This document shows positions 1 to 64,000 of a stretch of DNA of 64,000 bases, in pieces. How positions within the stretch are numbered: position 1 is the stretch's first letter; every line of letters begins with the position of its first letter. The notes under the pieces were generated by a model, which saw only the letters and a program-made list of their open reading frames with translations, was not told the DNA's origin and made no database searches. This DNA comes from Armatimonadota bacterium (GTDB lineage: Bacteria; Armatimonadota; SYMT01). Made by a program: the position numbers and the translations under genes. The stretch spans positions 63,305 through 127,304 of the forward strand of contig JBKBRF010000001.1 in NCBI GenBank assembly GCA_046292385.1. The letters run 5' to 3'.

Positions 1-460
1 CTCCAGCGGCACGCCCCGGCGGTCGATATGCGGGTTCCACTCCCGGAAGTGGAGGTGAGGCGGCAGGCAGCGGTGCTGCAGCGCCAGCACCGTCTTGATC
101 AGCCCCGCCACCCCGGCGGCGGCTTCCAGGTGGCCCAGGTTCGTCTTGACGGAGCCGACCCACAGCGGCGATTCGCGTCCGGCGAAGACCTCCGCCAGGG
201 CGTGCAGCTCGATCGGGTCTCCCAGGGCGGTGCCGGTGCCGTGGGCTTCCAGGTAGGAGACCTGCTCCGGGGAGAGGCCGGCGCTGTGGAGAGCCTGGCG
301 CAGGAGGGCGACCTGGGCGGGACCGTTGGGGGCGGTGAGGCCGCCGCTGCGGCCGTCGTGGTTGACGGCGGAGCCGCGGATCAGGGCGAGGACGCGGTCG
401 CCGTCGCGCTCGGCGTCGGAGAGCCGCTTCAGCACCACCACCCCGCACCCTTCGCCGCGG
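1..460. repeat. KS C-terminal tract near-identical to 35066-35525 (copy A)
   Basis: Visual alignment at offset 35065 with only scattered substitutions. It includes an exact 89-bp match, 321-409 = 35386-35474. Confidence 0.9.
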
Positions 461-3400
461 ATAAAGCCGTCCGCGGAGGCGTCGAACGCTTTACAGCGGC
501 CGTCCGGCGAAAGCATCTGGAGGGCGGAGAGCGCGGCGGTGGAGCCGTGCGCCAGGATCAGGTTGACGCCGCCGGCGAGGGCGAGGTCGCACTCTCCCTG
601 CCGGAGGCTCTGGAGGGCGAGGTGGGTAGCGACGAGGGATGAGGAGCAGGCGGTGTCGACCACCAGGCTCGGGCCCTGCAGCCCCAGCAAGTACGACAGC
701 CGCCCCGCCACGATGCTCGGCGCGCTGCCGGTCCCGGCGTAGGTGCCGAGCTCCCCCGCTTCGGCAGCGATCCCCGCGTAGTCGTAGTTGCAGAGCCCCA
801 CGAAGACTCCGGCCGGTGAGCCGGCGAGGGTGTCCGGCGGGATCGCGGCGTCTTCCAGCGCTTCCCACGCGACCTCCAGCAGCAGGCGCTGCTGGGGATC
901 CATGCTCGCGGCCTCGCGGGGAGCGATGCCGAAGAAGCCGGGGTCGAACCGGTCGATCCCGTCGAGGAAGGCGCCGCGCCGGGTGGGGATGCGCTCGCGA
1001 TAGGGGTCCTCGCTCCAGCGGTCCGCCGGGAAGTCCCGGACCGCGTCTCGCCCTTCCAGCAGCAGCTCCCGGAAGCCGTCGATGCCCGGCTCGGCGCCCG
1101 GAAACCGGCAGCCGAGGCCGACGATGGCGATCGTGTCGGTGTCGATCGGCTGCGCGGCGTGTCCGCGCGGCCCCTCGGCCGCCGGGCTTCCGAGGCTGCC
1201 GGCGAGGAAGTCGGCCAGCGCTTCGGGCGTGGGATAGTCGAAGAGCAGCGTGGAGGGGAGGACGAGCTCTCCCAGGAGCCGCGTCTGCAGGCGGTTGCGC
1301 AGCTCCACGGCCATCAGCGAGTCGAGCCCCTGGTCGAAGAGCACCGCGTCCGGCCGCACCGCGCTCGCCTGGCTGAAGCCGAGCACCGCGGCGGCCTGGC
1401 TCCGCACCCACTGGAGGAGGGACGCACGATCGAGGTCGAGCGGCGCTGGTGGCACGACTGCAGGAGTCGCCGCCTGCGCGGCGGGCAGCGGGCGGTGGAC
1501 GGCGGCGAGCTCCGCCAGGGCGGAAGGGAGCGGCCCCCCGCCGAACTGGTTCAGGAAGGTAGGCCAGTGCACCGGCAGCACGCCGAGGTGCGCCCGGGAC
1601 TGACCCAGCGACCACCGGAGCGCGGCGATCCCCGCGTCCGGGGGGATCGGCTCCATGCCGCGGGTCGCGAACCGCGTCTCTCCGGCGCGCTCGGCCGCCG
1701 CGCCGATCTCGCTCCACGCGCCCCAACCCAGGCTGACCGCGCGGACCCCGTGCGCCCGGGCGTGTTGCGCCAGGGCATCCAGGAACGCGCTGGCGGCGAC
1801 GTGGTTGGCCTGGCCGAACGCGCCGACCAGCGAGACGGCGGAGGAGAAGAGCGCGAGGAAGTCGAGGTCGCTCGTGCCGCGGTAGAGATTCCACGCCCCG
1901 GCGACCTTCGGACGGAAGACCTCTTCGAAGCGAGTCCAGTCCTGCCGGTCCAGCATTCCGTCCGCAAGCACGCCGGCGGCGTGGACGACGCCCCGGATCG
2001 GCGGCAGCGTGGCAGCCGCCTCCTTCAGGACCCGGTCGACTTCGCCGGCTCGCGAGAGGTCGCAGGCGCGGTAGTGGACCTGCGCGCCGCTCCGCGCCAG
2101 GGCGTCCAGGGCGCGGAGGCGATCGTCGGTGAGCTCGCTCCGGCCGAGCAGGAGCAGGTGGCGGGCGCCCGCATCGACCAGCCACTGCGCGGTCCGCAGC
2201 CCGAGCCCGCCGAGGCCGCCGGCGATCAGGTAGGTGGCGTCGGCACGGATCGCCAGCGGCGCCTCCGGTTCGGGGTCCACCCGCGCCAGGCGGGGCACCC
2301 GGCGAGCCCCACCGCGATACGCCACCCGCTCCTCGCCGTCCTCCGCCTCCAGCTCGTCCACGATCTGTCGAGCCGCTTCTCCGGGCGGTACGGCAGGGTC
2401 GAGGTCAAGGCACATGCACCGCAGCTCCGGCCTTTCGAGCCGGATCGCCTGCCCAAGGCCGGTGGTGGTCGCCTGCAGTGGCTCCGCCTCGGTCGCCCCG
2501 CGCGTGACGAGCAGCAGCCGCGGCGTGGTGTCGCCGAGCGCCTGCAGCATCCGCAGGACCGATCCGCAGGTGTGCTCCTGGCTCTCCAGCACCGCATCCG
2601 GCTTCGAGTCGAGGCTCCAGAGGTGCACGACCTGCCCGATCGGCGCCTCCGCCGTAGAGCGCAGCGCCTCCTCGATCGCGGCACCGCTGTCTCCGCGCCG
2701 GACGACCCGGCAGCGCCCGCCCCGGCGGGAGATCTCCTCGGCCAGCGCTTCCCCATAGCCGCGCTCATCGGCGAAGACGGCGCAGACTCCGTCCCGATCG
2801 GCGGCACCCGGGCGCGCTACGACCACCGCCTGCCGGGTCGCCTCCTCCACCGGGGCGAGTGAAGCGGCGGCGCTCCAGCCGCGCTCGCGCAGCAGCCGCA
2901 GCCACCCCTCGGAGGTGAGGAGGGGATAGGACGGACGCCGGTGCGTGTCGGTGAAGCACCACCAGCCGTCGGTGAGCCCGAACACGACGTCGATCCACCC
3001 CTGCGGCCCCGACCCCTCCAGCAGGACGAGGCTCCCGCCCGGCGCGAGGAGCCGCTCCAGATGGGAAAGCGTGACCTCGAGGTCGGGCGTGGCGTGCAGC
3101 ACGTTCGCGGCGAGGATCAGATCGAAGGAGCGCGCGGTGAACCCCTGCGGCCCCGGATCTTCGGTGACGTCGAGGCGCTCGAAGCGCATGAAAGTGCGGC
3201 CGGAAAACCGCTCCCGCGCTTGCGCCAGGAGCTGCGGGGAAAGGTCGGTGAACCAGTACTCCACCCCCTCCGCGGGCAGCGCCGGAAGCACCGCCGCGGT
3301 GGTGCCGCCCGTCCCCGCGCCTACCTCCAGGATCCGCACCGGGCGACCCGTGGGGAGCGCGGCCTGGACCGCCTGGGCCGCGAGCCGGCTCATCGCGTCG

Positions 3401-6400
3401 TACACTCGCGAGTCGTGGTAGAGGCGCTCGGCGCGCCCGCCCTCGAACAGCAGCGCCAGCGGATCGCGCTCGCCGGTCAGCACCTCGGCCAGCTGGGAGC
3501 CGCAGTGAGCCAGCAGATCGAGCGCCGCGTCACCGTCCCGTCCTTTCGTCCGGAGCTGCTCGGCCAGGACTTCTGCCCTCTCTTCCGGGGCGGTGAGCGC
3601 CAGGCTCCACAGATGAGCGTAGAGCCGAAGGTGCCGCGGCGCGACACTCTCCTCCCGGACCGCTTGCAGCGCCTCGCGGGCGTACGCTGCCGCCAACCGG
3701 TCCAGCTCCCGTCCTCGCTCACGCTCGGCGCCATCCAGCACGTCGGAGGACAGCGATAACCCCGCGGCGATCTGCTCCGGGGAGGGGGCGCGCTCCAGGG
3801 GTCGCGACCGCCACGCGGTCTCGTAGAGCCAGCTCCCCCACGACGGGACCGCCAGCGCAGCCTTCTCCAGTCGCAGTCCCCGGATTTCCGCCGCGAGGCG
3901 CTCTCCCGCGAAGACGCGGATGTCGGCGGTGGTCCGGTTCGCTTCCCGCACGACGACGGCGTGGACCGAGACCGGACCGTCCGACCGGGGGTCGATCACG
4001 TGGAAGGAGGCGATACCGGCCGGAAGCTGCCGGGCGCCGGGGTCTCCACCCCACGCGGCGGCCCCGGCCGCCTGAAGGCAGGCATCCAGGGTCGGCGGGT
4101 CGAGGAGATCGGTGCCCGCGGCGCCGGGGGCGAGGCGTACGACCGCCTCATTCTCACCGACCCAGATCCGCTCGGCTCGCCGGAACGCGGGCCCGTACTC
4201 CAGGCCAGCCTTTCCAAGCCAGTCGTAAAAGTCGCCGGCCGTCCGTTCCTCCGTACAGCGCGCCCGCGCCTCCGCCAGGGAAGCCGGTTCCGGAGACGCG
4301 GGGGCGAGGCAGAGCCGCCCGGCCGCATGCTCCGTCCACCGGTCGCCGTCCCGGCTGCAGAGCGAGAAGCGGGTGCCCGTCCCACGCGTGACCGTGAGCC
4401 GCACGGCGCGGGCCGCATCGAGGACGAGCGGCTGCCGAAGCTCGACTTCTTCTACGACGACTGCGCCGCCCAGAACCTGCTCTCCGCCGGCCCGCGCCGC
4501 GAGGAGCATGCCGGCGGCTGGGAAGAGCACCGTGCCGTTGACGCAGTGGTCCGCAAGGTATCCCGGCGCTTCCGGCGAGAGGGTCGTCTCCCACACCGCC
4601 TCGGCCTCTTCCGAGGAGACCTTGATGCCGAGAAGGGGGTGCGGTCCGGAAGCCGCCGCTGGTGGTGCGGGGCGCGCCGTTTCCCACCAGTGTCGCTCCC
4701 GGGCGAACGGGTAGGTGGGCAGGCTGACGGTGCGGAGCCCTAGCCCGCGGTCGAAGCCGCGCCAGTCCAACGGTACCCCGGCCGTGTAGAGCCGCGCGGC
4801 CGTGTCGAGAAGCATCGCCCAATCGTCCGTGCCGCGCCGCAGTGACGGAAGCCACTCGGCGCCGTCGAGGCACCGCGCCCCGAGCCCGCCCAGGACCGGA
4901 TGGGGGCCGATCTCCAGGAACAGCCGGTAGCCCTGCGCGGCCAGGGTCCGGAGACCGTCCGCGAAGCGGACCCGAGCGCGGGCGTGGCGGCTCCAGTAGG
5001 CTGCGTCGAAAGTCCGCTGCGGCCGGCCCGTCAGGTTGGAGATCACGTCGATACGCGCTTCCGCACACGGGATCGTCCCCGCGAGAGCTTCGAGCTCCGG
5101 CAGCATCGGGTCGAGCCGGTGGGAGTGGAATGCATGGGAGACCGGCAGGAGCTGACCGGCGATGCCCCGCGCGCGCAGCGCCGCCACCGCGGCCTCGATC
5201 GCACCGGCATCCCCCGAGAGGACGGTCTGCGCGGGCCCGTTCTCCGCCGCCACCTCGACCCCGCGGGGCAACCCGCCCAGTGCCGCCCGCACGCCGTCCG
5301 AGGTCGCCGCTGCGGCGGCCATCGCCCCTCCGGGCGGCAGCGCCTGCATCAACCGCCCCCGCCCGGCCATGAGCCGCAGGCCATCCTCCAGGGAGAACGC
5401 GCCGGCCACGCACGCGGCGGCGTACTCGCCGACGCTGTGCCCCAGCACCGCGCCCGGCTCCACTCCCCACGACTTCCAGAGATCCGCCAGCGCCATCTCA
5501 AGCGCGAAGAGCGCGGGCTGCGTGTTCCCGGTCCGGTCGAGCGGCGCCTCCGGATCGAAGAGCAGCGAGAGCAGCGGCTGTTCCGTCTGGCCCCGCAGCA
5601 GGGCGTCGCAGCGGTCCAGGTAGTCCCGGAAGCGGGGCTGTGTCTCGTAGAGCCGCCGGCCCATCGCCCGGTACTGGGAGCCCTGGCCGGTGAAGAGGAA
5701 GGCGATCCGCGGTGGGCGCGGCGCGCTGCGGCCCTTCCGCACGCCCGGAGACGCACCGCCGGACCGGAATGCCTTGAGGGCACCCGCGGCCTGCTCCGCC
5801 GTCTCGGCCACGACGGCGAGCCGCTCCGGAAAGTGTGAGCGGCCCAGGGCAACAGTATGACTGACGTGCTCGAGAGGCAGGTCCGTTTCGGTGAGAAACG
5901 ACTCGTACTGGTCCGCGGCCTGCTCCAGCGCCTCCGGGCTCTTCGCGGAGAGGCAGAGGAGGTGCGCGGGACGCTGCCAGGTCGCCTGTTCCGGGGACGG
6001 CTCCGGGGCCTGCTCCAGGACCACGTGGGCGTTGGTGCCGCCAAAGCCGAACGCGCTCACCCCCGCGACCCGGGAGCCTTCCCGCGGCTCCCACGCCAGC
6101 CCCTCTGTCGGGATCCGAAGCGGGAAGCCGCCGAGCTGGACGTGCGGATTGAGGGAGTGGAAGTGGAGGTGCGGCGGAATTTCGCGCTGCTGGAGGGAGA
6201 GGACAACCTTGATGAGACCCGCGATGCCCGCGGCGGCTTCCAGGTGCCCGAGGTTCGTCTTGGCCGAGCCGACGGTCAGCGGGTCCCCACCCGTGCGCGG
6301 GGAGAAGACCTCGGCCAGCGCGTGCGCCTCGATCGGGTCGCCCAACGCCGTACCGGTGCCATGCGACTCCAGGTAGCTCACGCGGGACGGCTCCAGCCGG

Positions 6401-7365
6401 GCGTTCTCCAGCGCCGCCCGGATTACCGCCGCCTGGGCCGGGCCGTTCGGAGCGGTCAGGCCGCTGCTGCGACCATCGTGGTTGACCGCGCTCCCGCGGA
6501 TGACCGCCAGGACCGGGCTGCCGTCCGCCAGCGCGTCGGAGAGCCGCTTCAGGGCGACCATTCCGCAGCCCTCCCCGCGCACGAAGCCATCCGCGCCGGC
6601 GTCGAAGGCGCGGCAGCGCCCGGAGGGGGAGAGCGCCTGCAACTGGGAAAGGGTGACCGTGCCGGAGGGCAGCAGGATCAGGTTCACACCGCCGGCGAGC
6701 GCCAGGCGGCACTCTCCCAGCCGGAGACTCTGGACCGCCAGGTGGACGGCGACCAGGGAGGAAGAGCAGGCGGTATCGACCACCAGGCTCGGGCCCTGTA
6801 CCCCCAGCACGTACGAGAGACGGCCCGCCGCGAGCCCGGGGGCAACCCCCGTGGCGGAGTAGGGGTTCCCGGACCGCTCACCGAGGAAGGCGCCCAGCTC
6901 GCTGTAGTCGTGAGAGCAGCAGCCGAGGAACACGCCGGCCGGGGTTCCGGCCAGCCCGGCAGCCGGCTCGCCCGCGCGCTCCAGCGCCTCCCACGCGGTC
7001 TCCAGGACCAGCCGCTGCTGCGGGTCCATGCTGACCGCTTCCCGCGGGGCGATCCCGAAGAACGCGGCGTCGAACCGGTCTACTTCGTCCAGGAAGGCTC
7101 CCCGCAGCAGCTCCGGCGTTACCTCGGCGTCGGTCCAGCCTCCCTCGCGCCGGCGATGGGGCGGGATCTCGCCCACCGCGTCGACTCCGCCCCGCAGCAG
7201 CTCCCAGTAGCGGTCCGGATCGGTCGCCCCGCCGGGGAAGCGGCAGCCGATTCCGATGACGGCAATCGGCTCGTGGCGCACGCGGGCCGCCGCGTCCAGC
7301 TTTTGCTGCATCTGCTGGAGCAGGAGAACGGCGTCACGCTTCGCCGCCAGCGGGTCGTGTGCCAT
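1..7365 (-). CDS. Type I PKS, 3'-partial: docking-KS-AT(malonyl)-DH-cMT-KR-ACP-KS... (module 9 and the KS of module 10)
   Basis: Absent from the ORF track because no stop occurs before the edge. ATG at 7365 ([24 protein letters not shown]) is preceded by AGGGAG. In-frame motifs, with approximate positions: VDTACSS 6780, GHSVG 5440, SHAFHS 5139, [12 protein letters not shown] 4550, [11 protein letters not shown] 3325, KR GGLGGLG 2215, ACP GLDSLM 1329, second KS VDTACSS 660. Confidence 0.93.
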
Positions 7366-7369
7366 CTCC

Positions 7370-10300
7370 CTACTGCTCCTGAATCCGCCGGGCGAACTGC
7401 TCGAGGAGGGAGTCGAGCTCATCCTCGGAGAGGTTATGGACCGGCGCCGCCTCCGCGGCCGGCTCGTGCGGCTGCGGACCCGCGTCCTGCGGCACCGCGA
7501 TCCCGAGCCAGTCCGCCGCCAGGTGGCGCGCCAGCGCCTCGACCGTCGGGTAGCTGAACAGGATTGTCGCCGGAAGGGGTGCGCCGACCATCTCGCCCAG
7601 GCGGTCCCGCATGTCGAGCGCCAGCAGCGAGTCGAGCCCCAGCTCATTCAGCGGCCGCGCGGGGTCCAGGGTCTCGCCGGACGGGAGGCGCAGCATCTGC
7701 GCCGCCACCTCGGCCACTGCTTCGAACAGGAGCTCGAGGCGGCGGTCCGCCGGCGTGGCTTCGAGCCGGACACGGAAACCGGCCGGAGGCGCCGGCGCGG
7801 AGCTTCGAGTAGGGAGCTCGTCCGGCTGACTCTCCGCGGTTTCCGGTCCGGAGAGCAGCTCGGAGAGCAGAGACGGAAGGCCTCCGCCTGCGTGGGCCTG
7901 CGCCAGGCGGGGGAGGTCGAGGGGCAGTACGGCCGCGCGGGTGCGGTCCCGCCGCAGCAGCAGCTCCAGCGCCCGGACTCCGCGCTCGGGCGAGATCGTC
8001 CCCATCCCCTGCTCCCGAAGGGCCGACTCCAGGGCCGCGGCGGCGCCGACCTGGCTCCACGCTCCCCAGTCGATACACACGGCGCGGAGGCCCTGCGACC
8101 GGCGATATTCCGCCAGGGAGTCCAGGAAGGCGCTCGCGGCGGCGTGGTTCGCTTGGCCGCGCGATCCGAGGAGCCCGGCCGCGGAGGAGAAGAGCACGAA
8201 CAGGTCCACGTCTCCCATCAGCTCGTGCAGGTGCCACGCGCCCGCCGCCTTGGGTCCCCATACCGCGTCGAACCGCTCCACCGATTGCTGGGGGAGCAGG
8301 GCATCCGCCAGTACCCCGGCGGCGTGGAACACTCCGCGCAGCGGCGGCATCTCGGAGCGGATCTTCCGGAGCAGCGCCTCGACCTGCGCGCGGTCGGAGA
8401 CGTCCGCCTGGAGGCACTCCACCCGCGCCCCGGCCGCGGTCAGCTCCGCCATCACGGAACGGGCGGCTTCTCCCGGAAGGCTTCGCCCCGCCAGCGCCAG
8501 GTGGCGCGCCCCGAGACGGACCAGGTGCCGGGCGACCTCCAGCCCCAGGCCTCCCATCCCGCCGGTGATCAGGTAGGTCGACTCCGGGCAGACTCCGGTC
8601 CGCTGGCTGACCACCACCTTGCCGACATGGTCCGGCTCCTGCATCCGCCGGAACGGCGCCGGGACCTCCGGAAGCGGGTAGCAGCGCACCGGCGGCGGAC
8701 TCAGCTCACCGCTCTCCAGCGCGGCCGCGACCTCCCGGAGCAGGCTGCCGAACAGCTCCGGGCTCGCCTCATCCAGGCGGACCTCGAAGCGCTCCACGTC
8801 CGGCCGGACCGCCCGCACCTGCTCCGCCGTCCACGCTCCGACCCGCCCCAGCTCGATGAAGCGTCCGCCCCGCTTCAGCGCGTCCAGCGCCTCCGGGACG
8901 AGCTCGCCGGGAAGGGAGCTCAGGACCACGTCCACTCCCTCGCCTCCCGTCGCGTCGAGGATGCGGCGAGCGAACCCCGGGGTGCGGGAGTGGAACACGT
9001 GCGGGACTTCCAGCGAGCGGAGATAGGCCCGCTTCTCCGGACTGCCCGCCAGTGCGAATACCTCGGCGCCCCGGCTGCGCGCGATCTGGATCGCCGCCAG
9101 CCCCACGCCCCCGGACGCCGCGGAGATCAACACGCGCTCTCCCGGGGCGAGCCGAGCGAGGTGAGCCAGGGAGTACCAGGCGGTGACGGAGGCGATCGGA
9201 ATCGACGCCGCCTGCTCGGCACTGAGGAACGCCGGCTTCGGGACCGCCAGCGCGGCGGGGAGCGTGACGCAGCTGGCGAAGCTGCCTCCGGCGGCCGCCA
9301 TCACGGGGTCGCCGGGCCGGAGCTGCGTGACCCCGGGGCCGACCCGTTCCACGGTGCCGGCGCACTCTCCGCCCAACGGGGCTTCGCCGGGCACGAGGTC
9401 GAGGGCGTTCAGCACGTCTTTGAAGTTCAGGCCCGTCGCCGCCACGCGAATCTCGATCTCTCCTGGACCCGGCGCGCGGCGCTCTTCGGGTTGAAAGGTC
9501 AGCCCGCGCAGGGAGCCGCCGGGCGACTTCCGGAGCCGGAACGGCTCGGCGGGAACCTCTACGGCATCCGCTCGCGGCAGCGCCTGCAGGCGTGCCGCAT
9601 GACGGCACCCGTCGCGCCAGGCCGTGCGTGCTTCGGACCCGGTGTCCCGCAGCTCCGCCTGGAGCGCACGGGCATTCTGCTCGGGGGTCGCGCACGGGTC
9701 CAGGTCCACGATCCGGCAGCGCAGCTCCGGGAGCTCGAGCTGCAGGACCGGTGCGATTCCCCAGAGGGCCGACTGCGAGAGTGCGGGCACGTCGGTGGCG
9801 CGGACGCGCTGCGCGCCGCAGGTGACGATCAGCAGACGCGGAGCATTCTGCCGGCTCGCCGCGTGCCGGATGGCGTGCAGCAGGCTCTCGACCGCCCGCG
9901 CGCCGCCGCCTAACTGCTCCCCGGCGCCATCTGCTCCCCGACGCTCATCCAGCGCCGCGAGGTGCAGCACGCCGTCCCACTCCCCGTCCGGCAGCGGGTC
10001 GTCGGGGTCCACCTCCGACAGCGCCTCGACCGAATCCGGCAGCCGGGCCAGCAGCGCGTCCGTCCTACTCTCCGGGCGTGCGCTCACAACCCAGCGTCCG
10101 CTCCCAGCCGCTTCGGGGGCCCGGGCCAGGAACAGCATCTGCTGCGCCTCGCCGCGGTCCGGCGCGACGCCGGTCACGCTCCGGAAGCCGGCCTCCTCCA
10201 GCAGTGAGACCCAGCGCTCGCACGGCACGAGGGGGTGGGACCGGAGATCGGTATCCTCGAAGCTCCACCAGCCCTTCGTGAGCCCGAAGACCAGGTCAAT

Positions 10301-13300
10301 CCAGCGGACCTTGCCGGCTCCTTCGATCACCGCCAGCATCCCCCCGGGGGCGAGCAGCGTGCGGAGGCGCGCCAGCGTGCGGCGCAGGTCCCCCGTGGCG
10401 TGGAGGACGTTGGTCGCCAGGATCAGGTGGTACCCGCCGGTGGAGTAGCCCTGCGCCTGCGGGTCGAGGTTCAGGTCGAGCACCCCGGTGCGGAGCTCCG
10501 GGTAGGCGGAGAACGCCTCTTCCGCCGCGTGGAGGAAGTGCGGCGAGAGGTCGGTAAAGCAGTATTCCTCCAGCCGCCCGCTCAGCAGCGGCAGCGCGAC
10601 GGCGGCGGTCGCTCCGGTCCCGGCGCCCACCTCCAGCACCCGCAGGCGGGGCGCATTCGGGAGATCGCCGACCATCGCTTCCAGCGCACCGCCGAGTAAG
10701 GCGTGGAGGGCGCGAGCGAACGGGGTCTCGCGGTAGATCACCTCCGCGCCCGGCTCGCCGGAGAAGAGGAGACTCACCGGGTCGACCTCTCCGATCAGGA
10801 CGCGCGAGAGAGACTCCCCGCAGCGGGCGAACAGGGCGATCTCCGCGGCGCGGACGGGGTACGCCGCCATCAGCTCCCGGACCCGGGAGGGAAGGTCCCC
10901 GGGTGCCGGGGTGCGCACGACCCGCCAGTCCGGCGCGCTCCCCGCGACGACTCCGGTCTCGGAGAGCATCTCGCACAGGCGCTCCAGCAGCCGGTCGTAA
11001 GGCCGCGCCGCCACCGGCAGCCGCAGCGGCTCGCCGGGCTCGAACCGGACCCCCAGCTCGTACAGGGCAGCCGCGGCATAGTGCGGCGCCAGCTCGTCCA
11101 GCGCCGCGGTGAGCTCGCGGTAGTCCTGCAGCTCGGGATCGCCGGAGAGGCGGTCGAGCTCGCCCGCGAGTGCCGCTCCCACGTGGGCGGGATCCTCGAA
11201 GACCGGAGCGCCGGCATTAGGAGCCGGGCGCCACACCAGCTCGTAGAGATCCCGCTCGATCGACGCGTCCCGGTGGAGGGACTCGGGTCGAGCCCGCTTG
11301 CACTGGAGGTTCGTGACCGTAACGACCGCGCGGCCGGCGGCGTCCAGCAGCACCAGGTCTCCCGCCGCGGTCTCACCATCCGGCAGGGCTCGCGCCGCGG
11401 CATGCGCCCGGCACGGAGGTCCCGCTTCCGGGTTGAAGTTGAGCCTCTCCAGGGCGAACGGCATGAAGCTCTCGGCCGGCTCGCCCGCACCGAGCGCGGC
11501 ACCGAGGGTCTGGAAACAGGCGTCGAGCAGCACGGGATGGAGCCGGTACGCCCCGGCGCCGGCACGGGCCTCCTCCGGCAGCTCCAGCTCCGCCAGCGCC
11601 TCGCCCGGGCCGCAGCGCAGGCTCCGGATCGCCCGAAAGACGGGGCCGTACCCGATGCCGGCGCCGTCCAGGTGCGCGTAATACTCTTCCGCGGGGACGG
11701 AAACCGCGCAGCGCTCCTCCGCGGACGGCAGATCTACCGTCGCCGTCGCCGTCGCCGCGCTCTCGAGACGGCCGGAGGCGTGCTCGACCCACGCCTCTCC
11801 CTGCTCGCTGAAGATGCGGAAGGCCCCGTCCGGCTCCACGACCGTCTGCACCGCACGCTCGTCACCGTCCGGCAGGAGCAGTGCTTCGCGGAAGGTCACG
11901 TCCCGGACGGCGGCACTCCCGATCGCCAGCGCCATCTCCAGGTAGCCGGCCGCCGGGAACACGACGGCTCCATGCACGCGGTGCTGTGAGAGGTACGACG
12001 GAGCGTCCCCTCCCACCACCGCCTCGAACACCCGGGGCCCGGCGGCGGTGCGGACGCGCGTGCCGAGCAGCGGGTGGCCGCTCGCGGGAGCCGGGGCGGC
12101 TTTCCGGGGCGGGTCGATCCAGTATCGCTCTCGCTCGAACGGGTAGGTCGGCAGAGTGACCTTGCGACGCGCGTGCTCCCGGTCGTACGCCCCCCAATCC
12201 AGCGTCTCGCCCTGCACCCACCGGCGGCCCCAGCCGTGCAGCAGCGCTTCCCAGGTGGTCTGGCCCCGCCGGACTGCCTCGCTCCACTCCTCCGGGGGCA
12301 GATCGATCGCGGTGGCGGCCGTCTGCGGCTCCGCCGCCGCTTCCCCACGGCCCACCGCCAGCAGGCGCTCGCGGGCCTGCCCCGCATCCGCCGCCACCAC
12401 GAACGCCCGGCAGGCGAGCGGAGCGCGGCCGGTGTGGACCGTGTAGGCCGCGTCCGCGAGCGATACGGCCTCCTGGAAGTGGTCCGCGCAGCGCCGCGCC
12501 AGCTGGCGGAGCGCCGTTTCGCTGCGGGCGGAGAAGCAGAAGAGATGGAGCGGTCGCTCCGGGGCGCCGGACTGCGACTCCGGGGAAGCGGCAGGCGCCT
12601 GCTCCAGCACGACGTGTGCGTTGGTGCCGCCGATGCCGAAGGAGCTGACGCCGGCGCGGCGGAGCCCGGTCCACGGCCGGGCACTCGTGTTGACGCGGAA
12701 CGGTCCCGCCTCGAAGTCGATCTCCGGGTTCGGCGTCTCGAAGTGGAGGCTGGGCGGCAGCACTCCCTGCTCCATCGCCAGGACCGTCTTGATGAGACCC
12801 GCGACGCCCGCCGCCGCTTCCAGGTGGCCGACGCTGCTCTTGACGCTTCCCAGCGCCACCGGGCTCCGCACGCCGCGGAAGACCTCGTTCAGCGCGGCGA
12901 CCTCGATCGGGTCTCCCAGCGGCGTGCCGGTTCCGTGCGCTTCCACGTAGGAGATGCTCTCCGGAGAGATGTCCGCTACCGCGATCGCCTCCGCAATGAC
13001 GGCGGCCTGGCCGTCGAGGCTGGGAGCGGTGAAGCCGACCTTCCGCGCGCCGTCGTTGTTGATTGCCGAGCCGAGGATCACGGCGCGCACCCGATCCCGG
13101 TCTCGAGCGGCATCTTCGAGGCGCCGCAGCACCACGACTCCGGCGCCGCTGCCGAAAACGGTTCCGGAGGCGCGGGCGTCGAAGCTGCGGCACCTGCCGT
13201 CCCGCGAGAGGATGCTGCCGTCCTGCCAGAGGTAGCCGACCCGCGAAGGCACCCGGAGCGTGACGCCTCCCGCGAGGGCCACGTCGCACTCGCCGTTCAG

Positions 13301-13867
13301 CAGGCTCTGCGCGGCGAGGTGCACCGCTACCAGCGAGGTGGAGCAGGCGGTCTGGACGCTGACACACGGCCCCGTGAGACCCAGCTTGTAGCCGAGGTGC
13401 GTGGCCAGGTAGTCCTTGTCGTTGCCGAGCATCGTCAGCAGGCTGGCGGCGGAGCCGTGCGGATCGAGGCCGGCGTGCAGGTTGAAGAGCAGATAGCCGC
13501 TGATCGAGGCACCCGCGAAGACGCCGATCGAGCCGTCGAACCGGCCGGGGTCGCAGCCGGCATCTTCCAGCGCCTCCCACGCGCATTCCATCAAGACCCG
13601 GTGCTGCGGATCGAGCCGCTCCGCCTCGCGCTGTGAGAACCCGAAGAGGCCGGCATCGAAGCGGTCGATCTCGTCGACGAGAGCCGCGGTCCGGACGTAC
13701 CGCGGATTGGAGCTGAGCGACTCCTCTACGCCCGCGGCGCGCAGGTCGGCGTCGGTCAGGGTGGTGAGGCAGTCCGCCCCGTCCCGCAGGTTCGCCCAGT
13801 ACTGGTCCAGCGTGCGGGCGCCGGGGAAGCGGCCCGCCATGCCGGTGATCGCGATGCGGTCCTGCAT
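7370..13867 (-). CDS. Type I PKS module 8: KS(post-NRPS type)-[AT deleted]-DH-cMT-ER-KR-ACP
   Basis: 2165 aa. NDKDYLAT and VQTACSTS are typical of a KS following an NRPS module. No GHSx[51 protein letters not shown] with NHAAAS; ACP GLDSLL; acidic C-terminal docking helix. Confidence 0.95.
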   Translation of the reverse strand: MQDRIAITGMAGRFPGARTLDQYWANLRDGADCLTTLTDADLRAAGVEESLSSNPRYVRTAALVDEIDRFDAGLFGFSQREAERLDPQHRVLMECAWEALEDAGCDPGRFDGSIGVFAGASISGYLLFNLHAGLDPHGSAASLLTMLGNDKDYLATHLGYKLGLTGPCVSVQTACSTSLVAVHLAAQSLLNGECDVALAGGVTLRVPSRVGYLWQDGSILSRDGRCRSFDARASGTVFGSGAGVVVLRRLEDAARDRDRVRAVILGSAINNDGARKVGFTAPSLDGQAAVIAEAIAVADISPESISYVEAHGTGTPLGDPIEVAALNEVFRGVRSPVALGSVKSSVGHLEAAAGVAGLIKTVLAMEQGVLPPSLHFETPNPEIDFEAGPFRVNTSARPWTGLRRAGVSSFGIGGTNAHVVLEQAPAASPESQSGAPERPLHLFCFSARSETALRQLARRCADHFQEAVSLADAAYTVHTGRAPLACRAFVVAADAGQARERLLAVGRGEAAAEPQTAATAIDLPPEEWSEAVRRGQTTWEALLHGWGRRWVQGETLDWGAYDREHARRKVTLPTYPFERERYWIDPPRKAAPAPASGHPLLGTRVRTAAGPRVFEAVVGGDAPSYLSQHRVHGAVVFPAAGYLEMALAIGSAAVRDVTFREALLLPDGDERAVQTVVEPDGAFRIFSEQGEAWVEHASGRLESAATATATVDLPSAEERCAVSVPAEEYYAHLDGAGIGYGPVFRAIRSLRCGPGEALAELELPEEARAGAGAYRLHPVLLDACFQTLGAALGAGEPAESFMPFALERLNFNPEAGPPCRAHAAARALPDGETAAGDLVLLDAAGRAVVTVTNLQCKRARPESLHRDASIERDLYELVWRPAPNAGAPVFEDPAHVGAALAGELDRLSGDPELQDYRELTAALDELAPHYAAAALYELGVRFEPGEPLRLPVAARPYDRLLERLCEMLSETGVVAGSAPDWRVVRTPAPGDLPSRVRELMAAYPVRAAEIALFARCGESLSRVLIGEVDPVSLLFSGEPGAEVIYRETPFARALHALLGGALEAMVGDLPNAPRLRVLEVGAGTGATAAVALPLLSGRLEEYCFTDLSPHFLHAAEEAFSAYPELRTGVLDLNLDPQAQGYSTGGYHLILATNVLHATGDLRRTLARLRTLLAPGGMLAVIEGAGKVRWIDLVFGLTKGWWSFEDTDLRSHPLVPCERWVSLLEEAGFRSVTGVAPDRGEAQQMLFLARAPEAAGSGRWVVSARPESRTDALLARLPDSVEALSEVDPDDPLPDGEWDGVLHLAALDERRGADGAGEQLGGGARAVESLLHAIRHAASRQNAPRLLIVTCGAQRVRATDVPALSQSALWGIAPVLQLELPELRCRIVDLDPCATPEQNARALQAELRDTGSEARTAWRDGCRHAARLQALPRADAVEVPAEPFRLRKSPGGSLRGLTFQPEERRAPGPGEIEIRVAATGLNFKDVLNALDLVPGEAPLGGECAGTVERVGPGVTQLRPGDPVMAAAGGSFASCVTLPAALAVPKPAFLSAEQAASIPIASVTAWYSLAHLARLAPGERVLISAASGGVGLAAIQIARSRGAEVFALAGSPEKRAYLRSLEVPHVFHSRTPGFARRILDATGGEGVDVVLSSLPGELVPEALDALKRGGRFIELGRVGAWTAEQVRAVRPDVERFEVRLDEASPELFGSLLREVAAALESGELSPPPVRCYPLPEVPAPFRRMQEPDHVGKVVVSQRTGVCPESTYLITGGMGGLGLEVARHLVRLGARHLALAGRSLPGEAARSVMAELTAAGARVECLQADVSDRAQVEALLRKIRSEMPPLRGVFHAAGVLADALLPQQSVERFDAVWGPKAAGAWHLHELMGDVDLFVLFSSAAGLLGSRGQANHAAASAFLDSLAEYRRSQGLRAVCIDWGAWSQVGAAAALESALREQGMGTISPERGVRALELLLRRDRTRAAVLPLDLPRLAQAHAGGGLPSLLSELLSGPETAESQPDELPTRSSAPAPPAGFRVRLEATPADRRLELLFEAVAEVAAQMLRLPSGETLDPARPLNELGLDSLLALDMRDRLGEMVGAPLPATILFSYPTVEALARHLAADWLGIAVPQDAGPQPHEPAAEAAPVHNLSEDELDSLLEQFARRIQEQ

Positions 13868-13871
13868 TCGG

Positions 13872-17983
<4,112 letters not shown>

Positions 17984-17987
<4 letters not shown>

Positions 17988-20900
17988 ACGGTGAAGACCT
18001 CCCAGTCCGCCGCGCCCTCCTCGAGCTGGGCCAGCACCAGCTCCGCGATGCTCCCCGTCGTGCCGCCGCTCAGGAACGGCGCCAGGGGCAGCTCGATGCC
18101 GAGGCAGGTATTGATCCGGTTCCGCAGCTCTACCCCCATCAGCGAATCGAGACCCAGTTGAATCAGCGGAGCGGCCGGGTCGAGCGCGCGGCCGGCCCGC
18201 AGCCCGAGCACCCGGCGCGCCGCGCCGGCCACATACTCCACCGCGAGTGTGGCCCGTTCTTCCTTATCGGCCGCCCGGAGCCGGTCCGCAAGGTCTTCCT
18301 CGGAGTCGAGCCGGCTCCCGGCCGTCTCTTCGTGGAGCCGTTCGAACAGGCGCGGGGCGGTGCCCGCGGAATAGCGCTCCAGGAAGCGCTTCCAATCGAG
18401 ATCGACGACGGCAAGCTGCGGCTCGGACCGCGCCAGGGCGGCGTCCAACGCCGCCAGGCAGCTCTCCGGCGCCATCGCGCGGAGGCCGAGCGCCTCCAGG
18501 CGCTGCCGCCCGGACTCGTCCAGCCGCTCCGCCATGCCGCTTCCGGCCCACCGCCCCCAATTGAGGCTCAGCGCGGGTAGGCCGAGGCTGCGGCGGTGCC
18601 GGGCGAGCCCGTCCAGATACCCGTTGGCGGCGGCATAACTCGTCTGGCCCGTCGCCCCGATGAACGACGCGATCGACGAGAACAGGATGAAGAAGTCGAG
18701 GGCCATTCCGCGGCTGTGCTGGTGGAGCAGCCAGGCTCCGCGCGCTTTCGCTGCGAGCGCCTCTTCGAACCGCTCTGGGGTCAGATCGCCGATCAGGCCA
18801 TCCGCCGTGACTCCCGCCGCGTGGATAATTCCCCGGAGCGGCGGCAGGCCGTCCTCTCCGGACAGGAGACGGCGAACGTCGTCCTCTCGCCGCACGTCCG
18901 CCTGCGCTGCTCGCACGTCGGCGCCGCGCTCGCGCAGCTCATGGAGAACCGCTTCGGCCGCCGGTGACGGCGCGCTCCTCCCGGCCAGCAGCAGATGACG
19001 GGCACCGCGGGCGACGGCCCACCGGGCGGTCTCCAGCCCGAGGCCGCCGAGGCCGCCGGTGATCAGGACGGTGCCCTCGAACCGGATCTCGACGCGCGGT
19101 TCGGCGGGGCAGCGGACCAGGCGGGGCACGAGCCGCTCTTCCCCCCGGAGTGCCACCTCCGCCTCGTCGCCGGTCTCGATCTCGCGGCAGAGGGAGCGCA
19201 GAGGGTCTCCCGCGGGGTCGAGGTCGATCCGCCGGCAGCGCAGCGCCGGGCACTCGGCGGCGAGGGCGCTGGCAAAGCCGCGGAGCAGGGCGGCGGTCGG
19301 GGAAGGGGTCTCCCGAGCGGCGCCGCGCGTAAGGAGGGTAAGCCGGGGCGGCGCGGGCAGCTCCGCCAGCGCCTGTGCCAGGCTCAGGAGCCCGCTCCAG
19401 GCGCGACTCCCGGCCTCGTCGAGCGACCACTCGCACGCCCGGGTGAAGTAGAGGACCTCGCCGTACCCGGAAGCTGCCTGAAGCAGCGCGCGAAGCTGGG
19501 CGGGGTCGGTGAGATCCACCTCATACCGTCCTGGCGCCGCCGTCCGAAGCTCGGCTCCCGGCAGCGCCAGGACGCACTCGCCCTCCAACTCCGCCGCCAG
19601 TCGCTCGCCGAGCTCCAGGGCGTCGGTGACGAACAGCCGCTTCGCTGCGGCGTCCGGGACCACTTCCAGCGGCCGTGCTTCCCAGTCTAGGCGGTAGAGG
19701 AGGTCGTCCACCGCTGGAGAGGAGGCGACGGCGCCGCGGGCGACCGCCTTGAACGCGAGTCCCGATACCACTGCGACGCAGCTTCCCGTAGAATCGTGCA
19801 GGCTGAGGTCGGCCCGGTGCGTCGCGTCGTCGCTCGCCGGGCGCAGGACCGCGCGGCAGGTGAGCGGTCCCTGCGGCGAGCTGATGAAGTCGAGACGGTC
19901 GATCCCGACCGGCAGGAACGTCGCGCCCGCCGTCTCCGGGCCGAGCGCTCCGCCGGCCGTCTGGAGACACGCGTCGAGCAGCGCCGGGTGGAACGACCAC
20001 CCCTCGCCCGCCAAGTGGCCCGGCAGGCTCACTTCCGCCTCGGCGACCTGTTCTCCGCGCCGCATCCGCCGGATACCCTGGAATGCCGGCCCGATGCCGA
20101 TCCCGCGGCGCTCCAGCTCGCGGACCCACTCCGCTCCGGAGGTCTCGGCCGTTAGCAGACCGCCGTCCACCGCCGCCACCGTCGCCGCTTCCGGAGCCAC
20201 GCGGCAGGCGAGGGCGGACGCATGCAGTGTCCAGACCTCCGCCTGCTGGCTGAAGACGCGGCAGTGACCCTCCGGCGACACCACCACCTGCACGGCGCGC
20301 GGCTCGGCGGAGTCGAGGAGCAGGGGCGCGTCGAACCGCAGCTCTGCCAGCCGCACCGGCGCCGCTTCGCCGCCGTCCCGGAGCGCCTCCAGCATCAGCG
20401 CGATATGGACCGCCCCCGCCACCACCACGGCGCCGAACACGCGATGGTCCGCCAGGTACGGGTGGGTCTCCAGCCCGAGGCGTGCTTCGTACAGTCGCTC
20501 GGCGAGCGGAGACGGGATCCGCCGGCCCCATGGGGGCAAGCCCGACGGTCGCGCCGGCCTGGTAGGGATCGGCTCGAGCCAGTAGCGCTCGCGCTGGAAC
20601 GGGTAGGTGGGGAGGGAGACCTTCCGGCGGGCGTGACCATGGTCGTAGGCGTCCCAATCGACCGTTTCGCCGCCGAGCCAGCGGCGGCCGGTCTCCTCGA
20701 GCGCGGCGTGGCAGCGGGCGCCGTCCCCGGGCAGGTCTCCGCCGGAGAGCACCTCGGCTGTCGGCTGACCTGCCGCGATCCGCAAGAGCAGTTGTCCGGC
20801 CTCCGCCGCATCTCGCGCAATGAGTGCCGCGCGGCAGCGGAAGGCGCTCCGGCCGGTGTGAGCGGAGTAGGCCGCGTCCGGCAGGGAGACTTCACGCTCG

Positions 20901-22393
20901 GCGAAGTGCTCCGCGTAGCGCCGCGCCAGCTGGCGGAGCGCCGCTTCCGTGGGAGCGGAGAAGCAGAGGAGATGCAGCGGCCGCTCCGCCGCGGGCGCGG
21001 GCCGATCCGGGGCCACGGGCGCCTCTTCGACGACGACGTGGACGTTGGTCCCGCTGAACCCGAACGAGCTGACGCCCGCTAAACGGCGACCTTCCGCCGA
21101 CTCCCAGTCAATCAAAGAGGTCGGGATCCGGAGCGGAAGCTCGCCGGTCTCGATGTAGGGGTTGAGCTTCTGGAAATGGAGATGCGGCGGGATCTGCCGG
21201 TGCTGCAGGGAGAGGAGCACCTTGATCAGCCCGGTGATGCCCGCGGCCGGGCCGGTGTGGCCGAGGTTCGTCTTCACGGAGCCGAGCACCAGCGGGTGCC
21301 GGCGTCCCGGTCCGAAGACGGCGGCCAGGGCCCGCACCTCGATCGGATCGCCCAGCGCCGTGCCGGTACCGTGCGCTTCCACGTAGCCCACCTGCCCCGG
21401 CTCCGCGCCCGCATCCGCCAGCGCCTGGCGGACCACCGCTTCCTGGGCGGCGGCGCTGGGGGCGGTCAGGCCGCCGCTGCGACCGTCCTGGTTCGCGGCG
21501 GAGCCCCGGATCACGCCGAGGATGCGGTCCCCAGCGGCACGCGCGTCGGAGAGGCGCTTCAGGACCACGACTCCGCAGCCCTCGCCCTGCACGAACCCGT
21601 CGGCCGACGCGTCGAACGCCTTGCAGCGCCCCTCCGGCGAGAGCATCCGCGCGCGGGAGAGCCCCATCGAGAGCGCGGGGGTCAGCACGGTATAGACGCC
21701 GGCCGCGAGCGCCGCTCCGCACTCGCCGGCCCGGAGGCTCTGGACCGCCCGGTGGACCGCCATCAGCGAGGACGAGCAGGCGGTGTCGACCACGCAGCTC
21801 GGCCCGCGCAGGTCGAGGACGTACGAAAGCCGGCCGGCGCAGACGCTCGCGGCGCCGCCGGAGACGGTGTAGGCGTCGATGCGATCCGGCGCCTCCAGGG
21901 CGAGCTGGTAGTACTCGTTCGAGTTGGCCGCGACGAAGACCCCGGTGCGCGTGCCGGCCAGTCGATCCGGCACCAGGCAGGCATTCTCGAGCGCTTCCCA
22001 CGTGGTTTCGAGCACCAGGCGCTGCTGCGGATCCATCCCGGCCGCCTCGCGCGGAGCGATGCCGAAGAGCTCCGCGTCGAACCGGTCGACCTCCTGCAGG
22101 AAGGCGCCGCGCCGGCTGCAGATCTTGCCGGGACGATCCGGGTCGGGATCATAGTACGCGTCGATATCCCAGCGGTCGGAGGGGACTACGGTCACCGCGT
22201 CGCGGCCCTCCCGGAGCAGCCCCCAGAACCGGTCCGGACCCTCGGCGCCCCCCGGGAAGCGGCACCCGATCCCGATCACCGCGATCGGCTCACGGCGGTC
22301 TCGCTCCCGCTGCTCCAGGCGCTCCAGCCGCTCCCGCATCTGGCTCAGCGCTGCCGCCGCGCGCTTCAGCGATTCCGCTTCGGAAGGGCTCAC
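17984..22393 (-). CDS. Type I PKS module 6: KS-[AT deleted]-DH-KR-ACP with C-terminal SLiM docking peptide
   Basis: 1469 aa. GTG start overlaps the upstream stop (GTGA). [20 protein letters not shown]; no AT core; [44 protein letters not shown]; ends DWEVFTV. Confidence 0.94.
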
Positions 22394-25300
22394 GGAGCCT
22401 GCCCTCCCTCCAGGAACTGCTCGGCGGCGGCCAGCTCGCGTTCGAGAAGCGACTGCAGGTCGCTCGCCGCCGAGTCCGATTCGCCGGCAGGCTCGGCAAG
22501 GAGTCCGAGCTCCTTTGCCAGGAGGTCGGCCAGCGCCTCACAGGTCGGATGCTCGAACAGAAGCGTCGCGGGAAGCCGGACGCGGGCGCGGGCGGAAAGC
22601 AGGTTCCGCAGCTCCACCGCCATCAGAGAGTCGAGCCCCAGGTCCCGCAGTGGGATCCCGGCGGCCGGCAGCTCACCGGGCGGCAGGTCCATCACGCGCG
22701 CCGCGTCACCCTGGATCTCCTGGACGAGCGCTGCTCGCTCCCGTCCCGCCGGGGCCCGCGCCACCAGCTCTCGCAGGTCCGTCGAGGGCGGCGTCTCACT
22801 CGTGCGGGTCGACCGTCCGGCGGGGACGGAGAAGGCCCGGAGCCGCGGCGGCGGCGCGAGCGGCTCGAAGCGCTTGAGAAAGGTCTGCCAGTCGAGATCG
22901 ACGATCGCCGCCTGCGCCGCATCGGTACCCAGGACCGTCCCGAGTGCCGCCAGGGCCTGGGCCGGCGGCATCGGACGGAGCCCGCGGCGGCCGATCTCTT
23001 CCCGGATCATCGCTCCGGCCGCGGCCCCGACCTCGTCCCACGCGCCCCAATCGATGCTGATCGACGGCAGCCCCTCGGCGCGGCGCGCGTGGGCCAGGGC
23101 GTCCAGGAACGTGTTGGCGGCGGCGTGATTGGTCTGCGCGGGCGACCCGAGCAGCCCCGCGGCGGAGGAGAAAAGCACGAAGTGGTCCAGCGGCAGCTCC
23201 CGGGTCTGCCGGTGCAGGTGCCACGCGCCGAGGACCTTCGGCGCCAGGACCGGCACCAGGCGCTCCCAGCTTTGCCGCGCCACGATCCCGTCGTCGAGGA
23301 CCCCCGCGGCATGGAAGACCCCGGCCAGCGGCGCCAGCGCAGCGGCGGATGCCAGCACGCGGGCTACGTCCTCCTCGCGCGCGACGTCGGCCTGGACCAC
23401 CTCCACCCGCGCGCCACGCTCCCGAAGCGCTGCGAGCCTCGCAGCGGCGGGCTCGGTCGGCGCGCTCCGGCCCGCCAGCACCAGGTGCCGCGCGCCGCGA
23501 TCGACCAGCCAGGCGGCCAGCTCCAGGCCGAGTCCTCCCAGCCCCCCGGTAAGGAGGTAGCTCGCGTCCGCGCGGAAGACCGGCTCCGTGCCGGCGAGGG
23601 GGGCGCGTGCCAGCCGCGCGGCATGCCGGCGTCCCGCTCTCAGCGCGACTTCGGTCTCCGCGTCGGGTCGGGTGATCTCCGCCAGGCACCCAGTCGCCTG
23701 CGCTTCCGGGCCGGCGCCCGGGTCGAGGTCGAGCAGGCGGACGCGCACCCCCGGCATCTCCAGGGCCAGGCTGCGGGCGAAACCCCACAGCGGCGCCTGC
23801 GCCGGGGAGACCGATCCATCTCCCACCGCGGCCGCTCCCCGCGTGACGAGCCAGAGCGCCGGGCACTCGCCCGAGCGCTCGATCTCCTGTGCCAGCTCCA
23901 GGGCACCTTCCAGGCCGGGCCGGATCTGATCCGGATGCTCCGCGTCGAGCCCTCGCAGGTGGACGATCCGGTCGAACGGCCCAGCCGGCATCGTCCCGGA
24001 GCCCCACACCTCGACCTGCTGTCCCGCGCCGCGCAGCTGCTCCGCCAGACGCGCCGCCAATCCGCTCCGATCTTCCGTCAACAGCCAGCGCTCACCGGCG
24101 GCGGAGAGCGGGCGGCGGGCGATCAGGATCGTTTGCTGCGAGATGCCGCCCCGGTCCGGCGCTCCCGGGTTGAGGCTGACCGGCTGCTCGAAGCCGCTCC
24201 GGGCCAGCAGCTCGAGCCATTCGGCCTCCCGCAGGAGCGCGTAGGAGCGCAGCTCGGTGTCGGTGAACGCCCACATTCCGTCGGTCAGGCCGAACGTCAG
24301 GTCACCCCAGCGCAGGCGCCCGGTATTCTCCACCAGGATGAGCGCGCCTCCGGGCGCGAGCAGCGACCGGGCGTGCGCCAGCGTCCGCTGGAGGTCCGGC
24401 GTGGCGTGGAGGACGTTGGCGGCGATCGCCACGTCGAACGTGCCGGGCTCGAACCCCTGCGCCGCCGGGTCCCGCGAGATGTCGAGCAGCCGGTAGTCGA
24501 CGCCCGCGTGCCCCGAGAAGCGGCTCCGCGCGCGCTGGAGGAAGGCGGGAGAGAGGTCCGTGAAGACGTACTCCGCGCTGCCGGGCGGCAGCTGCGGGAG
24601 CACCTGCGCCGTGGTGCCGCCGGTGCCGCCGCCGATCTCGATGAGGCGCAGGGGGCCGCTGCCTTCGCGGCCGGCGACCAGCTCGGCGACCGCGCGGGCG
24701 ACCAGCCCGTTTACCGCGCGGGCGAACGGCGAGCGCGCGTAGATCCCGTCGGCGGCGTCCGTCTGCGCGGAGGGGAAGAGCAGCTCCAGCGGGTCCCGGA
24801 TGCCGGTGAGGACCGACGAGAGCTCCGCTCCGCAGCGGCGGAGCATCGCCAGCTCTCCCTCTACCTCGGGGAACCGGGCGGAGAGGGCCGCGGCGCGGGA
24901 CTCGAGGTCGGCGTCCGGGCGCAGCTCCAGCACGCCCTCTTCTTCCAGGATCTCCACGAATCGAGAGCGAAGCCGGTGGAAGCGCTGCTCCACACCGGCG
25001 CGCCGGACGTCGTCGAGGGTGCGGCAGCCCAGCTCCAGGAACGCCTGCCGGACGTAGGCCGCGGAAAGCCGGTCGAACTCGGCTCCCGCGGGCTCGAGCC
25101 GGGCCAGCTCGGCTCGACGGGCGGCGACCTCCGCTGCGAGACGCTCGGCGATGGCGCGCGGCTCGGGGAGGGACCGGTCGGCGCTGGCGGGCGCCGGCAC
25201 CTCCGGCCACTCTACCTGGTAGAGCCAGTCGGCCCAGTGCGGCCGGGCTTCGGCGGGACGGACCTCCGCGTAAGCCGTCGGGGCCGCCAGCCGGGCGGCG

Positions 25301-28300
25301 TTGGCGCGCCGGATCTCTTCCGGCTTGAGCAGCGTGTCCTTCCGGGCGGTGATCAGCCAGTAGCGCATGAGGCCCCGACGCAGGGCGCGGCCGATGTTCG
25401 CGTTCGAGAGCAGGTGGCGCCGCGCGAGATCGTCCATCCCGAACCGCTGGACGATCTCGTCCACGCGGTCGGCAAACTCCGGGTCTTCCAGGAAGTTCGC
25501 CGTCTCCTCGCTCGCGTCGACACAGTCGACGACGTGCAGGCGATGGCGGGCGAGGACCTCCGCCCACTCTTCGGGGGTGCTGGTAAACGAGTGCGTGTCC
25601 GGGTTGGCGATCCCTTCCCCCGGCGCCGCGAAGTCGGCCACGACCATGAGCCCGCCCGCTTCCAGGTGCTCGCTCACGTTGCCGAACAGGGCGTCCTTGT
25701 CCTGGATCAACCCGGAGACCTCGACCCCGTAGATCAGGTCGCAGCGGCCGGGGAACGGGGTCCGCCCGCTGTCGCGGTGGTGGATCCGGACTCTCTCGTC
25801 CAGCCCCAGCGCCGCGATCCGCTTGCGGCCGACCTCCACCTGCCGGGCGGAGATCGTGTAGCCTTCGAGGCGCAGGTGCGGATGGGCCGCGGCGAGGGCG
25901 CAGAGGTCGGCGCCGTGCCCGCAGCCGAAGTCGAGGACCCGCCGCACCCGCGAGAAGTCGACGAGCCGGAACAGGGTGTCCTTCAGCTCCCGCTGGGCCG
26001 CCATCATCAGGCGGTGCTGCTCCGGAAAGCGCTCCGGCTCGAAGAGCGTCGTGAGCCAGCAGAAGCCGGGTACCACCTGCGGCAGCGCGCCGATGTTCAG
26101 CAGCCCTTCGTGCCCGCCGTCCGCGCTGTACCCGTAGCTCTGGGAGACGACCGAGAGGGAGTCGTAGTAGTCGGAGATGACCGGCGTGCCGACCTTGCCG
26201 CTCTCGCCGCCGGGCGGCAGGGCGGGGGACACAGCGGCGCTCGGCGCGGCGCGCTCCTCCAGCCAGTATCGCTGCCGCTGGAACGGGTAAGTGGGGAGGG
26301 AGACGACCCGCCGCGGCCGGCCCGCGTGGAAGCCGTTCCAGTCGACCTCCACCCCGCGCTCGTAGAGCCGGCCGAGCCCCTCCAGGATCGTCCGGCTGTC
26401 CTCCGCGCCCCGCCGCAGCGACGGCACGGAGGAGAGGCCCTCCGGCGCGACGAGCCCGGTTAGCACCGGGTGCGGGCCTAACTCCACGGCGGTGCGGTAG
26501 CCCATGGCCGCGAGCCTGCGGGCGCCCGCGCCGAAGTGGACGGTTCCCCGCGCGTGCTCTCGCCAGTGGCGGGCGTCGATCCGGTCGCACGCGGCGCCGG
26601 TCAGGTTCGAGATCAGCGGGAGCGCCGGAGCCCCGTACTGGAGCTGCCCGGCCGCGTCCTCCAGCGCGTCGAGGACCGGATCGAGCAGTGGAGAATGGTA
26701 GGCGCCCGGCGTGTCGAGCGGGATCGTCGCGATGCCCGCCGCGCGCAGCAGCCGCGCCACGCGCTCCACCTGAGCCCCGGAGCCGGAGAAGACGGTGTTC
26801 TTCGGACCGTTCTCGACCGCCACGCAGACCCGGTCGGCGGAAGCTTCCTCGATCGCCCGCAGCACCACTTCGGGAGAGGCGAGCGCGGCGACCATCCGCC
26901 CCGCTTCCGGCAGCCTCGCCATGATCCGGCCGCGCGCTGCTACCAGCCGCAGCGTCGACTCGTAGTCGAGCACGCCCGCGACGCACGCAGCGGCGTACTC
27001 GCCCAGGCTGTGCCCCATCACGGCGGCGGGGGCGAGGCCCCAACTGCCCCAGAGCTCCGCCAGTGCCAGCTCCAGCGCCACCAGGGCCGGCTGCACGCAC
27101 GCGGGGTCGTGCAGCAGCTCCCCCGCGCCGAACAGCACCTCGGTCAGCGGGCGCGGCAGCTCCGCGCGCAGGACCTGCTCGAACCGCTCTAACGCCGCGC
27201 GGAAGACCGGCTCCGTCTCGTAGAGGCCGCGGCCCATTCCGGGATACTGGGATCCCTGGCCGGTAAAGAGGAAGACGAGGCCCTCTTCCGCCGTCGGGGG
27301 CGCGCTCTCCTCGCCTCGCCGTGAGAGTGCCTCTACCGCTTCCGCCGCCGTCTCCGCCGCGACGGCTAGCCGGCGGTTGAAGTGGCAGCGGCCCGCGGTG
27401 GAGGTGTAGGCGGCTTCGGCGAGCGTCACCGTCCCGTCCGCCAGGCGCTCCCGGTAGCGCTCCCGGAGCTGATCCAGCGCTCGCTCGTCGCGGGCGGAGA
27501 GGCAGAGCAGATGGGCCGGCCGGTCGGAGCCGGAGGCGGGGCGGGCCGGAGCCGACTCCAGGACGACGTGGGCGTTGGTGCCGCTGAAGCCGAACGCGCT
27601 CACCCCGGCGATCCGCCGCTCCCCCGCGGAGGGCCAGGGCTCCAGGCGGGTGGGGATCACGAGCGGCAGGCCGTCCACTCCCAGGTGCGGGTTGGGCTGC
27701 TCCAGGTGCAGGTGCGGCGGGACCTCCCCGTCCGCGACGGCGAGAATCGCCTTGATCAGCCCGGCGACGCCCGCGGCCGCTTCGAGGTGCCCCAGGTTCG
27801 TCTTGACCGAGCCGACCGCCAGCGGGCTCTCCGCCGTGCGGCCCGGGGCGAAGACGCGGGCCAGCGCCTGCATCTCGATCGGATCGCCGAGGGGCGTTCC
27901 GGTGCCGTGCGCTTCCACGTAGCCGACCTGGTCCGGCTCCACCCCGGCATCTTCCAGCGCGCGCCGGATCACCGCCTCCTGGGCGGGGCCGTTCGGGGCG
28001 GTCAGGCTGCTGCTGCGCCCATCCTGGTTGACGGCCGAGCCCCGGATCACGGCGAGGATCCGGTCTCCGTCCGCCTCCGCGTCCGCCAGGCGCTTCAGGA
28101 CGATGATGCCGCAGCCTTCGCCGTGTCCGAAGCCGTCGGCGCGCGCGTCGAAGGTCTTGCAGCGTCCATCCGGAGCGGTCACGCCGAGCTTGGTGGAAGC
28201 CACGTAGCCGTGCGGCGACAGCGCCAGGTGCACACCCCCCGCCAGCGCCAGGCGGCACTCCCCGCGGCGGAGGCTCTGCACCGCCAGGTGCACCGCCACC

Positions 28301-28920
28301 AGTGAGGATGAGCAGGCGGTATCCACGACCATGGCGGGGCCGCGGAGCCCGAGGAAGTAGGCGAGTCTCCCGGCGGCGATGCTGGTGTGGCTCCCGGAGG
28401 CGGACCACGCGTCGATCCGCTCGGCGTCCCCCGCGCCCCGGCCGAGCAGGGTGTAGCCGCCATTGTAGAGGCCCAGGAAGACGCCCGCATCCGTGCCCTG
28501 GAGGGACGTGGGCGGGATCCCGGCGTGCTCCAGCGCCTCCCACGACACCTCCAGCGCCAGCCGGTGGTGCGGATCCATGGAGACCGCCTCGCGAGGAGCG
28601 ATGCCGAAGAAGGCCGGCTCGAACAGGTCGATCCGGGGCAGAAAGCCGCCGGTCCGGAAGCTCATCTTGCCGGGGGCGGATGGATCGGGGTCGTACCACT
28701 CGCCGATCGCCCAGCGCTCCGCCGGGAGCTCGATGCCCGCGAACGCTCCGGCCCGCAGGAAGCGCCGGAAGTCGTCCGGACCCTCGACGCCGCCCGGAAG
28801 GCGGCAGCCGATCCCGATGACCGCCACCGGCTCGGACGCGGCGCGCTCCGCGACCTCGAGTCGCTTCTCCAGCTCATCGATGGCGAGGAGGGCTCGTTTT
28901 AGCGGTGACAGACTCTCCAA
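22390..28920 (-). CDS. Type I PKS module 5: KS-AT-O-methyltransferase-C-methyltransferase-KR-ACP
   Basis: The track ORF starts at 29052. TTG at 28920 is the likelier start: it has AGGGAG upstream and the docking helix [18 protein letters not shown] follows. AT GHSLG/TPGAYHS; oMT YYDS...VPGFCWL...[10 protein letters not shown]; c[32 protein letters not shown]. Confidence 0.93.
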
Positions 28921-28957
28921 CCCACACTCCCTTGCCGTACTACCCCGGTCTCCAGGC

Positions 28958-31900
28958 TCAGGCTCCGCCCCTGGAAGGTCTCCGGTCCAACTCGGCCAGT
29001 TTTCGCTCCAATAGTGCCTCGGCCTCGGCTTCTGAAAGCTGCTCCAGATCATCGGCGAGAGAGTGGGAGTCAGTTCGCCGTGAGACCGGCAAGCAACCTC
29101 CGTCCTGCTCCCCGAGGAACTGAACGACCGCCGCGATCCATGGATGGTTGAAGGCGAGGGTCACCGGGAGCTCCCGTGCCAGCCGGCGCGAGAGCGCGTC
29201 CCGCAGCTCCACCGCGCCCAGCGAGTCGAGCCCCAGCTCCCCGAGCGGGGTCGTCTCGTCCAGCCTGGCGTCGCCCGCGAGTCGCAGCACCTCGCGCAGC
29301 ACCTCTCGGACCACGGTCACCAGCTCCGCAGCGGGAGGGCAGGCCGAGGCCGCTTCCGCTGCCGAGTTTTCGGCGGTCCACCCCGGCGCCAGTACCAGCG
29401 CGTGCGGGAGATCGGACTGGAGGAGCCCCTGGAGGGCCGCGAGTCCCTGGCGTGCTGAGAACGGCCGGAGCCCGTGCGCCGCCCACTGCGCCCCTCGCCG
29501 GTCGTCGGCCGCCGCCATCCCCGTGCCCTCCCAGGCACCCCACCCGATGCTGAGCGCGGGCAGCCCCAGGGAGTGCCGGTGGCGAGCCAGCCCGTCGAGG
29601 AACGCGTTGGCCGCCGCATAGATCCCGGCTCCCGGCAGTCCCAGGTACGGAGTGGCGGAGGAGTAAAGGACGAAGAAGTCGAGCTCCAACGCCAGGGTGA
29701 GCCGGTGGAGGTGCCACGCGCCCTCCGCCTTACCGGAGAAGACTGCCTCAATCTGCTCCGCTGAGGTGCGGGCGAGCAGCCCGTCTGACAGCGCACCGGC
29801 GGCATGGAAGATGCCCCGGAGCGGCGGCATGCCGTCCCGGATCTCCGCGAGCACCCCCGCCACCGCCTGCTCGTCCGCCAGGTCGGCACCGAACACCCGG
29901 ACCTGAACGCCCTGCTCCCGGAGCCGGTGGAGTGTCGGATGCTCCCGCTCGGTCCGGGTGACCAGGGCCAGGTGACGCGCCCCGAGCGCTGCCAGCCGCT
30001 CCGCCGCCGCGAGCCCCAACCCACCGAGCCCGCCGGTGAGGAGATACGTCGCGTCGGCGGTGATTCGCGAAGGCCCCGGGGGGAGAGGGAGACGGACGAT
30101 GCGCGGCACGAGGCGCTCCGAGCCACGCAGGGCGACCCGCTCTTGCGGCTCTTCCGTCAGTAGCTCGGCCAGCAGCGTCCCGGCCTCTCGCGCGGCGGGG
30201 TCGAGGTCGATCAGGGAGCACCGCAGCTCCGGGTGCTCCGCTCGCAGCGCCGCGGCGGCACCCTGGAGCGACGATTGCAGCGCTTCGCCGTCCTCCGCGC
30301 CGCCGGTCACGATCCAGAGACGGGTGGAGCCCGGGGCCGACGCGACCGCTCGGAGCAGGTCCGCCAGGCCGCCGAGGAGCCGCCGTCGCTCCCGAGCCAG
30401 GCTCGCGGCCGAGGCGTTCGACAGCGGAGTAGCGTCCAGTGCGGCGAGGTAGACGACGTTCCGGCGCTCGCCGAGCTGGAGCCGATCCGGTAAGCGTTCT
30501 CCGGACTCGTCGGGGAGGTGGAGGACGCACTCCGCGCCGCGGGCGCGCAGGCCCGCCGCCAGCTCCGGGCCGAGCTTGCGGTCGGAGATCAGGAGCCAGG
30601 GGCCCGGGGGCAGGGCTCCCGGCCGGAGCCTGAGCGGGCACCACTCGATCCGGTGGGCAAGCTCCGCCGCGCTGTCTTGCGGGTCTGCCGGCAGGGGAAC
30701 GGGATGATCGAACCAGTAGCGCTGTCGCTGGAACGGATAGGACGGCAGCGAGAGTCGGCGGCGCGGCGCCGGGTAGTGAGAGGCCCAATCGATCGCCTGC
30801 CCGTGCACGTAACCGTACGCGATCCCCGCGGCTCCCGGTGCGGACTCTTCCGGGGGCGCAGCGGAGGAGACGACGCCCGGAGCCGGCCTGCCGCAGAGGT
30901 AGGCCCGCAGCGCCTCCCGCGCGCCGGCAGCGTCCTTCGCCACTACCGCCAGCCGGTGCTCGAAGTGTCGTCGCCCGACGCTCGCTGAGTAGCAGACGTC
31001 GTGCCAGTCGCAGTCTTCCCGGAGCCGCTCCACGCACCGCGTGACGAGCGCCCGCAGCGCGGTCTCCGAGTGGGCGGAGATCGGCAGGACGCCCGGTCCG
31101 TCTCCTCCCGGCGGCTCCGGGAGAGACGGCGCCGGCCCGAGGATCAGGTGGGCATTCGTGCCGTTCATGCCGAAGGCGCTGACGCCGGCGATGCGGACCG
31201 GGTCGTCCCAGGCGCGCGGCGCGGCGGGGATCTCCAGCGCCGGCGGGAGCGGTTCCAGGTCCGGGTTGAGCCGGCTCTGGTGCAGATTGCCCGGGATCAT
31301 TCCCTCCCGGATCGCCGTGACCGCCTTGATGAGCCCGGCCATGCCGGCCGCCGCCTCGCAGTGACCGAGCTGGGTCTTCACCGCTCCCAGCAGCAGCGGC
31401 TGCTTTCGGCTGCCCCCCAGGACCTCGGAGACCGCCTCGACCTCGATCGCGTCCCCGAGCCGCGTCCCCGTGCCGTGGGCTTCCACGTAGCCGACCGCTT
31501 CAGGCGCAACGTTCGCGGCGGCGAGCGCGCTGCGGATCACGGCGGCCTGAGCCCGGCCGTTCGGCGAGGTGAGCCCGTTGCCGCGACCGCCCTGCGCCAC
31601 CGCCCCACCCAGCACCACCGCCAGCACCGGGTCGCCAGCCTCCACCGCGTCCGAGAGCCGCTTGAGGACGAGCATCCCGCAGCCCTCGCCGCGGACGAAC
31701 CCGTCGGCGGCGGCATCGAACGTGCGGCACGCTCCACTCGGGGAGAGGAGACCCGCGTTCGCCATCGCCTGCGCCACATGCGGCAGGAGGATCAGGTTCA
31801 CCGCGCCGGCCAGCGCGGTCCGGCACTCGCCCGCCTGCAGGCTGGCGCACGCCAGGTGGACCGCCGCCAGGGAAGAAGCGCAGGCCGCGTCCACGACCAT

Positions 31901-34900
31901 GCTCGGGCCCTTCAGGTTCAGGGCGTAGGCCAGGCGGCCGGAGGCGAAGCTGTGGAAGTTGCCGGCGATCTCGTCCAGGCTCGGCGTGCCGCCCGAGGCG
32001 CGCTGGAGCCAGGCGTAGTCGCTGCTCTGGCTGCCGATCCCGAGGAACACCCCGGTCTCCGACGGCGCTCCGTCACTCGTGAGCTGCCCCGCGCTCTCCA
32101 GCGCCTCCCACGCGACCTCCAGAAGCAGCCGCTGCTGCGGGTCGACCGCCGCGGCTTCAGAATCGGAGATCCCGAAGAAGGCGGCGTCGAACGCGTCGAC
32201 GGACCAGAGGTAGCCGCCTTTCCCGAGGGCGGCTGCCGCGTCCCCGAACCGCTCCGGCGGGGCGTCCGTGACGGCGTCCACGCCCCGGTAGAGCAGCTCC
32301 CGGAACGCCATGGGCGTGTCGGCGCCGGCCGGAAAGCGGCACGCCATGCCGATGATCGCTACCGGCTCCGCGCGGTCCACCGGACGCGTGCGGTCCGGCT
32401 CCTCCACCGTCAGTGCCTGCGCTCGCAGCCCGAGCTCTCCGGCCAGGTGCTCCGACAGCGCCTGAACCGTCGGGAGCTGATAGGCGAGGGTCGCCGGGAG
32501 CTTCAACCCGAGCTCTCGCGAGAGGCGTCCGGAGAGATCAACCGCCGCCGTGGAGTCGAGTCCCAGGTCCCGCAGCGGCGTCGTGCTGCCGACCTTGCCG
32601 GGCGAATCGAGCTCCAGTACCGCGGCGACCTGACTCCGCACCCGGTCGGCCAGCACCGCCTGCGCCTCGGATGGGGACAGCCGGTGGAGCCGGTCGCAGA
32701 GCCGTTCGCCCGGCTCCGGGGTGGGAGCGGGTGCCAGGACCCGACCGGATGCCTCGAAGCTCAGGACGATCCGTCCCACGTTCCGCCCGCGGGCCATGAT
32801 CCGGAAGGCTTCCTCGGCCTGGGCGACCGGCAAGAGCTGAGAGGGGAGGGGGGCGAGGGAGCCGTCCGCCACTTCGCGGAGCACCGCCTCCAGGATCCGG
32901 CGGAGCTGCTCCGGCTCCGTATCCCGCACGTGGAAGAGGTCCAGAGGGAGGTAGCTTGCGTCCGACCGGAGCGCGGCGACCTCGGCAGAGTCCGAGACAG
33001 CCTGCTTCCCCAACTGCACGTAGCGCCCGCCCGGCAGCAGAGAGGGGAGGTCGGCGCGCAGGCCCTCTGCGGAGCGGGCGCCCAGGATGACGCCGAAGCC
33101 GCCCGGTCGAGCCGCACCGGCGTCCAGCCCGCTCGGGGACGAGGGGAAGACCTGTTCGAGGCCGAGAGAGCGGAGGTGCGCGTGCTTGTCCGGGTGGGCG
33201 GTCGCCACCACTTCGGCCCCGATGCTCCGGGCGATCTGCACCGCGGCGAGACCTACGCCGCCCGCGGCGTTGTGAATCAGGACGCGCTCCCCGGGCTGCA
33301 GGCGGGCCAGCACCCGCAGGCCGATCCAGGCGGTCAGGAAGGGAATCGGCAGCGCGGCGGCCTCCCCGGACCCGAGTGCATCCGGGATCGGAAGGACCAG
33401 CCCCGCGTCGGCCGTCACATGCGTGGTGAGCGCGCCCTCCGCGACCGCGACCACCCGGTCGCCCGGGCGCAGGCCGGCGACCCCCGGGCCGATCCGGGTG
33501 ACGGTGCCGGCGCAGTCGGAGCCGTAGCCGGCGGCTTCCTCCGCCAGCACCCCGAGGGCGTTCAGCGCGTCCCGAAAGGTGAGTGCCGCGGCCGCAACCT
33601 CGATCTCGACTTCCCCGGGGCCGGGCTCGCGCGGCTCGAAAGGAGCGAGCCGGATCGTGTCCAGCCGCCCACGCTCCTCAACTGCGACCCGGCGCGGCTC
33701 CGCCGGAGGGACAGCGCCGGCGAGGCGGGTGAAGCCGGCGCCGCGGAGCTCTATCAGCACTTCGCCTTCCGGCCCCAGCAGGGCCAGGTCGGCGGTGAGT
33801 CTCCCGCTCTCAAGGGAACGGAGGCGCGCGTATCCCCACTTCGGGAGCGCCGTGCAGGCCCCGAGCCGCAGCTCCGCGCAGTGGGTCAGCATGTAACTGC
33901 CGGTATCGCCCGGCGGCAGCAGCGCGTAGCCAAGCTGGGCGCACGCCTCCACCAGGCCGGGATGGCACCCGAGCGCGAACTCCGCGCCGCCGGGGTCCCG
34001 GAGCACCGCCAGCGCCTCTCCCTCGCCGCGCTGCAGGCTCTCCACGCACCGGGCGGCGGGTCCGAGCTGGAACCCGGCCTGCTCCAGCCGCCAATACAGC
34101 TCCGCTTCCGTCTGGTGCGCGGCACAGCGGGCGCGGACCCGCTCCAGGTCGATCCGCTCGCTCGCGCAGCTGGGCTTGAGCACCCGGCCGGTGACGTGGG
34201 CCTGCCAGTCCGCGCTCTCCGCGGCGCGGCTCTCGATCCGGAAGTCGTTTCCGAGGGTCAGCCGCACCTCGCGGGGGGGCTCCACCACCAGCGCCCGGCT
34301 GAAGTGCACGTCGGCCAGCTCGCAGCCGGCATCGCCGCGCAGCTCCCGCATCGACTGCGCCACCAGCTCCAGGTGGACCCCCACGTGCGCCAGCCCGCCC
34401 GAGTCTCGCAGCAGCGGCAGCTCCTGCGGAGAGACGCGCCCCTGGAAGACAGCGCCGCGGTCGCCAGACGCGCCGGTCCGGGTGAGGAGCGTCCCGGGGC
34501 TCCGGCTCCCTTCTCCGCTCCGGGCCGGCAGCCAGAAGTCACGGCGCTGGAACGGATAGGTGGGGAGCGGGGCCTTCCGCCACGAGCCGGCTTCGCCGAA
34601 CACCGCCGGGTCGACTTCCCCGCCCCGCACGTACGCCTCGCCCGCCTCCCGCAGCCGCGCGTCCCCGGCTCCCAGGCACTGACCCGGCTCTCCTCCCGCG
34701 GCCCAGTCCCGCAGCCGCTCCCGCAGCTCCGCCGCCGTCGCTCCCACTACCGCCAGCCGCGCCTCGAAGTGGGTGCGCCCGCAGTAGGCGGTGCCGCACA
34801 CGTCCGCCAGCCGTACCGCGCTCCCGTTCCGCTCCAACTCCGCGAGATACCGCTCGTACCGGCTCGCCAGCGCCTGCAGCCCCGCCGCGTCTTTCGCCGA

Positions 34901-36340
34901 GAGGCAGAGCAGGTGCCCGCCCTCCGGCGAAGCGGCGACGAGGACCGGCGGCTCCGGCGCGGCTTCGAGCAGGACGTGGGCGTTGGTGCCGCTGAAGCCG
35001 AAGGAGCTGACCCCCGCGATCCAGCGTCCGTCCCGCCCCTCCCACGCCTGCGGCTCCCGCGGGATCTCCAGCGGGACACCGCGGCGGTCGATATGCGGGT
35101 TCCACTCCCCGAAGTGGAGGTGAGGCGGCAGGCAGCGGTGCTGGAGGGCGAGCACCGTCTTGATCAGCCCCGCCACTCCCGCGGCGGCTTCCAGGTGGCC
35201 GAGGTTCGTCTTCACGGAGCCGACCCACAGCGGGGTCTCGCGTCCGGCGAAGACCTCCGCCAGCGCGTGCAGCTCGATCGGGTCTCCCAGGGCGGTGCCG
35301 GTGCCGTGCGATTCCAGGTAGGAGACCTGCTCCGGGGTGAGGCCAGCGCCGCGGAGGGCCTGGCGCAGGAGGGCGACCTGGGCGCGACCGTTGGGGGCGG
35401 TGAGGCCGCCGCTGCGGCCGTCGTGGTTGACGGCGGAGCCGCGGATCAGGGCGAGGACGCGGTCGCCGTCGCGCCCGGCGTCGGAGAGCCGCTTCAGCAC
35501 CACCACCCCGCAGCCTTCGCCGCGGCCGTACCCATCCGCGGAGGCGTCGAAGGTCTTGCAGCGGCCGTCCGGTGAGAGCATCCGCGCCCGCGAGAAGTTG
35601 ATCGACAGCTCGGGGCTTAGGACCAGGTTGACGCCACCGGCGAGGGCGAGCTCACACTCTCCCTGGCGGAGGCTCTGAAGGGCGAGGTGGGTGGCGACGA
35701 GGGAGGAGGAGCAGGCGGTGTCGACCACCAGGCTCGGGCCCTGCAGCCCGAGCAGGTATGACAGCCGCCCCGCCACGATGCTGGGGCTGGTGCCGGTGCT
35801 GTAGTAGGAGTCGACCTGCTCCGGCGCGCCCGAGCGGAGGTAGAGCCGCGCGTAGTCCGAGACCGCGTAGCCGACGAAGATCCCCGTCCGCGATCCGTAG
35901 AGGCGGTCGACCGGCACCCCGGCGTCTTCCAGCGCTTCCCACGCGACTTCCAGCAGCAGGCGCTGCTGCGGGTCCATCCGCGCGGCCTCTCGCGGGGAGA
36001 TCCCGAAGAACTCCGCGTCGAAGCCGCGGACGTCGCCGAGGAAGCCGCCCTCCCGAGTGCAGATCCGCCCCGGCGCGTCGAGATCCGGGTCGAAGAGCGC
36101 GTCGGCGTCCCAGCGGTCCGGCGGCACGCGCCCGACGCAGTCCCGGCCCGTCTCCAGCGCCTTCCAGTAGGACGCCGCATCGTCGATCCCGCCCGGAAAG
36201 CGGCAGCCGAGCCCGACGATCGCGATCGGTTCGGTGGCGGCGCGCTCGCGGGCCTCCAGCTGCGACCGGAGCTGCTGGATCTCCCGGTAGGCGCGCCGGA
36301 GCACCTCCGTCTGGTCGACCGGCTTGCTCACGCGGTCCAT
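28958..36340 (-). CDS. Bimodular type I PKS, modules 3-4: KS-[AT deleted]-degenerate DH-ER-ACP-KS-[AT deleted]-KR-ACP
   Basis: 2460 aa. Two KS (DTACSSS; DAACASS) and no GHSxG. The DH-like segment lacks HxxxGxxxx[13 protein letters not shown]; ACPs GLDST and GLDSL; a single KR (GGLGGLG, IYAAAN). Confidence 0.93.
35066..35525. repeat. KS C-terminal tract near-identical to 1-460 (copy B), next to a C-skewed linker tract at about 34600-35100
   Basis: Same alignment as copy A. On the + strand, 34681-34740 has 33 C vs 16 G and 35341-35400 has 32 G vs 18 C. Confidence 0.88.
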
Positions 36341-36370
36341 CGCGCAGCCCTTCCCGAAACCGCTCGCCGA

Positions 36371-39300
36371 CTACAGGCCATCGGTCATCCCCAGCTCGCG
36401 GGCCAGGAGGTCGAGAATGTCCCCGTCCGCCGGTCCGCCGGTCGCTTCTTCCGCTGCCTCCGTTACTTCGGCGGGAAAGAGACGGCTCAGCAGGTAGTCC
36501 GTCAGGCCATCCAGCGTCGGGTAGTCGAAGAAGAGCGTGGAAGGCAGCGAGCAGCCGACCAGACCGGCAAGGGTGTTCCGCAGCTCGACCGCCAGCAGCG
36601 AGTCGAGGCCGAGCTCGGCGAGCGGCCTCCGGCCGTCGAGCGGTCGCCCTCCGCGATAGCCCAGAATCCGGGCGGCTTCCCCGCGGAGCAGCTCCAGGAG
36701 CACGGCGCGCCGCTCGGACGGGTCCACCTGCTCGAGCGAAGCGTGAGACGAGGGGCGAGGACCGGGAGCCACCAGCTCCGAGAGCAGCGGGCTCGGCTGG
36801 AACCGCGCGACGGTCTCCCAGTCGGCGTCGATCACTACTCGCTGCACCGCTCCATCCTGAATGGCCCGCTCCACGGCCTGCAGGAGGCGCTCGGGAGAGA
36901 GCGGGCGCATCCCCCGGGAGGCCCACCGCGTGCGTTCGGCTTCCGAAAGCGACGCGAGCATGCCGCCCTCGAGGGGACCCCAGTTGATCGCGCAGGCGGG
37001 GAGCCCGGCGGCGCGCCGCTCCCACGCGATGGCGTCCAGCGCAGCGTTGGCGGCGCCGTAACTCGCCTGACCGGCGGAGCCGAGGAGGGCCGCCGCGGAA
37101 GAAAAGAGGACGAAGAAGTCGAGGTCCCGGCCGCGGGTGAGGCGATCCAGGTTGCAGGCGCCGTGGAGCTTGGGCTCCAGTGCCGTCCGGAAGCGCGCCT
37201 CGTCGAGGTCCGGGATCAGCGCGTCGCTGACCACGCCCGCGGCGTGGAAGACGCCGCGAAGGTCGGGCACTTCCGCCAGGATTGCGGAGAGCGCCTCGGG
37301 GTCGGCGACATCCGCCCGGGCCAGGGTGATCCGGGTTCCGCGGAGCTCCCATTCACGGGCCAGCTCGCGGAGCTCGTCGGGCGGCTCTCGCCGGCCGACC
37401 AGCAGCACGTGTCCCGCGCCGCGCTCCACCAGCCAGCGTGCGAGCTGCCGGCCCGCGAAGCCGGAGCCGCCCGTCACGAGGTAGGCCCCGTCCGGCCTCA
37501 GCTCCACCGGGTGGGACGGAGTGACCACGATCTTGCCGGTGTGCCGGGCGCCGGCCATCAGCCGGAACGCCTCCGGCGCGCGCTCCAGCGAGTAGAGGCG
37601 CCGCGGCAGCGGAGTGAGGCCCCCGGCCTCTACCTGCGCCAGGATCTTCTCTATCAGCGACCGGTACCAGGCGGGCTCGGCCGCCAGGATTTCTTTCATG
37701 TCGAACGGGTGGTAAGCAACGTCGGGCCGCTCGGCGGCCGCGCGCTCCCGGCTCCAGATCTCCGTCTTGCCGATCTCGAGGAAGCGTCCCCCCGGCGCCA
37801 GGGCCGAGAAGCCGGCGACGATCGCCGGTCCGGAGAAGGAGTTCAGCACCACGTCGACGCCCCGGCCGCCGGTCCGCTCCCGGACCTCCTCCGCGAAGGA
37901 GAGGGAGCGGGAGTCCATCACGTGGGCGGCCCCGAGCGAGCGGGCGAGCTCCCACTTTCCGCGGCTCGCGGTTGCGTAGACCTCCGCGCCGGCGGCGCGG
38001 GCGATCTGGACCGCGGCCATGCCGACACCGCCGGTCGCCGCGTGGATCAGCACCCGTTCTCCGGGCTGCAGGCGGGCCAGCTCGTGCAGACCATACCAGG
38101 CGGTGAGGAAGGCGACCGGGAGCGTGGCGGCAGCCTCGAAGCCGACACCGGCGGGCAGGTGGATGGCCAGGGACTCGGGAGCGGTGACGTAAGAAGCCAG
38201 CGCTTCTTGCGTGAAGGCGACCACCCGGTCGCCGGCCCGGAAAGCTTCCACCCCGGCTCCGACCGCCGTCACCTCGCCCGCGCACTCGGCGCCGAGCGCG
38301 CCGGGGTTCTCACCGGCCCGGCCGAGAGCGATCAGCACGTCCTTGAAATTGACGCCCGCTGCCCGCACCTGGATCTCGATCTCGCCGGGAGCCGGCGCGC
38401 GGCGCGTCAGCGTCTCCAGGCGCAGCTGCTCCAGGGTGCCACCCGTGTCCGGGATCAGCCGCTTCGGTTCGTAACCCGTTGAGCCCTCTATGGGACGGAG
38501 GCGCGGTACCAGGCGCTCTCCCTGGCGGTAGGCGGCCTCCTCGCCGCCGTCCCCTGCGGTCAGCTCCCGCAGCAGCGCCTCCGCCTGGTGCCCTGGCGAG
38601 GCGGTGGGGTCGAGATCGACGCAGCCGCACCGGAGGCCCGGGTACTCGAGGGCGGCACTGCGCGCGAAGCCCCGCAGTGCCGCCTGCGCGGCGGACGGCG
38701 CAGCGCCGTCGAACGCTTCACCGGCCTGCGAGACGAGCCAGAGGCGCGGGGGCGTCGCGCGGGTGCCCAGCTCTCGCACCAGGGCGGCCGCGCGGGCAAG
38801 AACGGTTTCCGGCGCCTCGTCGTCGAGTGCGCGGAGGTCGACCACCGCCTCGACGTCGGGCGGTAGGGCCGCCAGCTCGGGGCAGACCGCGACTCTGCCC
38901 CGGTCACCCGCGAGGAGCCGGTCCGCCAGCAGCAGGCCCACTCCGCTGTGGTCCGGCAGCACCGCGTACCGCAGCGGCGGCGCGTCCCGCTCCTCCAGCG
39001 GGTGAGGCTGCCAGGTGACTTCGTAGGCAGGCGCGGCCGTCGATCCGCGGCGAACCTCCCGGCTCACCCTGCGCATGGTCACGCCGCACAGCTCCGCCAC
39101 CAGCCGCCCGTCCGGAGCGCAGAGCCGCACCTCGCCGAGGAGCACGCCGTCGGCAGCGGGAGTGACGCTGGCGTGACTCCACAGCTCGCCGTCCGGAACG
39201 GGACCGTGCCACGCGCACCGCTCGAAGCGGGCGGGCATCCAGGTCTCACCGTCCGGCATCAGGGCGGCGAGTACCTGGAGCGCGCAGTCGAGCAGGATCG

Positions 39301-42300
39301 GGTGGCCGCGCGGACCGTCCCAACCGAGCGCACTTCCAGGGTCGATTCGCCCTACCGCTTCGCCCGCTCCGCGCCAGGTCTCCACGACCCGGCGGAAGCG
39401 TGGGCCGAAGTGGAAGCCGCGGTCGTCTAGCGCGCCGTAAAGATCCGATACCAGCTCCCGGCAGCGGCTGCGTGCCTGATCCAACTGAACCGGTACGGGG
39501 CCGAGAGCGCGTCCCGGCTCCATCCGGCCGGTGGCGTGGCGGCGCCACTCCTCCCCGTCCCGCGCGTAGAGCTGCCAGCTCCCATCCTGTGCCAAGCAGA
39601 GCTGCGCCTCCCGCGCAGCGTCCAGCGGGAGGGGGAGGGCCTCGTGGAGGTCGACCTCCGCCAGGATCGCTCCGGACCGGGTGCTGCGCGCGGCGGCCTG
39701 CCAGGCCAGCTCCAGGAAAACCGTCGCCGGCAGGTAGGTGGTGTCGTGGATCCGGTGGTCCTGCAGGAACACCGTGCGGCGCGCGTCGAGGGAGACCTCG
39801 AAGAGCGTTTCCCCCGTCGCGGCGGAGCGCCGCCCCGGATCGGTGAGCAGGTCGTCTCCCTTCGAGCCGGCGGGCGCCGGGGCCGGAGCGGAGGCCGGAG
39901 CCAGCGAGTCGAACCAGAACCGCTCCCGCTGGAAGGGGTAGGTGGGGAAAGTGACGCGCCGCGCGGAACGGTCGCGGTGAAGCGCTTCCCAGTCCACCTC
40001 CACGCCGAGCTCGTAGAGCGTGCCCAGGCTGCGGAGCAGCGTCTCGCGGTCGTCGGCCCCGCGCCGCAGCGAGGGAAGCCAGAGTCCCCCGTCGACGCAC
40101 TGCCCGCCGAGGGCGGTGAGCACCGGCTGCGGACCGATCTCCACGAAGGCGTCGATCCCGAGCCCCGCCAGCGCGCGGATCCCCTCCGCGAACCGGACGC
40201 ACTCCCGGGCATGCTGCCGCCAGTAGGCCCCATCGAAGAGATCCTGCGCGGCCGCCGTGAGGTTCGAGACTACCGGGATCCGCGGCGGGTGAGGCGCGAT
40301 CCGGTCGGCGGCCGCCTGAAGCGGATCCAGGATCGGCTCCATCAGGGGCGAGTGGAACGCGTGGGAGACGGCGAGAGGGCGACTCTCGATTCCCTCTTCC
40401 CGGAGCAGCGCCGCAGCCTGCGCCAGCGCCCGCTCCTCACCCGCGAGCACCAGGTGACCGGGGGCGTTCTCCGCCGCTACCACCACCTTCAGGCCGGCAC
40501 GCCCCAGCAGCGACCGTACCTGGTCGCTCTCACCGAAGACCGTGGCCATGCCGCCGCCGGCCGGGAGCGACTGCATCAGCCGTCCGCGGGCCGCCACCAG
40601 CGAGAAGGCATCTTCGAGGGAGAGCACTCCGGCCACACAGGCCGCCGCGAACTCGCCCACGCTGTGCCCGATCACCGCTGCCGGCCGCACGCCCCACGCC
40701 TGCCACAGCTCCGCGAGGGCGTACTCCACCGCGAAGAGCGCCGGCTGGGTGTATCCGGTCTGCTCGAGCCGGCCTGCCCCTTCGAAGAGGAGCGGCAGAA
40801 GCGGCACGTCGAGGTGCTCGCGCGCGAGCTCGGCGCAGCGGTCCAGCGCTGCCCGAAACCGGGGCTCCGTCTCGTAGAGGCCACGCGCCATGCCGGGATA
40901 CTGCGACCCCTGGCCGGTGAAAAGGAACGCCACCCTGGGAGGCGCCGCGCCGACGGCGGCCGGGACCGCCTGGGAGAGTGCACGCCGAGCCTCGGCAGCG
41001 GTCCGCGCAACCACCGCCGTCCGGTGTGGGAAGTGTGCTCGCCCGACACCGGCGGTAAAGCAGGTGTCCGAGAAGGCGGCGGCGTCGGCCTCGAGGTGGC
41101 GGGCCGCGCGAGCGATCAGCTCCCGCAGGGCCGGCGCGTTCGCGGCGGAGAGGGGGAGCAACTGCGGCGCTGCGGCGTCGTTCTCTGCGCTCACGGAGGC
41201 CGGGGGCGCCTCTTCGACGATGAGGTGGACGTTAGTCCCGCTGGCGCCGAACGAGCTGACCCCGGCCAGGCGGCGGTGTGGCCCCGGCTCCCAGGGAGTC
41301 GTCTCCACCGGGATCGTGAACGACAAGCCTTCCGGCGTGAGGTGCGGGTTGAGGCTCTTGAGGTGCAGGTGCGGCGGGATCCGGCGGTGGCCCAGCGCCG
41401 CGACGACCTTGAGGAGCCCGGCGATCCCTGCGGCGGCCTCGAGATGACCGAGGTTGGTCTTGACCGACCCGAGCGCGAGCGGCTCCGTCCGGCCCGGACC
41501 GTAAGCGGCGGCGAGCGAGTGGACCTCGATCGGATCGCCCAGGGCCGTGCCGGTCCCATGCGCCTCTACGTAGGTCACCTCTTCGGGGTCGACACCGGCG
41601 TGCGCGAGCGCCTCGCGGATGACCGCTTCCTGCGAAGCGCCGTTCGGGACCGTGAACCCGCTGCTGTGCCCGTCGTGCTTCACGGCGGAGCCGCGCACTA
41701 CGGCCAGGATCCGGTCCCCCCGCGCCGCGGCGTCGGAGAGGCGGCGGAGGACCACCATCCCGCAGCCTTCCCCGCGGACGTAGCCGTCGGCAGCCGCGTC
41801 GAACACCTTGCAGCGACCGTCCGGCGCCAGCATCCGGGCCCGGGAGAGGACGACCGACCCCTCCGGCGCGAGGAGCACGTTCACCCCGCCCGCCAGCGCG
41901 GTATCGCATTCGCCGGAGAGGATCGACTGGCAGGCGAGGTGCAGCGCCACCAGGGAGGAGGAGCAGGCCGTATCGACCACCAGGCTCGGCCCCTGGAGCC
42001 CCAGGAAGTAGGAAAGCCGCCCGGCGATCGTGTTGTTCGCCTGGCCGGTCAGGGTGTAGAGCGACAGCGGGTCGGTGCCGGCCGCGGCCCGCATCCGGTC
42101 GCCATACTCGCTGCCGATGGAGCCGACGAAGACGCCGGTGCGGCTGCCGCGCAGCTCCTTCGGCGACTGGCCCGCGTGTTCCAGCGCCTCCCAACCGACC
42201 TCCAGGACCAGCCGGTGCTGCGGGTCCATCTGGACCGCCTCTCGCGGAGAGATGCCGAAGAACTCCGCGTCGAAGCGGTCGATCCCGTCGAGGAAACCGC

Positions 42301-45300
42301 CGTAGCGCGTGCAGATCTTCCCCGGCCGGTCCGGATCCGGATCGTACCAGGCTTCCACGTCCCAGCGGCCACCCGGCACCTCGACGATCGCGTCCCGGCC
42401 GTCAAAGAGGAGCCGCGCCAGCTCATCGAGGCTGCCGACCCCGCCCGGGAGGCGGCACCCCACCCCCACCACCGCAATCGGCTCGTGACGCGACCGGGCG
42501 GCCACCGCCGGCTCCGCCTCTTCGACCGGCGCCCCGGCGAGCCAGTCCGACAGCTCGCGGACGTTCGGGCGCGCGAAGAGCGCGGCGGCGGGAACGGGTC
42601 GCGCCAGCGTCGTCTCCAGCCGGTGCCGGAATGCCACCGCGGTCAGCGAGTCGAGGCCAATCTGGAAGAAGCCGGCGTGCGCGTCGATCGTCCCCGGGCA
42701 GTCGATGCCGAGCACCGCGGCCAGCTCTCGCCGCACCACTTCTTCGGTCTCGCTTTGCCCCGCAGGCGGCGGGGTGGGGTGGGCAGCTGGCGCCGGCCGA
42801 AGAAGAGTGGGCGCGGATGGCCTGGCGGCACGCACCCGCGGCGCACGCGCAAGCAGGAGACTCTGCTTCAGTCCGTCGGGAATCACTTCCACCGGCCCGA
42901 ACCCCGCTTCGGACAACACGGACCGCCACGTCTCGACCGGGAGCAGCGGGTGGTCCGGCCTCAGCTCCGTGTCCGCGAACTTCCACCAGCCGTCGAGCGT
43001 GCCGACTACCAGGTCGAGCCAGGTGGAGGGGGTGGTCACCTCGATTAGCGCCAGGATGCCGCCGGGCGCGAGGAGAGGTTGGATTCGGCGGAGTGTCTCG
43101 TGCAGATCGGGAGTGGCATGCACCACGTTGGAGGCGAGCACCAGGTCGAACGGACCGTGAAGCTCGGCCGGCGGTCCGGTCAGGTCCAGCAGCTCATACC
43201 GGACGAACGGATAACCGGCGAGCGCCTCCCGGGCACGCGCCAGGAACAGCGGCGAGACGTCGGAGAAGCAGTAATCGGTCCGGTCCGCGGGCAGCGCCGG
43301 GAGCACCGCCGCCGTGGTGCCGCCGGTTCCCGCGCCCAGCTCCAGCACCCGCAGCCGGCCAGGGCGCTGGGCGATCTCTTCGACGGCCGCGCCCAGGAGC
43401 CGGTTGGCGCCGTGGAAGAAGCCGCAGTCGCGGTAGAGCTCGGCGGCGTCCTCCAGGGAGCCGCCGGGGAAGAGCACCTCCAGCGGATCTTTCTCACCGC
43501 TGAGCACCGCCGCCAGCGCTTCCCCACAGCGCCGGACCAGCGTCACGGCGGCGCCTCCGGTCGAGGAAACCTCCGGCACCGGGTGCGGTCCGGCGTCGAG
43601 GGCGGCGCCCAGCAGCCGGCGGGCCAGGCGCGCGTGGCGTGGATCGAGGGAGACGCCGTCCAGCGAGTCGCTCTTTCCGTCCCAGCCGAGCCGGGTAAGC
43701 GCCCGGTGAGCGTAGGCGGCAGCCAGGCGATCCAGCTCCGCATCCACGCCGGCGAACCGGTGGGCGCCCGCCTCGTTCTGCAGCTCGGGCAGCCGGCTGC
43801 GGGCCCGCGCGGCGACGGCCGGCAGCTCTACCTCGCGCGCCGGGGTGGTCCTCTCCGAAAGCGTCTCGTCGTGGTCGGGCCAGCAGCGCTCCCGCTGGAA
43901 CGGATAGGTCGGCAGGGAGATCCGGCGCCGCGAGTACGCCCGGTCGAGCCCGTGCCAGTCGATCTTTACGCCGGCAACGTAAGTCTCGGCGAGGCTGCGG
44001 AAGAGGGTGGCGAGCTCGCCCTTCCCCCGCCGGAGTGACGGGAGCCAGGTACCGCCTTCAACGCAGCTGCGTCCGAGGGTTACGAGAACCGGGTGCGGGC
44101 CGATCTCGATGAAGAGCTCGCAGCCGGCCTCTCGCAGCGCCCGCATCCCGTCCGCGAAGCGCACCGGCTCCCGGGCGTGCCGCCGCCAGTGCGCCGCCGA
44201 GAGCCCGTTCGCACCCTCCAGCGCGGAGACGAAGCGGGCGCGGGGCGTCGCATAGTCGAACCGGCTCGCGAGCGCCTCGAGCTCTTCGAGAACCGGGTCC
44301 AGCAGGGGGGAGTGGAACGCGTGGGAGACCGCCAGCGGGCGGCTGGCGATTCCCTCCCGCTCCAGCCGGGCGGCAACCTCCGCCAGGGCGGCCCGGCTGC
44401 CGGAGAGGACGGTGCTCTCCGGCCCGTTCACCGCCGCAATCGCCGGGTCGAGGAGTCCGCCCAGCGCACGGCGGACTCGCTCCTCCGAGGCGAAGACTGC
44501 GGTCATCCCGCCTCCGTCGGGGAGCGACTGCATGAGCCGTGCCCGCCCGGCGACCAGCTCCAGCGCGTCCGGCAGGCTCATGCCTCCCGCCCGGCAGGCG
44601 GCGGCAAGCTCCCCCACGCTGTGCCCCAGCACCGCGTCCGGCTCCACTCCCCACGATTGCCACAGCTCGGCCAAGGCGTACTGGAGCGCGAAGAGCGCCG
44701 GCTGGGCGCAGCGGGTTTCCTCCAGGGGGGCGCCGTCATCGAAGAGCAGCGGGAGGAGCGGCCGGTCGAGGAGCCGGTCGAGGGTCTCCGCGCACCGGTC
44801 GAGGGCGGCACGAAAGGTTGGCTGCGTCCGATACAGCTCCCGGCCCATCCCCGGGTAGACGGAGCCCTGTCCGGTGAAAAGGAACGCCACCCGAGGAGCC
44901 CGCCCGGCCTCCGCTTTGCCCGCGACCAGCGCCGCCTCGTCCCGGCCGGCGTGGTAGGCGGACAGCACCTTCCGAACGCGCGCGGAGGACTCGCCCACCA
45001 CGGCCAGCCGATGGGGGAGGTGGGTGCGCCCGGTGTTGGCGGTGAAGCAGGCGTCCGGAAGCGGCTCCAGCGGATGCTCCGCGTACCGGCCCGCCAGCTC
45101 CCGCAGTGCTGGCTCCGTGCGCGCGGAGAGAGTCAGGAGGTGGAGCGGACGCTCCTCGGAGGTCTCATGCGATGCGTCGATGCCGGCCGGAACGTACTCC
45201 TGCAGGATGGCGTGGCTGTTGGTCCCGCCGAACCCGAACGAGCTGACGCCGGCGACGGCGGGGCGGCCGGTCTCCGGCCAGGGCGCGAGGCTCGACTGCA

Positions 45301-46744
45301 CCCGCACGTTCAACGTCTCGAACGGAATGGCCGGGTTGGGCCGCTCGTAATGCAGGCTCGGCGGCAGCGTCCGATGGCAGAGAGACAGCGCCACCTTGAT
45401 GAAACCGGTGACGCCCGCCGCCGCTTCCAGATGCCCGAGGTTCGTCTTGACCGACCCCACCAGGAGCGGTACGGAGCGCTCGCGTGCGTAGACCGAGGCG
45501 AGGGCCTTCACTTCGATCGGGTCGCCCAGCCGCGTGCCGGTGCCGTGCGCCTCGACGTAGTCCACCTCCGTCGGGACTACCCTGGCGCGGGCGCAGGCGT
45601 CTCTCAGGACCCCTTCCTGCGCGCGCCGGCTCGGCGCGGTGAGGCCGTTGCTCTCCCCGTCGTTGTTGATCGCCGTTCCGCGGACCACGCAGTAGATCCG
45701 GTCGCCGTCTTCCCGCGCGCGGGAAAGCGGCTTCAGCAGCACCAGGCCGGCTCCCTCTCCGCGCACGTAGCCGTCGGCACGGGCATCGAACGTCTTGCAG
45801 CGCCCGTCCGGAGCCATCGCCCCGAACTTGGTCATGGCGACCGTGCTGGCGGGGGAGAGGATCAGGTTCACGCCGCCGGCAAAGGCGACCGTCGACTCGC
45901 CCCGGCGCAGGCTCTCACACGCCAGGTGGACCGCCACCAGGGAGGACGAGCAGGCGGTGTTGACCGTAAAGCTCGGCCCTTCCAGGCCGAGCCAGTAGGA
46001 GAGGCGCGCGGCGAGGATGCTGCTGTCCAGGCCGGTCGCCGTGTGCCGGGTGATCGTCTCCAGGTCGTGGAAGAGGCGAGCGTAGTCGCTCCACATCGCC
46101 CCGACGAAGACGCCCGCGCGCTGCCCCCGGAGCCGCGCCGCGGGTAGGCCCGCGTCTTCCAGCCCCTCCCAGGCGAGCTCCAGCAGGAGGCGCTGCTGCG
46201 GGTCGATCGCCACCGCTTCCGGCCGGGAGATGCCGAAGAGCTGCGGATCGAACTGGTCGACCCGGTCGAGGAGCCCGGCCCGCCGCGTGTTCATCGTGCC
46301 GGGCCTCTGCGGGTCCGGATCGAAGCGCGCGTCGACGTCCCAACGCTCCGGCGGGACCTCCTGGACGGCGTCTACCCCGCCGGTCAGGAGTCGCCAGAAG
46401 GCGTCGAGGTCCGGGGCGCCCGGCAGGCGGCAGGCCATTCCGACTACGGCAATCGGCTCGTCGTCCGGGAGCGGGATCATCGGCTCCGCGGCAGCGTCCG
46501 CGTTACCGGCGAGGTGCGCGGCGAGCGCCTCGATGGTCGGAAACTCCCAGACCACCGTCTCCGGCAGGGGAGCCCCAACGAAGTTGGCGAGCTCGCGGAC
46601 CAGGTCGGCGGCGCCCAGGGAGTCGATGCCGTACGACGTGAAACGCCGGCTCGGGTCGATCTCCTCGGGGGACAGTCCGCACCGGAGGGATAACTGCGAG
46701 CAGAGCCACTGTTCTACCGCCAGAGGAGTGAGTGGCGACGCCAT
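36371..46744 (-). CDS. Initiating bimodular type I PKS: loading ACP-KS-AT-cMT-ACP-KS-AT-DH-ER-KR-ACP
   Basis: The track ORF starts at 46813; ATG at 46744 with GGAGG upstream is preferred. N-terminal ACP GIDSL; KS NTACSSS; both ATs GHSVG/HAFH (malonyl type); MT LELGAGTGG; DH HRIHDTTYLP; ER LIHAATGGVG; KR GGSGFAG, SYGAAN. Confidence 0.95.
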   Translation of the reverse strand: MASPLTPLAVEQWLCSQLSLRCGLSPEEIDPSRRFTSYGIDSLGAADLVRELANFVGAPLPETVVWEFPTIEALAAHLAGNADAAAEPMIPLPDDEPIAVVGMACRLPGAPDLDAFWRLLTGGVDAVQEVPPERWDVDARFDPDPQRPGTMNTRRAGLLDRVDQFDPQLFGISRPEAVAIDPQQRLLLELAWEGLEDAGLPAARLRGQRAGVFVGAMWSDYARLFHDLETITRHTATGLDSSILAARLSYWLGLEGPSFTVNTACSSSLVAVHLACESLRRGESTVAFAGGVNLILSPASTVAMTKFGAMAPDGRCKTFDARADGYVRGEGAGLVLLKPLSRAREDGDRIYCVVRGTAINNDGESNGLTAPSRRAQEGVLRDACARARVVPTEVDYVEAHGTGTRLGDPIEVKALASVYARERSVPLLVGSVKTNLGHLEAAAGVTGFIKVALSLCHRTLPPSLHYERPNPAIPFETLNVRVQSSLAPWPETGRPAVAGVSSFGFGGTNSHAILQEYVPAGIDASHETSEERPLHLLTLSARTEPALRELAGRYAEHPLEPLPDACFTANTGRTHLPHRLAVVGESSARVRKVLSAYHAGRDEAALVAGKAEAGRAPRVAFLFTGQGSVYPGMGRELYRTQPTFRAALDRCAETLDRLLDRPLLPLLFDDGAPLEETRCAQPALFALQYALAELWQSWGVEPDAVLGHSVGELAAACRAGGMSLPDALELVAGRARLMQSLPDGGGMTAVFASEERVRRALGGLLDPAIAAVNGPESTVLSGSRAALAEVAARLEREGIASRPLAVSHAFHSPLLDPVLEELEALASRFDYATPRARFVSALEGANGLSAAHWRRHAREPVRFADGMRALREAGCELFIEIGPHPVLVTLGRSCVEGGTWLPSLRRGKGELATLFRSLAETYVAGVKIDWHGLDRAYSRRRISLPTYPFQRERCWPDHDETLSERTTPAREVELPAVAARARSRLPELQNEAGAHRFAGVDAELDRLAAAYAHRALTRLGWDGKSDSLDGVSLDPRHARLARRLLGAALDAGPHPVPEVSSTGGAAVTLVRRCGEALAAVLSGEKDPLEVLFPGGSLEDAAELYRDCGFFHGANRLLGAAVEEIAQRPGRLRVLELGAGTGGTTAAVLPALPADRTDYCFSDVSPLFLARAREALAGYPFVRYELLDLTGPPAELHGPFDLVLASNVVHATPDLHETLRRIQPLLAPGGILALIEVTTPSTWLDLVVGTLDGWWKFADTELRPDHPLLPVETWRSVLSEAGFGPVEVIPDGLKQSLLLARAPRVRAARPSAPTLLRPAPAAHPTPPPAGQSETEEVVRRELAAVLGIDCPGTIDAHAGFFQIGLDSLTAVAFRHRLETTLARPVPAAALFARPNVRELSDWLAGAPVEEAEPAVAARSRHEPIAVVGVGCRLPGGVGSLDELARLLFDGRDAIVEVPGGRWDVEAWYDPDPDRPGKICTRYGGFLDGIDRFDAEFFGISPREAVQMDPQHRLVLEVGWEALEHAGQSPKELRGSRTGVFVGSIGSEYGDRMRAAAGTDPLSLYTLTGQANNTIAGRLSYFLGLQGPSLVVDTACSSSLVALHLACQSILSGECDTALAGGVNVLLAPEGSVVLSRARMLAPDGRCKVFDAAADGYVRGEGCGMVVLRRLSDAAARGDRILAVVRGSAVKHDGHSSGFTVPNGASQEAVIREALAHAGVDPEEVTYVEAHGTGTALGDPIEVHSLAAAYGPGRTEPLALGSVKTNLGHLEAAAGIAGLLKVVAALGHRRIPPHLHLKSLNPHLTPEGLSFTIPVETTPWEPGPHRRLAGVSSFGASGTNVHLIVEEAPPASVSAENDAAAPQLLPLSAANAPALRELIARAARHLEADAAAFSDTCFTAGVGRAHFPHRTAVVARTAAEARRALSQAVPAAVGAAPPRVAFLFTGQGSQYPGMARGLYETEPRFRAALDRCAELAREHLDVPLLPLLFEGAGRLEQTGYTQPALFAVEYALAELWQAWGVRPAAVIGHSVGEFAAACVAGVLSLEDAFSLVAARGRLMQSLPAGGGMATVFGESDQVRSLLGRAGLKVVVAAENAPGHLVLAGEERALAQAAALLREEGIESRPLAVSHAFHSPLMEPILDPLQAAADRIAPHPPRIPVVSNLTAAAQDLFDGAYWRQHARECVRFAEGIRALAGLGIDAFVEIGPQPVLTALGGQCVDGGLWLPSLRRGADDRETLLRSLGTLYELGVEVDWEALHRDRSARRVTFPTYPFQRERFWFDSLAPASAPAPAPAGSKGDDLLTDPGRRSAATGETLFEVSLDARRTVFLQDHRIHDTTYLPATVFLELAWQAAARSTRSGAILAEVDLHEALPLPLDAAREAQLCLAQDGSWQLYARDGEEWRRHATGRMEPGRALGPVPVQLDQARSRCRELVSDLYGALDDRGFHFGPRFRRVVETWRGAGEAVGRIDPGSALGWDGPRGHPILLDCALQVLAALMPDGETWMPARFERCAWHGPVPDGELWSHASVTPAADGVLLGEVRLCAPDGRLVAELCGVTMRRVSREVRRGSTAAPAYEVTWQPHPLEERDAPPLRYAVLPDHSGVGLLLADRLLAGDRGRVAVCPELAALPPDVEAVVDLRALDDEAPETVLARAAALVRELGTRATPPRLWLVSQAGEAFDGAAPSAAQAALRGFARSAALEYPGLRCGCVDLDPTASPGHQAEALLRELTAGDGGEEAAYRQGERLVPRLRPIEGSTGYEPKRLIPDTGGTLEQLRLETLTRRAPAPGEIEIQVRAAGVNFKDVLIALGRAGENPGALGAECAGEVTAVGAGVEAFRAGDRVVAFTQEALASYVTAPESLAIHLPAGVGFEAAATLPVAFLTAWYGLHELARLQPGERVLIHAATGGVGMAAVQIARAAGAEVYATASRGKWELARSLGAAHVMDSRSLSFAEEVRERTGGRGVDVVLNSFSGPAIVAGFSALAPGGRFLEIGKTEIWSRERAAAERPDVAYHPFDMKEILAAEPAWYRSLIEKILAQVEAGGLTPLPRRLYSLERAPEAFRLMAGARHTGKIVVTPSHPVELRPDGAYLVTGGSGFAGRQLARWLVERGAGHVLLVGRREPPDELRELAREWELRGTRITLARADVADPEALSAILAEVPDLRGVFHAAGVVSDALIPDLDEARFRTALEPKLHGACNLDRLTRGRDLDFFVLFSSAAALLGSAGQASYGAANAALDAIAWERRAAGLPACAINWGPLEGGMLASLSEAERTRWASRGMRPLSPERLLQAVERAIQDGAVQRVVIDADWETVARFQPSPLLSELVAPGPRPSSHASLEQVDPSERRAVLLELLRGEAARILGYRGGRPLDGRRPLAELGLDSLLAVELRNTLAGLVGCSLPSTLFFDYPTLDGLTDYLLSRLFPAEVTEAAEEATGGPADGDILDLLARELGMTDGL

Positions 46745-46748
46745 CCGG

Positions 46749-47513
46749 TCACCTCCCGGTGGGAAGCTGGAGATCGGCGGCGAGGGCGGTGAGGACCTCC
46801 TGGCGGTACTCATGGAGATAGAAGTGGCCCCCGGGGAACCGGCGCGCCTCGAAGCCCGCGGAAGTGAGCTGCCGCCACGCTTCGACTCCCGTTTCGCTCA
46901 CCTGGTGGTCGTCCCGCCCGTTGTAGAGGCTAAACGGGCAGGCGAGCGGCGGACCCGGCTCGCAGGTGTAGGTCTCGAACAGCTCAACGTCCGCGCGGAT
47001 GACCGGCAGGAAGTAGCGAACCAGCTCCGGCTCGTTCAGGATCTCCCGCGGGATGCCACCGTACCGGACCCGGATCTGCTCCACCAGCTCCTCATCCGGC
47101 AAGGGGTGGAGCAGATCTCCCTCGAGGGGGAGTGTCGGAGCGCGGCGCCCGGAGAGGAAGAGCCGGCGCGGCAGCGGCAGACCCCGCCGCGCCAGCTCTC
47201 GCGCCAGCTCAAAGGCGACGAGCGCGCCGAGACTGTGCCCGAAGAAGGCGCACTCCCGATCCAGCCACGGCTCCAGGGCAGTCGCGAGCCGCTCCACGAG
47301 CGGAGCCATCCGCGTGAAGGGGACTTCGGCGATCCGGCTCTCGCGGCCCGGCATGAGTGCCGAGCAGACCTCGATCTCGGGGGGCAGCGCTTGCCCCCAG
47401 GCGAAAAAGCTCGAGGCGCCGGCCCCCGCATGCGGGAAGCAGACGAGGCGCATGCGCGCCTCGTCTCGAGGTTTGGGGCGCACGAACCAGGAAGAACCAA
47501 CTACGGCGGGCAT
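46749..47513 (-). CDS. Type II (editing) thioesterase
   Basis: 254 aa. LVCFPHAGAGAS, GHSLG nucleophile elbow, C-terminal GGHFY. Lies immediately upstream of the first PKS gene. Confidence 0.95.
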   Translation of the reverse strand: MPAVVGSSWFVRPKPRDEARMRLVCFPHAGAGASSFFAWGQALPPEIEVCSALMPGRESRIAEVPFTRMAPLVERLATALEPWLDRECAFFGHSLGALVAFELARELARRGLPLPRRLFLSGRRAPTLPLEGDLLHPLPDEELVEQIRVRYGGIPREILNEPELVRYFLPVIRADVELFETYTCEPGPPLACPFSLYNGRDDHQVSETGVEAWRQLTSAGFEARRFPGGHFYLHEYRQEVLTALAADLQLPTGR

Positions 47514-47649
47514 AGATCGGACGGGTCAGGCGTAACCAGCAAAGCTTCCCGGGGCGGGACACGGGCGCCTGCCGAAGGCAGCCTGCCGTAAGCCTGAGCG
47601 ATGGTGCTGGCTACGCCGAAACCGGGCGGAAGATCCGGGATGCGTCGAT

Positions 47650-47889
47650 TTAGAAGAGGGAGAAGCCCTTCTCGCGCTCCTTCACCAGCACGATGACCGG
47701 CTGGGCATCCGCGGCGATGACTCCCGAGCGCTTCAACTCTTCGATGGTGGTCTGTACTTCACTCATCAACCGACCCTCGCCGCGCTTGAGCTTCTTGATC
47801 TTAGAGCGGGACTGCTTCCCCAGGTTCACCAGAATGGGGGACTCAGCGGAGGACTCGACTGACAGGGGGGCGACGGTTGCGGTCTCCAT
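47650..47889 (-). CDS. Small basic hypothetical protein (resembles DUF6200 family, from memory)
   Basis: 79 aa, PILVNLGKQSRSKIKKLKRGEGRLM...AQPVIVLVKER, with a purine-rich upstream segment. The family name needs HMM confirmation. Confidence 0.75.
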   Translation of the reverse strand: METATVAPLSVESSAESPILVNLGKQSRSKIKKLKRGEGRLMSEVQTTIEELKRSGVIAADAQPVIVLVKEREKGFSLF

Positions 47890-48044
47890 GTAGCTTGATC
47901 CTGTTCCTCTTGCGGGTCGACTACCCGGTTATCGGCCGGGGCACCGGGCTTCTTCACGTCAAACTTGCTGCGGGCCGGGCGCCCGGACGGCTGTGAAACA
48001 ATTCAGTTCGTCCCCTCCACACTTCCTTCGCGGGTAGTGGTTTT

Positions 48045-49838
48045 TCAGGGGCGTCCGGTGCCCGGCACCGGAATTTCCTTCTGAGACAAGCGGCGGGCGA
48101 TCCGGTTCAGCAGCCAGCAGGCGACGACGATACCGACCACGACCAGAACCCACACGTCGTGGGAGTGGTTCGGGAAGAAGTCTGCTATCGCGTCGAAGAC
48201 GGGGTACTTCGTCAGGTGGTCTACGGCCTCCGGGTCGTGCTGCTCCACCCAGGCGAAGATGCCGAGTGCCACCCCGAGGATCATCACGCGGGAGATGGTG
48301 CGCGTGATGAACGCGAAAACGTCCGCCGCCTTGGTGGTCACGCCTTCGAACACCTGCGCCTGGCGCCGCAGTACCGAGCCCTGGTACATGGCGAGCTCGC
48401 CGACCTGGTTGATGAGCCCGCTGGCCAGCCGGGAGACGCCCGCGCTCAAGAACCGGTTCAGGGTGCGGCGGTCTGCTCCCCGCTGGTACTTGTAGACCAG
48501 CTTGCCGTAGTCGAGGTCCGGAATCAGGAAGCTCAGGGACGCGTCCAGCGTGGCGAGCGTGCGGGTCGCCTTGAAGAACTGCCAGCTTGCGATGATGCCG
48601 TGCTGGTACATCACCCGCCCGGTCTGGGCGCCCATGTTCGAGATCGACTTCTCATGGTAGGGAAGTCCCTCGAGGCGGGCGCGCGCCGCCCAGGCGCGGT
48701 ACTCCCGCACCATCTGCCCGCGGACCTGCGTCAGGTCGATCGGCGGGATGCTCTCGCACATCATCAGCAGGATGTCGGTCGCCTTGGCGTAGTCGCCGGA
48801 GCCGATGGCGAACATCAGCAGCCGGTAAAGGTTCAGGAACCGGTTGTCGAAGCTTCCGACCGTCCCCAGGTCGATGAACGCCATCCGGCTGTTGCGGAGC
48901 AGCACGATGTTCCCCGGATGCAGATCGCCGTGGAACAGGTTGTCTTCCAGAAGCTGTCTCAAGAAGGAATTCAGCAGGCGCTTACCCAGCAGCTCGGGGT
49001 CGATGTTGTTCTCCTGGAGCCAGAGCTGCACCCCCATCGGGTCCTTCTCGCGCTGCGCGATGAAGGTCGACATCAGCGTGCCGGTGATGTACTCCATCAC
49101 CAGGACCCGCTGCGTGCTGTACCGGGTGAAGACCTTCGGAATGTAGACCTTGTGCTCGCGGAGCGTCTTCTTCATGCGCCGGAGGTTCGACTCCTCGTAC
49201 CGGTAGTCGGTCTCCTCGATCATGATCTGGCGGATCTCCCAGATCAGCTCTCCCCAGCGAAGGTGGCCCAGGATGTTGAGCCGCCGGTAGAGGCCGACCA
49301 GGGACTGGATCATGGCGAGATCGCGCGCGAAGGTGGCGCTCACGTCGGGCCGCTGGACCTTGACGGCCACCCAGCAGCCCTCTCTTCGGAGCCGGGCACG
49401 GTGGACCTGCGAGATCGACGCGGCGGCGAACGGGAGCGGATCGAACTCGTCGAATACCTCCTCCAGCGGCATACCGAGCTCGCTCTCCACGATCTGGCGG
49501 GCGACGTGGGAGGGGAAGCCGGTGGCCTCGTACTGGAGCTTGGCGAGCTCGTTGCAGAACTCGGTGGAGAAGAGGTCCGCGCGGAGGGAGATGAGCTGCC
49601 CCGCCTTGACCCAGAGGCCTCCCATCCGCTCGAGCAGCCGGCGAAGGCGCTGGGCGGCCGCCCGCGGGGTGTTCCGTCCGGTGAGCTTCAGCCACAGCGC
49701 GCCGATCAGCCAACCGAGCACGTAGAGCGCCTGGGTTAACGCTCGGAACCGGCTGGGGGGAGCCGGCTCCACGATCGGCACCTTCGGCGCTCCGGAGCGG
49801 GGGACCAGCTCCGTGACGATCAGCTCCTGCTTCAGCAT
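48045..49838 (-). CDS. ABC1/AarF/UbiB-family atypical kinase with C-terminal membrane helices
   Basis: 597 aa. KxGQ motif (VKAGQ), A-rich loop AAASISQVH, VAVKVQRP, catalytic HGDLHPGN, FIDLG, and two hydrophobic C-terminal segments. Confidence 0.93.
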   Translation of the reverse strand: MLKQELIVTELVPRSGAPKVPIVEPAPPSRFRALTQALYVLGWLIGALWLKLTGRNTPRAAAQRLRRLLERMGGLWVKAGQLISLRADLFSTEFCNELAKLQYEATGFPSHVARQIVESELGMPLEEVFDEFDPLPFAAASISQVHRARLRREGCWVAVKVQRPDVSATFARDLAMIQSLVGLYRRLNILGHLRWGELIWEIRQIMIEETDYRYEESNLRRMKKTLREHKVYIPKVFTRYSTQRVLVMEYITGTLMSTFIAQREKDPMGVQLWLQENNIDPELLGKRLLNSFLRQLLEDNLFHGDLHPGNIVLLRNSRMAFIDLGTVGSFDNRFLNLYRLLMFAIGSGDYAKATDILLMMCESIPPIDLTQVRGQMVREYRAWAARARLEGLPYHEKSISNMGAQTGRVMYQHGIIASWQFFKATRTLATLDASLSFLIPDLDYGKLVYKYQRGADRRTLNRFLSAGVSRLASGLINQVGELAMYQGSVLRRQAQVFEGVTTKAADVFAFITRTISRVMILGVALGIFAWVEQHDPEAVDHLTKYPVFDAIADFFPNHSHDVWVLVVVGIVVACWLLNRIARRLSQKEIPVPGTGRP

Positions 49839-49967
49839 GCGCCTACAGACCTCGGGGGCGGAACGAGCGACGGGGCGAGGGCGTGAGGCTGCGGCGCCGC
49901 TGCTGGGGGTGGTAGCGGGGAGGTTGGGAGGAAGCTCGCGAGGCGTCGAAAGAGCCTCGCCCGGCGG

Positions 49968-50288
49968 TTAGGACCAGAAGAGCCGCTGGATCTTGAGCCG
50001 CTTCATGCCGGTGCGCGCCGCCTTCGGCACGTTCACGCCCAGGTCCTTCAGCCAGCCGTCCTTCTTCCGCGCGTTGGAGCGACGGTGGCGGCTCAGGTAC
50101 GCAGAGCTCGCCGCCGTCTGCGCGAGCGACATGCGATGGATCGCCTTCTCGAGCCCCCGGAGCGCCTTCGAGCTCTTCTTGGGCTTGCGGCGATCGTCGC
50201 TGACCAGGACCCGCGGCCGGCAATCGACCGGGTTGTTATCCAGGATCACCACGGACTTCACCGAGCGAGGGAGTTTCAGCGTGTTCAT
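49968..50288 (-). CDS. Small basic hypothetical protein (resembles DUF6312 family, from memory)
   Basis: 106 aa, K/R-rich, containing YLSRHRRSNARKKDGWLKDL. Co-oriented upstream of the kinase. The family name needs HMM confirmation. Confidence 0.75.
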   Translation of the reverse strand: MNTLKLPRSVKSVVILDNNPVDCRPRVLVSDDRRKPKKSSKALRGLEKAIHRMSLAQTAASSAYLSRHRRSNARKKDGWLKDLGVNVPKAARTGMKRLKIQRLFWS

Positions 50289-50294
50289 AGGAGG

Positions 50295-50303
50295 AGTGTA
50301 TCA
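50295..50303 (-). promoter_or_regulatory. Candidate extended -10 promoter (TGaTACACT) for a leaderless transcript starting at ATG 50288
   Basis: The minus strand reads TGATACACT-cctcct-ATG, placing the -10-like hexamer 6 nt before the start codon. No Shine-Dalgarno on that strand. Confidence 0.45.
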
Positions 50304-50387
50304 TGCCCTCGCTTGACTGCCTATGGATGCGTTCGAACATTTCCGCCGGCTCGACAGCTGCACCTCGCCGGCTCCGGGGGTTCCGCG

Positions 50388-53300
50388 TCACCTTCCGCGA
50401 GGTCCGCGGCGATCCGCAGGCAGCTCCGGGGCCACCTGCGCCTGCTGTCTACGCCGGGTCAGGTACTCCGCCGCTTCGTCGAACAGCGAGTAGACTACCG
50501 GGACCACGACCAGGGTAAGGAGGGTGGAGCTGAAGAGCCCGCCGACCACCGCGGTGGCCATGGAGGCCTGCAGCTCCGCGCCCTTGCCGATTCCGAGGGC
50601 CAGCGGCAGCATGCCGAGCATGGCGGCGCTCGCCGTCATCAGGATCGGTCGCAGGCGGGTGGGCGCGGCGGTGAGGAGCGCCTCCCGGCGTGCCATGCCC
50701 TGCTCGCGGAGCAGGTTGGTGTAGTCCACCAGAAGGATCCCGTTCTTGACCGCGATTCCGATCAGCATCAGGATTCCGATGAAGGTCATCAGTCCCATCG
50801 AGCGCCCGCTGAAGAAGAGCGCCAGCGTGACGCCCAGGGATGCCAGCGGAACCGTGAGCAAGATCGTGAACGGGTGGATCAGCGACTCGAACTGCGCGGC
50901 GAGGAGCATGTAGATCAGCGCGAGCGCCAGGATGATGGCGAAGCCGAGGCTGGCCGCCTCCTGCAGGGCCTGGCGCTGCTGCAGCCCCCACTCCCAGTGG
51001 TAGCCCTTGGGGAGCTGCAGACCCGCCAGCGCTTTGTTGATGTCCTTCTGTATCTCGGTGGCCGGCCGGTCGGTGGAGTGGACCGTTACCGAGACATACC
51101 GCTGGCGGTTCTGGCGGGTGATCTGGGTCGGCCCGAAGCCATACTCCGGCTGTGCTACCTGGCCGAGGCGCACGAAGGCCGGCGCGGCGCCGGCGGTGGA
51201 GGCCAGCTCTACCGGCAGGTCCGGGGAGAGCGGCAGGTTGACCAACTCGTCGGCGGTAGTCCGCTGCGCCTCCCGCAGCCGGACGATGATCGGGTGCTGG
51301 AGACCCGCTTCCTGGAAGTAGCTGGCGATGGTGCCGCCGGTCGCGCTCTCCAGGGTGCGGCCGATATCGGAGTAGGAGATGCCCATCTCGGCCGCCTTCT
51401 CACGGTCTACGGCCCACTGCAGCTCCGGCTTCGCCTGCTCCCAGCCGAGCTCGGCCGAAGAGCAGCCGGGGATCGACTGCACGCGCCGGAGCACCTCCTC
51501 CGCGAGCTGCCCCAGGGTGTCGAGGTCCTGTCCGTAAAGATCAAACTCCAGGCCCGCGTCGCCGCCGTTGGCGATCTGGGAGATCAGGTCCATCGGCACG
51601 AGAGAGATGCGCGCGCCGGGAATGTCCGAAAGCTGCCGCTCCAGCTCGCGGGTCACTTGCTTGGTAGTCTGGTGCCGCTGCTCCTTGAGCATCACCATCA
51701 CGGCCCCGACGTTCGAGTCTTCCGACGGTGAGGTGCCCATGAGAGTGAGCGGCGCGCCGACGGAGCAGAACGCCGACTCCACCGCCGGATGCTGAAGCAG
51801 CGTCTTCTCCACGCGCTGCATCACCCGGTCGGTCCGCGCCAGGGCGGTGCCGACCGGCATCTTGACGTTGACCGTGAAGTTGCCGGTATCTGTGGCCGGC
51901 ATCATCTCCACCGGGATGAACTGTCCCAGACCCGCGGAGGCGGCGGTGGCCGCCACGATGCCGCCCAGCACCCAGGGTCGGTGGGCGAGGGCCCAGCGCA
52001 GGATGGCGCTGTAATTCGCCTCTAGCCCCGTCAGGAAACGGTCGAAGCCGCGGAAGAGAACCTGAAGCGGCCCCCGCGGCGTTTCCGCCGCCTCTTCTTC
52101 CGGAGGCCGCGCCTTGAACCGGGCCATCATCATCGGCACGATGGAGAGCGCGTCGAGCAGCGAGACGGCCAGCGAGAAGGCGACCACCAGCGCGAACTGC
52201 ATGAAGAGCTGACCCGCCATTCCCTGTACCAGCAGGAGCGGCAGGAAGACCACCATGATCGTGAGCGTGGAGGAGATCGTCGCCACCGCGATCTCGCTGG
52301 TGCCGGTCACGGCGGCCTCTGCCGCGGGACGGTGATCGCGCTCCATGTGCCGGAAGATGTTCTCCAGCACGACGACGGCATCGTCCACGATCAACCCGGT
52401 AGCGAGCGAGAGTCCGCCGAGCGACATCGTGTTCAGGCTGAACCCGCAGAGGTAGAAGAGCGCGAAGGTGGAGATGATCGAGATCGGGATCGAGAGCGCG
52501 ACCACGATGGTGCTGCGGACGCTGCGCAGGAAGAAGAGCAGGATCACCACGGCGAGCGCGCCGCCCAGGAGGGCATTGTCCCGCACGTCCGCCACCGAAT
52601 CAGCGATAAAGCCCGACTGATCCGACGCGACGCTGAACTTCAGCTCCGGATAGGTCCGCTCGATCTGGCGCACCTTCTCCATCACCGCCTCGACGGTGGT
52701 GATGGTGTTCGCCGCCGATTGCTTGGTGATGACGAGGCCGGCCGCCGGCTTGCCGTTGAGGCGCGCGAAGGAGCGCAGCTCCGGGGTGCCTTCTTCCACG
52801 TGCGCGACGTCCCGGAGAGCCACCACCTGCCCGTTCGTCGAGCCGAGTGGTAAGTCGGCGAGCTGCTTCAGGTCTTTGAACCAGCCGACCGTGCGCAGAC
52901 GAAACTCGCTGTCGCTCTGGCGGGTGATGCCCCCGGGGAGGTTGATGTTCTCCTGGCCGATCCGGTTGATGATGCCGGAGAGCGACTGCTTCCGCGCCAC
53001 CAACCGGTCGCGGTCTACCTCCACCACAATCGCGCGCTGCGGGGCCCCGGTGACGGCGGCCGCGGCCACTCCGTTGGCGGACTCCAGCAGCGGCGCGATC
53101 TCGTCCCGCAGCAGGGTGCCGAGCCGGACCGATTCCATCTCACCCGAGACGGCCAGGATCAGGATCGGCAGCGCGGACGCGCGGAACTTGTAGACCGACG
53201 GGACCTGGAGCAGCGGGTCGTTCGGAAAGCTGGCGCGCGCGGTCTGGATCGCCTGCAGCACGTCGACCGCAGCCTGGTCCACGCTGGTGCCCCAGTTGAA

Positions 53301-53582
53301 CTGCACCATCACCATGGAGCTGCCTTCCATGGTCGTGGAGCTGATCTGCGAGACGTTGGGAACCGTGCCGACCGACTCTTCGATCGGCCGCGTCACCTGG
53401 GCCTCGATCTCCGCGGGCGGGACATTCGGCCAGGTGGTCACCACCGAGACGATCGGGATCGCCATCCCGGGCAGCAGATCGACCGGCAGCCGGGTAACGC
53501 AGATGGCGCCGAAGACGACCAGCGCCAGGATGCGCATGGTTACGGCGACGGGGCGGGAAACCGCGATCTCGGCGAGCTTCAT
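50388..53582 (-). CDS. RND-family efflux transporter permease (AcrB/AcrD/AcrF type)
   Basis: 1064 aa. N-terminal SRPVAV plus TM helix, proton-relay motif IVDDAVVVLEN, KNGILLVD, RLRPILMT. Confidence 0.96.
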   Translation of the reverse strand: MKLAEIAVSRPVAVTMRILALVVFGAICVTRLPVDLLPGMAIPIVSVVTTWPNVPPAEIEAQVTRPIEESVGTVPNVSQISSTTMEGSSMVMVQFNWGTSVDQAAVDVLQAIQTARASFPNDPLLQVPSVYKFRASALPILILAVSGEMESVRLGTLLRDEIAPLLESANGVAAAAVTGAPQRAIVVEVDRDRLVARKQSLSGIINRIGQENINLPGGITRQSDSEFRLRTVGWFKDLKQLADLPLGSTNGQVVALRDVAHVEEGTPELRSFARLNGKPAAGLVITKQSAANTITTVEAVMEKVRQIERTYPELKFSVASDQSGFIADSVADVRDNALLGGALAVVILLFFLRSVRSTIVVALSIPISIISTFALFYLCGFSLNTMSLGGLSLATGLIVDDAVVVLENIFRHMERDHRPAAEAAVTGTSEIAVATISSTLTIMVVFLPLLLVQGMAGQLFMQFALVVAFSLAVSLLDALSIVPMMMARFKARPPEEEAAETPRGPLQVLFRGFDRFLTGLEANYSAILRWALAHRPWVLGGIVAATAASAGLGQFIPVEMMPATDTGNFTVNVKMPVGTALARTDRVMQRVEKTLLQHPAVESAFCSVGAPLTLMGTSPSEDSNVGAVMVMLKEQRHQTTKQVTRELERQLSDIPGARISLVPMDLISQIANGGDAGLEFDLYGQDLDTLGQLAEEVLRRVQSIPGCSSAELGWEQAKPELQWAVDREKAAEMGISYSDIGRTLESATGGTIASYFQEAGLQHPIIVRLREAQRTTADELVNLPLSPDLPVELASTAGAAPAFVRLGQVAQPEYGFGPTQITRQNRQRYVSVTVHSTDRPATEIQKDINKALAGLQLPKGYHWEWGLQQRQALQEAASLGFAIILALALIYMLLAAQFESLIHPFTILLTVPLASLGVTLALFFSGRSMGLMTFIGILMLIGIAVKNGILLVDYTNLLREQGMARREALLTAAPTRLRPILMTASAAMLGMLPLALGIGKGAELQASMATAVVGGLFSSTLLTLVVVPVVYSLFDEAAEYLTRRRQQAQVAPELPADRRGPRGR

Positions 53583-55165
53583 AGCTCACCTACATCGTTC
53601 GAGACCCGGACCTTCTCGCCATCGCGGATGCGGGTCGCCGCGGTCACGATCACGGAGTCTCCCGGCCGGAGCCCCCGAGTGATGATGTAGTTGCTTCCGT
53701 CCGTCGGCCCCAGCGTAACGGTCCGCCGCCGGGCGACGCTCTCCCGGTCGACCACCAGCACGGTGGCGCCGGTCGAGCTCCGCTCCACCGCCTCTCTCGG
53801 CACGAGGGTGCGGGAGCGTGCCGCCTGCGTCACGAGAGAGACGCGCGCGAACATCCCGGGCCGGAGCGAGCGATCCGGTTTCTCGACCTGCACCCGGACC
53901 TGAAACTGGTGGCTGGCGGCGCTGGAGGCGGGATTGACCTGCACCACCGTCCCGCGGAGCTGGCGTCCGCCCAGGGCATCCACTCGCACCGTCGCGAGCT
54001 GGCCCACCCGGATACTGCGGCTCGCTTCTTCCGGAATGCCCGCGGTGACCCAGACACGGTCCACCGCCTGCAGGGTCAGGATCGACTGCCCCGGAGTAAC
54101 CATCGCGCCGGGGTGCAGGGCTCGCTCCGTGACGTAGCCGTCGATCGGCGATTTGAGTACGGTGAGCGCCTGCCGCTCCCGCGCATCCGAGACTCCCGCG
54201 CGCGCCACGTCGACCGAAGACTGAAGGGCGGCAAGGTTCTCCCGGAACGCGGCGGACTGTTCGGTGGAGGCCTCGGCGTCCTTCAACGCCTCCTCCGCCT
54301 GCTCTACCCCAGCCTGCGCGCTTACTATCGCCGCCTCCCCGTTCGCGCGGGCGAGCCGGACGTGCGCTTCCGCGGACTGTCTACCGGAGCGCGCCGCGTC
54401 GAGCGCGGCCCTGGCGCCCTGGACGCGGGCCTTCGCCTCGTCGAGCGCCGCCTTCCGGGCGATGAAGGCGGTGCGCGCGCCTTCCAGCTCTGCCCCGGCC
54501 AGGAAGCCGCGCGAGTAGAGGCTCCTGGCTCGCTCGAGGTCGGACCGGCTCTTCGCCAGGTCGGCCTCCGCGCTCTTCACGGCGGCAGTGGCGGTGAGAA
54601 CGTTCGACTCAGCGCTCGTAACCTGGTCTTGCGCCTGGTTGACGGCCAGGTTCGCGTCGGCGAGCTGCTCCGTCGAGCTCTCGCGCGCCCGGCGGAGCTC
54701 CGCGTGAGCGGCCCGAACCGCCGCCTGCTGCTCCCGCACCCGCGCGGTGAGGGCGACGTCGTTTGAGTGCTGCGACAGCCGGGCCTGGGTCAGGCGGTGC
54801 CGCGCTTCGGCGGCACCCGCTTCCTGCTGCCGGACCTGGGCCTGCACTTCCCGCGGATCCAGCCGTACCAGCACCTCGCCGCGGCGGACGTGGTCGCCTT
54901 CCCGCGCCTGGAGGAAGTCGATCCTCCCCGGCACCTGGGAAGCAATTCCAACGGTGAACTGCGACTCGACCGTGCCGACTGCCTCCACGGTGTGCCGGAC
55001 CTCGCCGCGGTGAGCCCGGGCGACCTCCACCAGCGGAGCGGTGCGGAGCGCCACGGCATGCGCCGCCTGCAGCGACTTCTTTTCGACCCAGATCGAGCGA
55101 AAGCGAACCGCCAGCGCGCCGCAGAACGCCGCGACGACCAGCACCAGTACCAGAATGCGCCCCAT
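53579..55165 (-). CDS. RND periplasmic adaptor (membrane fusion protein) with a long coiled-coil hairpin
   Basis: N-terminal TM anchor; lipoyl halves (REGDHVRRGEVLVRLD; LKSPIDGYV); LRPGMFARV; ATGA overlap with the permease. Start is either ATG 55165 or GTG 55240. Confidence 0.92.
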   Translation of the reverse strand: MGRILVLVLVVAAFCGALAVRFRSIWVEKKSLQAAHAVALRTAPLVEVARAHRGEVRHTVEAVGTVESQFTVGIASQVPGRIDFLQAREGDHVRRGEVLVRLDPREVQAQVRQQEAGAAEARHRLTQARLSQHSNDVALTARVREQQAAVRAAHAELRRARESSTEQLADANLAVNQAQDQVTSAESNVLTATAAVKSAEADLAKSRSDLERARSLYSRGFLAGAELEGARTAFIARKAALDEAKARVQGARAALDAARSGRQSAEAHVRLARANGEAAIVSAQAGVEQAEEALKDAEASTEQSAAFRENLAALQSSVDVARAGVSDARERQALTVLKSPIDGYVTERALHPGAMVTPGQSILTLQAVDRVWVTAGIPEEASRSIRVGQLATVRVDALGGRQLRGTVVQVNPASSAASHQFQVRVQVEKPDRSLRPGMFARVSLVTQAARSRTLVPREAVERSSTGATVLVVDRESVARRRTVTLGPTDGSNYIITRGLRPGDSVIVTAATRIRDGEKVRVSNDVGEL

Positions 55166-55545
55166 GAAGTTGGCCCCGTGTGTGGATGGTCGCCGCCGAA
55201 GGGGAGGTTCGGGGACGGTCAGCTCTCCGGTGAAATGCACGCGGCGCCGAGGGCCGGCCGTTCAAGGGGAGCAGAACAGGCCGTGCGGCGAGCGTAAGCC
55301 GGCCGGCGAGTCGGCGAAGGGGATCTTGTTCCAAGCGGGGACCAGCGTAAGCCAGATACTGGAGGGGGAGTCACATGCGCCCGACTTAACTCTGGGGTGC
55401 CCGGCACTCAGTTTGGCCAACCGCTCCAGGTTTCCCTGCTCAAACTTCGAACGGGCTCAGGTGACGGCACCCAGGCCGGCGCGGTGCAGAGGCGCTTCCC
55501 GGGCGAGGCGCGCTCTTTGCATCGGCCCGGCCTGGCGGGAGGCGC

Positions 55546-58131
55546 TCAGAGGCGTCTCGCCTTCAGCCACTCCCACGCCTTCATCAGACCCTCCACCCCG
55601 CGGCTCGCTCCTTCGATCCCCAGCGCCTGCAGGATGGCGGGCATCATCTCGTTGCCGATCGGGCTGCCGGGAATGAAGGTGACGCGCGGGTCCCGCTTGT
55701 ACTGCTCCAGCGCGGCATCGTCCAGGACGAAGTACGGGCCTTCCTGCAGGTGTGCCTCGTAGTCGGGATCTTCCGCTCGCCCGATCAGGAAGGTTGGCTT
55801 TCCCTTCAGGCGCACTACCACCTCCCAGAGGTGATCCGCCTGCCAGACGTCCGCGAACCCCTTGAAGTGGCCCAGCGTGCCGGCCATCGTGACGCCTTCG
55901 CCCGCAATCACCCGCACGGGGTAGCTCTCGGTCCAGTGCTCGACCTGCGCGGGGACGAGGGAGACCCGCGCCGTGGCGACCGGCACGCCCAGGACGTCGA
56001 TCCGCTCCCGCGCGGCGATCCCGATCCCCCGGGCGGCAGCGGCGCGGGGGAAGCTCATGGCGGCGCCGTCGAACCCGGAGAGGTCTCCCGCCACGACGTC
56101 GAGCGCCACCGGGTCGTCCGAAGCCAGGATGCAGCCGACCCAGCGGCCCCGGGTGGCGACGGGGCCGTTGCCCTCTCCGGCGATCAGCGCGTCCATCATC
56201 GCGAGGTCCGGGCGCGTGACGGTGAGGAGGTCCGCCACCGTCTCCTGCACGCAGTCCCGGTGCAGGCGGTGCATGGTATCCTGGCGGGCCGCGCCGACCC
56301 ACAGCTTGAGCGCGCCGGTGATCGGGTCCAGGAAGTGAGTCTTCAGCTTGGGGCAGGCGATCACCACGTCGGCTTCCAGCAGCGGCTTCGGCACCGGGAT
56401 GCGGTGGATCAATCGGCCGAGCGGCACCTCTACCTCCACCTGCTCCACCTCATCGAAGTAGACCGGCTCCGCTCCCGCGGCGCGTGCTGCGGCCTCCATC
56501 CCGGTAACCTGCATCACCTCGCGGGTGACCTGCCCGCAGGAGCTGCACTCGCCGACCTGCACCACCGCCGCTCCCGCCTCGCGCGCGATCCTCGCGAGCG
56601 CCGCCACCACCCGGGGGTCGGTGGTCACGCCGCTGCTGGCCACCCGCCACATGGTGAGGTTCGGCTTGATCAGGACCGTTTGCCCGCTCCGGATGAACCG
56701 CTCCAGGCCGCCGAGGGGCCGGAGGGCCTCCCGGACGAGCTGCTCTACCCCGGCGTCGTCGAGCGCCTCGTCCGTGGTACGGGAGATGGCGACCTGCGCC
56801 CGCTCCGGGAGCGGGGGGCGCTCCGCAACCGCGTGCTGGGGTTTCGGAACGATGCGGGGTAGGGGAGGCGGCGCGTCGGTCGCCGCCTGCAGCGAGAAGA
56901 CGGCGCTCCCCGGCACGAGCGGCTCCGAGCCGAACTGCTGGATCAGCTCCCGGTACGCCTCTCCCACTGGCCGGAGCCGGCGGTCCAGGTCGAAGAGTCC
57001 CAGCGGGTTGACGACGCCGCGGTTCAGCGCCAGTCCGCTGTCCCAGTCGACCTGATCGACGAGCGAGTACCAGGTGAAGCCGATCACCGGCACCCCTTGC
57101 CGGCGCAGGTCCCGGACGTTGAAGAACTCCTTCCACAGCCAGCGCGGCGCCTGGTCCACGTCCCGGACATTCGTCTCCGTGTGCATCACCGGCCGGCGGT
57201 AGCGGTCGAAGTACTGCCGGGTGATGACGGACCAGCCGAACACTTCCCCCGCCGGCCGGATGTCGCCCCCCGGCGCGACGATGTGCTCGTTCGTCTGGTA
57301 GTAGTCGTTGCCCATCACGATGCGGTCGGAGAGCTCGTGGCGCATGAACCACTGAAGCTCCTCGCGAGGCATCCCGTGGTCGAGCAGATAGAGGCCCAGC
57401 TCCGTGGAGGGTGGGACGGAGTAGAGCAGGTCGAAGGAGAGAAAGCGGCGCTCGTTCTCCCACTCCGCCCTCCGCACCATCTCGGGATCGGCGCAGCCGA
57501 GGTGGAAGTACTCCGCGCTCTCGCTCTGGATGAAGATGGCGTCCGGCCGCACCCTCAGGATCTCCCGCACCGCGAGCAGGTTCGCCCGGCAGAGGTGCCG
57601 CAGCGCCGTCACGAACGCGCGGTCGCTCCTCTCCCGCTCGTTCCAGATCCCATCGAGCGTCGAGAGCTTCGCGCAGGCGTAGATCTCATTCACCGGCGTG
57701 TAGAACCGGACCCACGGGTACCGCGCCGCGAAAACCCCGGCGAAGCGGGCGAAGAGCTCCGGCCAGTCCGGGTTCTGGAAGCTGCCCGCCCAGTCCGGCA
57801 GCCCGAAGTGGCAGAGGTCCGCGATCGGTACGAGGCCGAGGCGCTGCATCTCGCGGAAGACCAGGTCGGTAAACTCCCAGTCGTATCGCTCCGGCTCCGC
57901 GTGGACCCGGTAGTAGGGCGGGCCATACCGCAGGAAGCGCAGCCCCAGCTCCCGGACGAGGGCGAGATCGGTCTGCCAGTGCCGGTAGTGGAAGGTCTTC
58001 TCCAGCTCGTCCACCCGGACGCTGCGCCCGTGCGGCCCCGCGACGGTGGGATAGCTGCACTCGATGCCGGTCGAGAAGAGAAACCGGGAAGGGGCCGCCT
58101 CCGCGAGCGCCTCCATGACGGGAGTAGCCAT
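55546..58131 (-). CDS. Fusion protein: GH1-like (clan GH-A) glycoside hydrolase plus DUF362-like domain
   Basis: 861 aa. N-terminal half: TGIECSYP, LRYGPPY, DLCHFG, TPVNE (acid/base), HTETN (nucleophile), GFTWYSL. A Pro-rich linker follows. C-terminal half: VLIKPNL, PKLKTH, DALIAGEGNGP, DPVALD. Confidence 0.8.
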   Translation of the reverse strand: MATPVMEALAEAAPSRFLFSTGIECSYPTVAGPHGRSVRVDELEKTFHYRHWQTDLALVRELGLRFLRYGPPYYRVHAEPERYDWEFTDLVFREMQRLGLVPIADLCHFGLPDWAGSFQNPDWPELFARFAGVFAARYPWVRFYTPVNEIYACAKLSTLDGIWNERERSDRAFVTALRHLCRANLLAVREILRVRPDAIFIQSESAEYFHLGCADPEMVRRAEWENERRFLSFDLLYSVPPSTELGLYLLDHGMPREELQWFMRHELSDRIVMGNDYYQTNEHIVAPGGDIRPAGEVFGWSVITRQYFDRYRRPVMHTETNVRDVDQAPRWLWKEFFNVRDLRRQGVPVIGFTWYSLVDQVDWDSGLALNRGVVNPLGLFDLDRRLRPVGEAYRELIQQFGSEPLVPGSAVFSLQAATDAPPPLPRIVPKPQHAVAERPPLPERAQVAISRTTDEALDDAGVEQLVREALRPLGGLERFIRSGQTVLIKPNLTMWRVASSGVTTDPRVVAALARIAREAGAAVVQVGECSSCGQVTREVMQVTGMEAAARAAGAEPVYFDEVEQVEVEVPLGRLIHRIPVPKPLLEADVVIACPKLKTHFLDPITGALKLWVGAARQDTMHRLHRDCVQETVADLLTVTRPDLAMMDALIAGEGNGPVATRGRWVGCILASDDPVALDVVAGDLSGFDGAAMSFPRAAAARGIGIAARERIDVLGVPVATARVSLVPAQVEHWTESYPVRVIAGEGVTMAGTLGHFKGFADVWQADHLWEVVVRLKGKPTFLIGRAEDPDYEAHLQEGPYFVLDDAALEQYKRDPRVTFIPGSPIGNEMMPAILQALGIEGASRGVEGLMKAWEWLKARRL

Positions 58132-58830
58132 CTAGGGGTGCCTCCGCTCGAGGGCATCGAATACCTCGGACAGCGCCAGACCGTAGATCACGTGTCCGGC
58201 GACCAGCATCCAGGTGCGCTCCGGCGGCTCTTCCGTCGGGGTGCCCATCAGTCCCATCTTCGGGACCAGCAGCGCGGGGCCGACTCCGTAGACGAGGAGG
58301 CCGAAGCCCCCGCCGAAGACGCCGGGATGCAGCCGGTAGCTCGACTGAAGAAGACCATAGAGGATGCCCCAGGTCGAGCCGTACGCGAAGTGGGTGGCCA
58401 GGCCGAGCGGCCGGACGTGGCGGCTGATGTCCCGGTTGAAGACCCCCGACGCGAGCTTGAAGGCGAACTGCTCCGCCAGTCCTTCCGGGCCGGGCCCCTG
58501 CGGCTGCGTCAGCGCGCCGGCTGGCTGCGTGGCCGGGGGCCCCCCCGCCGGCTTGCCGCCGCAACCAGGCGGGCTCTGATAGGCGGCGGGGGACTGAGAG
58601 CGCTCCTGCCACTCCCGCACCTGCCCCGGATCGTGGGGGTTTTCGGGCAGCGGCGGTTTCCCACTCCCCGGATCGTCCTCCGGCCTCTCCCGTTCATTCC
58701 ACAGCCCGGGAAGGACCCGGGACAACCCGGAGAGCAGCAGCGTGGCCACGAAGCCCGCCGCCGCTCCCCGAGCCATCACCTGTACGGGAGTGAGCCCCTG
58801 GGCTTCCTCCGCGCCGCTGGTTACCGCCAT
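58132..58830 (-). CDS. Hypothetical integral membrane protein (DUF1440-like His-containing helices)
   Basis: Hydrophobic helices with HFAYGSTWG and GHVIYG. GGAGG precedes ATG 58830. The stop abuts the next gene's ATG. Confidence 0.7.
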   Translation of the reverse strand: MAVTSGAEEAQGLTPVQVMARGAAAGFVATLLLSGLSRVLPGLWNERERPEDDPGSGKPPLPENPHDPGQVREWQERSQSPAAYQSPPGCGGKPAGGPPATQPAGALTQPQGPGPEGLAEQFAFKLASGVFNRDISRHVRPLGLATHFAYGSTWGILYGLLQSSYRLHPGVFGGGFGLLVYGVGPALLVPKMGLMGTPTEEPPERTWMLVAGHVIYGLALSEVFDALERRHP

Positions 58831-58860
58831 CTTCACCTCCCTCTCGGGTAGCGCCCGCGG

Positions 58861-59292
58861 TCAGGCCTCGACCGTCTCTCGAGCCTCACTCAAGCGCGCC
58901 AGCGCCAGGGCGCCGAGCGACAAACCGAAATCGCGGAGGGCGACATCGAAGTAGCCGGGGATCAGGAGCAGGTTGAGCACGATCGCCCAGAGCCAGAGGG
59001 CGACCACGTAGCCGCCGATCCGCGGCTTGAAGGCTACCAGCAGCCCCGCAGCGATCTCGATGACCCCCACCGCGAGCATGAACGTGTGTGAATACCCACC
59101 CAGCAGCCGCGCCACAAACGGGGAGAGAAACTGGTCCCAGTTGACGAGCCAGTGAGTGAACTTGTCGATCCCCGCGACGATCGGCAGCAGGGTAAAGCCG
59201 ACGTGGAGGATCTGATAGGCCTGGTAGGCCGGATCACGGGCTTCCGCACGGGTGCCCCGGGTCCCCGGCCGGGGCTGCACGATCTGCGTCAT
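58861..59292 (-). CDS. DoxX-like small membrane protein
   Basis: ATG 59292 with AGGAGG upstream. Motifs AGIDKF...WDQFLSP...VGVIEIAAG...DVALRDFGL. Confidence 0.8.
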   Translation of the reverse strand: MTQIVQPRPGTRGTRAEARDPAYQAYQILHVGFTLLPIVAGIDKFTHWLVNWDQFLSPFVARLLGGYSHTFMLAVGVIEIAAGLLVAFKPRIGGYVVALWLWAIVLNLLLIPGYFDVALRDFGLSLGALALARLSEARETVEA

Positions 59293-59373
59293 GGCTTCTC
59301 GCCTCCTCGCAGGTTCCGCGTCCGGGTCAGCGCCAAGCTCGTGTCGGCTAGTACCCCCGCGCACCTGCGGCCA

Positions 59374-59401
59374 GAAAAGAGGAAGATCATATCCTCTTTT
59401 C
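59374..59401. promoter_or_regulatory. Inverted-repeat operator 1: GAAAAGAGGA-N8-TCCTCTTTTC
   Basis: Perfect 10-8-10 AT-rich palindrome in the divergent doxX-like/rrf2 intergenic region. Same core and spacing as 60100-60125. Confidence 0.75.
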
Positions 59402-59560
59402 CGGAGTGTTCCACCGCCCACGCCGAGCTAAACCTCTGCGAAGCGCCGGGAATCACCCGCGGGGTGGATCTGCTTCGGTGTGGTTACCGGGTCCGCAGGA
59501 GAGAGCGGGAGTAATAGTCGCGGGCGCCAGTGGTAAATAGACGTAGACGGCACCCCCGGG

Positions 59561-60022
59561 ATGGGTGCGGACTGGAATGGGGGAAACGTGAACTGGACCC
59601 AGACCGATGATCATGCGCTGCGCGTGCTGGTCGATGTCGCCGCGCACCCGGACGCGCCCATCCGGGAGATTGGAGACCGGACCGCGATTCCGAGCGCTCT
59701 CGTCGCCAAAGTGGTACAGGCACTGGCTCGCGCCTCACTCGTGGAGACCACTCGCGGCCGGGGCGGTGGGGTGCGCCTGGCGCGCGATCCGGCGGCAATC
59801 AGCTTGCTGGACGTAGTAGAGGCGATCCAGGGGCCGCTCTGCTTCCTCCGGTGCCCCCGCCGGGGGAAGGGCTGTCCGCAGGACACCGACTGTGCCGTCT
59901 ATCGGCTCAGCCTGGAGCTGCAAGAATCGCTGGCGGCCCGGCTCCAGCGGGTCCGCATCGCGGACCTGGCGCATAGCTGCAGCACCCGAGTACAGCCGCC
60001 CGAGCCTCCTCCGCAGCGATGA
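59561..60022 (+). CDS. Rrf2-family transcriptional regulator, probably Fe-S binding
   Basis: Winged HTH with LVETTRGRGGGVRLARDPAAISLLDVVEAIQG and C-terminal C-x6-C-x5-C plus an extra upstream Cys. The start may be GTG 59588. Confidence 0.92.
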   Translation: MGADWNGGNVNWTQTDDHALRVLVDVAAHPDAPIREIGDRTAIPSALVAKVVQALARASLVETTRGRGGGVRLARDPAAISLLDVVEAIQGPLCFLRCPRRGKGCPQDTDCAVYRLSLELQESLAARLQRVRIADLAHSCSTRVQPPEPPPQR

Positions 60023-60099
60023 CCTCCCCAAAGCTCCCGTCCTGACTGAGAGCCCATCATCCAGGTTTAGGGGGCCGCGGCTGTGGGAAAATGCGGCCC

Positions 60100-60125
60100 A
60101 ATTGAGGAATGAAATGTCCTCAATT
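60100..60125. promoter_or_regulatory. Inverted-repeat operator 2: AATTGAGGA-N8-TCCTCAATT
   Basis: Perfect 9-8-9 AT-rich palindrome about 100 bp upstream of the cupredoxin ATG. Matches operator 1. Confidence 0.75.
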
Positions 60126-60227
60126 AGTTCCTGCCATCCGTGTCGCAGCGGTGTCACGCGCCGTCCGGGGGATCAACCGTCGGCGGAGAACCGGCGCGGA
60201 CACTCAGGTCACGCAAGGAGGCGAGAG

Positions 60228-60821
60228 ATGGGTCGCCGGCAGCTTGTCCGCTACGTTCTGGCCGTCCTGGTGGCGACCGTCCTCCTGCTCACGCCCGGTA
60301 ACGAGGCGCACAGCCAGCGAGAGTATGTCCGGCTTCTCCGCCCCAAAACGCTGAAGCAGCTCAGCGTCAACATGGTCGAGCTGGTGAACGAGCTGCCCCG
60401 GCTCGACAAGCAGAACGAAGCGATCGTGGGGCGCCTCTTCGCCCACGGGGGGCTCGACAAAGCAGAGCGTGGAAAGGATGGCGTCTGGCGGGCGAAGATC
60501 CGCGTGGAGCCGGCGTCGTTCCTCTGGAAGCCGGCGATCATCATGATGCGCGAGGAGGGCGAGTTGGAGCTGGAGTTCTCCAACAAGGATCCCTATACGC
60601 ATCACGCGGCGTACCTGCCGAGTAACGGGGACCAGGTGGTCCTCACCTTCGCCCCGGGGCAACGCGGTCGAGCCCGTATCCGGCTCGACGGTCCCGGCCT
60701 CTACTGGTTTGGCTGCCCGATCTCCAACCATGCCGGGCGCGGCATGCTCGGGCTGATTCTCGTCAGCGGTGAGGTTCCTGCGGAAGCAAAGCTCGATCGA
60801 CCGAAGCAGAAAAGACCTTGA
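60228..60821 (+). CDS. Exported cupredoxin-like PQQ-associated protein (MSMEG_3727-like)
   Basis: ATG 60228 with AGGAGG upstream; the track ORF from 59892 is over-extended. Signal peptide; type-1 copper ligands H...CPISNHAGRGM; 15 bp upstream of the PQQ dehydrogenase. Confidence 0.85.
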   Translation: MGRRQLVRYVLAVLVATVLLLTPGNEAHSQREYVRLLRPKTLKQLSVNMVELVNELPRLDKQNEAIVGRLFAHGGLDKAERGKDGVWRAKIRVEPASFLWKPAIIMMREEGELELEFSNKDPYTHHAAYLPSNGDQVVLTFAPGQRGRARIRLDGPGLYWFGCPISNHAGRGMLGLILVSGEVPAEAKLDRPKQKRP

Positions 60822-60836
60822 TTCTGGAGGCGTCAG

Positions 60837-62609
60837 ATGCGCGAGCTCTTTCGGGGCAAGGCCGGCCTGTGGGCCGGTTTCGCCGCTGTCGGACTACTAG
60901 GCCTGGGCGTCACCGGGATCGCCCAAATGCGGAGCGCGCCCTTGCGGCCTCCCGGTCAGACCGGCGAGCCGGCGAGTAACTTTTCCTCCAAGAAGGGCAC
61001 CGCGCCGCCGGTAGCGCAGGCCGTCACCTACGAGCGGCTGCTGCGTGCCCGGTCCGAGCCGCAGAACTGGCTCACCTACTATGGGGCCTACGACGGCCAA
61101 CGGTTCAGCGCCCTGGACCAGATCAACGCGAGCAACGTCAAGCAGCTCAAACCGGCCTGGGTGTTCCAATACGGTCAGATCGGCCTCACCGCCACTCCGG
61201 CTACGTACTCCTGGGAGGCAGCACCGCTTGTCGTGGATGGAGTGATGTATGTGTCCGGGTGGGACGGCCTGGTCTGGGCGCTGGATGCGGTCACCGGGGA
61301 TGTCCTCTGGCAGTACAAGCACGCCATCCCGCTGGATACGCCGCTCTGCTGCGGAAACGTGAATCGCGGCGTAGCAGTCGCCAGGGGTAAGGTCTTCGTC
61401 GCCACGCCGAACGGACGCCTGATCGCACTCGACGCCACCAACGGAAAGCCGGTCTGGACCCAGGTCTGGTGTGACGTGCGGGCCGGAGAGAGCGCCACCA
61501 TGGCGCCGCTGGTGGTGAAGAACCTGGTGCTGGTCGGAAGCTCCGGCGCGGAGTATGGGGTCCGAGGCCACATCGACGCCTTTGACCTCGACACGGGGCG
61601 TCGGGTGTGGCGGCGCTACAACGTTCCGAAGCCGGGAGAGCCGGGCGAGGAGACCTGGCCCAAGAAAGGGGATGCGTGGGCGCGGGGCGGCGGGACCGCC
61701 TGGATCACGGGCACCTACGATCCGGAGCTGGATCTGGTCTACTGGGGCACCGGCAATCCCGGGCCGGACTTCGACGGCGCCTCCCGGCCGGGCGACAACC
61801 TCTATACCAGCTCCGTCGTCGCCTTCGATCCCGACGACGGAAAGCTCCGGTGGCACTACCAGTGGACGCCGCACGACATCTGGGACTACGACGGGGTAAA
61901 CGAGAACATCCTGTTCGAGCAGGACGGGCGCAAGCTGCTTGCGCACTTCGACAAGAACGGCTATCTCTTTGTCCTGGACCGTACCAACGGCCAGTTCGTG
62001 CGAGCGACCAAGTTCGCGCGGGCTAACTGGGGCGATATCGATCCGGCGACGGGAAAGGTGACTGTCCGGCGTACCCCAAGCAAGGAGGGGTCGGAGATCA
62101 ATCCTGGACCTGCCGGCGCGAAGGAATGGCCGCACGCGGCGTATAGCCCCCGGACCGGCCTCCTCTATACGCCCGTCGTGGAGACGACCGCGCTGTTCAA
62201 GATCGGCCCGGTAGAGTTCAAAGAGAGCCTGCCTTATTGGGGAGGTGAGGCCCAGGTGACGGGGGACCACTGGGGAGCACTCAAGGCGTTTGACCCTGGA
62301 AACGGGCGCGAGGTCTGGTCGGTAAAGTACGACGGGCCGATGGTGGCCTCCGTCCTGGCCACCGCCGGGGACCTGGTCTTCACCGGTACGCCGACGGGCG
62401 AGGTAGTCGCCCACCACGCCCGCACCGGCGAGTGCCTGTGGCAGTTCCGCACCGGCAGCGGCATTCACAGCAATCCCACCACCTACAGCGTGGGTGGCAA
62501 GCAGTATTTGGCGGTGCCGACCGGCTGGGGTGGGTGGCTAGACGGCTTCGCGCCGGGTCTCTTCGGGCAGCCCCGGGGTAACTCGCTCTTCGTGTTCGCC
62601 CTTCCGTGA
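60837..62609 (+). CDS. PQQ-dependent alcohol dehydrogenase (methanol/ethanol family) with lanthanide-type motif
   Basis: 590 aa. Signal peptide, Trp-docking repeats, vicinal Cys pair LCCGNVNRG, YWGTGNPGP, RPGDNLY, WDYDGVNE. Confidence 0.93.
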   Translation: MRELFRGKAGLWAGFAAVGLLGLGVTGIAQMRSAPLRPPGQTGEPASNFSSKKGTAPPVAQAVTYERLLRARSEPQNWLTYYGAYDGQRFSALDQINASNVKQLKPAWVFQYGQIGLTATPATYSWEAAPLVVDGVMYVSGWDGLVWALDAVTGDVLWQYKHAIPLDTPLCCGNVNRGVAVARGKVFVATPNGRLIALDATNGKPVWTQVWCDVRAGESATMAPLVVKNLVLVGSSGAEYGVRGHIDAFDLDTGRRVWRRYNVPKPGEPGEETWPKKGDAWARGGGTAWITGTYDPELDLVYWGTGNPGPDFDGASRPGDNLYTSSVVAFDPDDGKLRWHYQWTPHDIWDYDGVNENILFEQDGRKLLAHFDKNGYLFVLDRTNGQFVRATKFARANWGDIDPATGKVTVRRTPSKEGSEINPGPAGAKEWPHAAYSPRTGLLYTPVVETTALFKIGPVEFKESLPYWGGEAQVTGDHWGALKAFDPGNGREVWSVKYDGPMVASVLATAGDLVFTGTPTGEVVAHHARTGECLWQFRTGSGIHSNPTTYSVGGKQYLAVPTGWGGWLDGFAPGLFGQPRGNSLFVFALP

Positions 62610-62893
62610 TGACGAGGTACCCTGACGTGGCTCCTGCCGAGTGCGCCAGGGTAGACTCCCCCGCCGATCTAAAGAGCAGCCTGCCTGGAGGATACCGGCC
62701 GTGGACTGCCCGGCCGCTCTCCGATAGACGGGGCGGCCGGGCGGTCCATTTCGGCGGACGCAATCGGCTGTTGCTGGACGGCCACGTGGAGTGGCTGCGC
62801 GACGTGCCGACCAATGAGAGCTTCATCCTCCGGAGGAGAATGCCGGGCAGCAACCGCTTAAAACGTCCGTTGAGGAACGGCGCGGTAGCTTGA
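62606..62893 (+). pseudogene. Probable remnant of a prepilin-associated H-X9-DG domain protein
   Basis: HFGGRNRLLLDGHVEW (from 62747) fits H-X9-DG-HV exactly. No prepilin N-terminus is present. Confidence 0.5.
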
Positions 62894-62970
62894 TGCGTGA
62901 GCGACTCGACAGTCATCCTCCCAGAGGAGCCTACTCCCTCACTTCAAACCAGTAACCGGGCGTGACTCGG

Positions 62971-64000
62971 CTACCGACGGCCGGCCCCGGAGGTCGAGGC
63001 AGAGGACAACTCACCAGCGGGACCCACCGGTCGCCAGGCCTCTACGTCGGGAGCGAGGCCCATCGGGCGGTAATACTCCGTGTCCAGGGTTCCGATCACC
63101 TGGGTCGCAGCACCGGCGGCGGCCAGAATCAGGACGTAGCCGCCGCCCCCCGCGCCCATCAGGCCGGCCCCTAGCACGCCAGGCGCGCGCAGGGCGGCAT
63201 CAACCAGGCGATCGACCTCTGCGATACTGGCGCCGTATGCCCCCGGCTCGTGCCGCAGCGGCAGGTCCATGCCGGCCGCGGAGCTCGCCACGCGCCGGTC
63301 CCAGTACGCGTCGGAGAGCCGCTCCTGACTTTCGGTGTAGACCTCGCCGTCGCGGAAGCGCCGGTCCCCGTCATGCGTGATGGTCATCAGTCGGCCGAAC
63401 TCCGCCATCGCAGCCGGATCCCCCCCATCGAGCAAGGCGGCCATCGCGCGGCCCCGGTCGACGCGGCCCAGGCCGAAGACTGCCGCCCCGCGGAGCGGGA
63501 TCTCGTCCGGGAGCGCCGACAGCTCGTCGGTTCCGAAACATCCGCGGGCGGCGGCGGCGAAGAGCCCGGGAAACTGCGCAGACAGCTCGCGACAGGAGAT
63601 CCCGACGGGGAGCGCCCGGATCAGCCGGTTCAGTACTTCCGGCTCCAGGCGACCGGTGTGCAGATCGCCCAGGCAGGAGCATTCACGGATCACTCCGTGC
63701 GGCAGGCCGAGCTCCTCCATCGCCCGCTTCAACGCGAGGAACGCGAACCGGTAAGCGAAAACACCCCGGTTGAACAACAGGCGCTGGGCGGCGCTCTTCT
63801 CACTTCGCACGCGAGAATTCGCCAGGATCAGCTCGTAGCCGTCCGGGAACCGGGAGTACTGCAGCTCCTCCACGCCGAGCGGTGCCCGGAAGCGGATATG
63901 CGTGAGCGCGCCGCGGCGACCGAGCAAGATGGCGGCGTGATCTCCGCAGCCGCCCCGGGTACCGACGTACCATTCCGCTTCGCCGGCCAGCTCGGCGGCA
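62971..64000 (-). CDS. GHMP-family (galactokinase-like) kinase, 5'-partial
   Basis: The frame stays open to the right edge (AEWYVGTRGGCGDHAAI...). C-terminal GHMP motif GVLGAGLMGAGGGG. Confidence 0.8.
   Translation of the reverse strand, partial: AAELAGEAEWYVGTRGGCGDHAAILLGRRGALTHIRFRAPLGVEELQYSRFPDGYELILANSRVRSEKSAAQRLLFNRGVFAYRFAFLALKRAMEELGLPHGVIRECSCLGDLHTGRLEPEVLNRLIRALPVGISCRELSAQFPGLFAAAARGCFGTDELSALPDEIPLRGAAVFGLGRVDRGRAMAALLDGGDPAAMAEFGRLMTITHDGDRRFRDGEVYTESQERLSDAYWDRRVASSAAGMDLPLRHEPGAYGASIAEVDRLVDAALRAPGVLGAGLMGAGGGGYVLILAAAGAATQVIGTLDTEYYRPMGLAPDVEAWRPVGPAGELSSASTSGAGRR

What the first reader, a model, noticed from the sequence alone, without database searches (positions are those of the whole stretch)
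1..47513. Collinear thiazole-polyketide pathway whose domain string I cannot match to a known cluster
Predicted chemistry by module: unknown starter; alpha-(di)methyl beta-keto unit; fully reduced unit; odd DH*/ER unit; hydroxyl; alpha-methyl-beta-methoxy; enoyl; Cys-derived thiazole; alpha-methyl saturated unit; alpha-methyl enoyl; further extension off-window. Methyl branches appear to come from four SAM-dependent cMT domains rather than methylmalonyl-type ATs. The parts resemble epothilone, myxothiazol and curacin-type enzymes, but the order matches none I recall.
Basis: partly seen in the sequence, partly recalled or inferred. Interest (0 to 1): 0.82.

Follow-up and report, generated by a model that had tools for sequence, protein, structure and literature searches.

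The report
Orphan thiazole polyketide gene cluster
This is an intact, roughly 72-kb gene cluster in an uncultured Armatimonadota bacterium that should build an unknown sulfur-containing, methyl-branched polyketide; it matches no described pathway closely, but it is a familiar kind of enzyme assembly line with one unusual trait, that half of its modules lack their own loading domain.

Summary
All genes lie on the minus strand.

The window holds about two thirds of one operon of about 72 kb. Using the rest of the contig, I found 13 modules (11 PKS, 2 NRPS). The line ends in Cy-A(MT)-PCP-TE, followed by a P450, a PapA5-like acyltransferase and a PPTase.

Methyl branches come from cMT domains. Four of the five ATs carry the malonyl-type HAFH motif.

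The 98.5%-complete genome holds no free-standing AT except FabD.

The host is an uncultured Armatimonadota bacterium.

No relative of the thiazole module exceeds 57% identity in the protein, genome and metagenome collections searched. No relative of the O-MT/cMT module exceeds 53% in the protein collection. MIBiG itself could not be run.

Mixed cis/trans-AT PKS-NRPS hybrids are a catalogued class. I therefore call this a new member of a known kind, with moderate interest.

The scan had not noted this cluster on other DNA.

The parts
46749..47513 (-). Type II thioesterase gene, first gene of the operon. Its stop lies 4 nt upstream of the likely true start of gene B (Met24 of the ORF).
   Evidence: Pfam Thioesterase E=2e-40. 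GHSLG serine motif seen.
36371..46813 (-). Gene B. Domains: loading ACP (46511-46711); module 1 KS-AT-cMT-ACP (KS 45347-46459, AT 43988-44884, cMT 42899-43405); module 2 KS-AT-DH-ER-KR-ACP (KS 41363-42484, AT 40016-40927, DH 39068-39826, ER 37523-38389, KR 36974-37486).
   Evidence: Both ATs read GHSVGE/HAFH. Both KS have C-H-H.
28958..36340 (-). Gene C. Module 3 is KS-DH*-ER-ACP, with no AT, no KR and a degenerate DH (KS 35111-36232, DH* 33671-34498, ER 32765-33619). Module 4 is KS-KR-ACP with no AT (KS 31280-32368, KR 29528-30052).
   Evidence: Module 3 is 62.7% identical to module 10 (H2) over 848 aa.
22390..29052 (-). Gene D. Module 5 is KS-AT-OMT-cMT-KR-ACP (AT 26365-27273 with the unusual GAYH motif, O-MT 25264-26187, cMT 24187-24717, KR 23032-23565 with His at the catalytic Tyr position).
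   Evidence: GAYH occurs in 0 of 318 other ATs compared.
17984..22393 (-). Gene E. Module 6 is KS-DH-KR-ACP with no AT (KS 21173-22291, DH 19748-20533, KR 18548-19069).
   Evidence: The KS-linker region best matches PDB 7zma, then CurL.
13872..17987 (-). Gene F. Module 7 is the NRPS: TubC-type docking domain, Cy (16527-17774), Cys-specific A (15078-16400), Ox inserted in the A domain (14388-14921), PCP (13965-14153). It forms the thiazole.
   Evidence: The best full-length relative is 56% identical.
15078..16526 (-). A-domain core repeat. These 1449 nt differ at 16 positions from the A domain of the terminal NRPS module in gene J (outside the window). The proteins are 99.8% identical over 483 aa.
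   Evidence: The Logan contig over this piece has depth 98.7 against about 50 in the flanks, which fits two copies.
7370..13867 (-). Gene G. Module 8 is KS-DH-cMT-ER-KR-ACP with no AT (KS 12740-13861, DH 11282-12076, cMT 10184-10705, ER 8609-9466, KR 8054-8578).
1..7647 (-). Gene H, 5' two thirds; the whole gene is 3880 aa. Module 9 is KS-AT-DH-cMT-KR-ACP (AT 4801-5700, cMT 2875-3384). The KS of module 10 lies at 46-1134. Module 10 (KS-DH-ER-KR-ACP, no AT) continues beyond the window start.
50388..55240 (-). RND efflux pump (AcrB-type, 50388-53582) and membrane-fusion protein (53579-55240), upstream and co-directional. They may be an exporter for the product; membership of the cluster is not shown.
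   Evidence: Pfam ACR_tran E=8e-262 and HlyD_D23. The best relatives lie in other families of the phylum (52-56%), not in its own family (34-37%).

Best explanation
Window 1-47513 is the upstream two thirds of one translationally coupled operon of about 72 kb (contig C1 38724-110817). The operon belongs to an uncultured Armatimonadota bacterium. It encodes an uncharacterised hybrid type I PKS-NRPS assembly line of 13 modules.

**Shown from sequence**
- A loading ACP is followed by 11 KS-containing modules, all with Cys-His-His.
- There are two heterocyclising Cys modules. The mid-chain one carries an oxidase, so it should give a thiazole. The terminal one carries an inserted methyltransferase and a TE.
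- There are six PKS cMTs, one StiD/E-type O-MT and five integrated ATs.
- A P450, a PapA5-like acyltransferase and a PPTase are coupled to the 3' end of the operon.

**Inferred product, by collinearity**
- Unknown starter.
- Alpha-(di)methyl-beta-keto unit.
- Saturated unit.
- A keto unit, or a skipped one, from the KR-less module 3.
- Beta-hydroxy unit.
- Alpha-methyl-beta-methoxy unit.
- Enoyl unit conjugated to a thiazole.
- Alpha-methyl saturated unit.
- Alpha-methyl-enoyl unit.
- Saturated unit.
- Two alpha-methyl-enoyl units.
- A terminal, probably C-methylated, thiazoline-4-carboxylate. The TE releases it as an acid or as a macrolactone on the module-4 hydroxyl.

**Inferred mechanism for the AT-less modules**
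Six PKS modules (3, 4, 6, 8, 10, 12) have had the AT cut out cleanly. The genome has no dedicated trans-AT. Their ACPs must therefore be malonylated in trans. I put this at about 50% for the line's own integrated malonyl-ATs, 25% for housekeeping FabD, and the remainder for an AT gene missing from the assembly.
For: - **Domain map.**
- **Active sites.** All 11 KS carry C-H-H. All carrier domains keep the Ser. Seven of eight DHs keep the catalytic His and the Asp of DxxxQ. Both Cy domains carry DxxxxDxxS, and the A domains read the Cys code.
- **Methyltransferases.** The O-MT matches StiE/StiD and the cMT matches CurJ.
- **Terminal NRPS.** It matches FmoA3, BmdB, PchE and EpoB Cy structures. 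An MT lies between the A core and A10, followed by PCP and TE.
- **Operon structure.** Four-nucleotide start/stop overlaps link D/E, E/F, J/P450, P450/C and C/PPTase (coordinates).
- **AT excision.** The excision is clean, and the KS-AT linker and post-AT linker are kept.
- **AT count in the genome.** The whole genome has 6 AT-family matches: 5 in the cluster and 1 FabD (TIGR00128, 342.5 bits against a cut-off of 260.9). Completeness is 98.45%.
- **Taxonomy.** RpoB is 76% identical to its best named match, an Armatimonadetes MAG, and 60% to Capsulimonas. mnmA lies 4 kb from the cluster end and is 66-86% identical in same-family genomes.
- **Orphan status.**
- **Selection.** There are no frame breaks over 72 kb. 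Of the 40 variants listed in environmental contigs, 28 are synonymous and 12 are not.
- **His-type KRs.** A review states that the KR tyrosine is 'sometimes replaced by histidine' (PMC7327777, passage seen).
Against: - No product, expression data or biochemistry exists.
- Nothing shows which enzyme loads the AT-less modules.
- The genome is a 91-contig assembly, so a trans-AT on an unrecovered contig cannot be excluded.
- Module 3 (KS-DH*-ER-ACP, with no KR and no AT) has no clear chemical role and may be skipped.
- AT_D carries a GAYH motif not seen in 318 other ATs, so its substrate is unknown.
- The starter unit is unknown. The loading ACP has no dedicated loading enzyme.
- MIBiG was not searched directly.
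- Whether the terminal MT methylates carbon or nitrogen is inferred only from its likeness to the PKS cMTs (158 bits).
Confidence: 0.8

Rival explanations
1. The cluster is an orthologue or close variant of an already characterised pathway (an epothilone, myxothiazol/melithiazol, thuggacin, archazolid, curacin or yersiniabactin relative) that the first reader simply did not recall.
For: Individual domains have their best solved relatives in StiD/E, CurJ/CurL, EpoB, BmdB and PchE. The last protein resembles the yersiniabactin HMWP1 layout (layout recalled).
Against: - No protein above 56% identity to module F, or above 53% to module D, appears in 5.8 billion clustered proteins that draw on NCBI nr and UniRef.
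- Module F reaches at most 56% in one genome per species for 185,579 species. That set includes Sorangium (L035, 53%) and Moorena producens 3L (L060, 50%).
- None of about 155 related loci has the same domain order around the Cy-A-Ox module.
- The thiazole sits mid-chain after six PKS modules. In epothilone it is at the start, and in myxothiazol two thiazoles are adjacent (both recalled).
Confidence: 0.04
2. A dedicated trans-AT exists but is not in the assembly, because it lies on an unbinned contig or in the missing 1.5%. The line would then be an ordinary mixed cis/trans-AT PKS-NRPS like kirromycin.
For: - The genome is a 91-contig draft.
- Mixed lines are a recognised class: 351 of 8799 catalogued assembly lines (PMC10394414, passage seen).
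- The best solved relative of the AT-less KS-linker regions is a Brevibacillus brevis PKS treated as trans-AT.
Against: - Trans-AT genes normally lie inside their cluster (established knowledge).
- The operon is bounded on one 333-kb contig by a native mnmA and sigma-factor region on one side and by pump, kinase and PQQ-dehydrogenase genes on the other. Neither side has an AT.
- A Pfam AT search of the whole genome finds only the 5 cis-ATs and FabD.
- The architecturally similar Solibacteraceae MAG G041 shows the same picture: 3 full ATs, AT remnants and one FabD-like gene.
Confidence: 0.2
3. The AT-less modules are dead or skipped, so the cluster is decaying or makes a much shorter product than collinearity predicts.
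For: - Six modules cannot load themselves.
- Module 3 has a degenerate DH and no KR.
- Internal duplications (module 3 with module 10, and the two A domains) show recent rearrangement.
Against: - All six AT-less KSs keep Cys-His-His, and their ACPs keep the Ser.
- Their DH, ER, KR and cMT motifs are intact except in module 3.
- There is no stop or frameshift in 72 kb.
- Environmental variants are mostly synonymous: 28 of the 40 listed.
- Pieces 94-100% identical occur in soil and root metagenomes of three other studies.
Confidence: 0.12
4. The cluster does not belong to this organism; that is, a mis-binned or chimeric contig.
For: - Cluster GC is 72-74% against 69% for the genome.
- None of the 40 related genomes searched has an orthologue; the best KS identity is 49%.
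- The nearest KS relatives (up to 60%) are in an Acidobacteriota MAG.
Against: - The cluster sits inside a 333-kb contig.
- mnmA, 4 kb away, tracks the family phylogeny: 66-86% in the same family and about 50% in the rest of the phylum.
- Logan contigs of the likely source run are collinear with the window with 0 differences outside the repeat.
- The pattern fits horizontal acquisition into a native chromosome better than mis-binning.
Confidence: 0.04

Closest known systems
Mixed cis-/trans-AT PKS-NRPS hybrids (catalogue class in PMC10394414; kirromycin as the textbook case, PMC5818483, abstract seen)
   Same: One assembly line combines AT-containing modules, AT-less modules and NRPS modules. 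The AT-less modules keep the KS-AT linker domain and the post-AT linker.
   Different: - No discrete trans-AT gene lies in the cluster or anywhere in the 98.5%-complete genome.
- AT-plus and AT-minus KSs are 56-64% identical to each other and intermix in one clade (the tree's support values were not inspected). They do not come from separate cis and trans lineages.
Orphan PKS-NRPS cluster of a Solibacteraceae (Acidobacteriota) MAG (G041, contigs C17 and C27; locus L071)
   Same: - The same building style: a loading ACP, a Cy-A-Ox thiazole module, cMT modules with His-type KR, interleaved AT-plus and AT-minus modules, and a KR-less DH-ER module.
- KSs are up to 60% identical.
- Only 3 full ATs plus a FabD-like gene are found in that genome.
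   Different: The module order is different and the thiazole lies near the chain start, so the product differs. It retains N-terminal AT remnants where this cluster has clean excisions. It is also uncharacterised.
Epothilone EpoB/EpoP-type and bacillamide BmdB-type thiazole modules
   Same: Cy-A-Ox-PCP with the oxidase inserted in the A domain, and a Cys-specific code. EpoB Cy and BmdB are among the best solved relatives.
   Different: Here the thiazole is built mid-chain on a six-module polyketide and handed to an AT-less KS. Identity to any database protein is at most 56%.
Stigmatellin StiD/StiE (and myxothiazol-type) O-methylating modules; curacin CurJ/CurL
   Same: The O-MT matches StiE/StiD over its full length (E=1e-76 to 1e-63). 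The cMT matches CurJ (E=9e-70). CurL is the second-best solved relative of the module 6 KS.
   Different: O-MT and cMT lie together in one module (AT-OMT-cMT-KR). This layout is shared with many uncharacterised proteins of about 2,150 aa at no more than 53% identity. There is no beta-methoxyacrylate end and no bis-thiazole.
Yersiniabactin HMWP1 / pyochelin PchF chain termini (layouts recalled from memory)
   Same: The last protein ends in cMT-KR-ACP-Cy-A(MT)-PCP-TE, which predicts a methylated thiazoline carboxylate terminus. PchE is among the best solved relatives.
   Different: It is preceded by ten further PKS modules, there is no aryl cap, and no reductase for a thiazolidine was found. A siderophore role is not indicated.
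Brevibacillus brevis BGC11 bimodule (PDB 7zma; PMC9491710, passages seen)
   Same: It is the best solved relative of the AT-less KS-linker regions of modules 6 and 8 (750 and 684 bits).
   Different: That system is described as a trans-AT PKS and is itself an orphan. In this cluster equally similar KSs carry integrated ATs.

Membership tests
Modular type I PKS-NRPS hybrid assembly line | Multiple KS domains with Cys-His-His, each followed by a carrier domain with a phosphopantetheine serine | tested here: met
   11 of 11 KS have C-H-H. All 14 carrier domains have the Ser (module 3 reads DST).
Modular type I PKS-NRPS hybrid assembly line | NRPS module(s) with condensation-type, adenylation and carrier domains in the same operon, a terminal release domain, and a PPTase available | tested here: met
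   Two Cy-A-PCP modules, a terminal TE, a Sfp/HetI-like PPTase and a TEII.
cis-AT PKS | Every extension module carries its own AT | tested here: not met
   5 ATs for 11 PKS modules. The AT is cleanly absent from modules 3, 4, 6, 8, 10 and 12.
trans-AT PKS | AT-less modules that keep the KS-flanking linker domain | tested here: met
   6 of 11 modules.
trans-AT PKS | A discrete, co-clustered acyltransferase gene | tested here: not met
   The Pfam PF00698 search of the whole genome gives 5 cis-ATs plus FabD only. No AT lies in the flanks.
trans-AT PKS | KS domains belonging to trans-AT KS clades | tested here: inconclusive
   - The best solved relative is the B. brevis trans-AT KS4 (750 bits). 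Next come the cis-AT CurL (622 bits), Lsd14 (523 bits) and DEBS (about 470-506 bits).
- Classical trans-AT KSs (PksL, PksJ) score about 405 bits.
- My tree had no curated trans-AT reference set.
Thiazole-forming NRPS module (EpoB/BmdB/MtaC type) | Cy domain with DxxxxD in place of HHxxxDG, a Cys-specific A domain, and an FMN oxidase domain | tested here: met
   DLLIADAAS motif. Code DLYNLSLIWK read from the sequence (code recalled). Nitroreductase-family domain at residues 1023-1200 inside the A domain.
Epothilone cluster | High-identity synteny: the thiazole is made by the second module on an acetyl starter, followed by cis-AT modules that use methylmalonyl | tested here: not met
   The thiazole module is the seventh module. 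No AT is YASH-type. The Sorangium locus L035 is only 53% identical and has a different domain order. The epothilone layout is recalled.
Myxothiazol/melithiazol/cystothiazole clusters | Two adjacent heterocyclisation modules (bis-thiazole) and a beta-methoxyacrylate end | tested here: not met
   Five PKS modules separate the two Cy modules. The O-MT lies in module 5, upstream of the thiazole. The family layout is recalled.
PapA5-like acyltransferase (condensation superfamily) | Full-length similarity to PapA5 and an HHxxxDG-type catalytic motif | tested here: met
   PDB 8s6l at E=1.6e-23 over residues 3-393. The motif reads SHLAADG, so the second His and the Asp are kept. The NCBIfam PapA5 score of 60.6 bits is far below the 396-bit cut-off, so it is a distant member only.

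The most novel reading that the evidence does not exclude
The synthase is self-sufficient. Its five integrated malonyl-ATs (or housekeeping FabD) load six AT-less modules in trans without any dedicated trans-AT. This would be a living intermediate between cis-AT and trans-AT architectures, shared with at least one acidobacterial cluster. It makes a new thiazole/methylthiazoline polyketide scaffold, which would be the first assembly-line natural product assigned to Armatimonadota.
Probability: 0.35. Interest if true: 0.65.

Novelty: new member of a known kind. Interest (0 to 1): 0.45.

Why it matters
- **Source organism.** In the literature I could search I saw no characterised natural product from Armatimonadota. 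Search one search found 17 papers holding the three terms; 14 were listed, I read only that listing and the abstract starts shown, and none concerned an Armatimonadota compound. A complete, apparently selected, 13-module line with no close relative is a reasonable target for heterologous expression and would probably give a new sulfur-containing scaffold.
- **Mechanism.** A line in which AT-containing and AT-less modules of one KS lineage alternate, in a genome without a trans-AT, offers a direct test of two questions: whether integrated ATs can serve neighbouring modules, and how trans-AT architectures arise.
- **Limits.** The system type is well known, and orphan clusters in uncultured bacteria are common.

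Tried and rejected
- **MIBiG/antiSMASH/BiG-SCAPE.** Not available here. I replaced them with sequence searches and a home-made domain-string comparison of about 155 related loci.
- **Earlier notes of this scan.** Nothing near the place, and no look-alike by sequence.
- **RNA evidence.** No RNA holder listed, so nothing can be said on expression.
- **Soil and root runs X2, X3, X5.** Only pieces of 300-1400 bp were listed. They show that close variants exist, but not that the whole cluster or the same module order is present there.
- **Short-sided joints.** Many joints with short sides (20-49 letters) link different modules. I take them as cross-matches between paralogous PKS domains or other organisms, not as rearrangements.
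- **Literature on AT-less modules without a trans-AT.** Searches gave no direct precedent. I read only listings and the passages cited. In the NaPDoS2 biome paper 'hybrid cis-AT' means a KS that follows an NRPS module, which is a different thing.
- **His-for-Tyr KRs as a sign of dead KRs.** Rejected. The substitution is stated in a review and is common in cMT modules elsewhere.
- **Mis-assembly through the 1.45-kb A-domain repeat.** With two direct copies on one linear contig, only one order uses all flanks. The doubled depth of the repeat contig fits two copies.
- **Structure prediction, complex prediction and atlas searches.** Not used, because the domains are of known families.

Full report
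**1. What is in the window**

The window is 72-74% G+C from 1 to about 44 kb and 67-71% beyond that. Eight large ORFs, all on the minus strand, tile 1-47513. Pfam and a phmmer map seeded with the cluster's own domains give, in the direction of transcription:
- TEII.
- B: ACP-KS-AT-cMT-ACP-KS-AT-DH-ER-KR-ACP.
- C: KS-DH*-ER-ACP-KS-KR-ACP.
- D: KS-AT-OMT-cMT-KR-ACP.
- E: KS-DH-KR-ACP.
- F: TubC-type dock-Cy-A-Ox-PCP.
- G: KS-DH-cMT-ER-KR-ACP.
- H: KS-AT-DH-cMT-KR-ACP-KS..., open at the window start.

Upstream of TEII lie an ABC1 kinase, an RND pump with its fusion protein, and unrelated genes.

**2. The rest of the cluster**

The window is contig C1 63305-127304 of a 7.04-Mb, 91-contig genome with 69% G+C. 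The genome is 98.45% complete with 2.9% contamination. Reading on beyond the window start gives:
- H is 3880 aa and adds module 10 (KS-DH-ER-KR-ACP).
- I (2201 aa) is KS-AT-DH-cMT-KR-ACP.
- J (3598 aa) is KS-DH-cMT-KR-ACP-Cy-A(MT inserted)-PCP-TE.
- A P450 follows, with its haem motif seen.
- A PapA5-like acyltransferase follows (PDB 8s6l, E=1.6e-23; motif SHLAADG).
- A HetI/Sfp-like PPTase follows.

Several gene pairs overlap by 4 nt: D/E, E/F, J/P450, P450/C-domain gene and C-domain gene/PPTase (coordinates). The 13 genes therefore read as one operon of about 72 kb. Beyond it lie a divergent WYL regulator, a sigma factor with STAS and anti-sigma genes, and mnmA.

**3. State of the catalytic residues**

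- **KS.** All 11 KSs keep Cys-His-His.
- **AT.** Four ATs read GHS[VL]GE...HAFH, the malonyl type (assignment recalled). AT_D reads GAYH, a motif found in 0 of 318 ATs of related proteins. None is YASH.
- **DH.** Seven of eight DHs keep the catalytic His and the Asp of DxxxQ. The DH of module 3 has lost the His and reads E for D.
- **Module 3.** It has no KR, because ER abuts the ACP. It is 62.7% identical to module 10 over 848 aa, so it looks like a duplicated and degraded copy.
- **KR.** All nine KRs carry the Asp of the LDD-type motif, which marks B-type (assignment recalled). The five KRs in cMT modules have His at the catalytic Tyr position. An alignment to AmphB confirms this. A review states that this Tyr is 'sometimes replaced by histidine' (PMC7327777, passage seen).
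- **Methyltransferases.** The first MT of D matches the StiE/StiD O-MT structures over its full length, and the second matches CurJ cMT.
- **NRPS.** Both Cy domains carry DxxxxDxxS, and the A domains read DLYNLSLIWK (Cys; code recalled).
- **A-domain repeat.** The two A-domain cores are 99.8% identical over 483 aa. At the DNA level 1449 nt differ at 16 positions, with only one mismatch in the first 1207.

**4.

Six of the 11 PKS modules (3, 4, 6, 8, 10, 12) have no AT.
- An alignment of KS-to-next-domain regions shows that about 300 residues are absent, from FLFTGQG to EIGPxPVL. The KS-AT linker domain and the post-AT [12 protein letters not shown] segment remain.
- tblastn and a Pfam PF00698 search of the whole genome find only the five cis-ATs and one other gene. 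That gene is FabD (TIGR00128 equivalog, 342.5 bits against a cut-off of 260.9).
- AT-plus and AT-minus KSs are 56-64% identical to KS6. In a FastTree of 120 KSs they intermix in one clade. I did not inspect support values, and no curated trans-AT references were available.
- Against solved structures, the AT-less KS-linker of modules 6 and 8 matches best KS4 of the Brevibacillus brevis BGC11 bimodule, which is described as trans-AT (PMC9491710, passages seen). For module 6 the next matches are CurL, Lsd14 and DEBS, with classical trans-AT KSs lower.

**5. Is the assembly sound?**

- Logan contigs of the likely source run cover 12001-15180, 16526-22065 and 22036-32000 with 0 differences. They bridge the AT-less junctions of modules 8, 6 and 4.
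- The contigs break only at the A-domain repeat. The repeat contig has about twice the depth (98.7 against about 50).
- This is the same data put through another assembler, so it is not independent sampling.
- Runs from three other studies (soil and root metagenomes) hold pieces of 300-1400 bp at 94-100% identity.
- Of the 40 best-supported variants listed, out of 509 in all, 28 are synonymous and 12 are not. Some variants within the repeat may come from the paralogous copy.

**6. Whose cluster is it?**

- RpoB is 84% identical to unnamed metagenome proteins, 76% to a MAG labelled Armatimonadetes, and 60% to Capsulimonas. Earlier notes of this scan on other parts of the genome say the same.
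- mnmA, 4 kb from the operon end, is 66-86% identical in the six same-family genomes and about 50% elsewhere in the phylum. The contig is therefore native.
- Among 40 related genomes, none has an orthologue of gene E. The best identities are 49% and 47% in two same-family genomes, and 42-43% in three others.
- The nearest KSs (up to 60%) and the most similar building style are in a Solibacteraceae MAG (G041). That cluster also interleaves AT-plus and AT-minus modules around a Cy-A-Ox module. It has a KR-less DH-ER module and a His-type KR. Its genome shows only three full ATs, three AT remnants, one truncated AT at a contig end and a FabD-like gene. Its module order differs.
- Horizontal acquisition is plausible but not shown.

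**7. Known or not?**

- Module F has no relative above 56% in the 5.8-billion-protein collection. The only full-length one is P0043 at 56%.
- It has none above 56% among 580 relatives in the genome collection (80 listed), and none above 57% among 461 in the metagenome collection (80 kept).
- The OMT-cMT-KR region of D reaches 53%. Named relatives such as McyD are at about 36%.
- None of the roughly 155 related loci has the same domain order.
- I could not run MIBiG. On the searches done, a high-identity syntenic match to a characterised cluster is very unlikely.
- The class itself is known. [quoted passage not shown]

**8. How it most likely works**

*Shown.* The domain order and the intact motifs.

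*Inferred.* Collinear synthesis would run as follows:
- An unknown starter sits on the loading ACP. No loading enzyme was found, so AT1 may load it.
- Module 1 gives an alpha-methyl or gem-dimethyl beta-keto unit.
- Module 2 gives a saturated unit.
- Module 3 gives a retained ketone, or the chain passes through it.
- Module 4 gives a beta-hydroxyl.
- Module 5 gives an alpha-methyl-beta-methoxy unit.
- Module 6 gives a trans-enoyl unit.
- Module 7 gives the thiazole.
- Module 8 gives an alpha-methyl saturated unit.
- Module 9 gives an alpha-methyl-enoyl unit.
- Module 10 gives a saturated unit.
- Modules 11 and 12 give two alpha-methyl-enoyl units, forming a diene.
- Module 13 gives a thiazoline-4-carboxylate. 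It is probably C-methylated, because its MT resembles the PKS cMTs (158 bits).
- The TE then releases the chain by hydrolysis or by lactonisation onto the module-4 hydroxyl.
- P450 and the PapA5-like enzyme would tailor or acylate the product. The adjacent RND pump may export it.

The AT-less modules must receive malonate in trans. I favour the line's own ATs (about 50%) over FabD (about 25%) or an unrecovered AT (about 20%). None of this has been tested.

**9. Verdict**

- This is a complete, apparently functional, orphan hybrid PKS-NRPS operon from an uncultured phylum. It is a new member of a known kind.
- Two points go beyond the ordinary: the mosaic of AT-plus and AT-minus modules without any trans-AT gene, and the source phylum.
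- Interest is moderate (0.45), not 0.82.

Noticed in passing
window 23032-23565, 8054-8578 and 1708-2238 (KRs of modules 5, 8, 9), plus the KRs of genes I and J in L002: All five KRs in cMT-containing modules have His in place of the catalytic Tyr (GQANHAAAN). The four KRs without a cMT have Tyr. In 256 other large PKS proteins (557 KRs), KRs preceded by a cMT read 139 His, 38 Tyr and 7 Ala, while KRs without a cMT read 355 Tyr and 11 His. That sample was chosen by likeness to His-type queries, so it is biased. A review mentions the substitution, but I did not see the link to cMT modules stated.
   Followed up: partly
window 15078-16526 and L002 (gene J, residues 2322-2804): The two Cys-specific A-domain cores are near-identical: 16 mismatches in 1449 nt, with only one in the first 1207. 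Their Cy domains are only 60% identical. This looks like recent gene conversion inside the operon.
   Followed up: partly
window 26365-27273 (AT of module 5): The specificity motif reads GAYH where malonyl ATs read HAFH. None of 318 ATs from related proteins has it, and 40 of 45 ATs that precede a StiD/E-like O-MT read HAFH. The substrate is unknown.
   Followed up: partly
L167-L172 (genome G041, contigs C17 and C27): A Solibacteraceae MAG carries a large orphan PKS-NRPS with the same mosaic of AT-plus and AT-minus modules. Pfam finds three truncated AT remnants there (profile positions within about 9-116 of 319). This suggests stepwise AT decay in this kind of line.
   Followed up: partly
proteins P0242-P0300: Many uncharacterised single-module proteins of about 2,000-2,300 aa carry the precomputed Pfam families of a KS-AT-OMT-cMT-KR-ACP module. 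They occur in diverse bacteria, including Thalassobaculum, Geminicoccus and Competibacteraceae MAGs, at 41-53% identity to module 5. I did not map their domain order.
   Followed up: no
window 50388-55240: The RND pump next to the cluster has its best relatives (52-56%) in other families of the phylum. Genomes of its own family have only 34-37% paralogues. This is a patchy distribution, like that of the cluster itself.
   Followed up: no
window 12001-32000: Short contigs 94-100% identical to the cluster occur in soil and root metagenomes of three studies other than the likely source, which is a hot-spring metagenome. The organism or the cluster seems to be widespread.
   Followed up: partly
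window 55546-58131: An 861-aa ORF joins a partial glycosyl hydrolase family 1 match (residues 48-195) to a DUF362 domain (residues 486-681). The architecture is unexplained.
   Followed up: no

Follow-up and report, generated by a model that had tools for sequence, protein, structure and literature searches.

We identified a hybrid PKS-NRPS assembly line in an Armatimonadota genome in which the AT is absent from six of the 11 KS modules (modules 3, 4, 6, 7, 9 and 11) and present in the other five. We give slightly better than even odds (a probability of around 0.55) to the reading that this is an orphan line derived from a cis-AT system by deletion of ATs, whose AT-less modules would elongate with malonyl, be loaded by FabD and perhaps be helped by the resident cis-ATs.

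The line is encoded by nine megasynthase genes that run in one direction over ~68 kb (G000:C1:41982-110117). The order of Pfam domains across the whole cluster gives five AT-bearing, six AT-less and two Cy-A NRPS modules, arranged as AT, AT, -, -, AT, -, NRPS, -, AT, -, AT, - (where "-" is an AT-less module). The ~22,800 codons of the line are in frame and give full-length domain matches throughout. Modules 8 and 9 belong to the same polypeptide (PKS-G). The cluster has a type II thioesterase at its head and a P450, a PapA-like acyltransferase and a PPTase at its tail. Pfam profiles matched MT domains in six modules. A literature search on C-MT modules whose KR has His instead of the catalytic Tyr returned nothing on point, which is not proof of an undescribed trait.

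The features within the window, i.e., the whole stretch of 64,000 nucleotides that was analysed, are listed in Table 1. Past its left edge we found three further modules, hence the totals of six AT-less and five AT-bearing modules among 11. Two of them are AT-less: the PKS module of PKS-I and the second module of PKS-G, which reads linker-DH-ER-KR-ACP9 in the Pfam matches to the complete gene (L009:309-11951). The third is AT-bearing (PKS-H). Our modules 7 and 8 are modules 8 and 9 of the preliminary description of this DNA.

Table 1. Genes, AT cores and AT-less linkers of the assembly line in the window.
Feature	Position in the window	Strand	Evidence
Type II thioesterase gene, cluster head	46749..47513	-	PF00975, 139.7 bits
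PKS-A, 3480 aa, ACP0-KS1-AT1-MT-ACP1-KS2-AT2-DH-ER-KR-ACP2	36371..46813	-	Pfam; KS, AT, ACP motifs
AT1 core, GHSVG, HAFH	43967..44884	-	PF00698 at G000:C1:107271-108188; alignment
AT2 core, GHSVG, HAFH	40013..40927	-	PF00698 at G000:C1:103317-104231; alignment
PKS-B, 2460 aa, KS3-linker-DH (without His)-ER-ACP3 and KS4-linker-KR-ACP4; modules 3 and 4 without AT, module 3 without KR	28958..36340	-	Pfam; DH, ACP, ER/KR alignments
Module 3 AT-less KS-AT linker and post-AT motif	34545..34915	-	Linker alignment; Pfam re-scan
Module 4 AT-less linker	30720..31095	-	Linker alignment; Pfam re-scan
PKS-C, 2220 aa, KS5-AT5-MT-MT-KR-ACP5	22390..29052	-	Pfam
AT5 core, GHSLG, GAYH	26446..27276	-	PF00698 at G000:C1:89750-90580; alignment
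PKS-D, 1469 aa, KS6-linker-DH-KR-ACP6, no AT	17984..22393	-	Pfam
Module 6 AT-less linker	20585..20990	-	Linker alignment; Pfam re-scan
NRPS-E, 1371 aa, TubC_N docking domain-Cy-A-Ox-PCP, heterocycle-forming module	13872..17987	-	Pfam; Cy motifs FPLTDIQ, DLLIAD
PKS-F, 2165 aa, KS7-linker-DH-MT-ER-KR-ACP7, no AT	7370..13867	-	Pfam; PDB scoring of KS7
Module 7 AT-less linker	12125..12560	-	Linker alignment; Pfam re-scan
PKS-G, N-terminal 2549 aa (of 3880), KS8-AT8-DH-MT-KR-ACP8-KS9...	1..7647	-	Pfam
AT8 core, GHSVG, HAFH	4777..5700	-	PF00698 at G000:C1:68081-69004; alignment

The AT profile (PF00698) matched PKS-A (in two stretches), PKS-C and PKS-G, which agrees with the full ATs that the preliminary description had placed in its modules 1, 2, 5 and 9, and was absent from PKS-B, PKS-D and PKS-F. 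The same description had found no AT core in its modules 3, 4, 6 and 8, and this holds as well: at E ≤ 0.1 the profile matched none of the six post-KS segments of AT-less modules, whereas an AT-bearing control segment scored 212 bits in the re-scan. All six AT-less segments were matched by the KAsynt_C_assoc, CurL-like_PKS_C and RhiE-like KS-MAT linker profiles. The spacing from 60 residues past HGTGT to the LP(T/S)YPF motif is 182–209 residues in AT-less modules versus 476–486 in AT-bearing ones. Each of the four AT-less intervals described earlier (PKS-B aa 476-599 and aa 1749-1874, PKS-D aa 469-603, PKS-F aa 437-581) stops at this motif, so their coordinates are right. The six deletions all preserve the reading frame, with boundaries of three different types. 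Short PG-containing stretches in the six linkers can be aligned with the beginning of the AT and were considered as residual AT fragments; they gave no PF00698 signal and we regard them as alignment noise. The catalytic residues reported as intact are indeed kept, with the Cys, HGTGT and second His in all 11 KSs and the serine in all 12 ACPs.

The ancestry of the AT-less modules was studied by scoring their KSs against CurL (PDB 4mz0) and, for comparison, against the top-scoring chain with a single KS of AT-less or trans-AT type. This covered the AT-less KS3, KS4, KS6, KS7 and KS11 and the AT-bearing control KS10; the remaining AT-less KS, KS9, is 77% identical to KS3. CurL was the top PDB match for four of the five AT-less KSs scored (KS3, 618 bits versus 432; KS4, 435.5 versus 327; KS6, 608.6 versus 427; KS11, 613 versus 442), with a margin of 108–186 bits, and also for the control (623 versus 446). 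The top matches of KS7 were AT-less hybrid KSs. It falls in the NRPS-to-PKS hybrid KS class, which is common to cis and trans systems (PMC9582728), and is therefore uninformative on ancestry.

We then placed the KSs in a tree of 443 KSs, whose leaves were labelled by whether an AT follows, with no named trans-AT reference clade among them. One clade of 11 leaves (support 0.965) contains KS3, KS5, KS6, KS8, KS9, KS10 and KS11 of the line. The AT-bearing KS10 and the AT-less KS11 are sisters (support 0.964), as are KS3 and KS9 (support 1.0), and KS6 clusters with two outsiders, one AT-bearing and one AT-less (support 0.991). The enclosing clade of 314 leaves has 217 AT-following KSs versus 54 without AT. 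KS identities within the cluster range from 43% to 77% and do not separate AT-less from AT-bearing modules. The linker families PF22621 and PF16197 were matched in all modules. A tblastn search with KS6 matched 978 plasmid records, among which no clearly labelled trans-AT PKS was found. Homology to cis-AT modules extends over both the KS and the KS-AT linker, and the AT-less KSs scored, apart from the uninformative KS7, showed no membership of a trans-AT KS lineage. The PDB scores and the AT-following labels of the tree indicate that the AT-less modules descend from CurL-like cis-AT modules of the cyanobacterial/myxobacterial kind; the scores and the sister pairs bear out the earlier claim that these are cis-AT-type modules that have cleanly lost their AT.

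The linkers of modules 3 and 9 are 91% identical and those of modules 6, 7 and 11 are 55–60% identical, versus 36–50% for the other pairs. Modules 9 and 3 also share a 1491-bp DNA repeat (87.7% identity) that covers the KS and the AT-less linker and ends at the post-AT motif. The similarity of the linkers suggests three or more separate deletions, with linker families {3,9}, {6,7,11} and {4}. Six of the 11 KS modules would have lost an AT core of ~270–300 residues by in-frame deletions, with the KS-AT linker domain and the post-AT linker retained as a scaffold, and AT-less KS-linker cassettes would later have been copied via module duplication or recombination. The term "cis-to-trans intermediate", used in the preliminary description, is a reasonable evolutionary label, although the data give no direction of change.

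Which enzyme would load the AT-less modules? A six-frame search of the genome with PF00698 gave six matches among 12 candidates: five in the cluster and one ORF on another contig, C13. The latter is a FabD equivalog (TIGR00128, 341.9 bits, cut-off 260.9) with the motif APFH. It lies outside any fab operon, next to a sigma factor and a SpoIIE-type phosphatase, a position that argues neither way on a role as loader. A discrete AT was absent from the DNA beyond the left edge, from the flanking ORFs and from the rest of the assembled genome, and the window has no stand-alone AT, as had been noted before. Of the loaders proposed earlier, the discrete AT past the left edge must then be dropped, and neighbouring ATs and FabD remain the only candidates. 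The KS C-terminal profile had 14 matches in the genome, 11 in the cluster and three in open frames of FabF/FabB size (426–598 aa); hence, there is no other modular PKS to lend an AT.

The motif HAFH, described as malonate-specific in PMC6274090, is found in the alignment of four of the five cluster ATs. AT5 has GAYH instead, and one extension unit may therefore differ from malonyl. We infer that the AT-less modules would still elongate and that the line would use malonyl units throughout, with methyl branches from in-line C-methyltransferases. In a malonyl-only line any malonyl-CoA:ACP transacylase could serve the orphan ACPs, and we take FabD as the probable main trans loader because it is the only free-standing transacylase in the genome; the five resident cis-ATs may contribute. 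Nothing tells FabD and the cis-ATs apart as loaders.

The five cis-ATs might instead load both their own ACP and that of the next AT-less module, FabD having no part. In the alignment all five retain GHSxG together with the conserved Arg and His, AT-less KSs are sisters of AT-bearing KSs of the same line, and modules 8 and 9, on one polypeptide, could share an AT. With the exception of module 7, which is preceded by the NRPS module, every AT-less module comes immediately after an AT-bearing module or after an AT-less one so placed. Yet this alternation is not statistically compelling with five and six modules of each kind, and subunits B, D, F and I have no AT at all, so sharing would have to cross subunit boundaries. 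We regard this arrangement as unlikely, and give an equally low weight to a live cis-to-trans snapshot without a dedicated trans-AT, in which the cis-ATs would act in trans on their neighbours with FabD as a backup at most, while the AT-less cassette spread by recombination. The 87.7% DNA identity of the module 3 and 9 cassettes, and the single linker family of modules 6, 7 and 11 with their differing KSs, would fit such a spreading KS-linker cassette. If this were true, AT deletion would not be decay but a step that selection can favour and that propagates itself.

A failure to elongate in some or all of the AT-less modules (the chain being passed on or the module skipped), or decay of the whole line to a productless state, is rather improbable. 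Module 3 is a candidate: Pfam and alignments show that it has lost its KR entirely and that its DH has no catalytic His, so some decay is under way, and its DH and ER have weaker Pfam scores. It may therefore behave differently from the other AT-less modules. The cluster is also an orphan. The genomes of 60 relatives yielded no ortholog (eight had a match at E ≤ 1e-50, and the best of these was 49% identical over the KS), nor did 5.8 billion proteins, in which the top match other than the line itself reached 57% over 35% of PKS-D. The five relatives checked for AT and KS had only 1–3 KS-bearing large frames, FabD and small KS frames of FabF/FabB size. However, non-elongating KS0 domains are described as having no catalytic His (PMC9582728), unlike the KSs of this line with their complete Cys/His/His, and the intact ACP serines, the in-frame codons and the full-length domain matches also speak against it. 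Among the 40 variants listed of 427, 29 are synonymous and 28 lie at codon position 3, although this sample of variants is small and other PKS genes may be the source of part of the contigs. Nearly identical DNA was found again in soil and root metagenomes from four other studies, another argument against a line in decay.

Still less probable is a dedicated trans-AT on unassembled or unbinned DNA. The genome is in 91 contigs (98.45% complete, 2.9% contamination) and may thus lack a small AT gene, and in four relatives that look like classical trans-AT systems (L156, L157, L161 and L169) an AT-only ORF adjoins the AT-less KSs. But a dedicated trans-AT is as a rule expressed together with its PKS (PMC11907408), and the cluster lies inside a 333.6-kb contig with AT-free flanks of ~40 kb and >220 kb. 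Moreover, nine of the 79 related metagenome loci mix AT-bearing and AT-less modules, and none of the nine has an AT-only ORF within the 15–26.5 kb of DNA available for each.

Independent contigs bridge two of the junctions without an AT: a 12,545-base contig of run X1 (window 22036-34580, 0 differences) spans that of module 4, as does a 585-base contig of soil run X2, from another study (window 30527-31111), and a 5540-base contig of run X1 (window 17000-22065, 0 differences) spans that of module 6. A collapse of AT-coding DNA out of the contig is thus barely credible, even if the module 3 junction (window 34580-34990), whose cassette resembles that of module 9, is unbridged among the Logan pieces listed, since six in-frame deletions with three types of boundary and the absence of any repeat above 93.5% identity within the cluster also argue against an artefact.

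The line offers a natural test bed for the extent to which a cis-AT system can lose ATs and yet receive its building blocks, and for which supplier, FabD or neighbouring cis-ATs, provides them. The question bears on the engineering of smaller PKSs and on the origin of trans-AT systems. The absence of an ortholog in the genomes and proteins searched makes the cluster an orphan in a phylum, the Armatimonadota, for which little natural-product chemistry is known.

In a textbook cis-AT line every extension module has its own AT, whereas here six of the 11 have no AT core; the absence of integrated ATs typical of trans-AT lines applies to these six and not to the five with full ATs. CurL-type modules (curacin-like, cyanobacterial/myxobacterial), against which five of the KSs scored 435–623 bits, have the same KS-AT linker families, PF22621 (CurL-like_PKS_C) and PF16197, but keep their own AT. 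Canonical trans-AT PKSs, represented by bacillaene PksJ/PksL and by the 'AT-less' KSs in the structures of Lohman et al., have the same succession of KS and linker without AT, with the linker kept (PMC11907408). KS3, KS4, KS6 and KS11 score 110–190 bits lower against such KSs than against CurL, and instead of a free-standing AT gene with the cluster the genome has five cis-ATs and one FabD.

Enacyloxin IIa and kirromycin clusters encode dedicated trans-ATs, and the AT-less parts of their lines are of trans-AT type. The reports on enacyloxin IIa (Burkholderia ambifaria, PMC11221535) and kirromycin (Streptomyces collinus, PMC5818483) describe cis-AT and AT-less modules within one line, as here. 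In our case, no dedicated trans-AT was found and the AT-less KSs are sisters of cis-AT KSs. In the dep line of Chromobacterium violaceum, which makes FK228/romidepsin, the PKS modules are described as all AT-less. This line resembles ours in that its AT-less modules have no AT in the cluster to serve them in trans, and they receive AT function from fabD1 of the fatty acid synthase, according to PMC12994790. The difference is that the line studied here also has five working-looking cis-ATs.

The closest parallel is haliamide (hla) of Haliangium ochraceum, a cis-AT-type hybrid in which two of the four PKS modules are AT-less and DH and KR domains are also missing. According to PMC6274090, modules 2 and 5 are AT-less yet incorporate malonate, as shown by feeding, and the loader put forward is a stand-alone acyltransferase whose gene lies far away from the hla genes and whose motif, APFH, is the same as that of the FabD identified here. 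Our line differs in having six of 11 modules AT-less, in being an orphan, and in obtaining methyl groups from C-MT domains and not from methylmalonyl-specific ATs. The preliminary description had called such interleaving uncommon, which is overstated: 122 + 351 = 473 of the 8799 PKSs catalogued are mixed cis/trans systems (PMC10394414), and haliamide and the nine mixed metagenome loci add to them. The mixed design is already documented, and this line is a further example; with the phenomenon catalogued and haliamide characterised, it adds a case, not a concept.

Among the 11 KS modules of the line, Pfam matches to the AT profile PF00698 were confined to modules 1, 2, 5, 8 and 10. The segments behind the KS in the six remaining modules (3, 4, 6, 7, 9 and 11) were scanned again with Pfam at E ≤ 0.1. 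None matched PF00698 and all six matched three KS-AT-linker families, while an AT-bearing control segment scored 212 bits for PF00698 in the same re-scan. When the 11 KS-to-post-AT regions were aligned, the six AT-less modules were found to have kept the linker domain of roughly 90 residues and the post-AT stretch to LP(T/S)YPF, and to lack the AT core entirely. The KS Cys, HGTGT and second His were present in all 11 KSs, and the DS serine in all 12 ACPs. The mixed AT-bearing/AT-less architecture is real and well defined. The preliminary description, whose module 9 is our module 8 because it included the NRPS module in its numbering, had reported intact KS and ACP residues and four modules without AT. 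Both statements were borne out (0/4 matches to PF00698), and the four intervals it gave coincide exactly with AT-less linkers, but the loss is larger and concerns six modules.

The complete line comprises nine genes with 11 KS modules and two NRPS modules (22,844 aa, about 68 kb), and every large gene in the PKS part of the window is on the minus strand. In transcription order TEII comes first, followed by PKS-A through to PKS/NRPS-I. The window itself corresponds to G000:C1:63305-127304. The window has a G+C content of 73% in its first 46 kb and of 65–70% thereafter. The line begins with an ACP (GIDSL) ahead of KS1, and no loading AT, KSQ, FAAL or CoA ligase for the starter unit was seen. Both NRPS modules have C domains of the heterocyclisation type. 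Their sequences are 93.5% identical over 1887 bp, spanning the end of the Cy domain and the A-domain region of both, and from this they probably activate the same amino acid. The A-domain inserts differ, with Ox in one and MT in the other. The RND pump adjoining the cluster could export the product; no evidence for this link was found.

Features of the cluster (positions in the window, unless stated otherwise)
Feature	Position	Strand	Product or domains	Basis
TEII	46749-47513	minus	type II thioesterase	Pfam
PKS-A	36371-46813	minus	ACP-KS-AT-MT-ACP-KS-AT-DH-ER-KR-ACP	Pfam
First ACP	46424-46813		PKS-A aa 1-130
PKS-B	28958-36340	minus	KS-DH-ER-ACP-KS-KR-ACP	Pfam
Module 3	32411-35083		PKS-B aa 420-1310, KS-linker-DH-ER-ACP
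PKS-C	22390-29052	minus	KS-AT-MT-MT-KR-ACP	Pfam
AT5	26446-27276		AT of PKS-C
His-type KR, PKS-C	about 23000-23600
PKS-D	17984-22393	minus	KS-DH-KR-ACP	Pfam
NRPS-E	13872-17987	minus	docking-Cy-A-Ox-PCP	Pfam
93.5% repeat, NRPS-E	15074-16946
PKS-F	7370-13867	minus	KS-DH-MT-ER-KR-ACP	Pfam
His-type KR, PKS-F	about 8000-8600
PKS-G	start 7647, continues beyond left edge	minus	3880 aa, KS-AT-DH-MT-KR-ACP-KS-DH-ER-KR-ACP
PKS-H	after PKS-G, left of window		KS-AT-DH-MT-KR-ACP
PKS/NRPS-I	after PKS-H, left of window		KS-DH-MT-KR-ACP-Cy-A(MT)-PCP-TE
93.5% repeat, terminal NRPS	G000:C1:44363-46238 (same contig)		in PKS/NRPS-I
Genes after PKS/NRPS-I	L007:8724-11985 (DNA left of window)		P450, PapA-like condensation-family protein, PPTase
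Right flank	48045-58131		ABC1-type kinase, AcrB-family RND pump + HlyD-type fusion protein, DUF362/GH1-like protein

The gaps are not assembly artefacts at the module 4 and 6 junctions, since independent contigs span them. Near-identical DNA was present in 12 runs from five studies, and contigs of four runs were compared with positions 17000-36500. Two contigs of the probable source run (X1), one of 5540 bases (17000-22065) and one of 12,545 bases (22036-34580), matched with 0 differences and bridge the junctions of modules 6 and 4, respectively. The latter is also spanned by a 585-base contig (30527-31111) from soil, in a run belonging to a different study. No bridge of the module 3 junction was found among the contig pieces listed. 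The top DNA repeats within the cluster lie in the A-domain regions of the two NRPS modules (93.5%) and in the cassettes of KS9 and KS3 (87.7%), and no exact repeats were found beside AT positions within the cluster. Contigs and window differed 427 times in total; of 40 listed differences, a small sample, 29 were synonymous and 28 at the third codon position, a pattern that fits purifying selection.

The probable source of the cluster DNA is a hot-spring metagenome. Between 24 and 42% of the 31-mers sampled from positions 29000-36400 were found in seven soil or root metagenome runs from three other studies, and 5–16% in a further four soil runs, one of which belongs to a fourth study. Three of these soil and root runs were among the four whose contigs were compared with the window. 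Hence, the organism, or a close relative with the cluster, is not limited to one sample.

Sequence comparisons indicate that the AT-less KSs of this line have cis ancestry. In phmmer searches against PDB chains, KS3, KS4, KS6 and KS11 scored highest with the cis-AT KS of CurL, as did the AT-bearing control KS10, once 7zma is set aside; this chain heads each list because its two KS domains add their scores (359 + 384 bits for KS6). KS7, which accepts the chain from the NRPS module, matched AT-less hybrid KSs best (4wky, 555 bits; CurL, 396). Hybrid trans-AT and hybrid cis-AT KSs form one clade in NaPDoS2 (PMC9582728), and therefore KS7 carries no information on the cis or trans type.

Scores (bits) of KSs against PDB chains
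KS	CurL (cis-AT)	DEBS/Lsd14	Best single-KS AT-less chain
KS3	618	about 469	432
KS4	435.5	381	327
KS6	608.6	478-508	427
KS11	613	495	442
KS10 (AT-bearing control)	623	488	446

KS identities within the cluster (43–77%) did not separate AT-bearing from AT-less modules. We built a FastTree phylogeny of 443 KSs (11 own, 201 from 76 genome loci, 231 from homologous proteins), tagged as AT-following or not with HMMs derived from domains of this cluster; support values are of the SH-like kind, rooting was at the midpoint, and sampling is biased to relatives of an AT-less query. KS10, which has an AT, pairs with the AT-less KS11 (0.964); KS3/KS9 (1.0) and KS5/KS8 (0.856) are also sister pairs. A clade with support 0.965 holds KS3, 5, 6, 8, 9, 10 and 11 and four outsiders, within which KS6 joins two outsiders, one with and one without an AT (0.991). 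Of the 314 leaves in the clade around it, 217 are KSs with an AT behind them, 54 have none and 35 were left unassigned.

How the ATs went missing can be read in part from the linkers (linker domain plus post-AT stretch). These are 91% identical between modules 3 and 9, 55–60% among 6, 7 and 11, and 36–50% in other pairs, and the deletion boundaries differ among these two groups and module 4. We infer at least three AT deletions, followed by spread within the cluster. The 87.7% repeat of modules 9 and 3 takes in the KS and its linker without AT and reaches as far as the post-AT motif; hence the AT was lost before this cassette was duplicated. Modules 6, 7 and 11 share one linker family and have KSs from different groups, which suggests recombination of linker or KS. 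By parsimony alone, ATs may instead have been gained. In relatives, KSs followed by only an AT fragment occur in 13 cases in 79 metagenome loci (L114, L116, L117, L119, L120, L127, L130, L143, L146, L158, L160, L168, L176) and in several homologous proteins (P0002, P0037, P0026, P0011), including some labelled Burkholderia. These fragments are partial AT deletions, and possibly stages towards the clean loss seen here.

Which enzyme loads the orphan ACPs? The discrete AT proposed as one option in the preliminary description was not found: a six-frame PF00698 search of the genome (7.04 Mb, 91 contigs, 98.45% complete) gave 12 candidates and six matches, namely the five cis-ATs and a 342-codon frame on contig C13. 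This frame is a FabD equivalog (TIGR00128, 341.9 bits, cut-off 260.9) and adjoins genes for a sigma factor and a phosphatase of the SpoIIE type instead of fab genes. The assembled genome thus has no dedicated trans-AT by this search. Nor does it have a second modular PKS, as the 14 KS C-terminal matches are the 11 of the cluster and three small frames of FabF/FabB size (426–598 aa). The AT motif is HAFH in four of the five cis-ATs, GAYH in AT5 and APFH in FabD; HAFH and APFH are regarded as malonate motifs (PMC6274090). AT5 aligns to only the first 276 of the 319 positions in the Pfam model, and its module has two tandem methyltransferase domains, one matching the O-methyltransferase family PF00891. 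Six modules carry MT domains (Pfam), so that methylmalonyl units are not needed for methyl branches, and in a malonyl-only regime one general malonyl transacylase is enough. There are precedents: in FK228, AT function comes from the fatty-acid-synthase component fabD1 (PMC12994790), and in haliamide modules 2 and 5 take up malonate despite having no AT, while a stand-alone acyltransferase is encoded at another site in that genome (PMC6274090). Together, the single FabD, the malonate motifs, the MT domains and these precedents make FabD our favoured candidate for the loader. The ACPs of AT-less modules would receive malonyl from it in trans, perhaps jointly with the cis-ATs.

There are two further oddities. 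Module 3 lacks the KR and its structural half, its DH is without the catalytic His and is four residues short at the HxxxGxxxxP site, and its ER retains the NADPH motif; module 9, its close copy, is complete. Module 3 therefore looks like a duplicate in decay, or else like a module in which the keto group is retained on purpose. Five of nine KRs have His at the catalytic Tyr position (N-H-(A/V/C)-A-A-(N/S)), precisely those of the C-MT-bearing modules (PKS-C, PKS-F, the first module of PKS-G, PKS-H and PKS-I). A regex survey of related loci (including L012-L085) and proteins, limited to KRs with a KS upstream in the same frame, found an MT motif in the module of 22 of 25 His-type KRs vs 4 of 154 Tyr-type KRs. 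His-type KRs thus look like a conserved subclass tied to C-methylation; a literature search on such KRs in C-MT modules found nothing on point.

Neither the genomes of 60 relatives nor the protein database searched yielded an ortholog of the cluster. In the 76 closest genome loci, an AT follows 170 of 201 KSs, is absent from 13, and 18 were not judgeable. The 79 metagenome loci, collected with the nearest AT-less relative as query, gave 110 KSs with AT, 33 without, 13 with an AT fragment, 24 unassigned and six AT-only ORFs. Nine of them are mixed with no AT-only ORF in the sequence examined (L099, L118, L124, L133, L135, L137, L149, L151, L175); in L124, five KSs lack an AT and one has it, and its KSs branch within the clade formed by those of the cluster. 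Many PKS-D homologs also pair an AT-less with an AT-bearing KS or retain only AT fragments (P0002, P0009, P0037, P0053). Mixed lines are already known as a kind: enacyloxin (PMC11221535) and kirromycin (PMC5818483) are named cis/trans-AT hybrids, and for algae it has been proposed that trans-AT PKSs can arise by AT displacement (PMC4661987). The earlier reading of AT loss in cis-type modules was largely right, but it overstated the rarity. What sets this case apart is the absence of any dedicated trans-AT, the ratio of six AT-less modules in 11, and the cis ancestry of their KSs.
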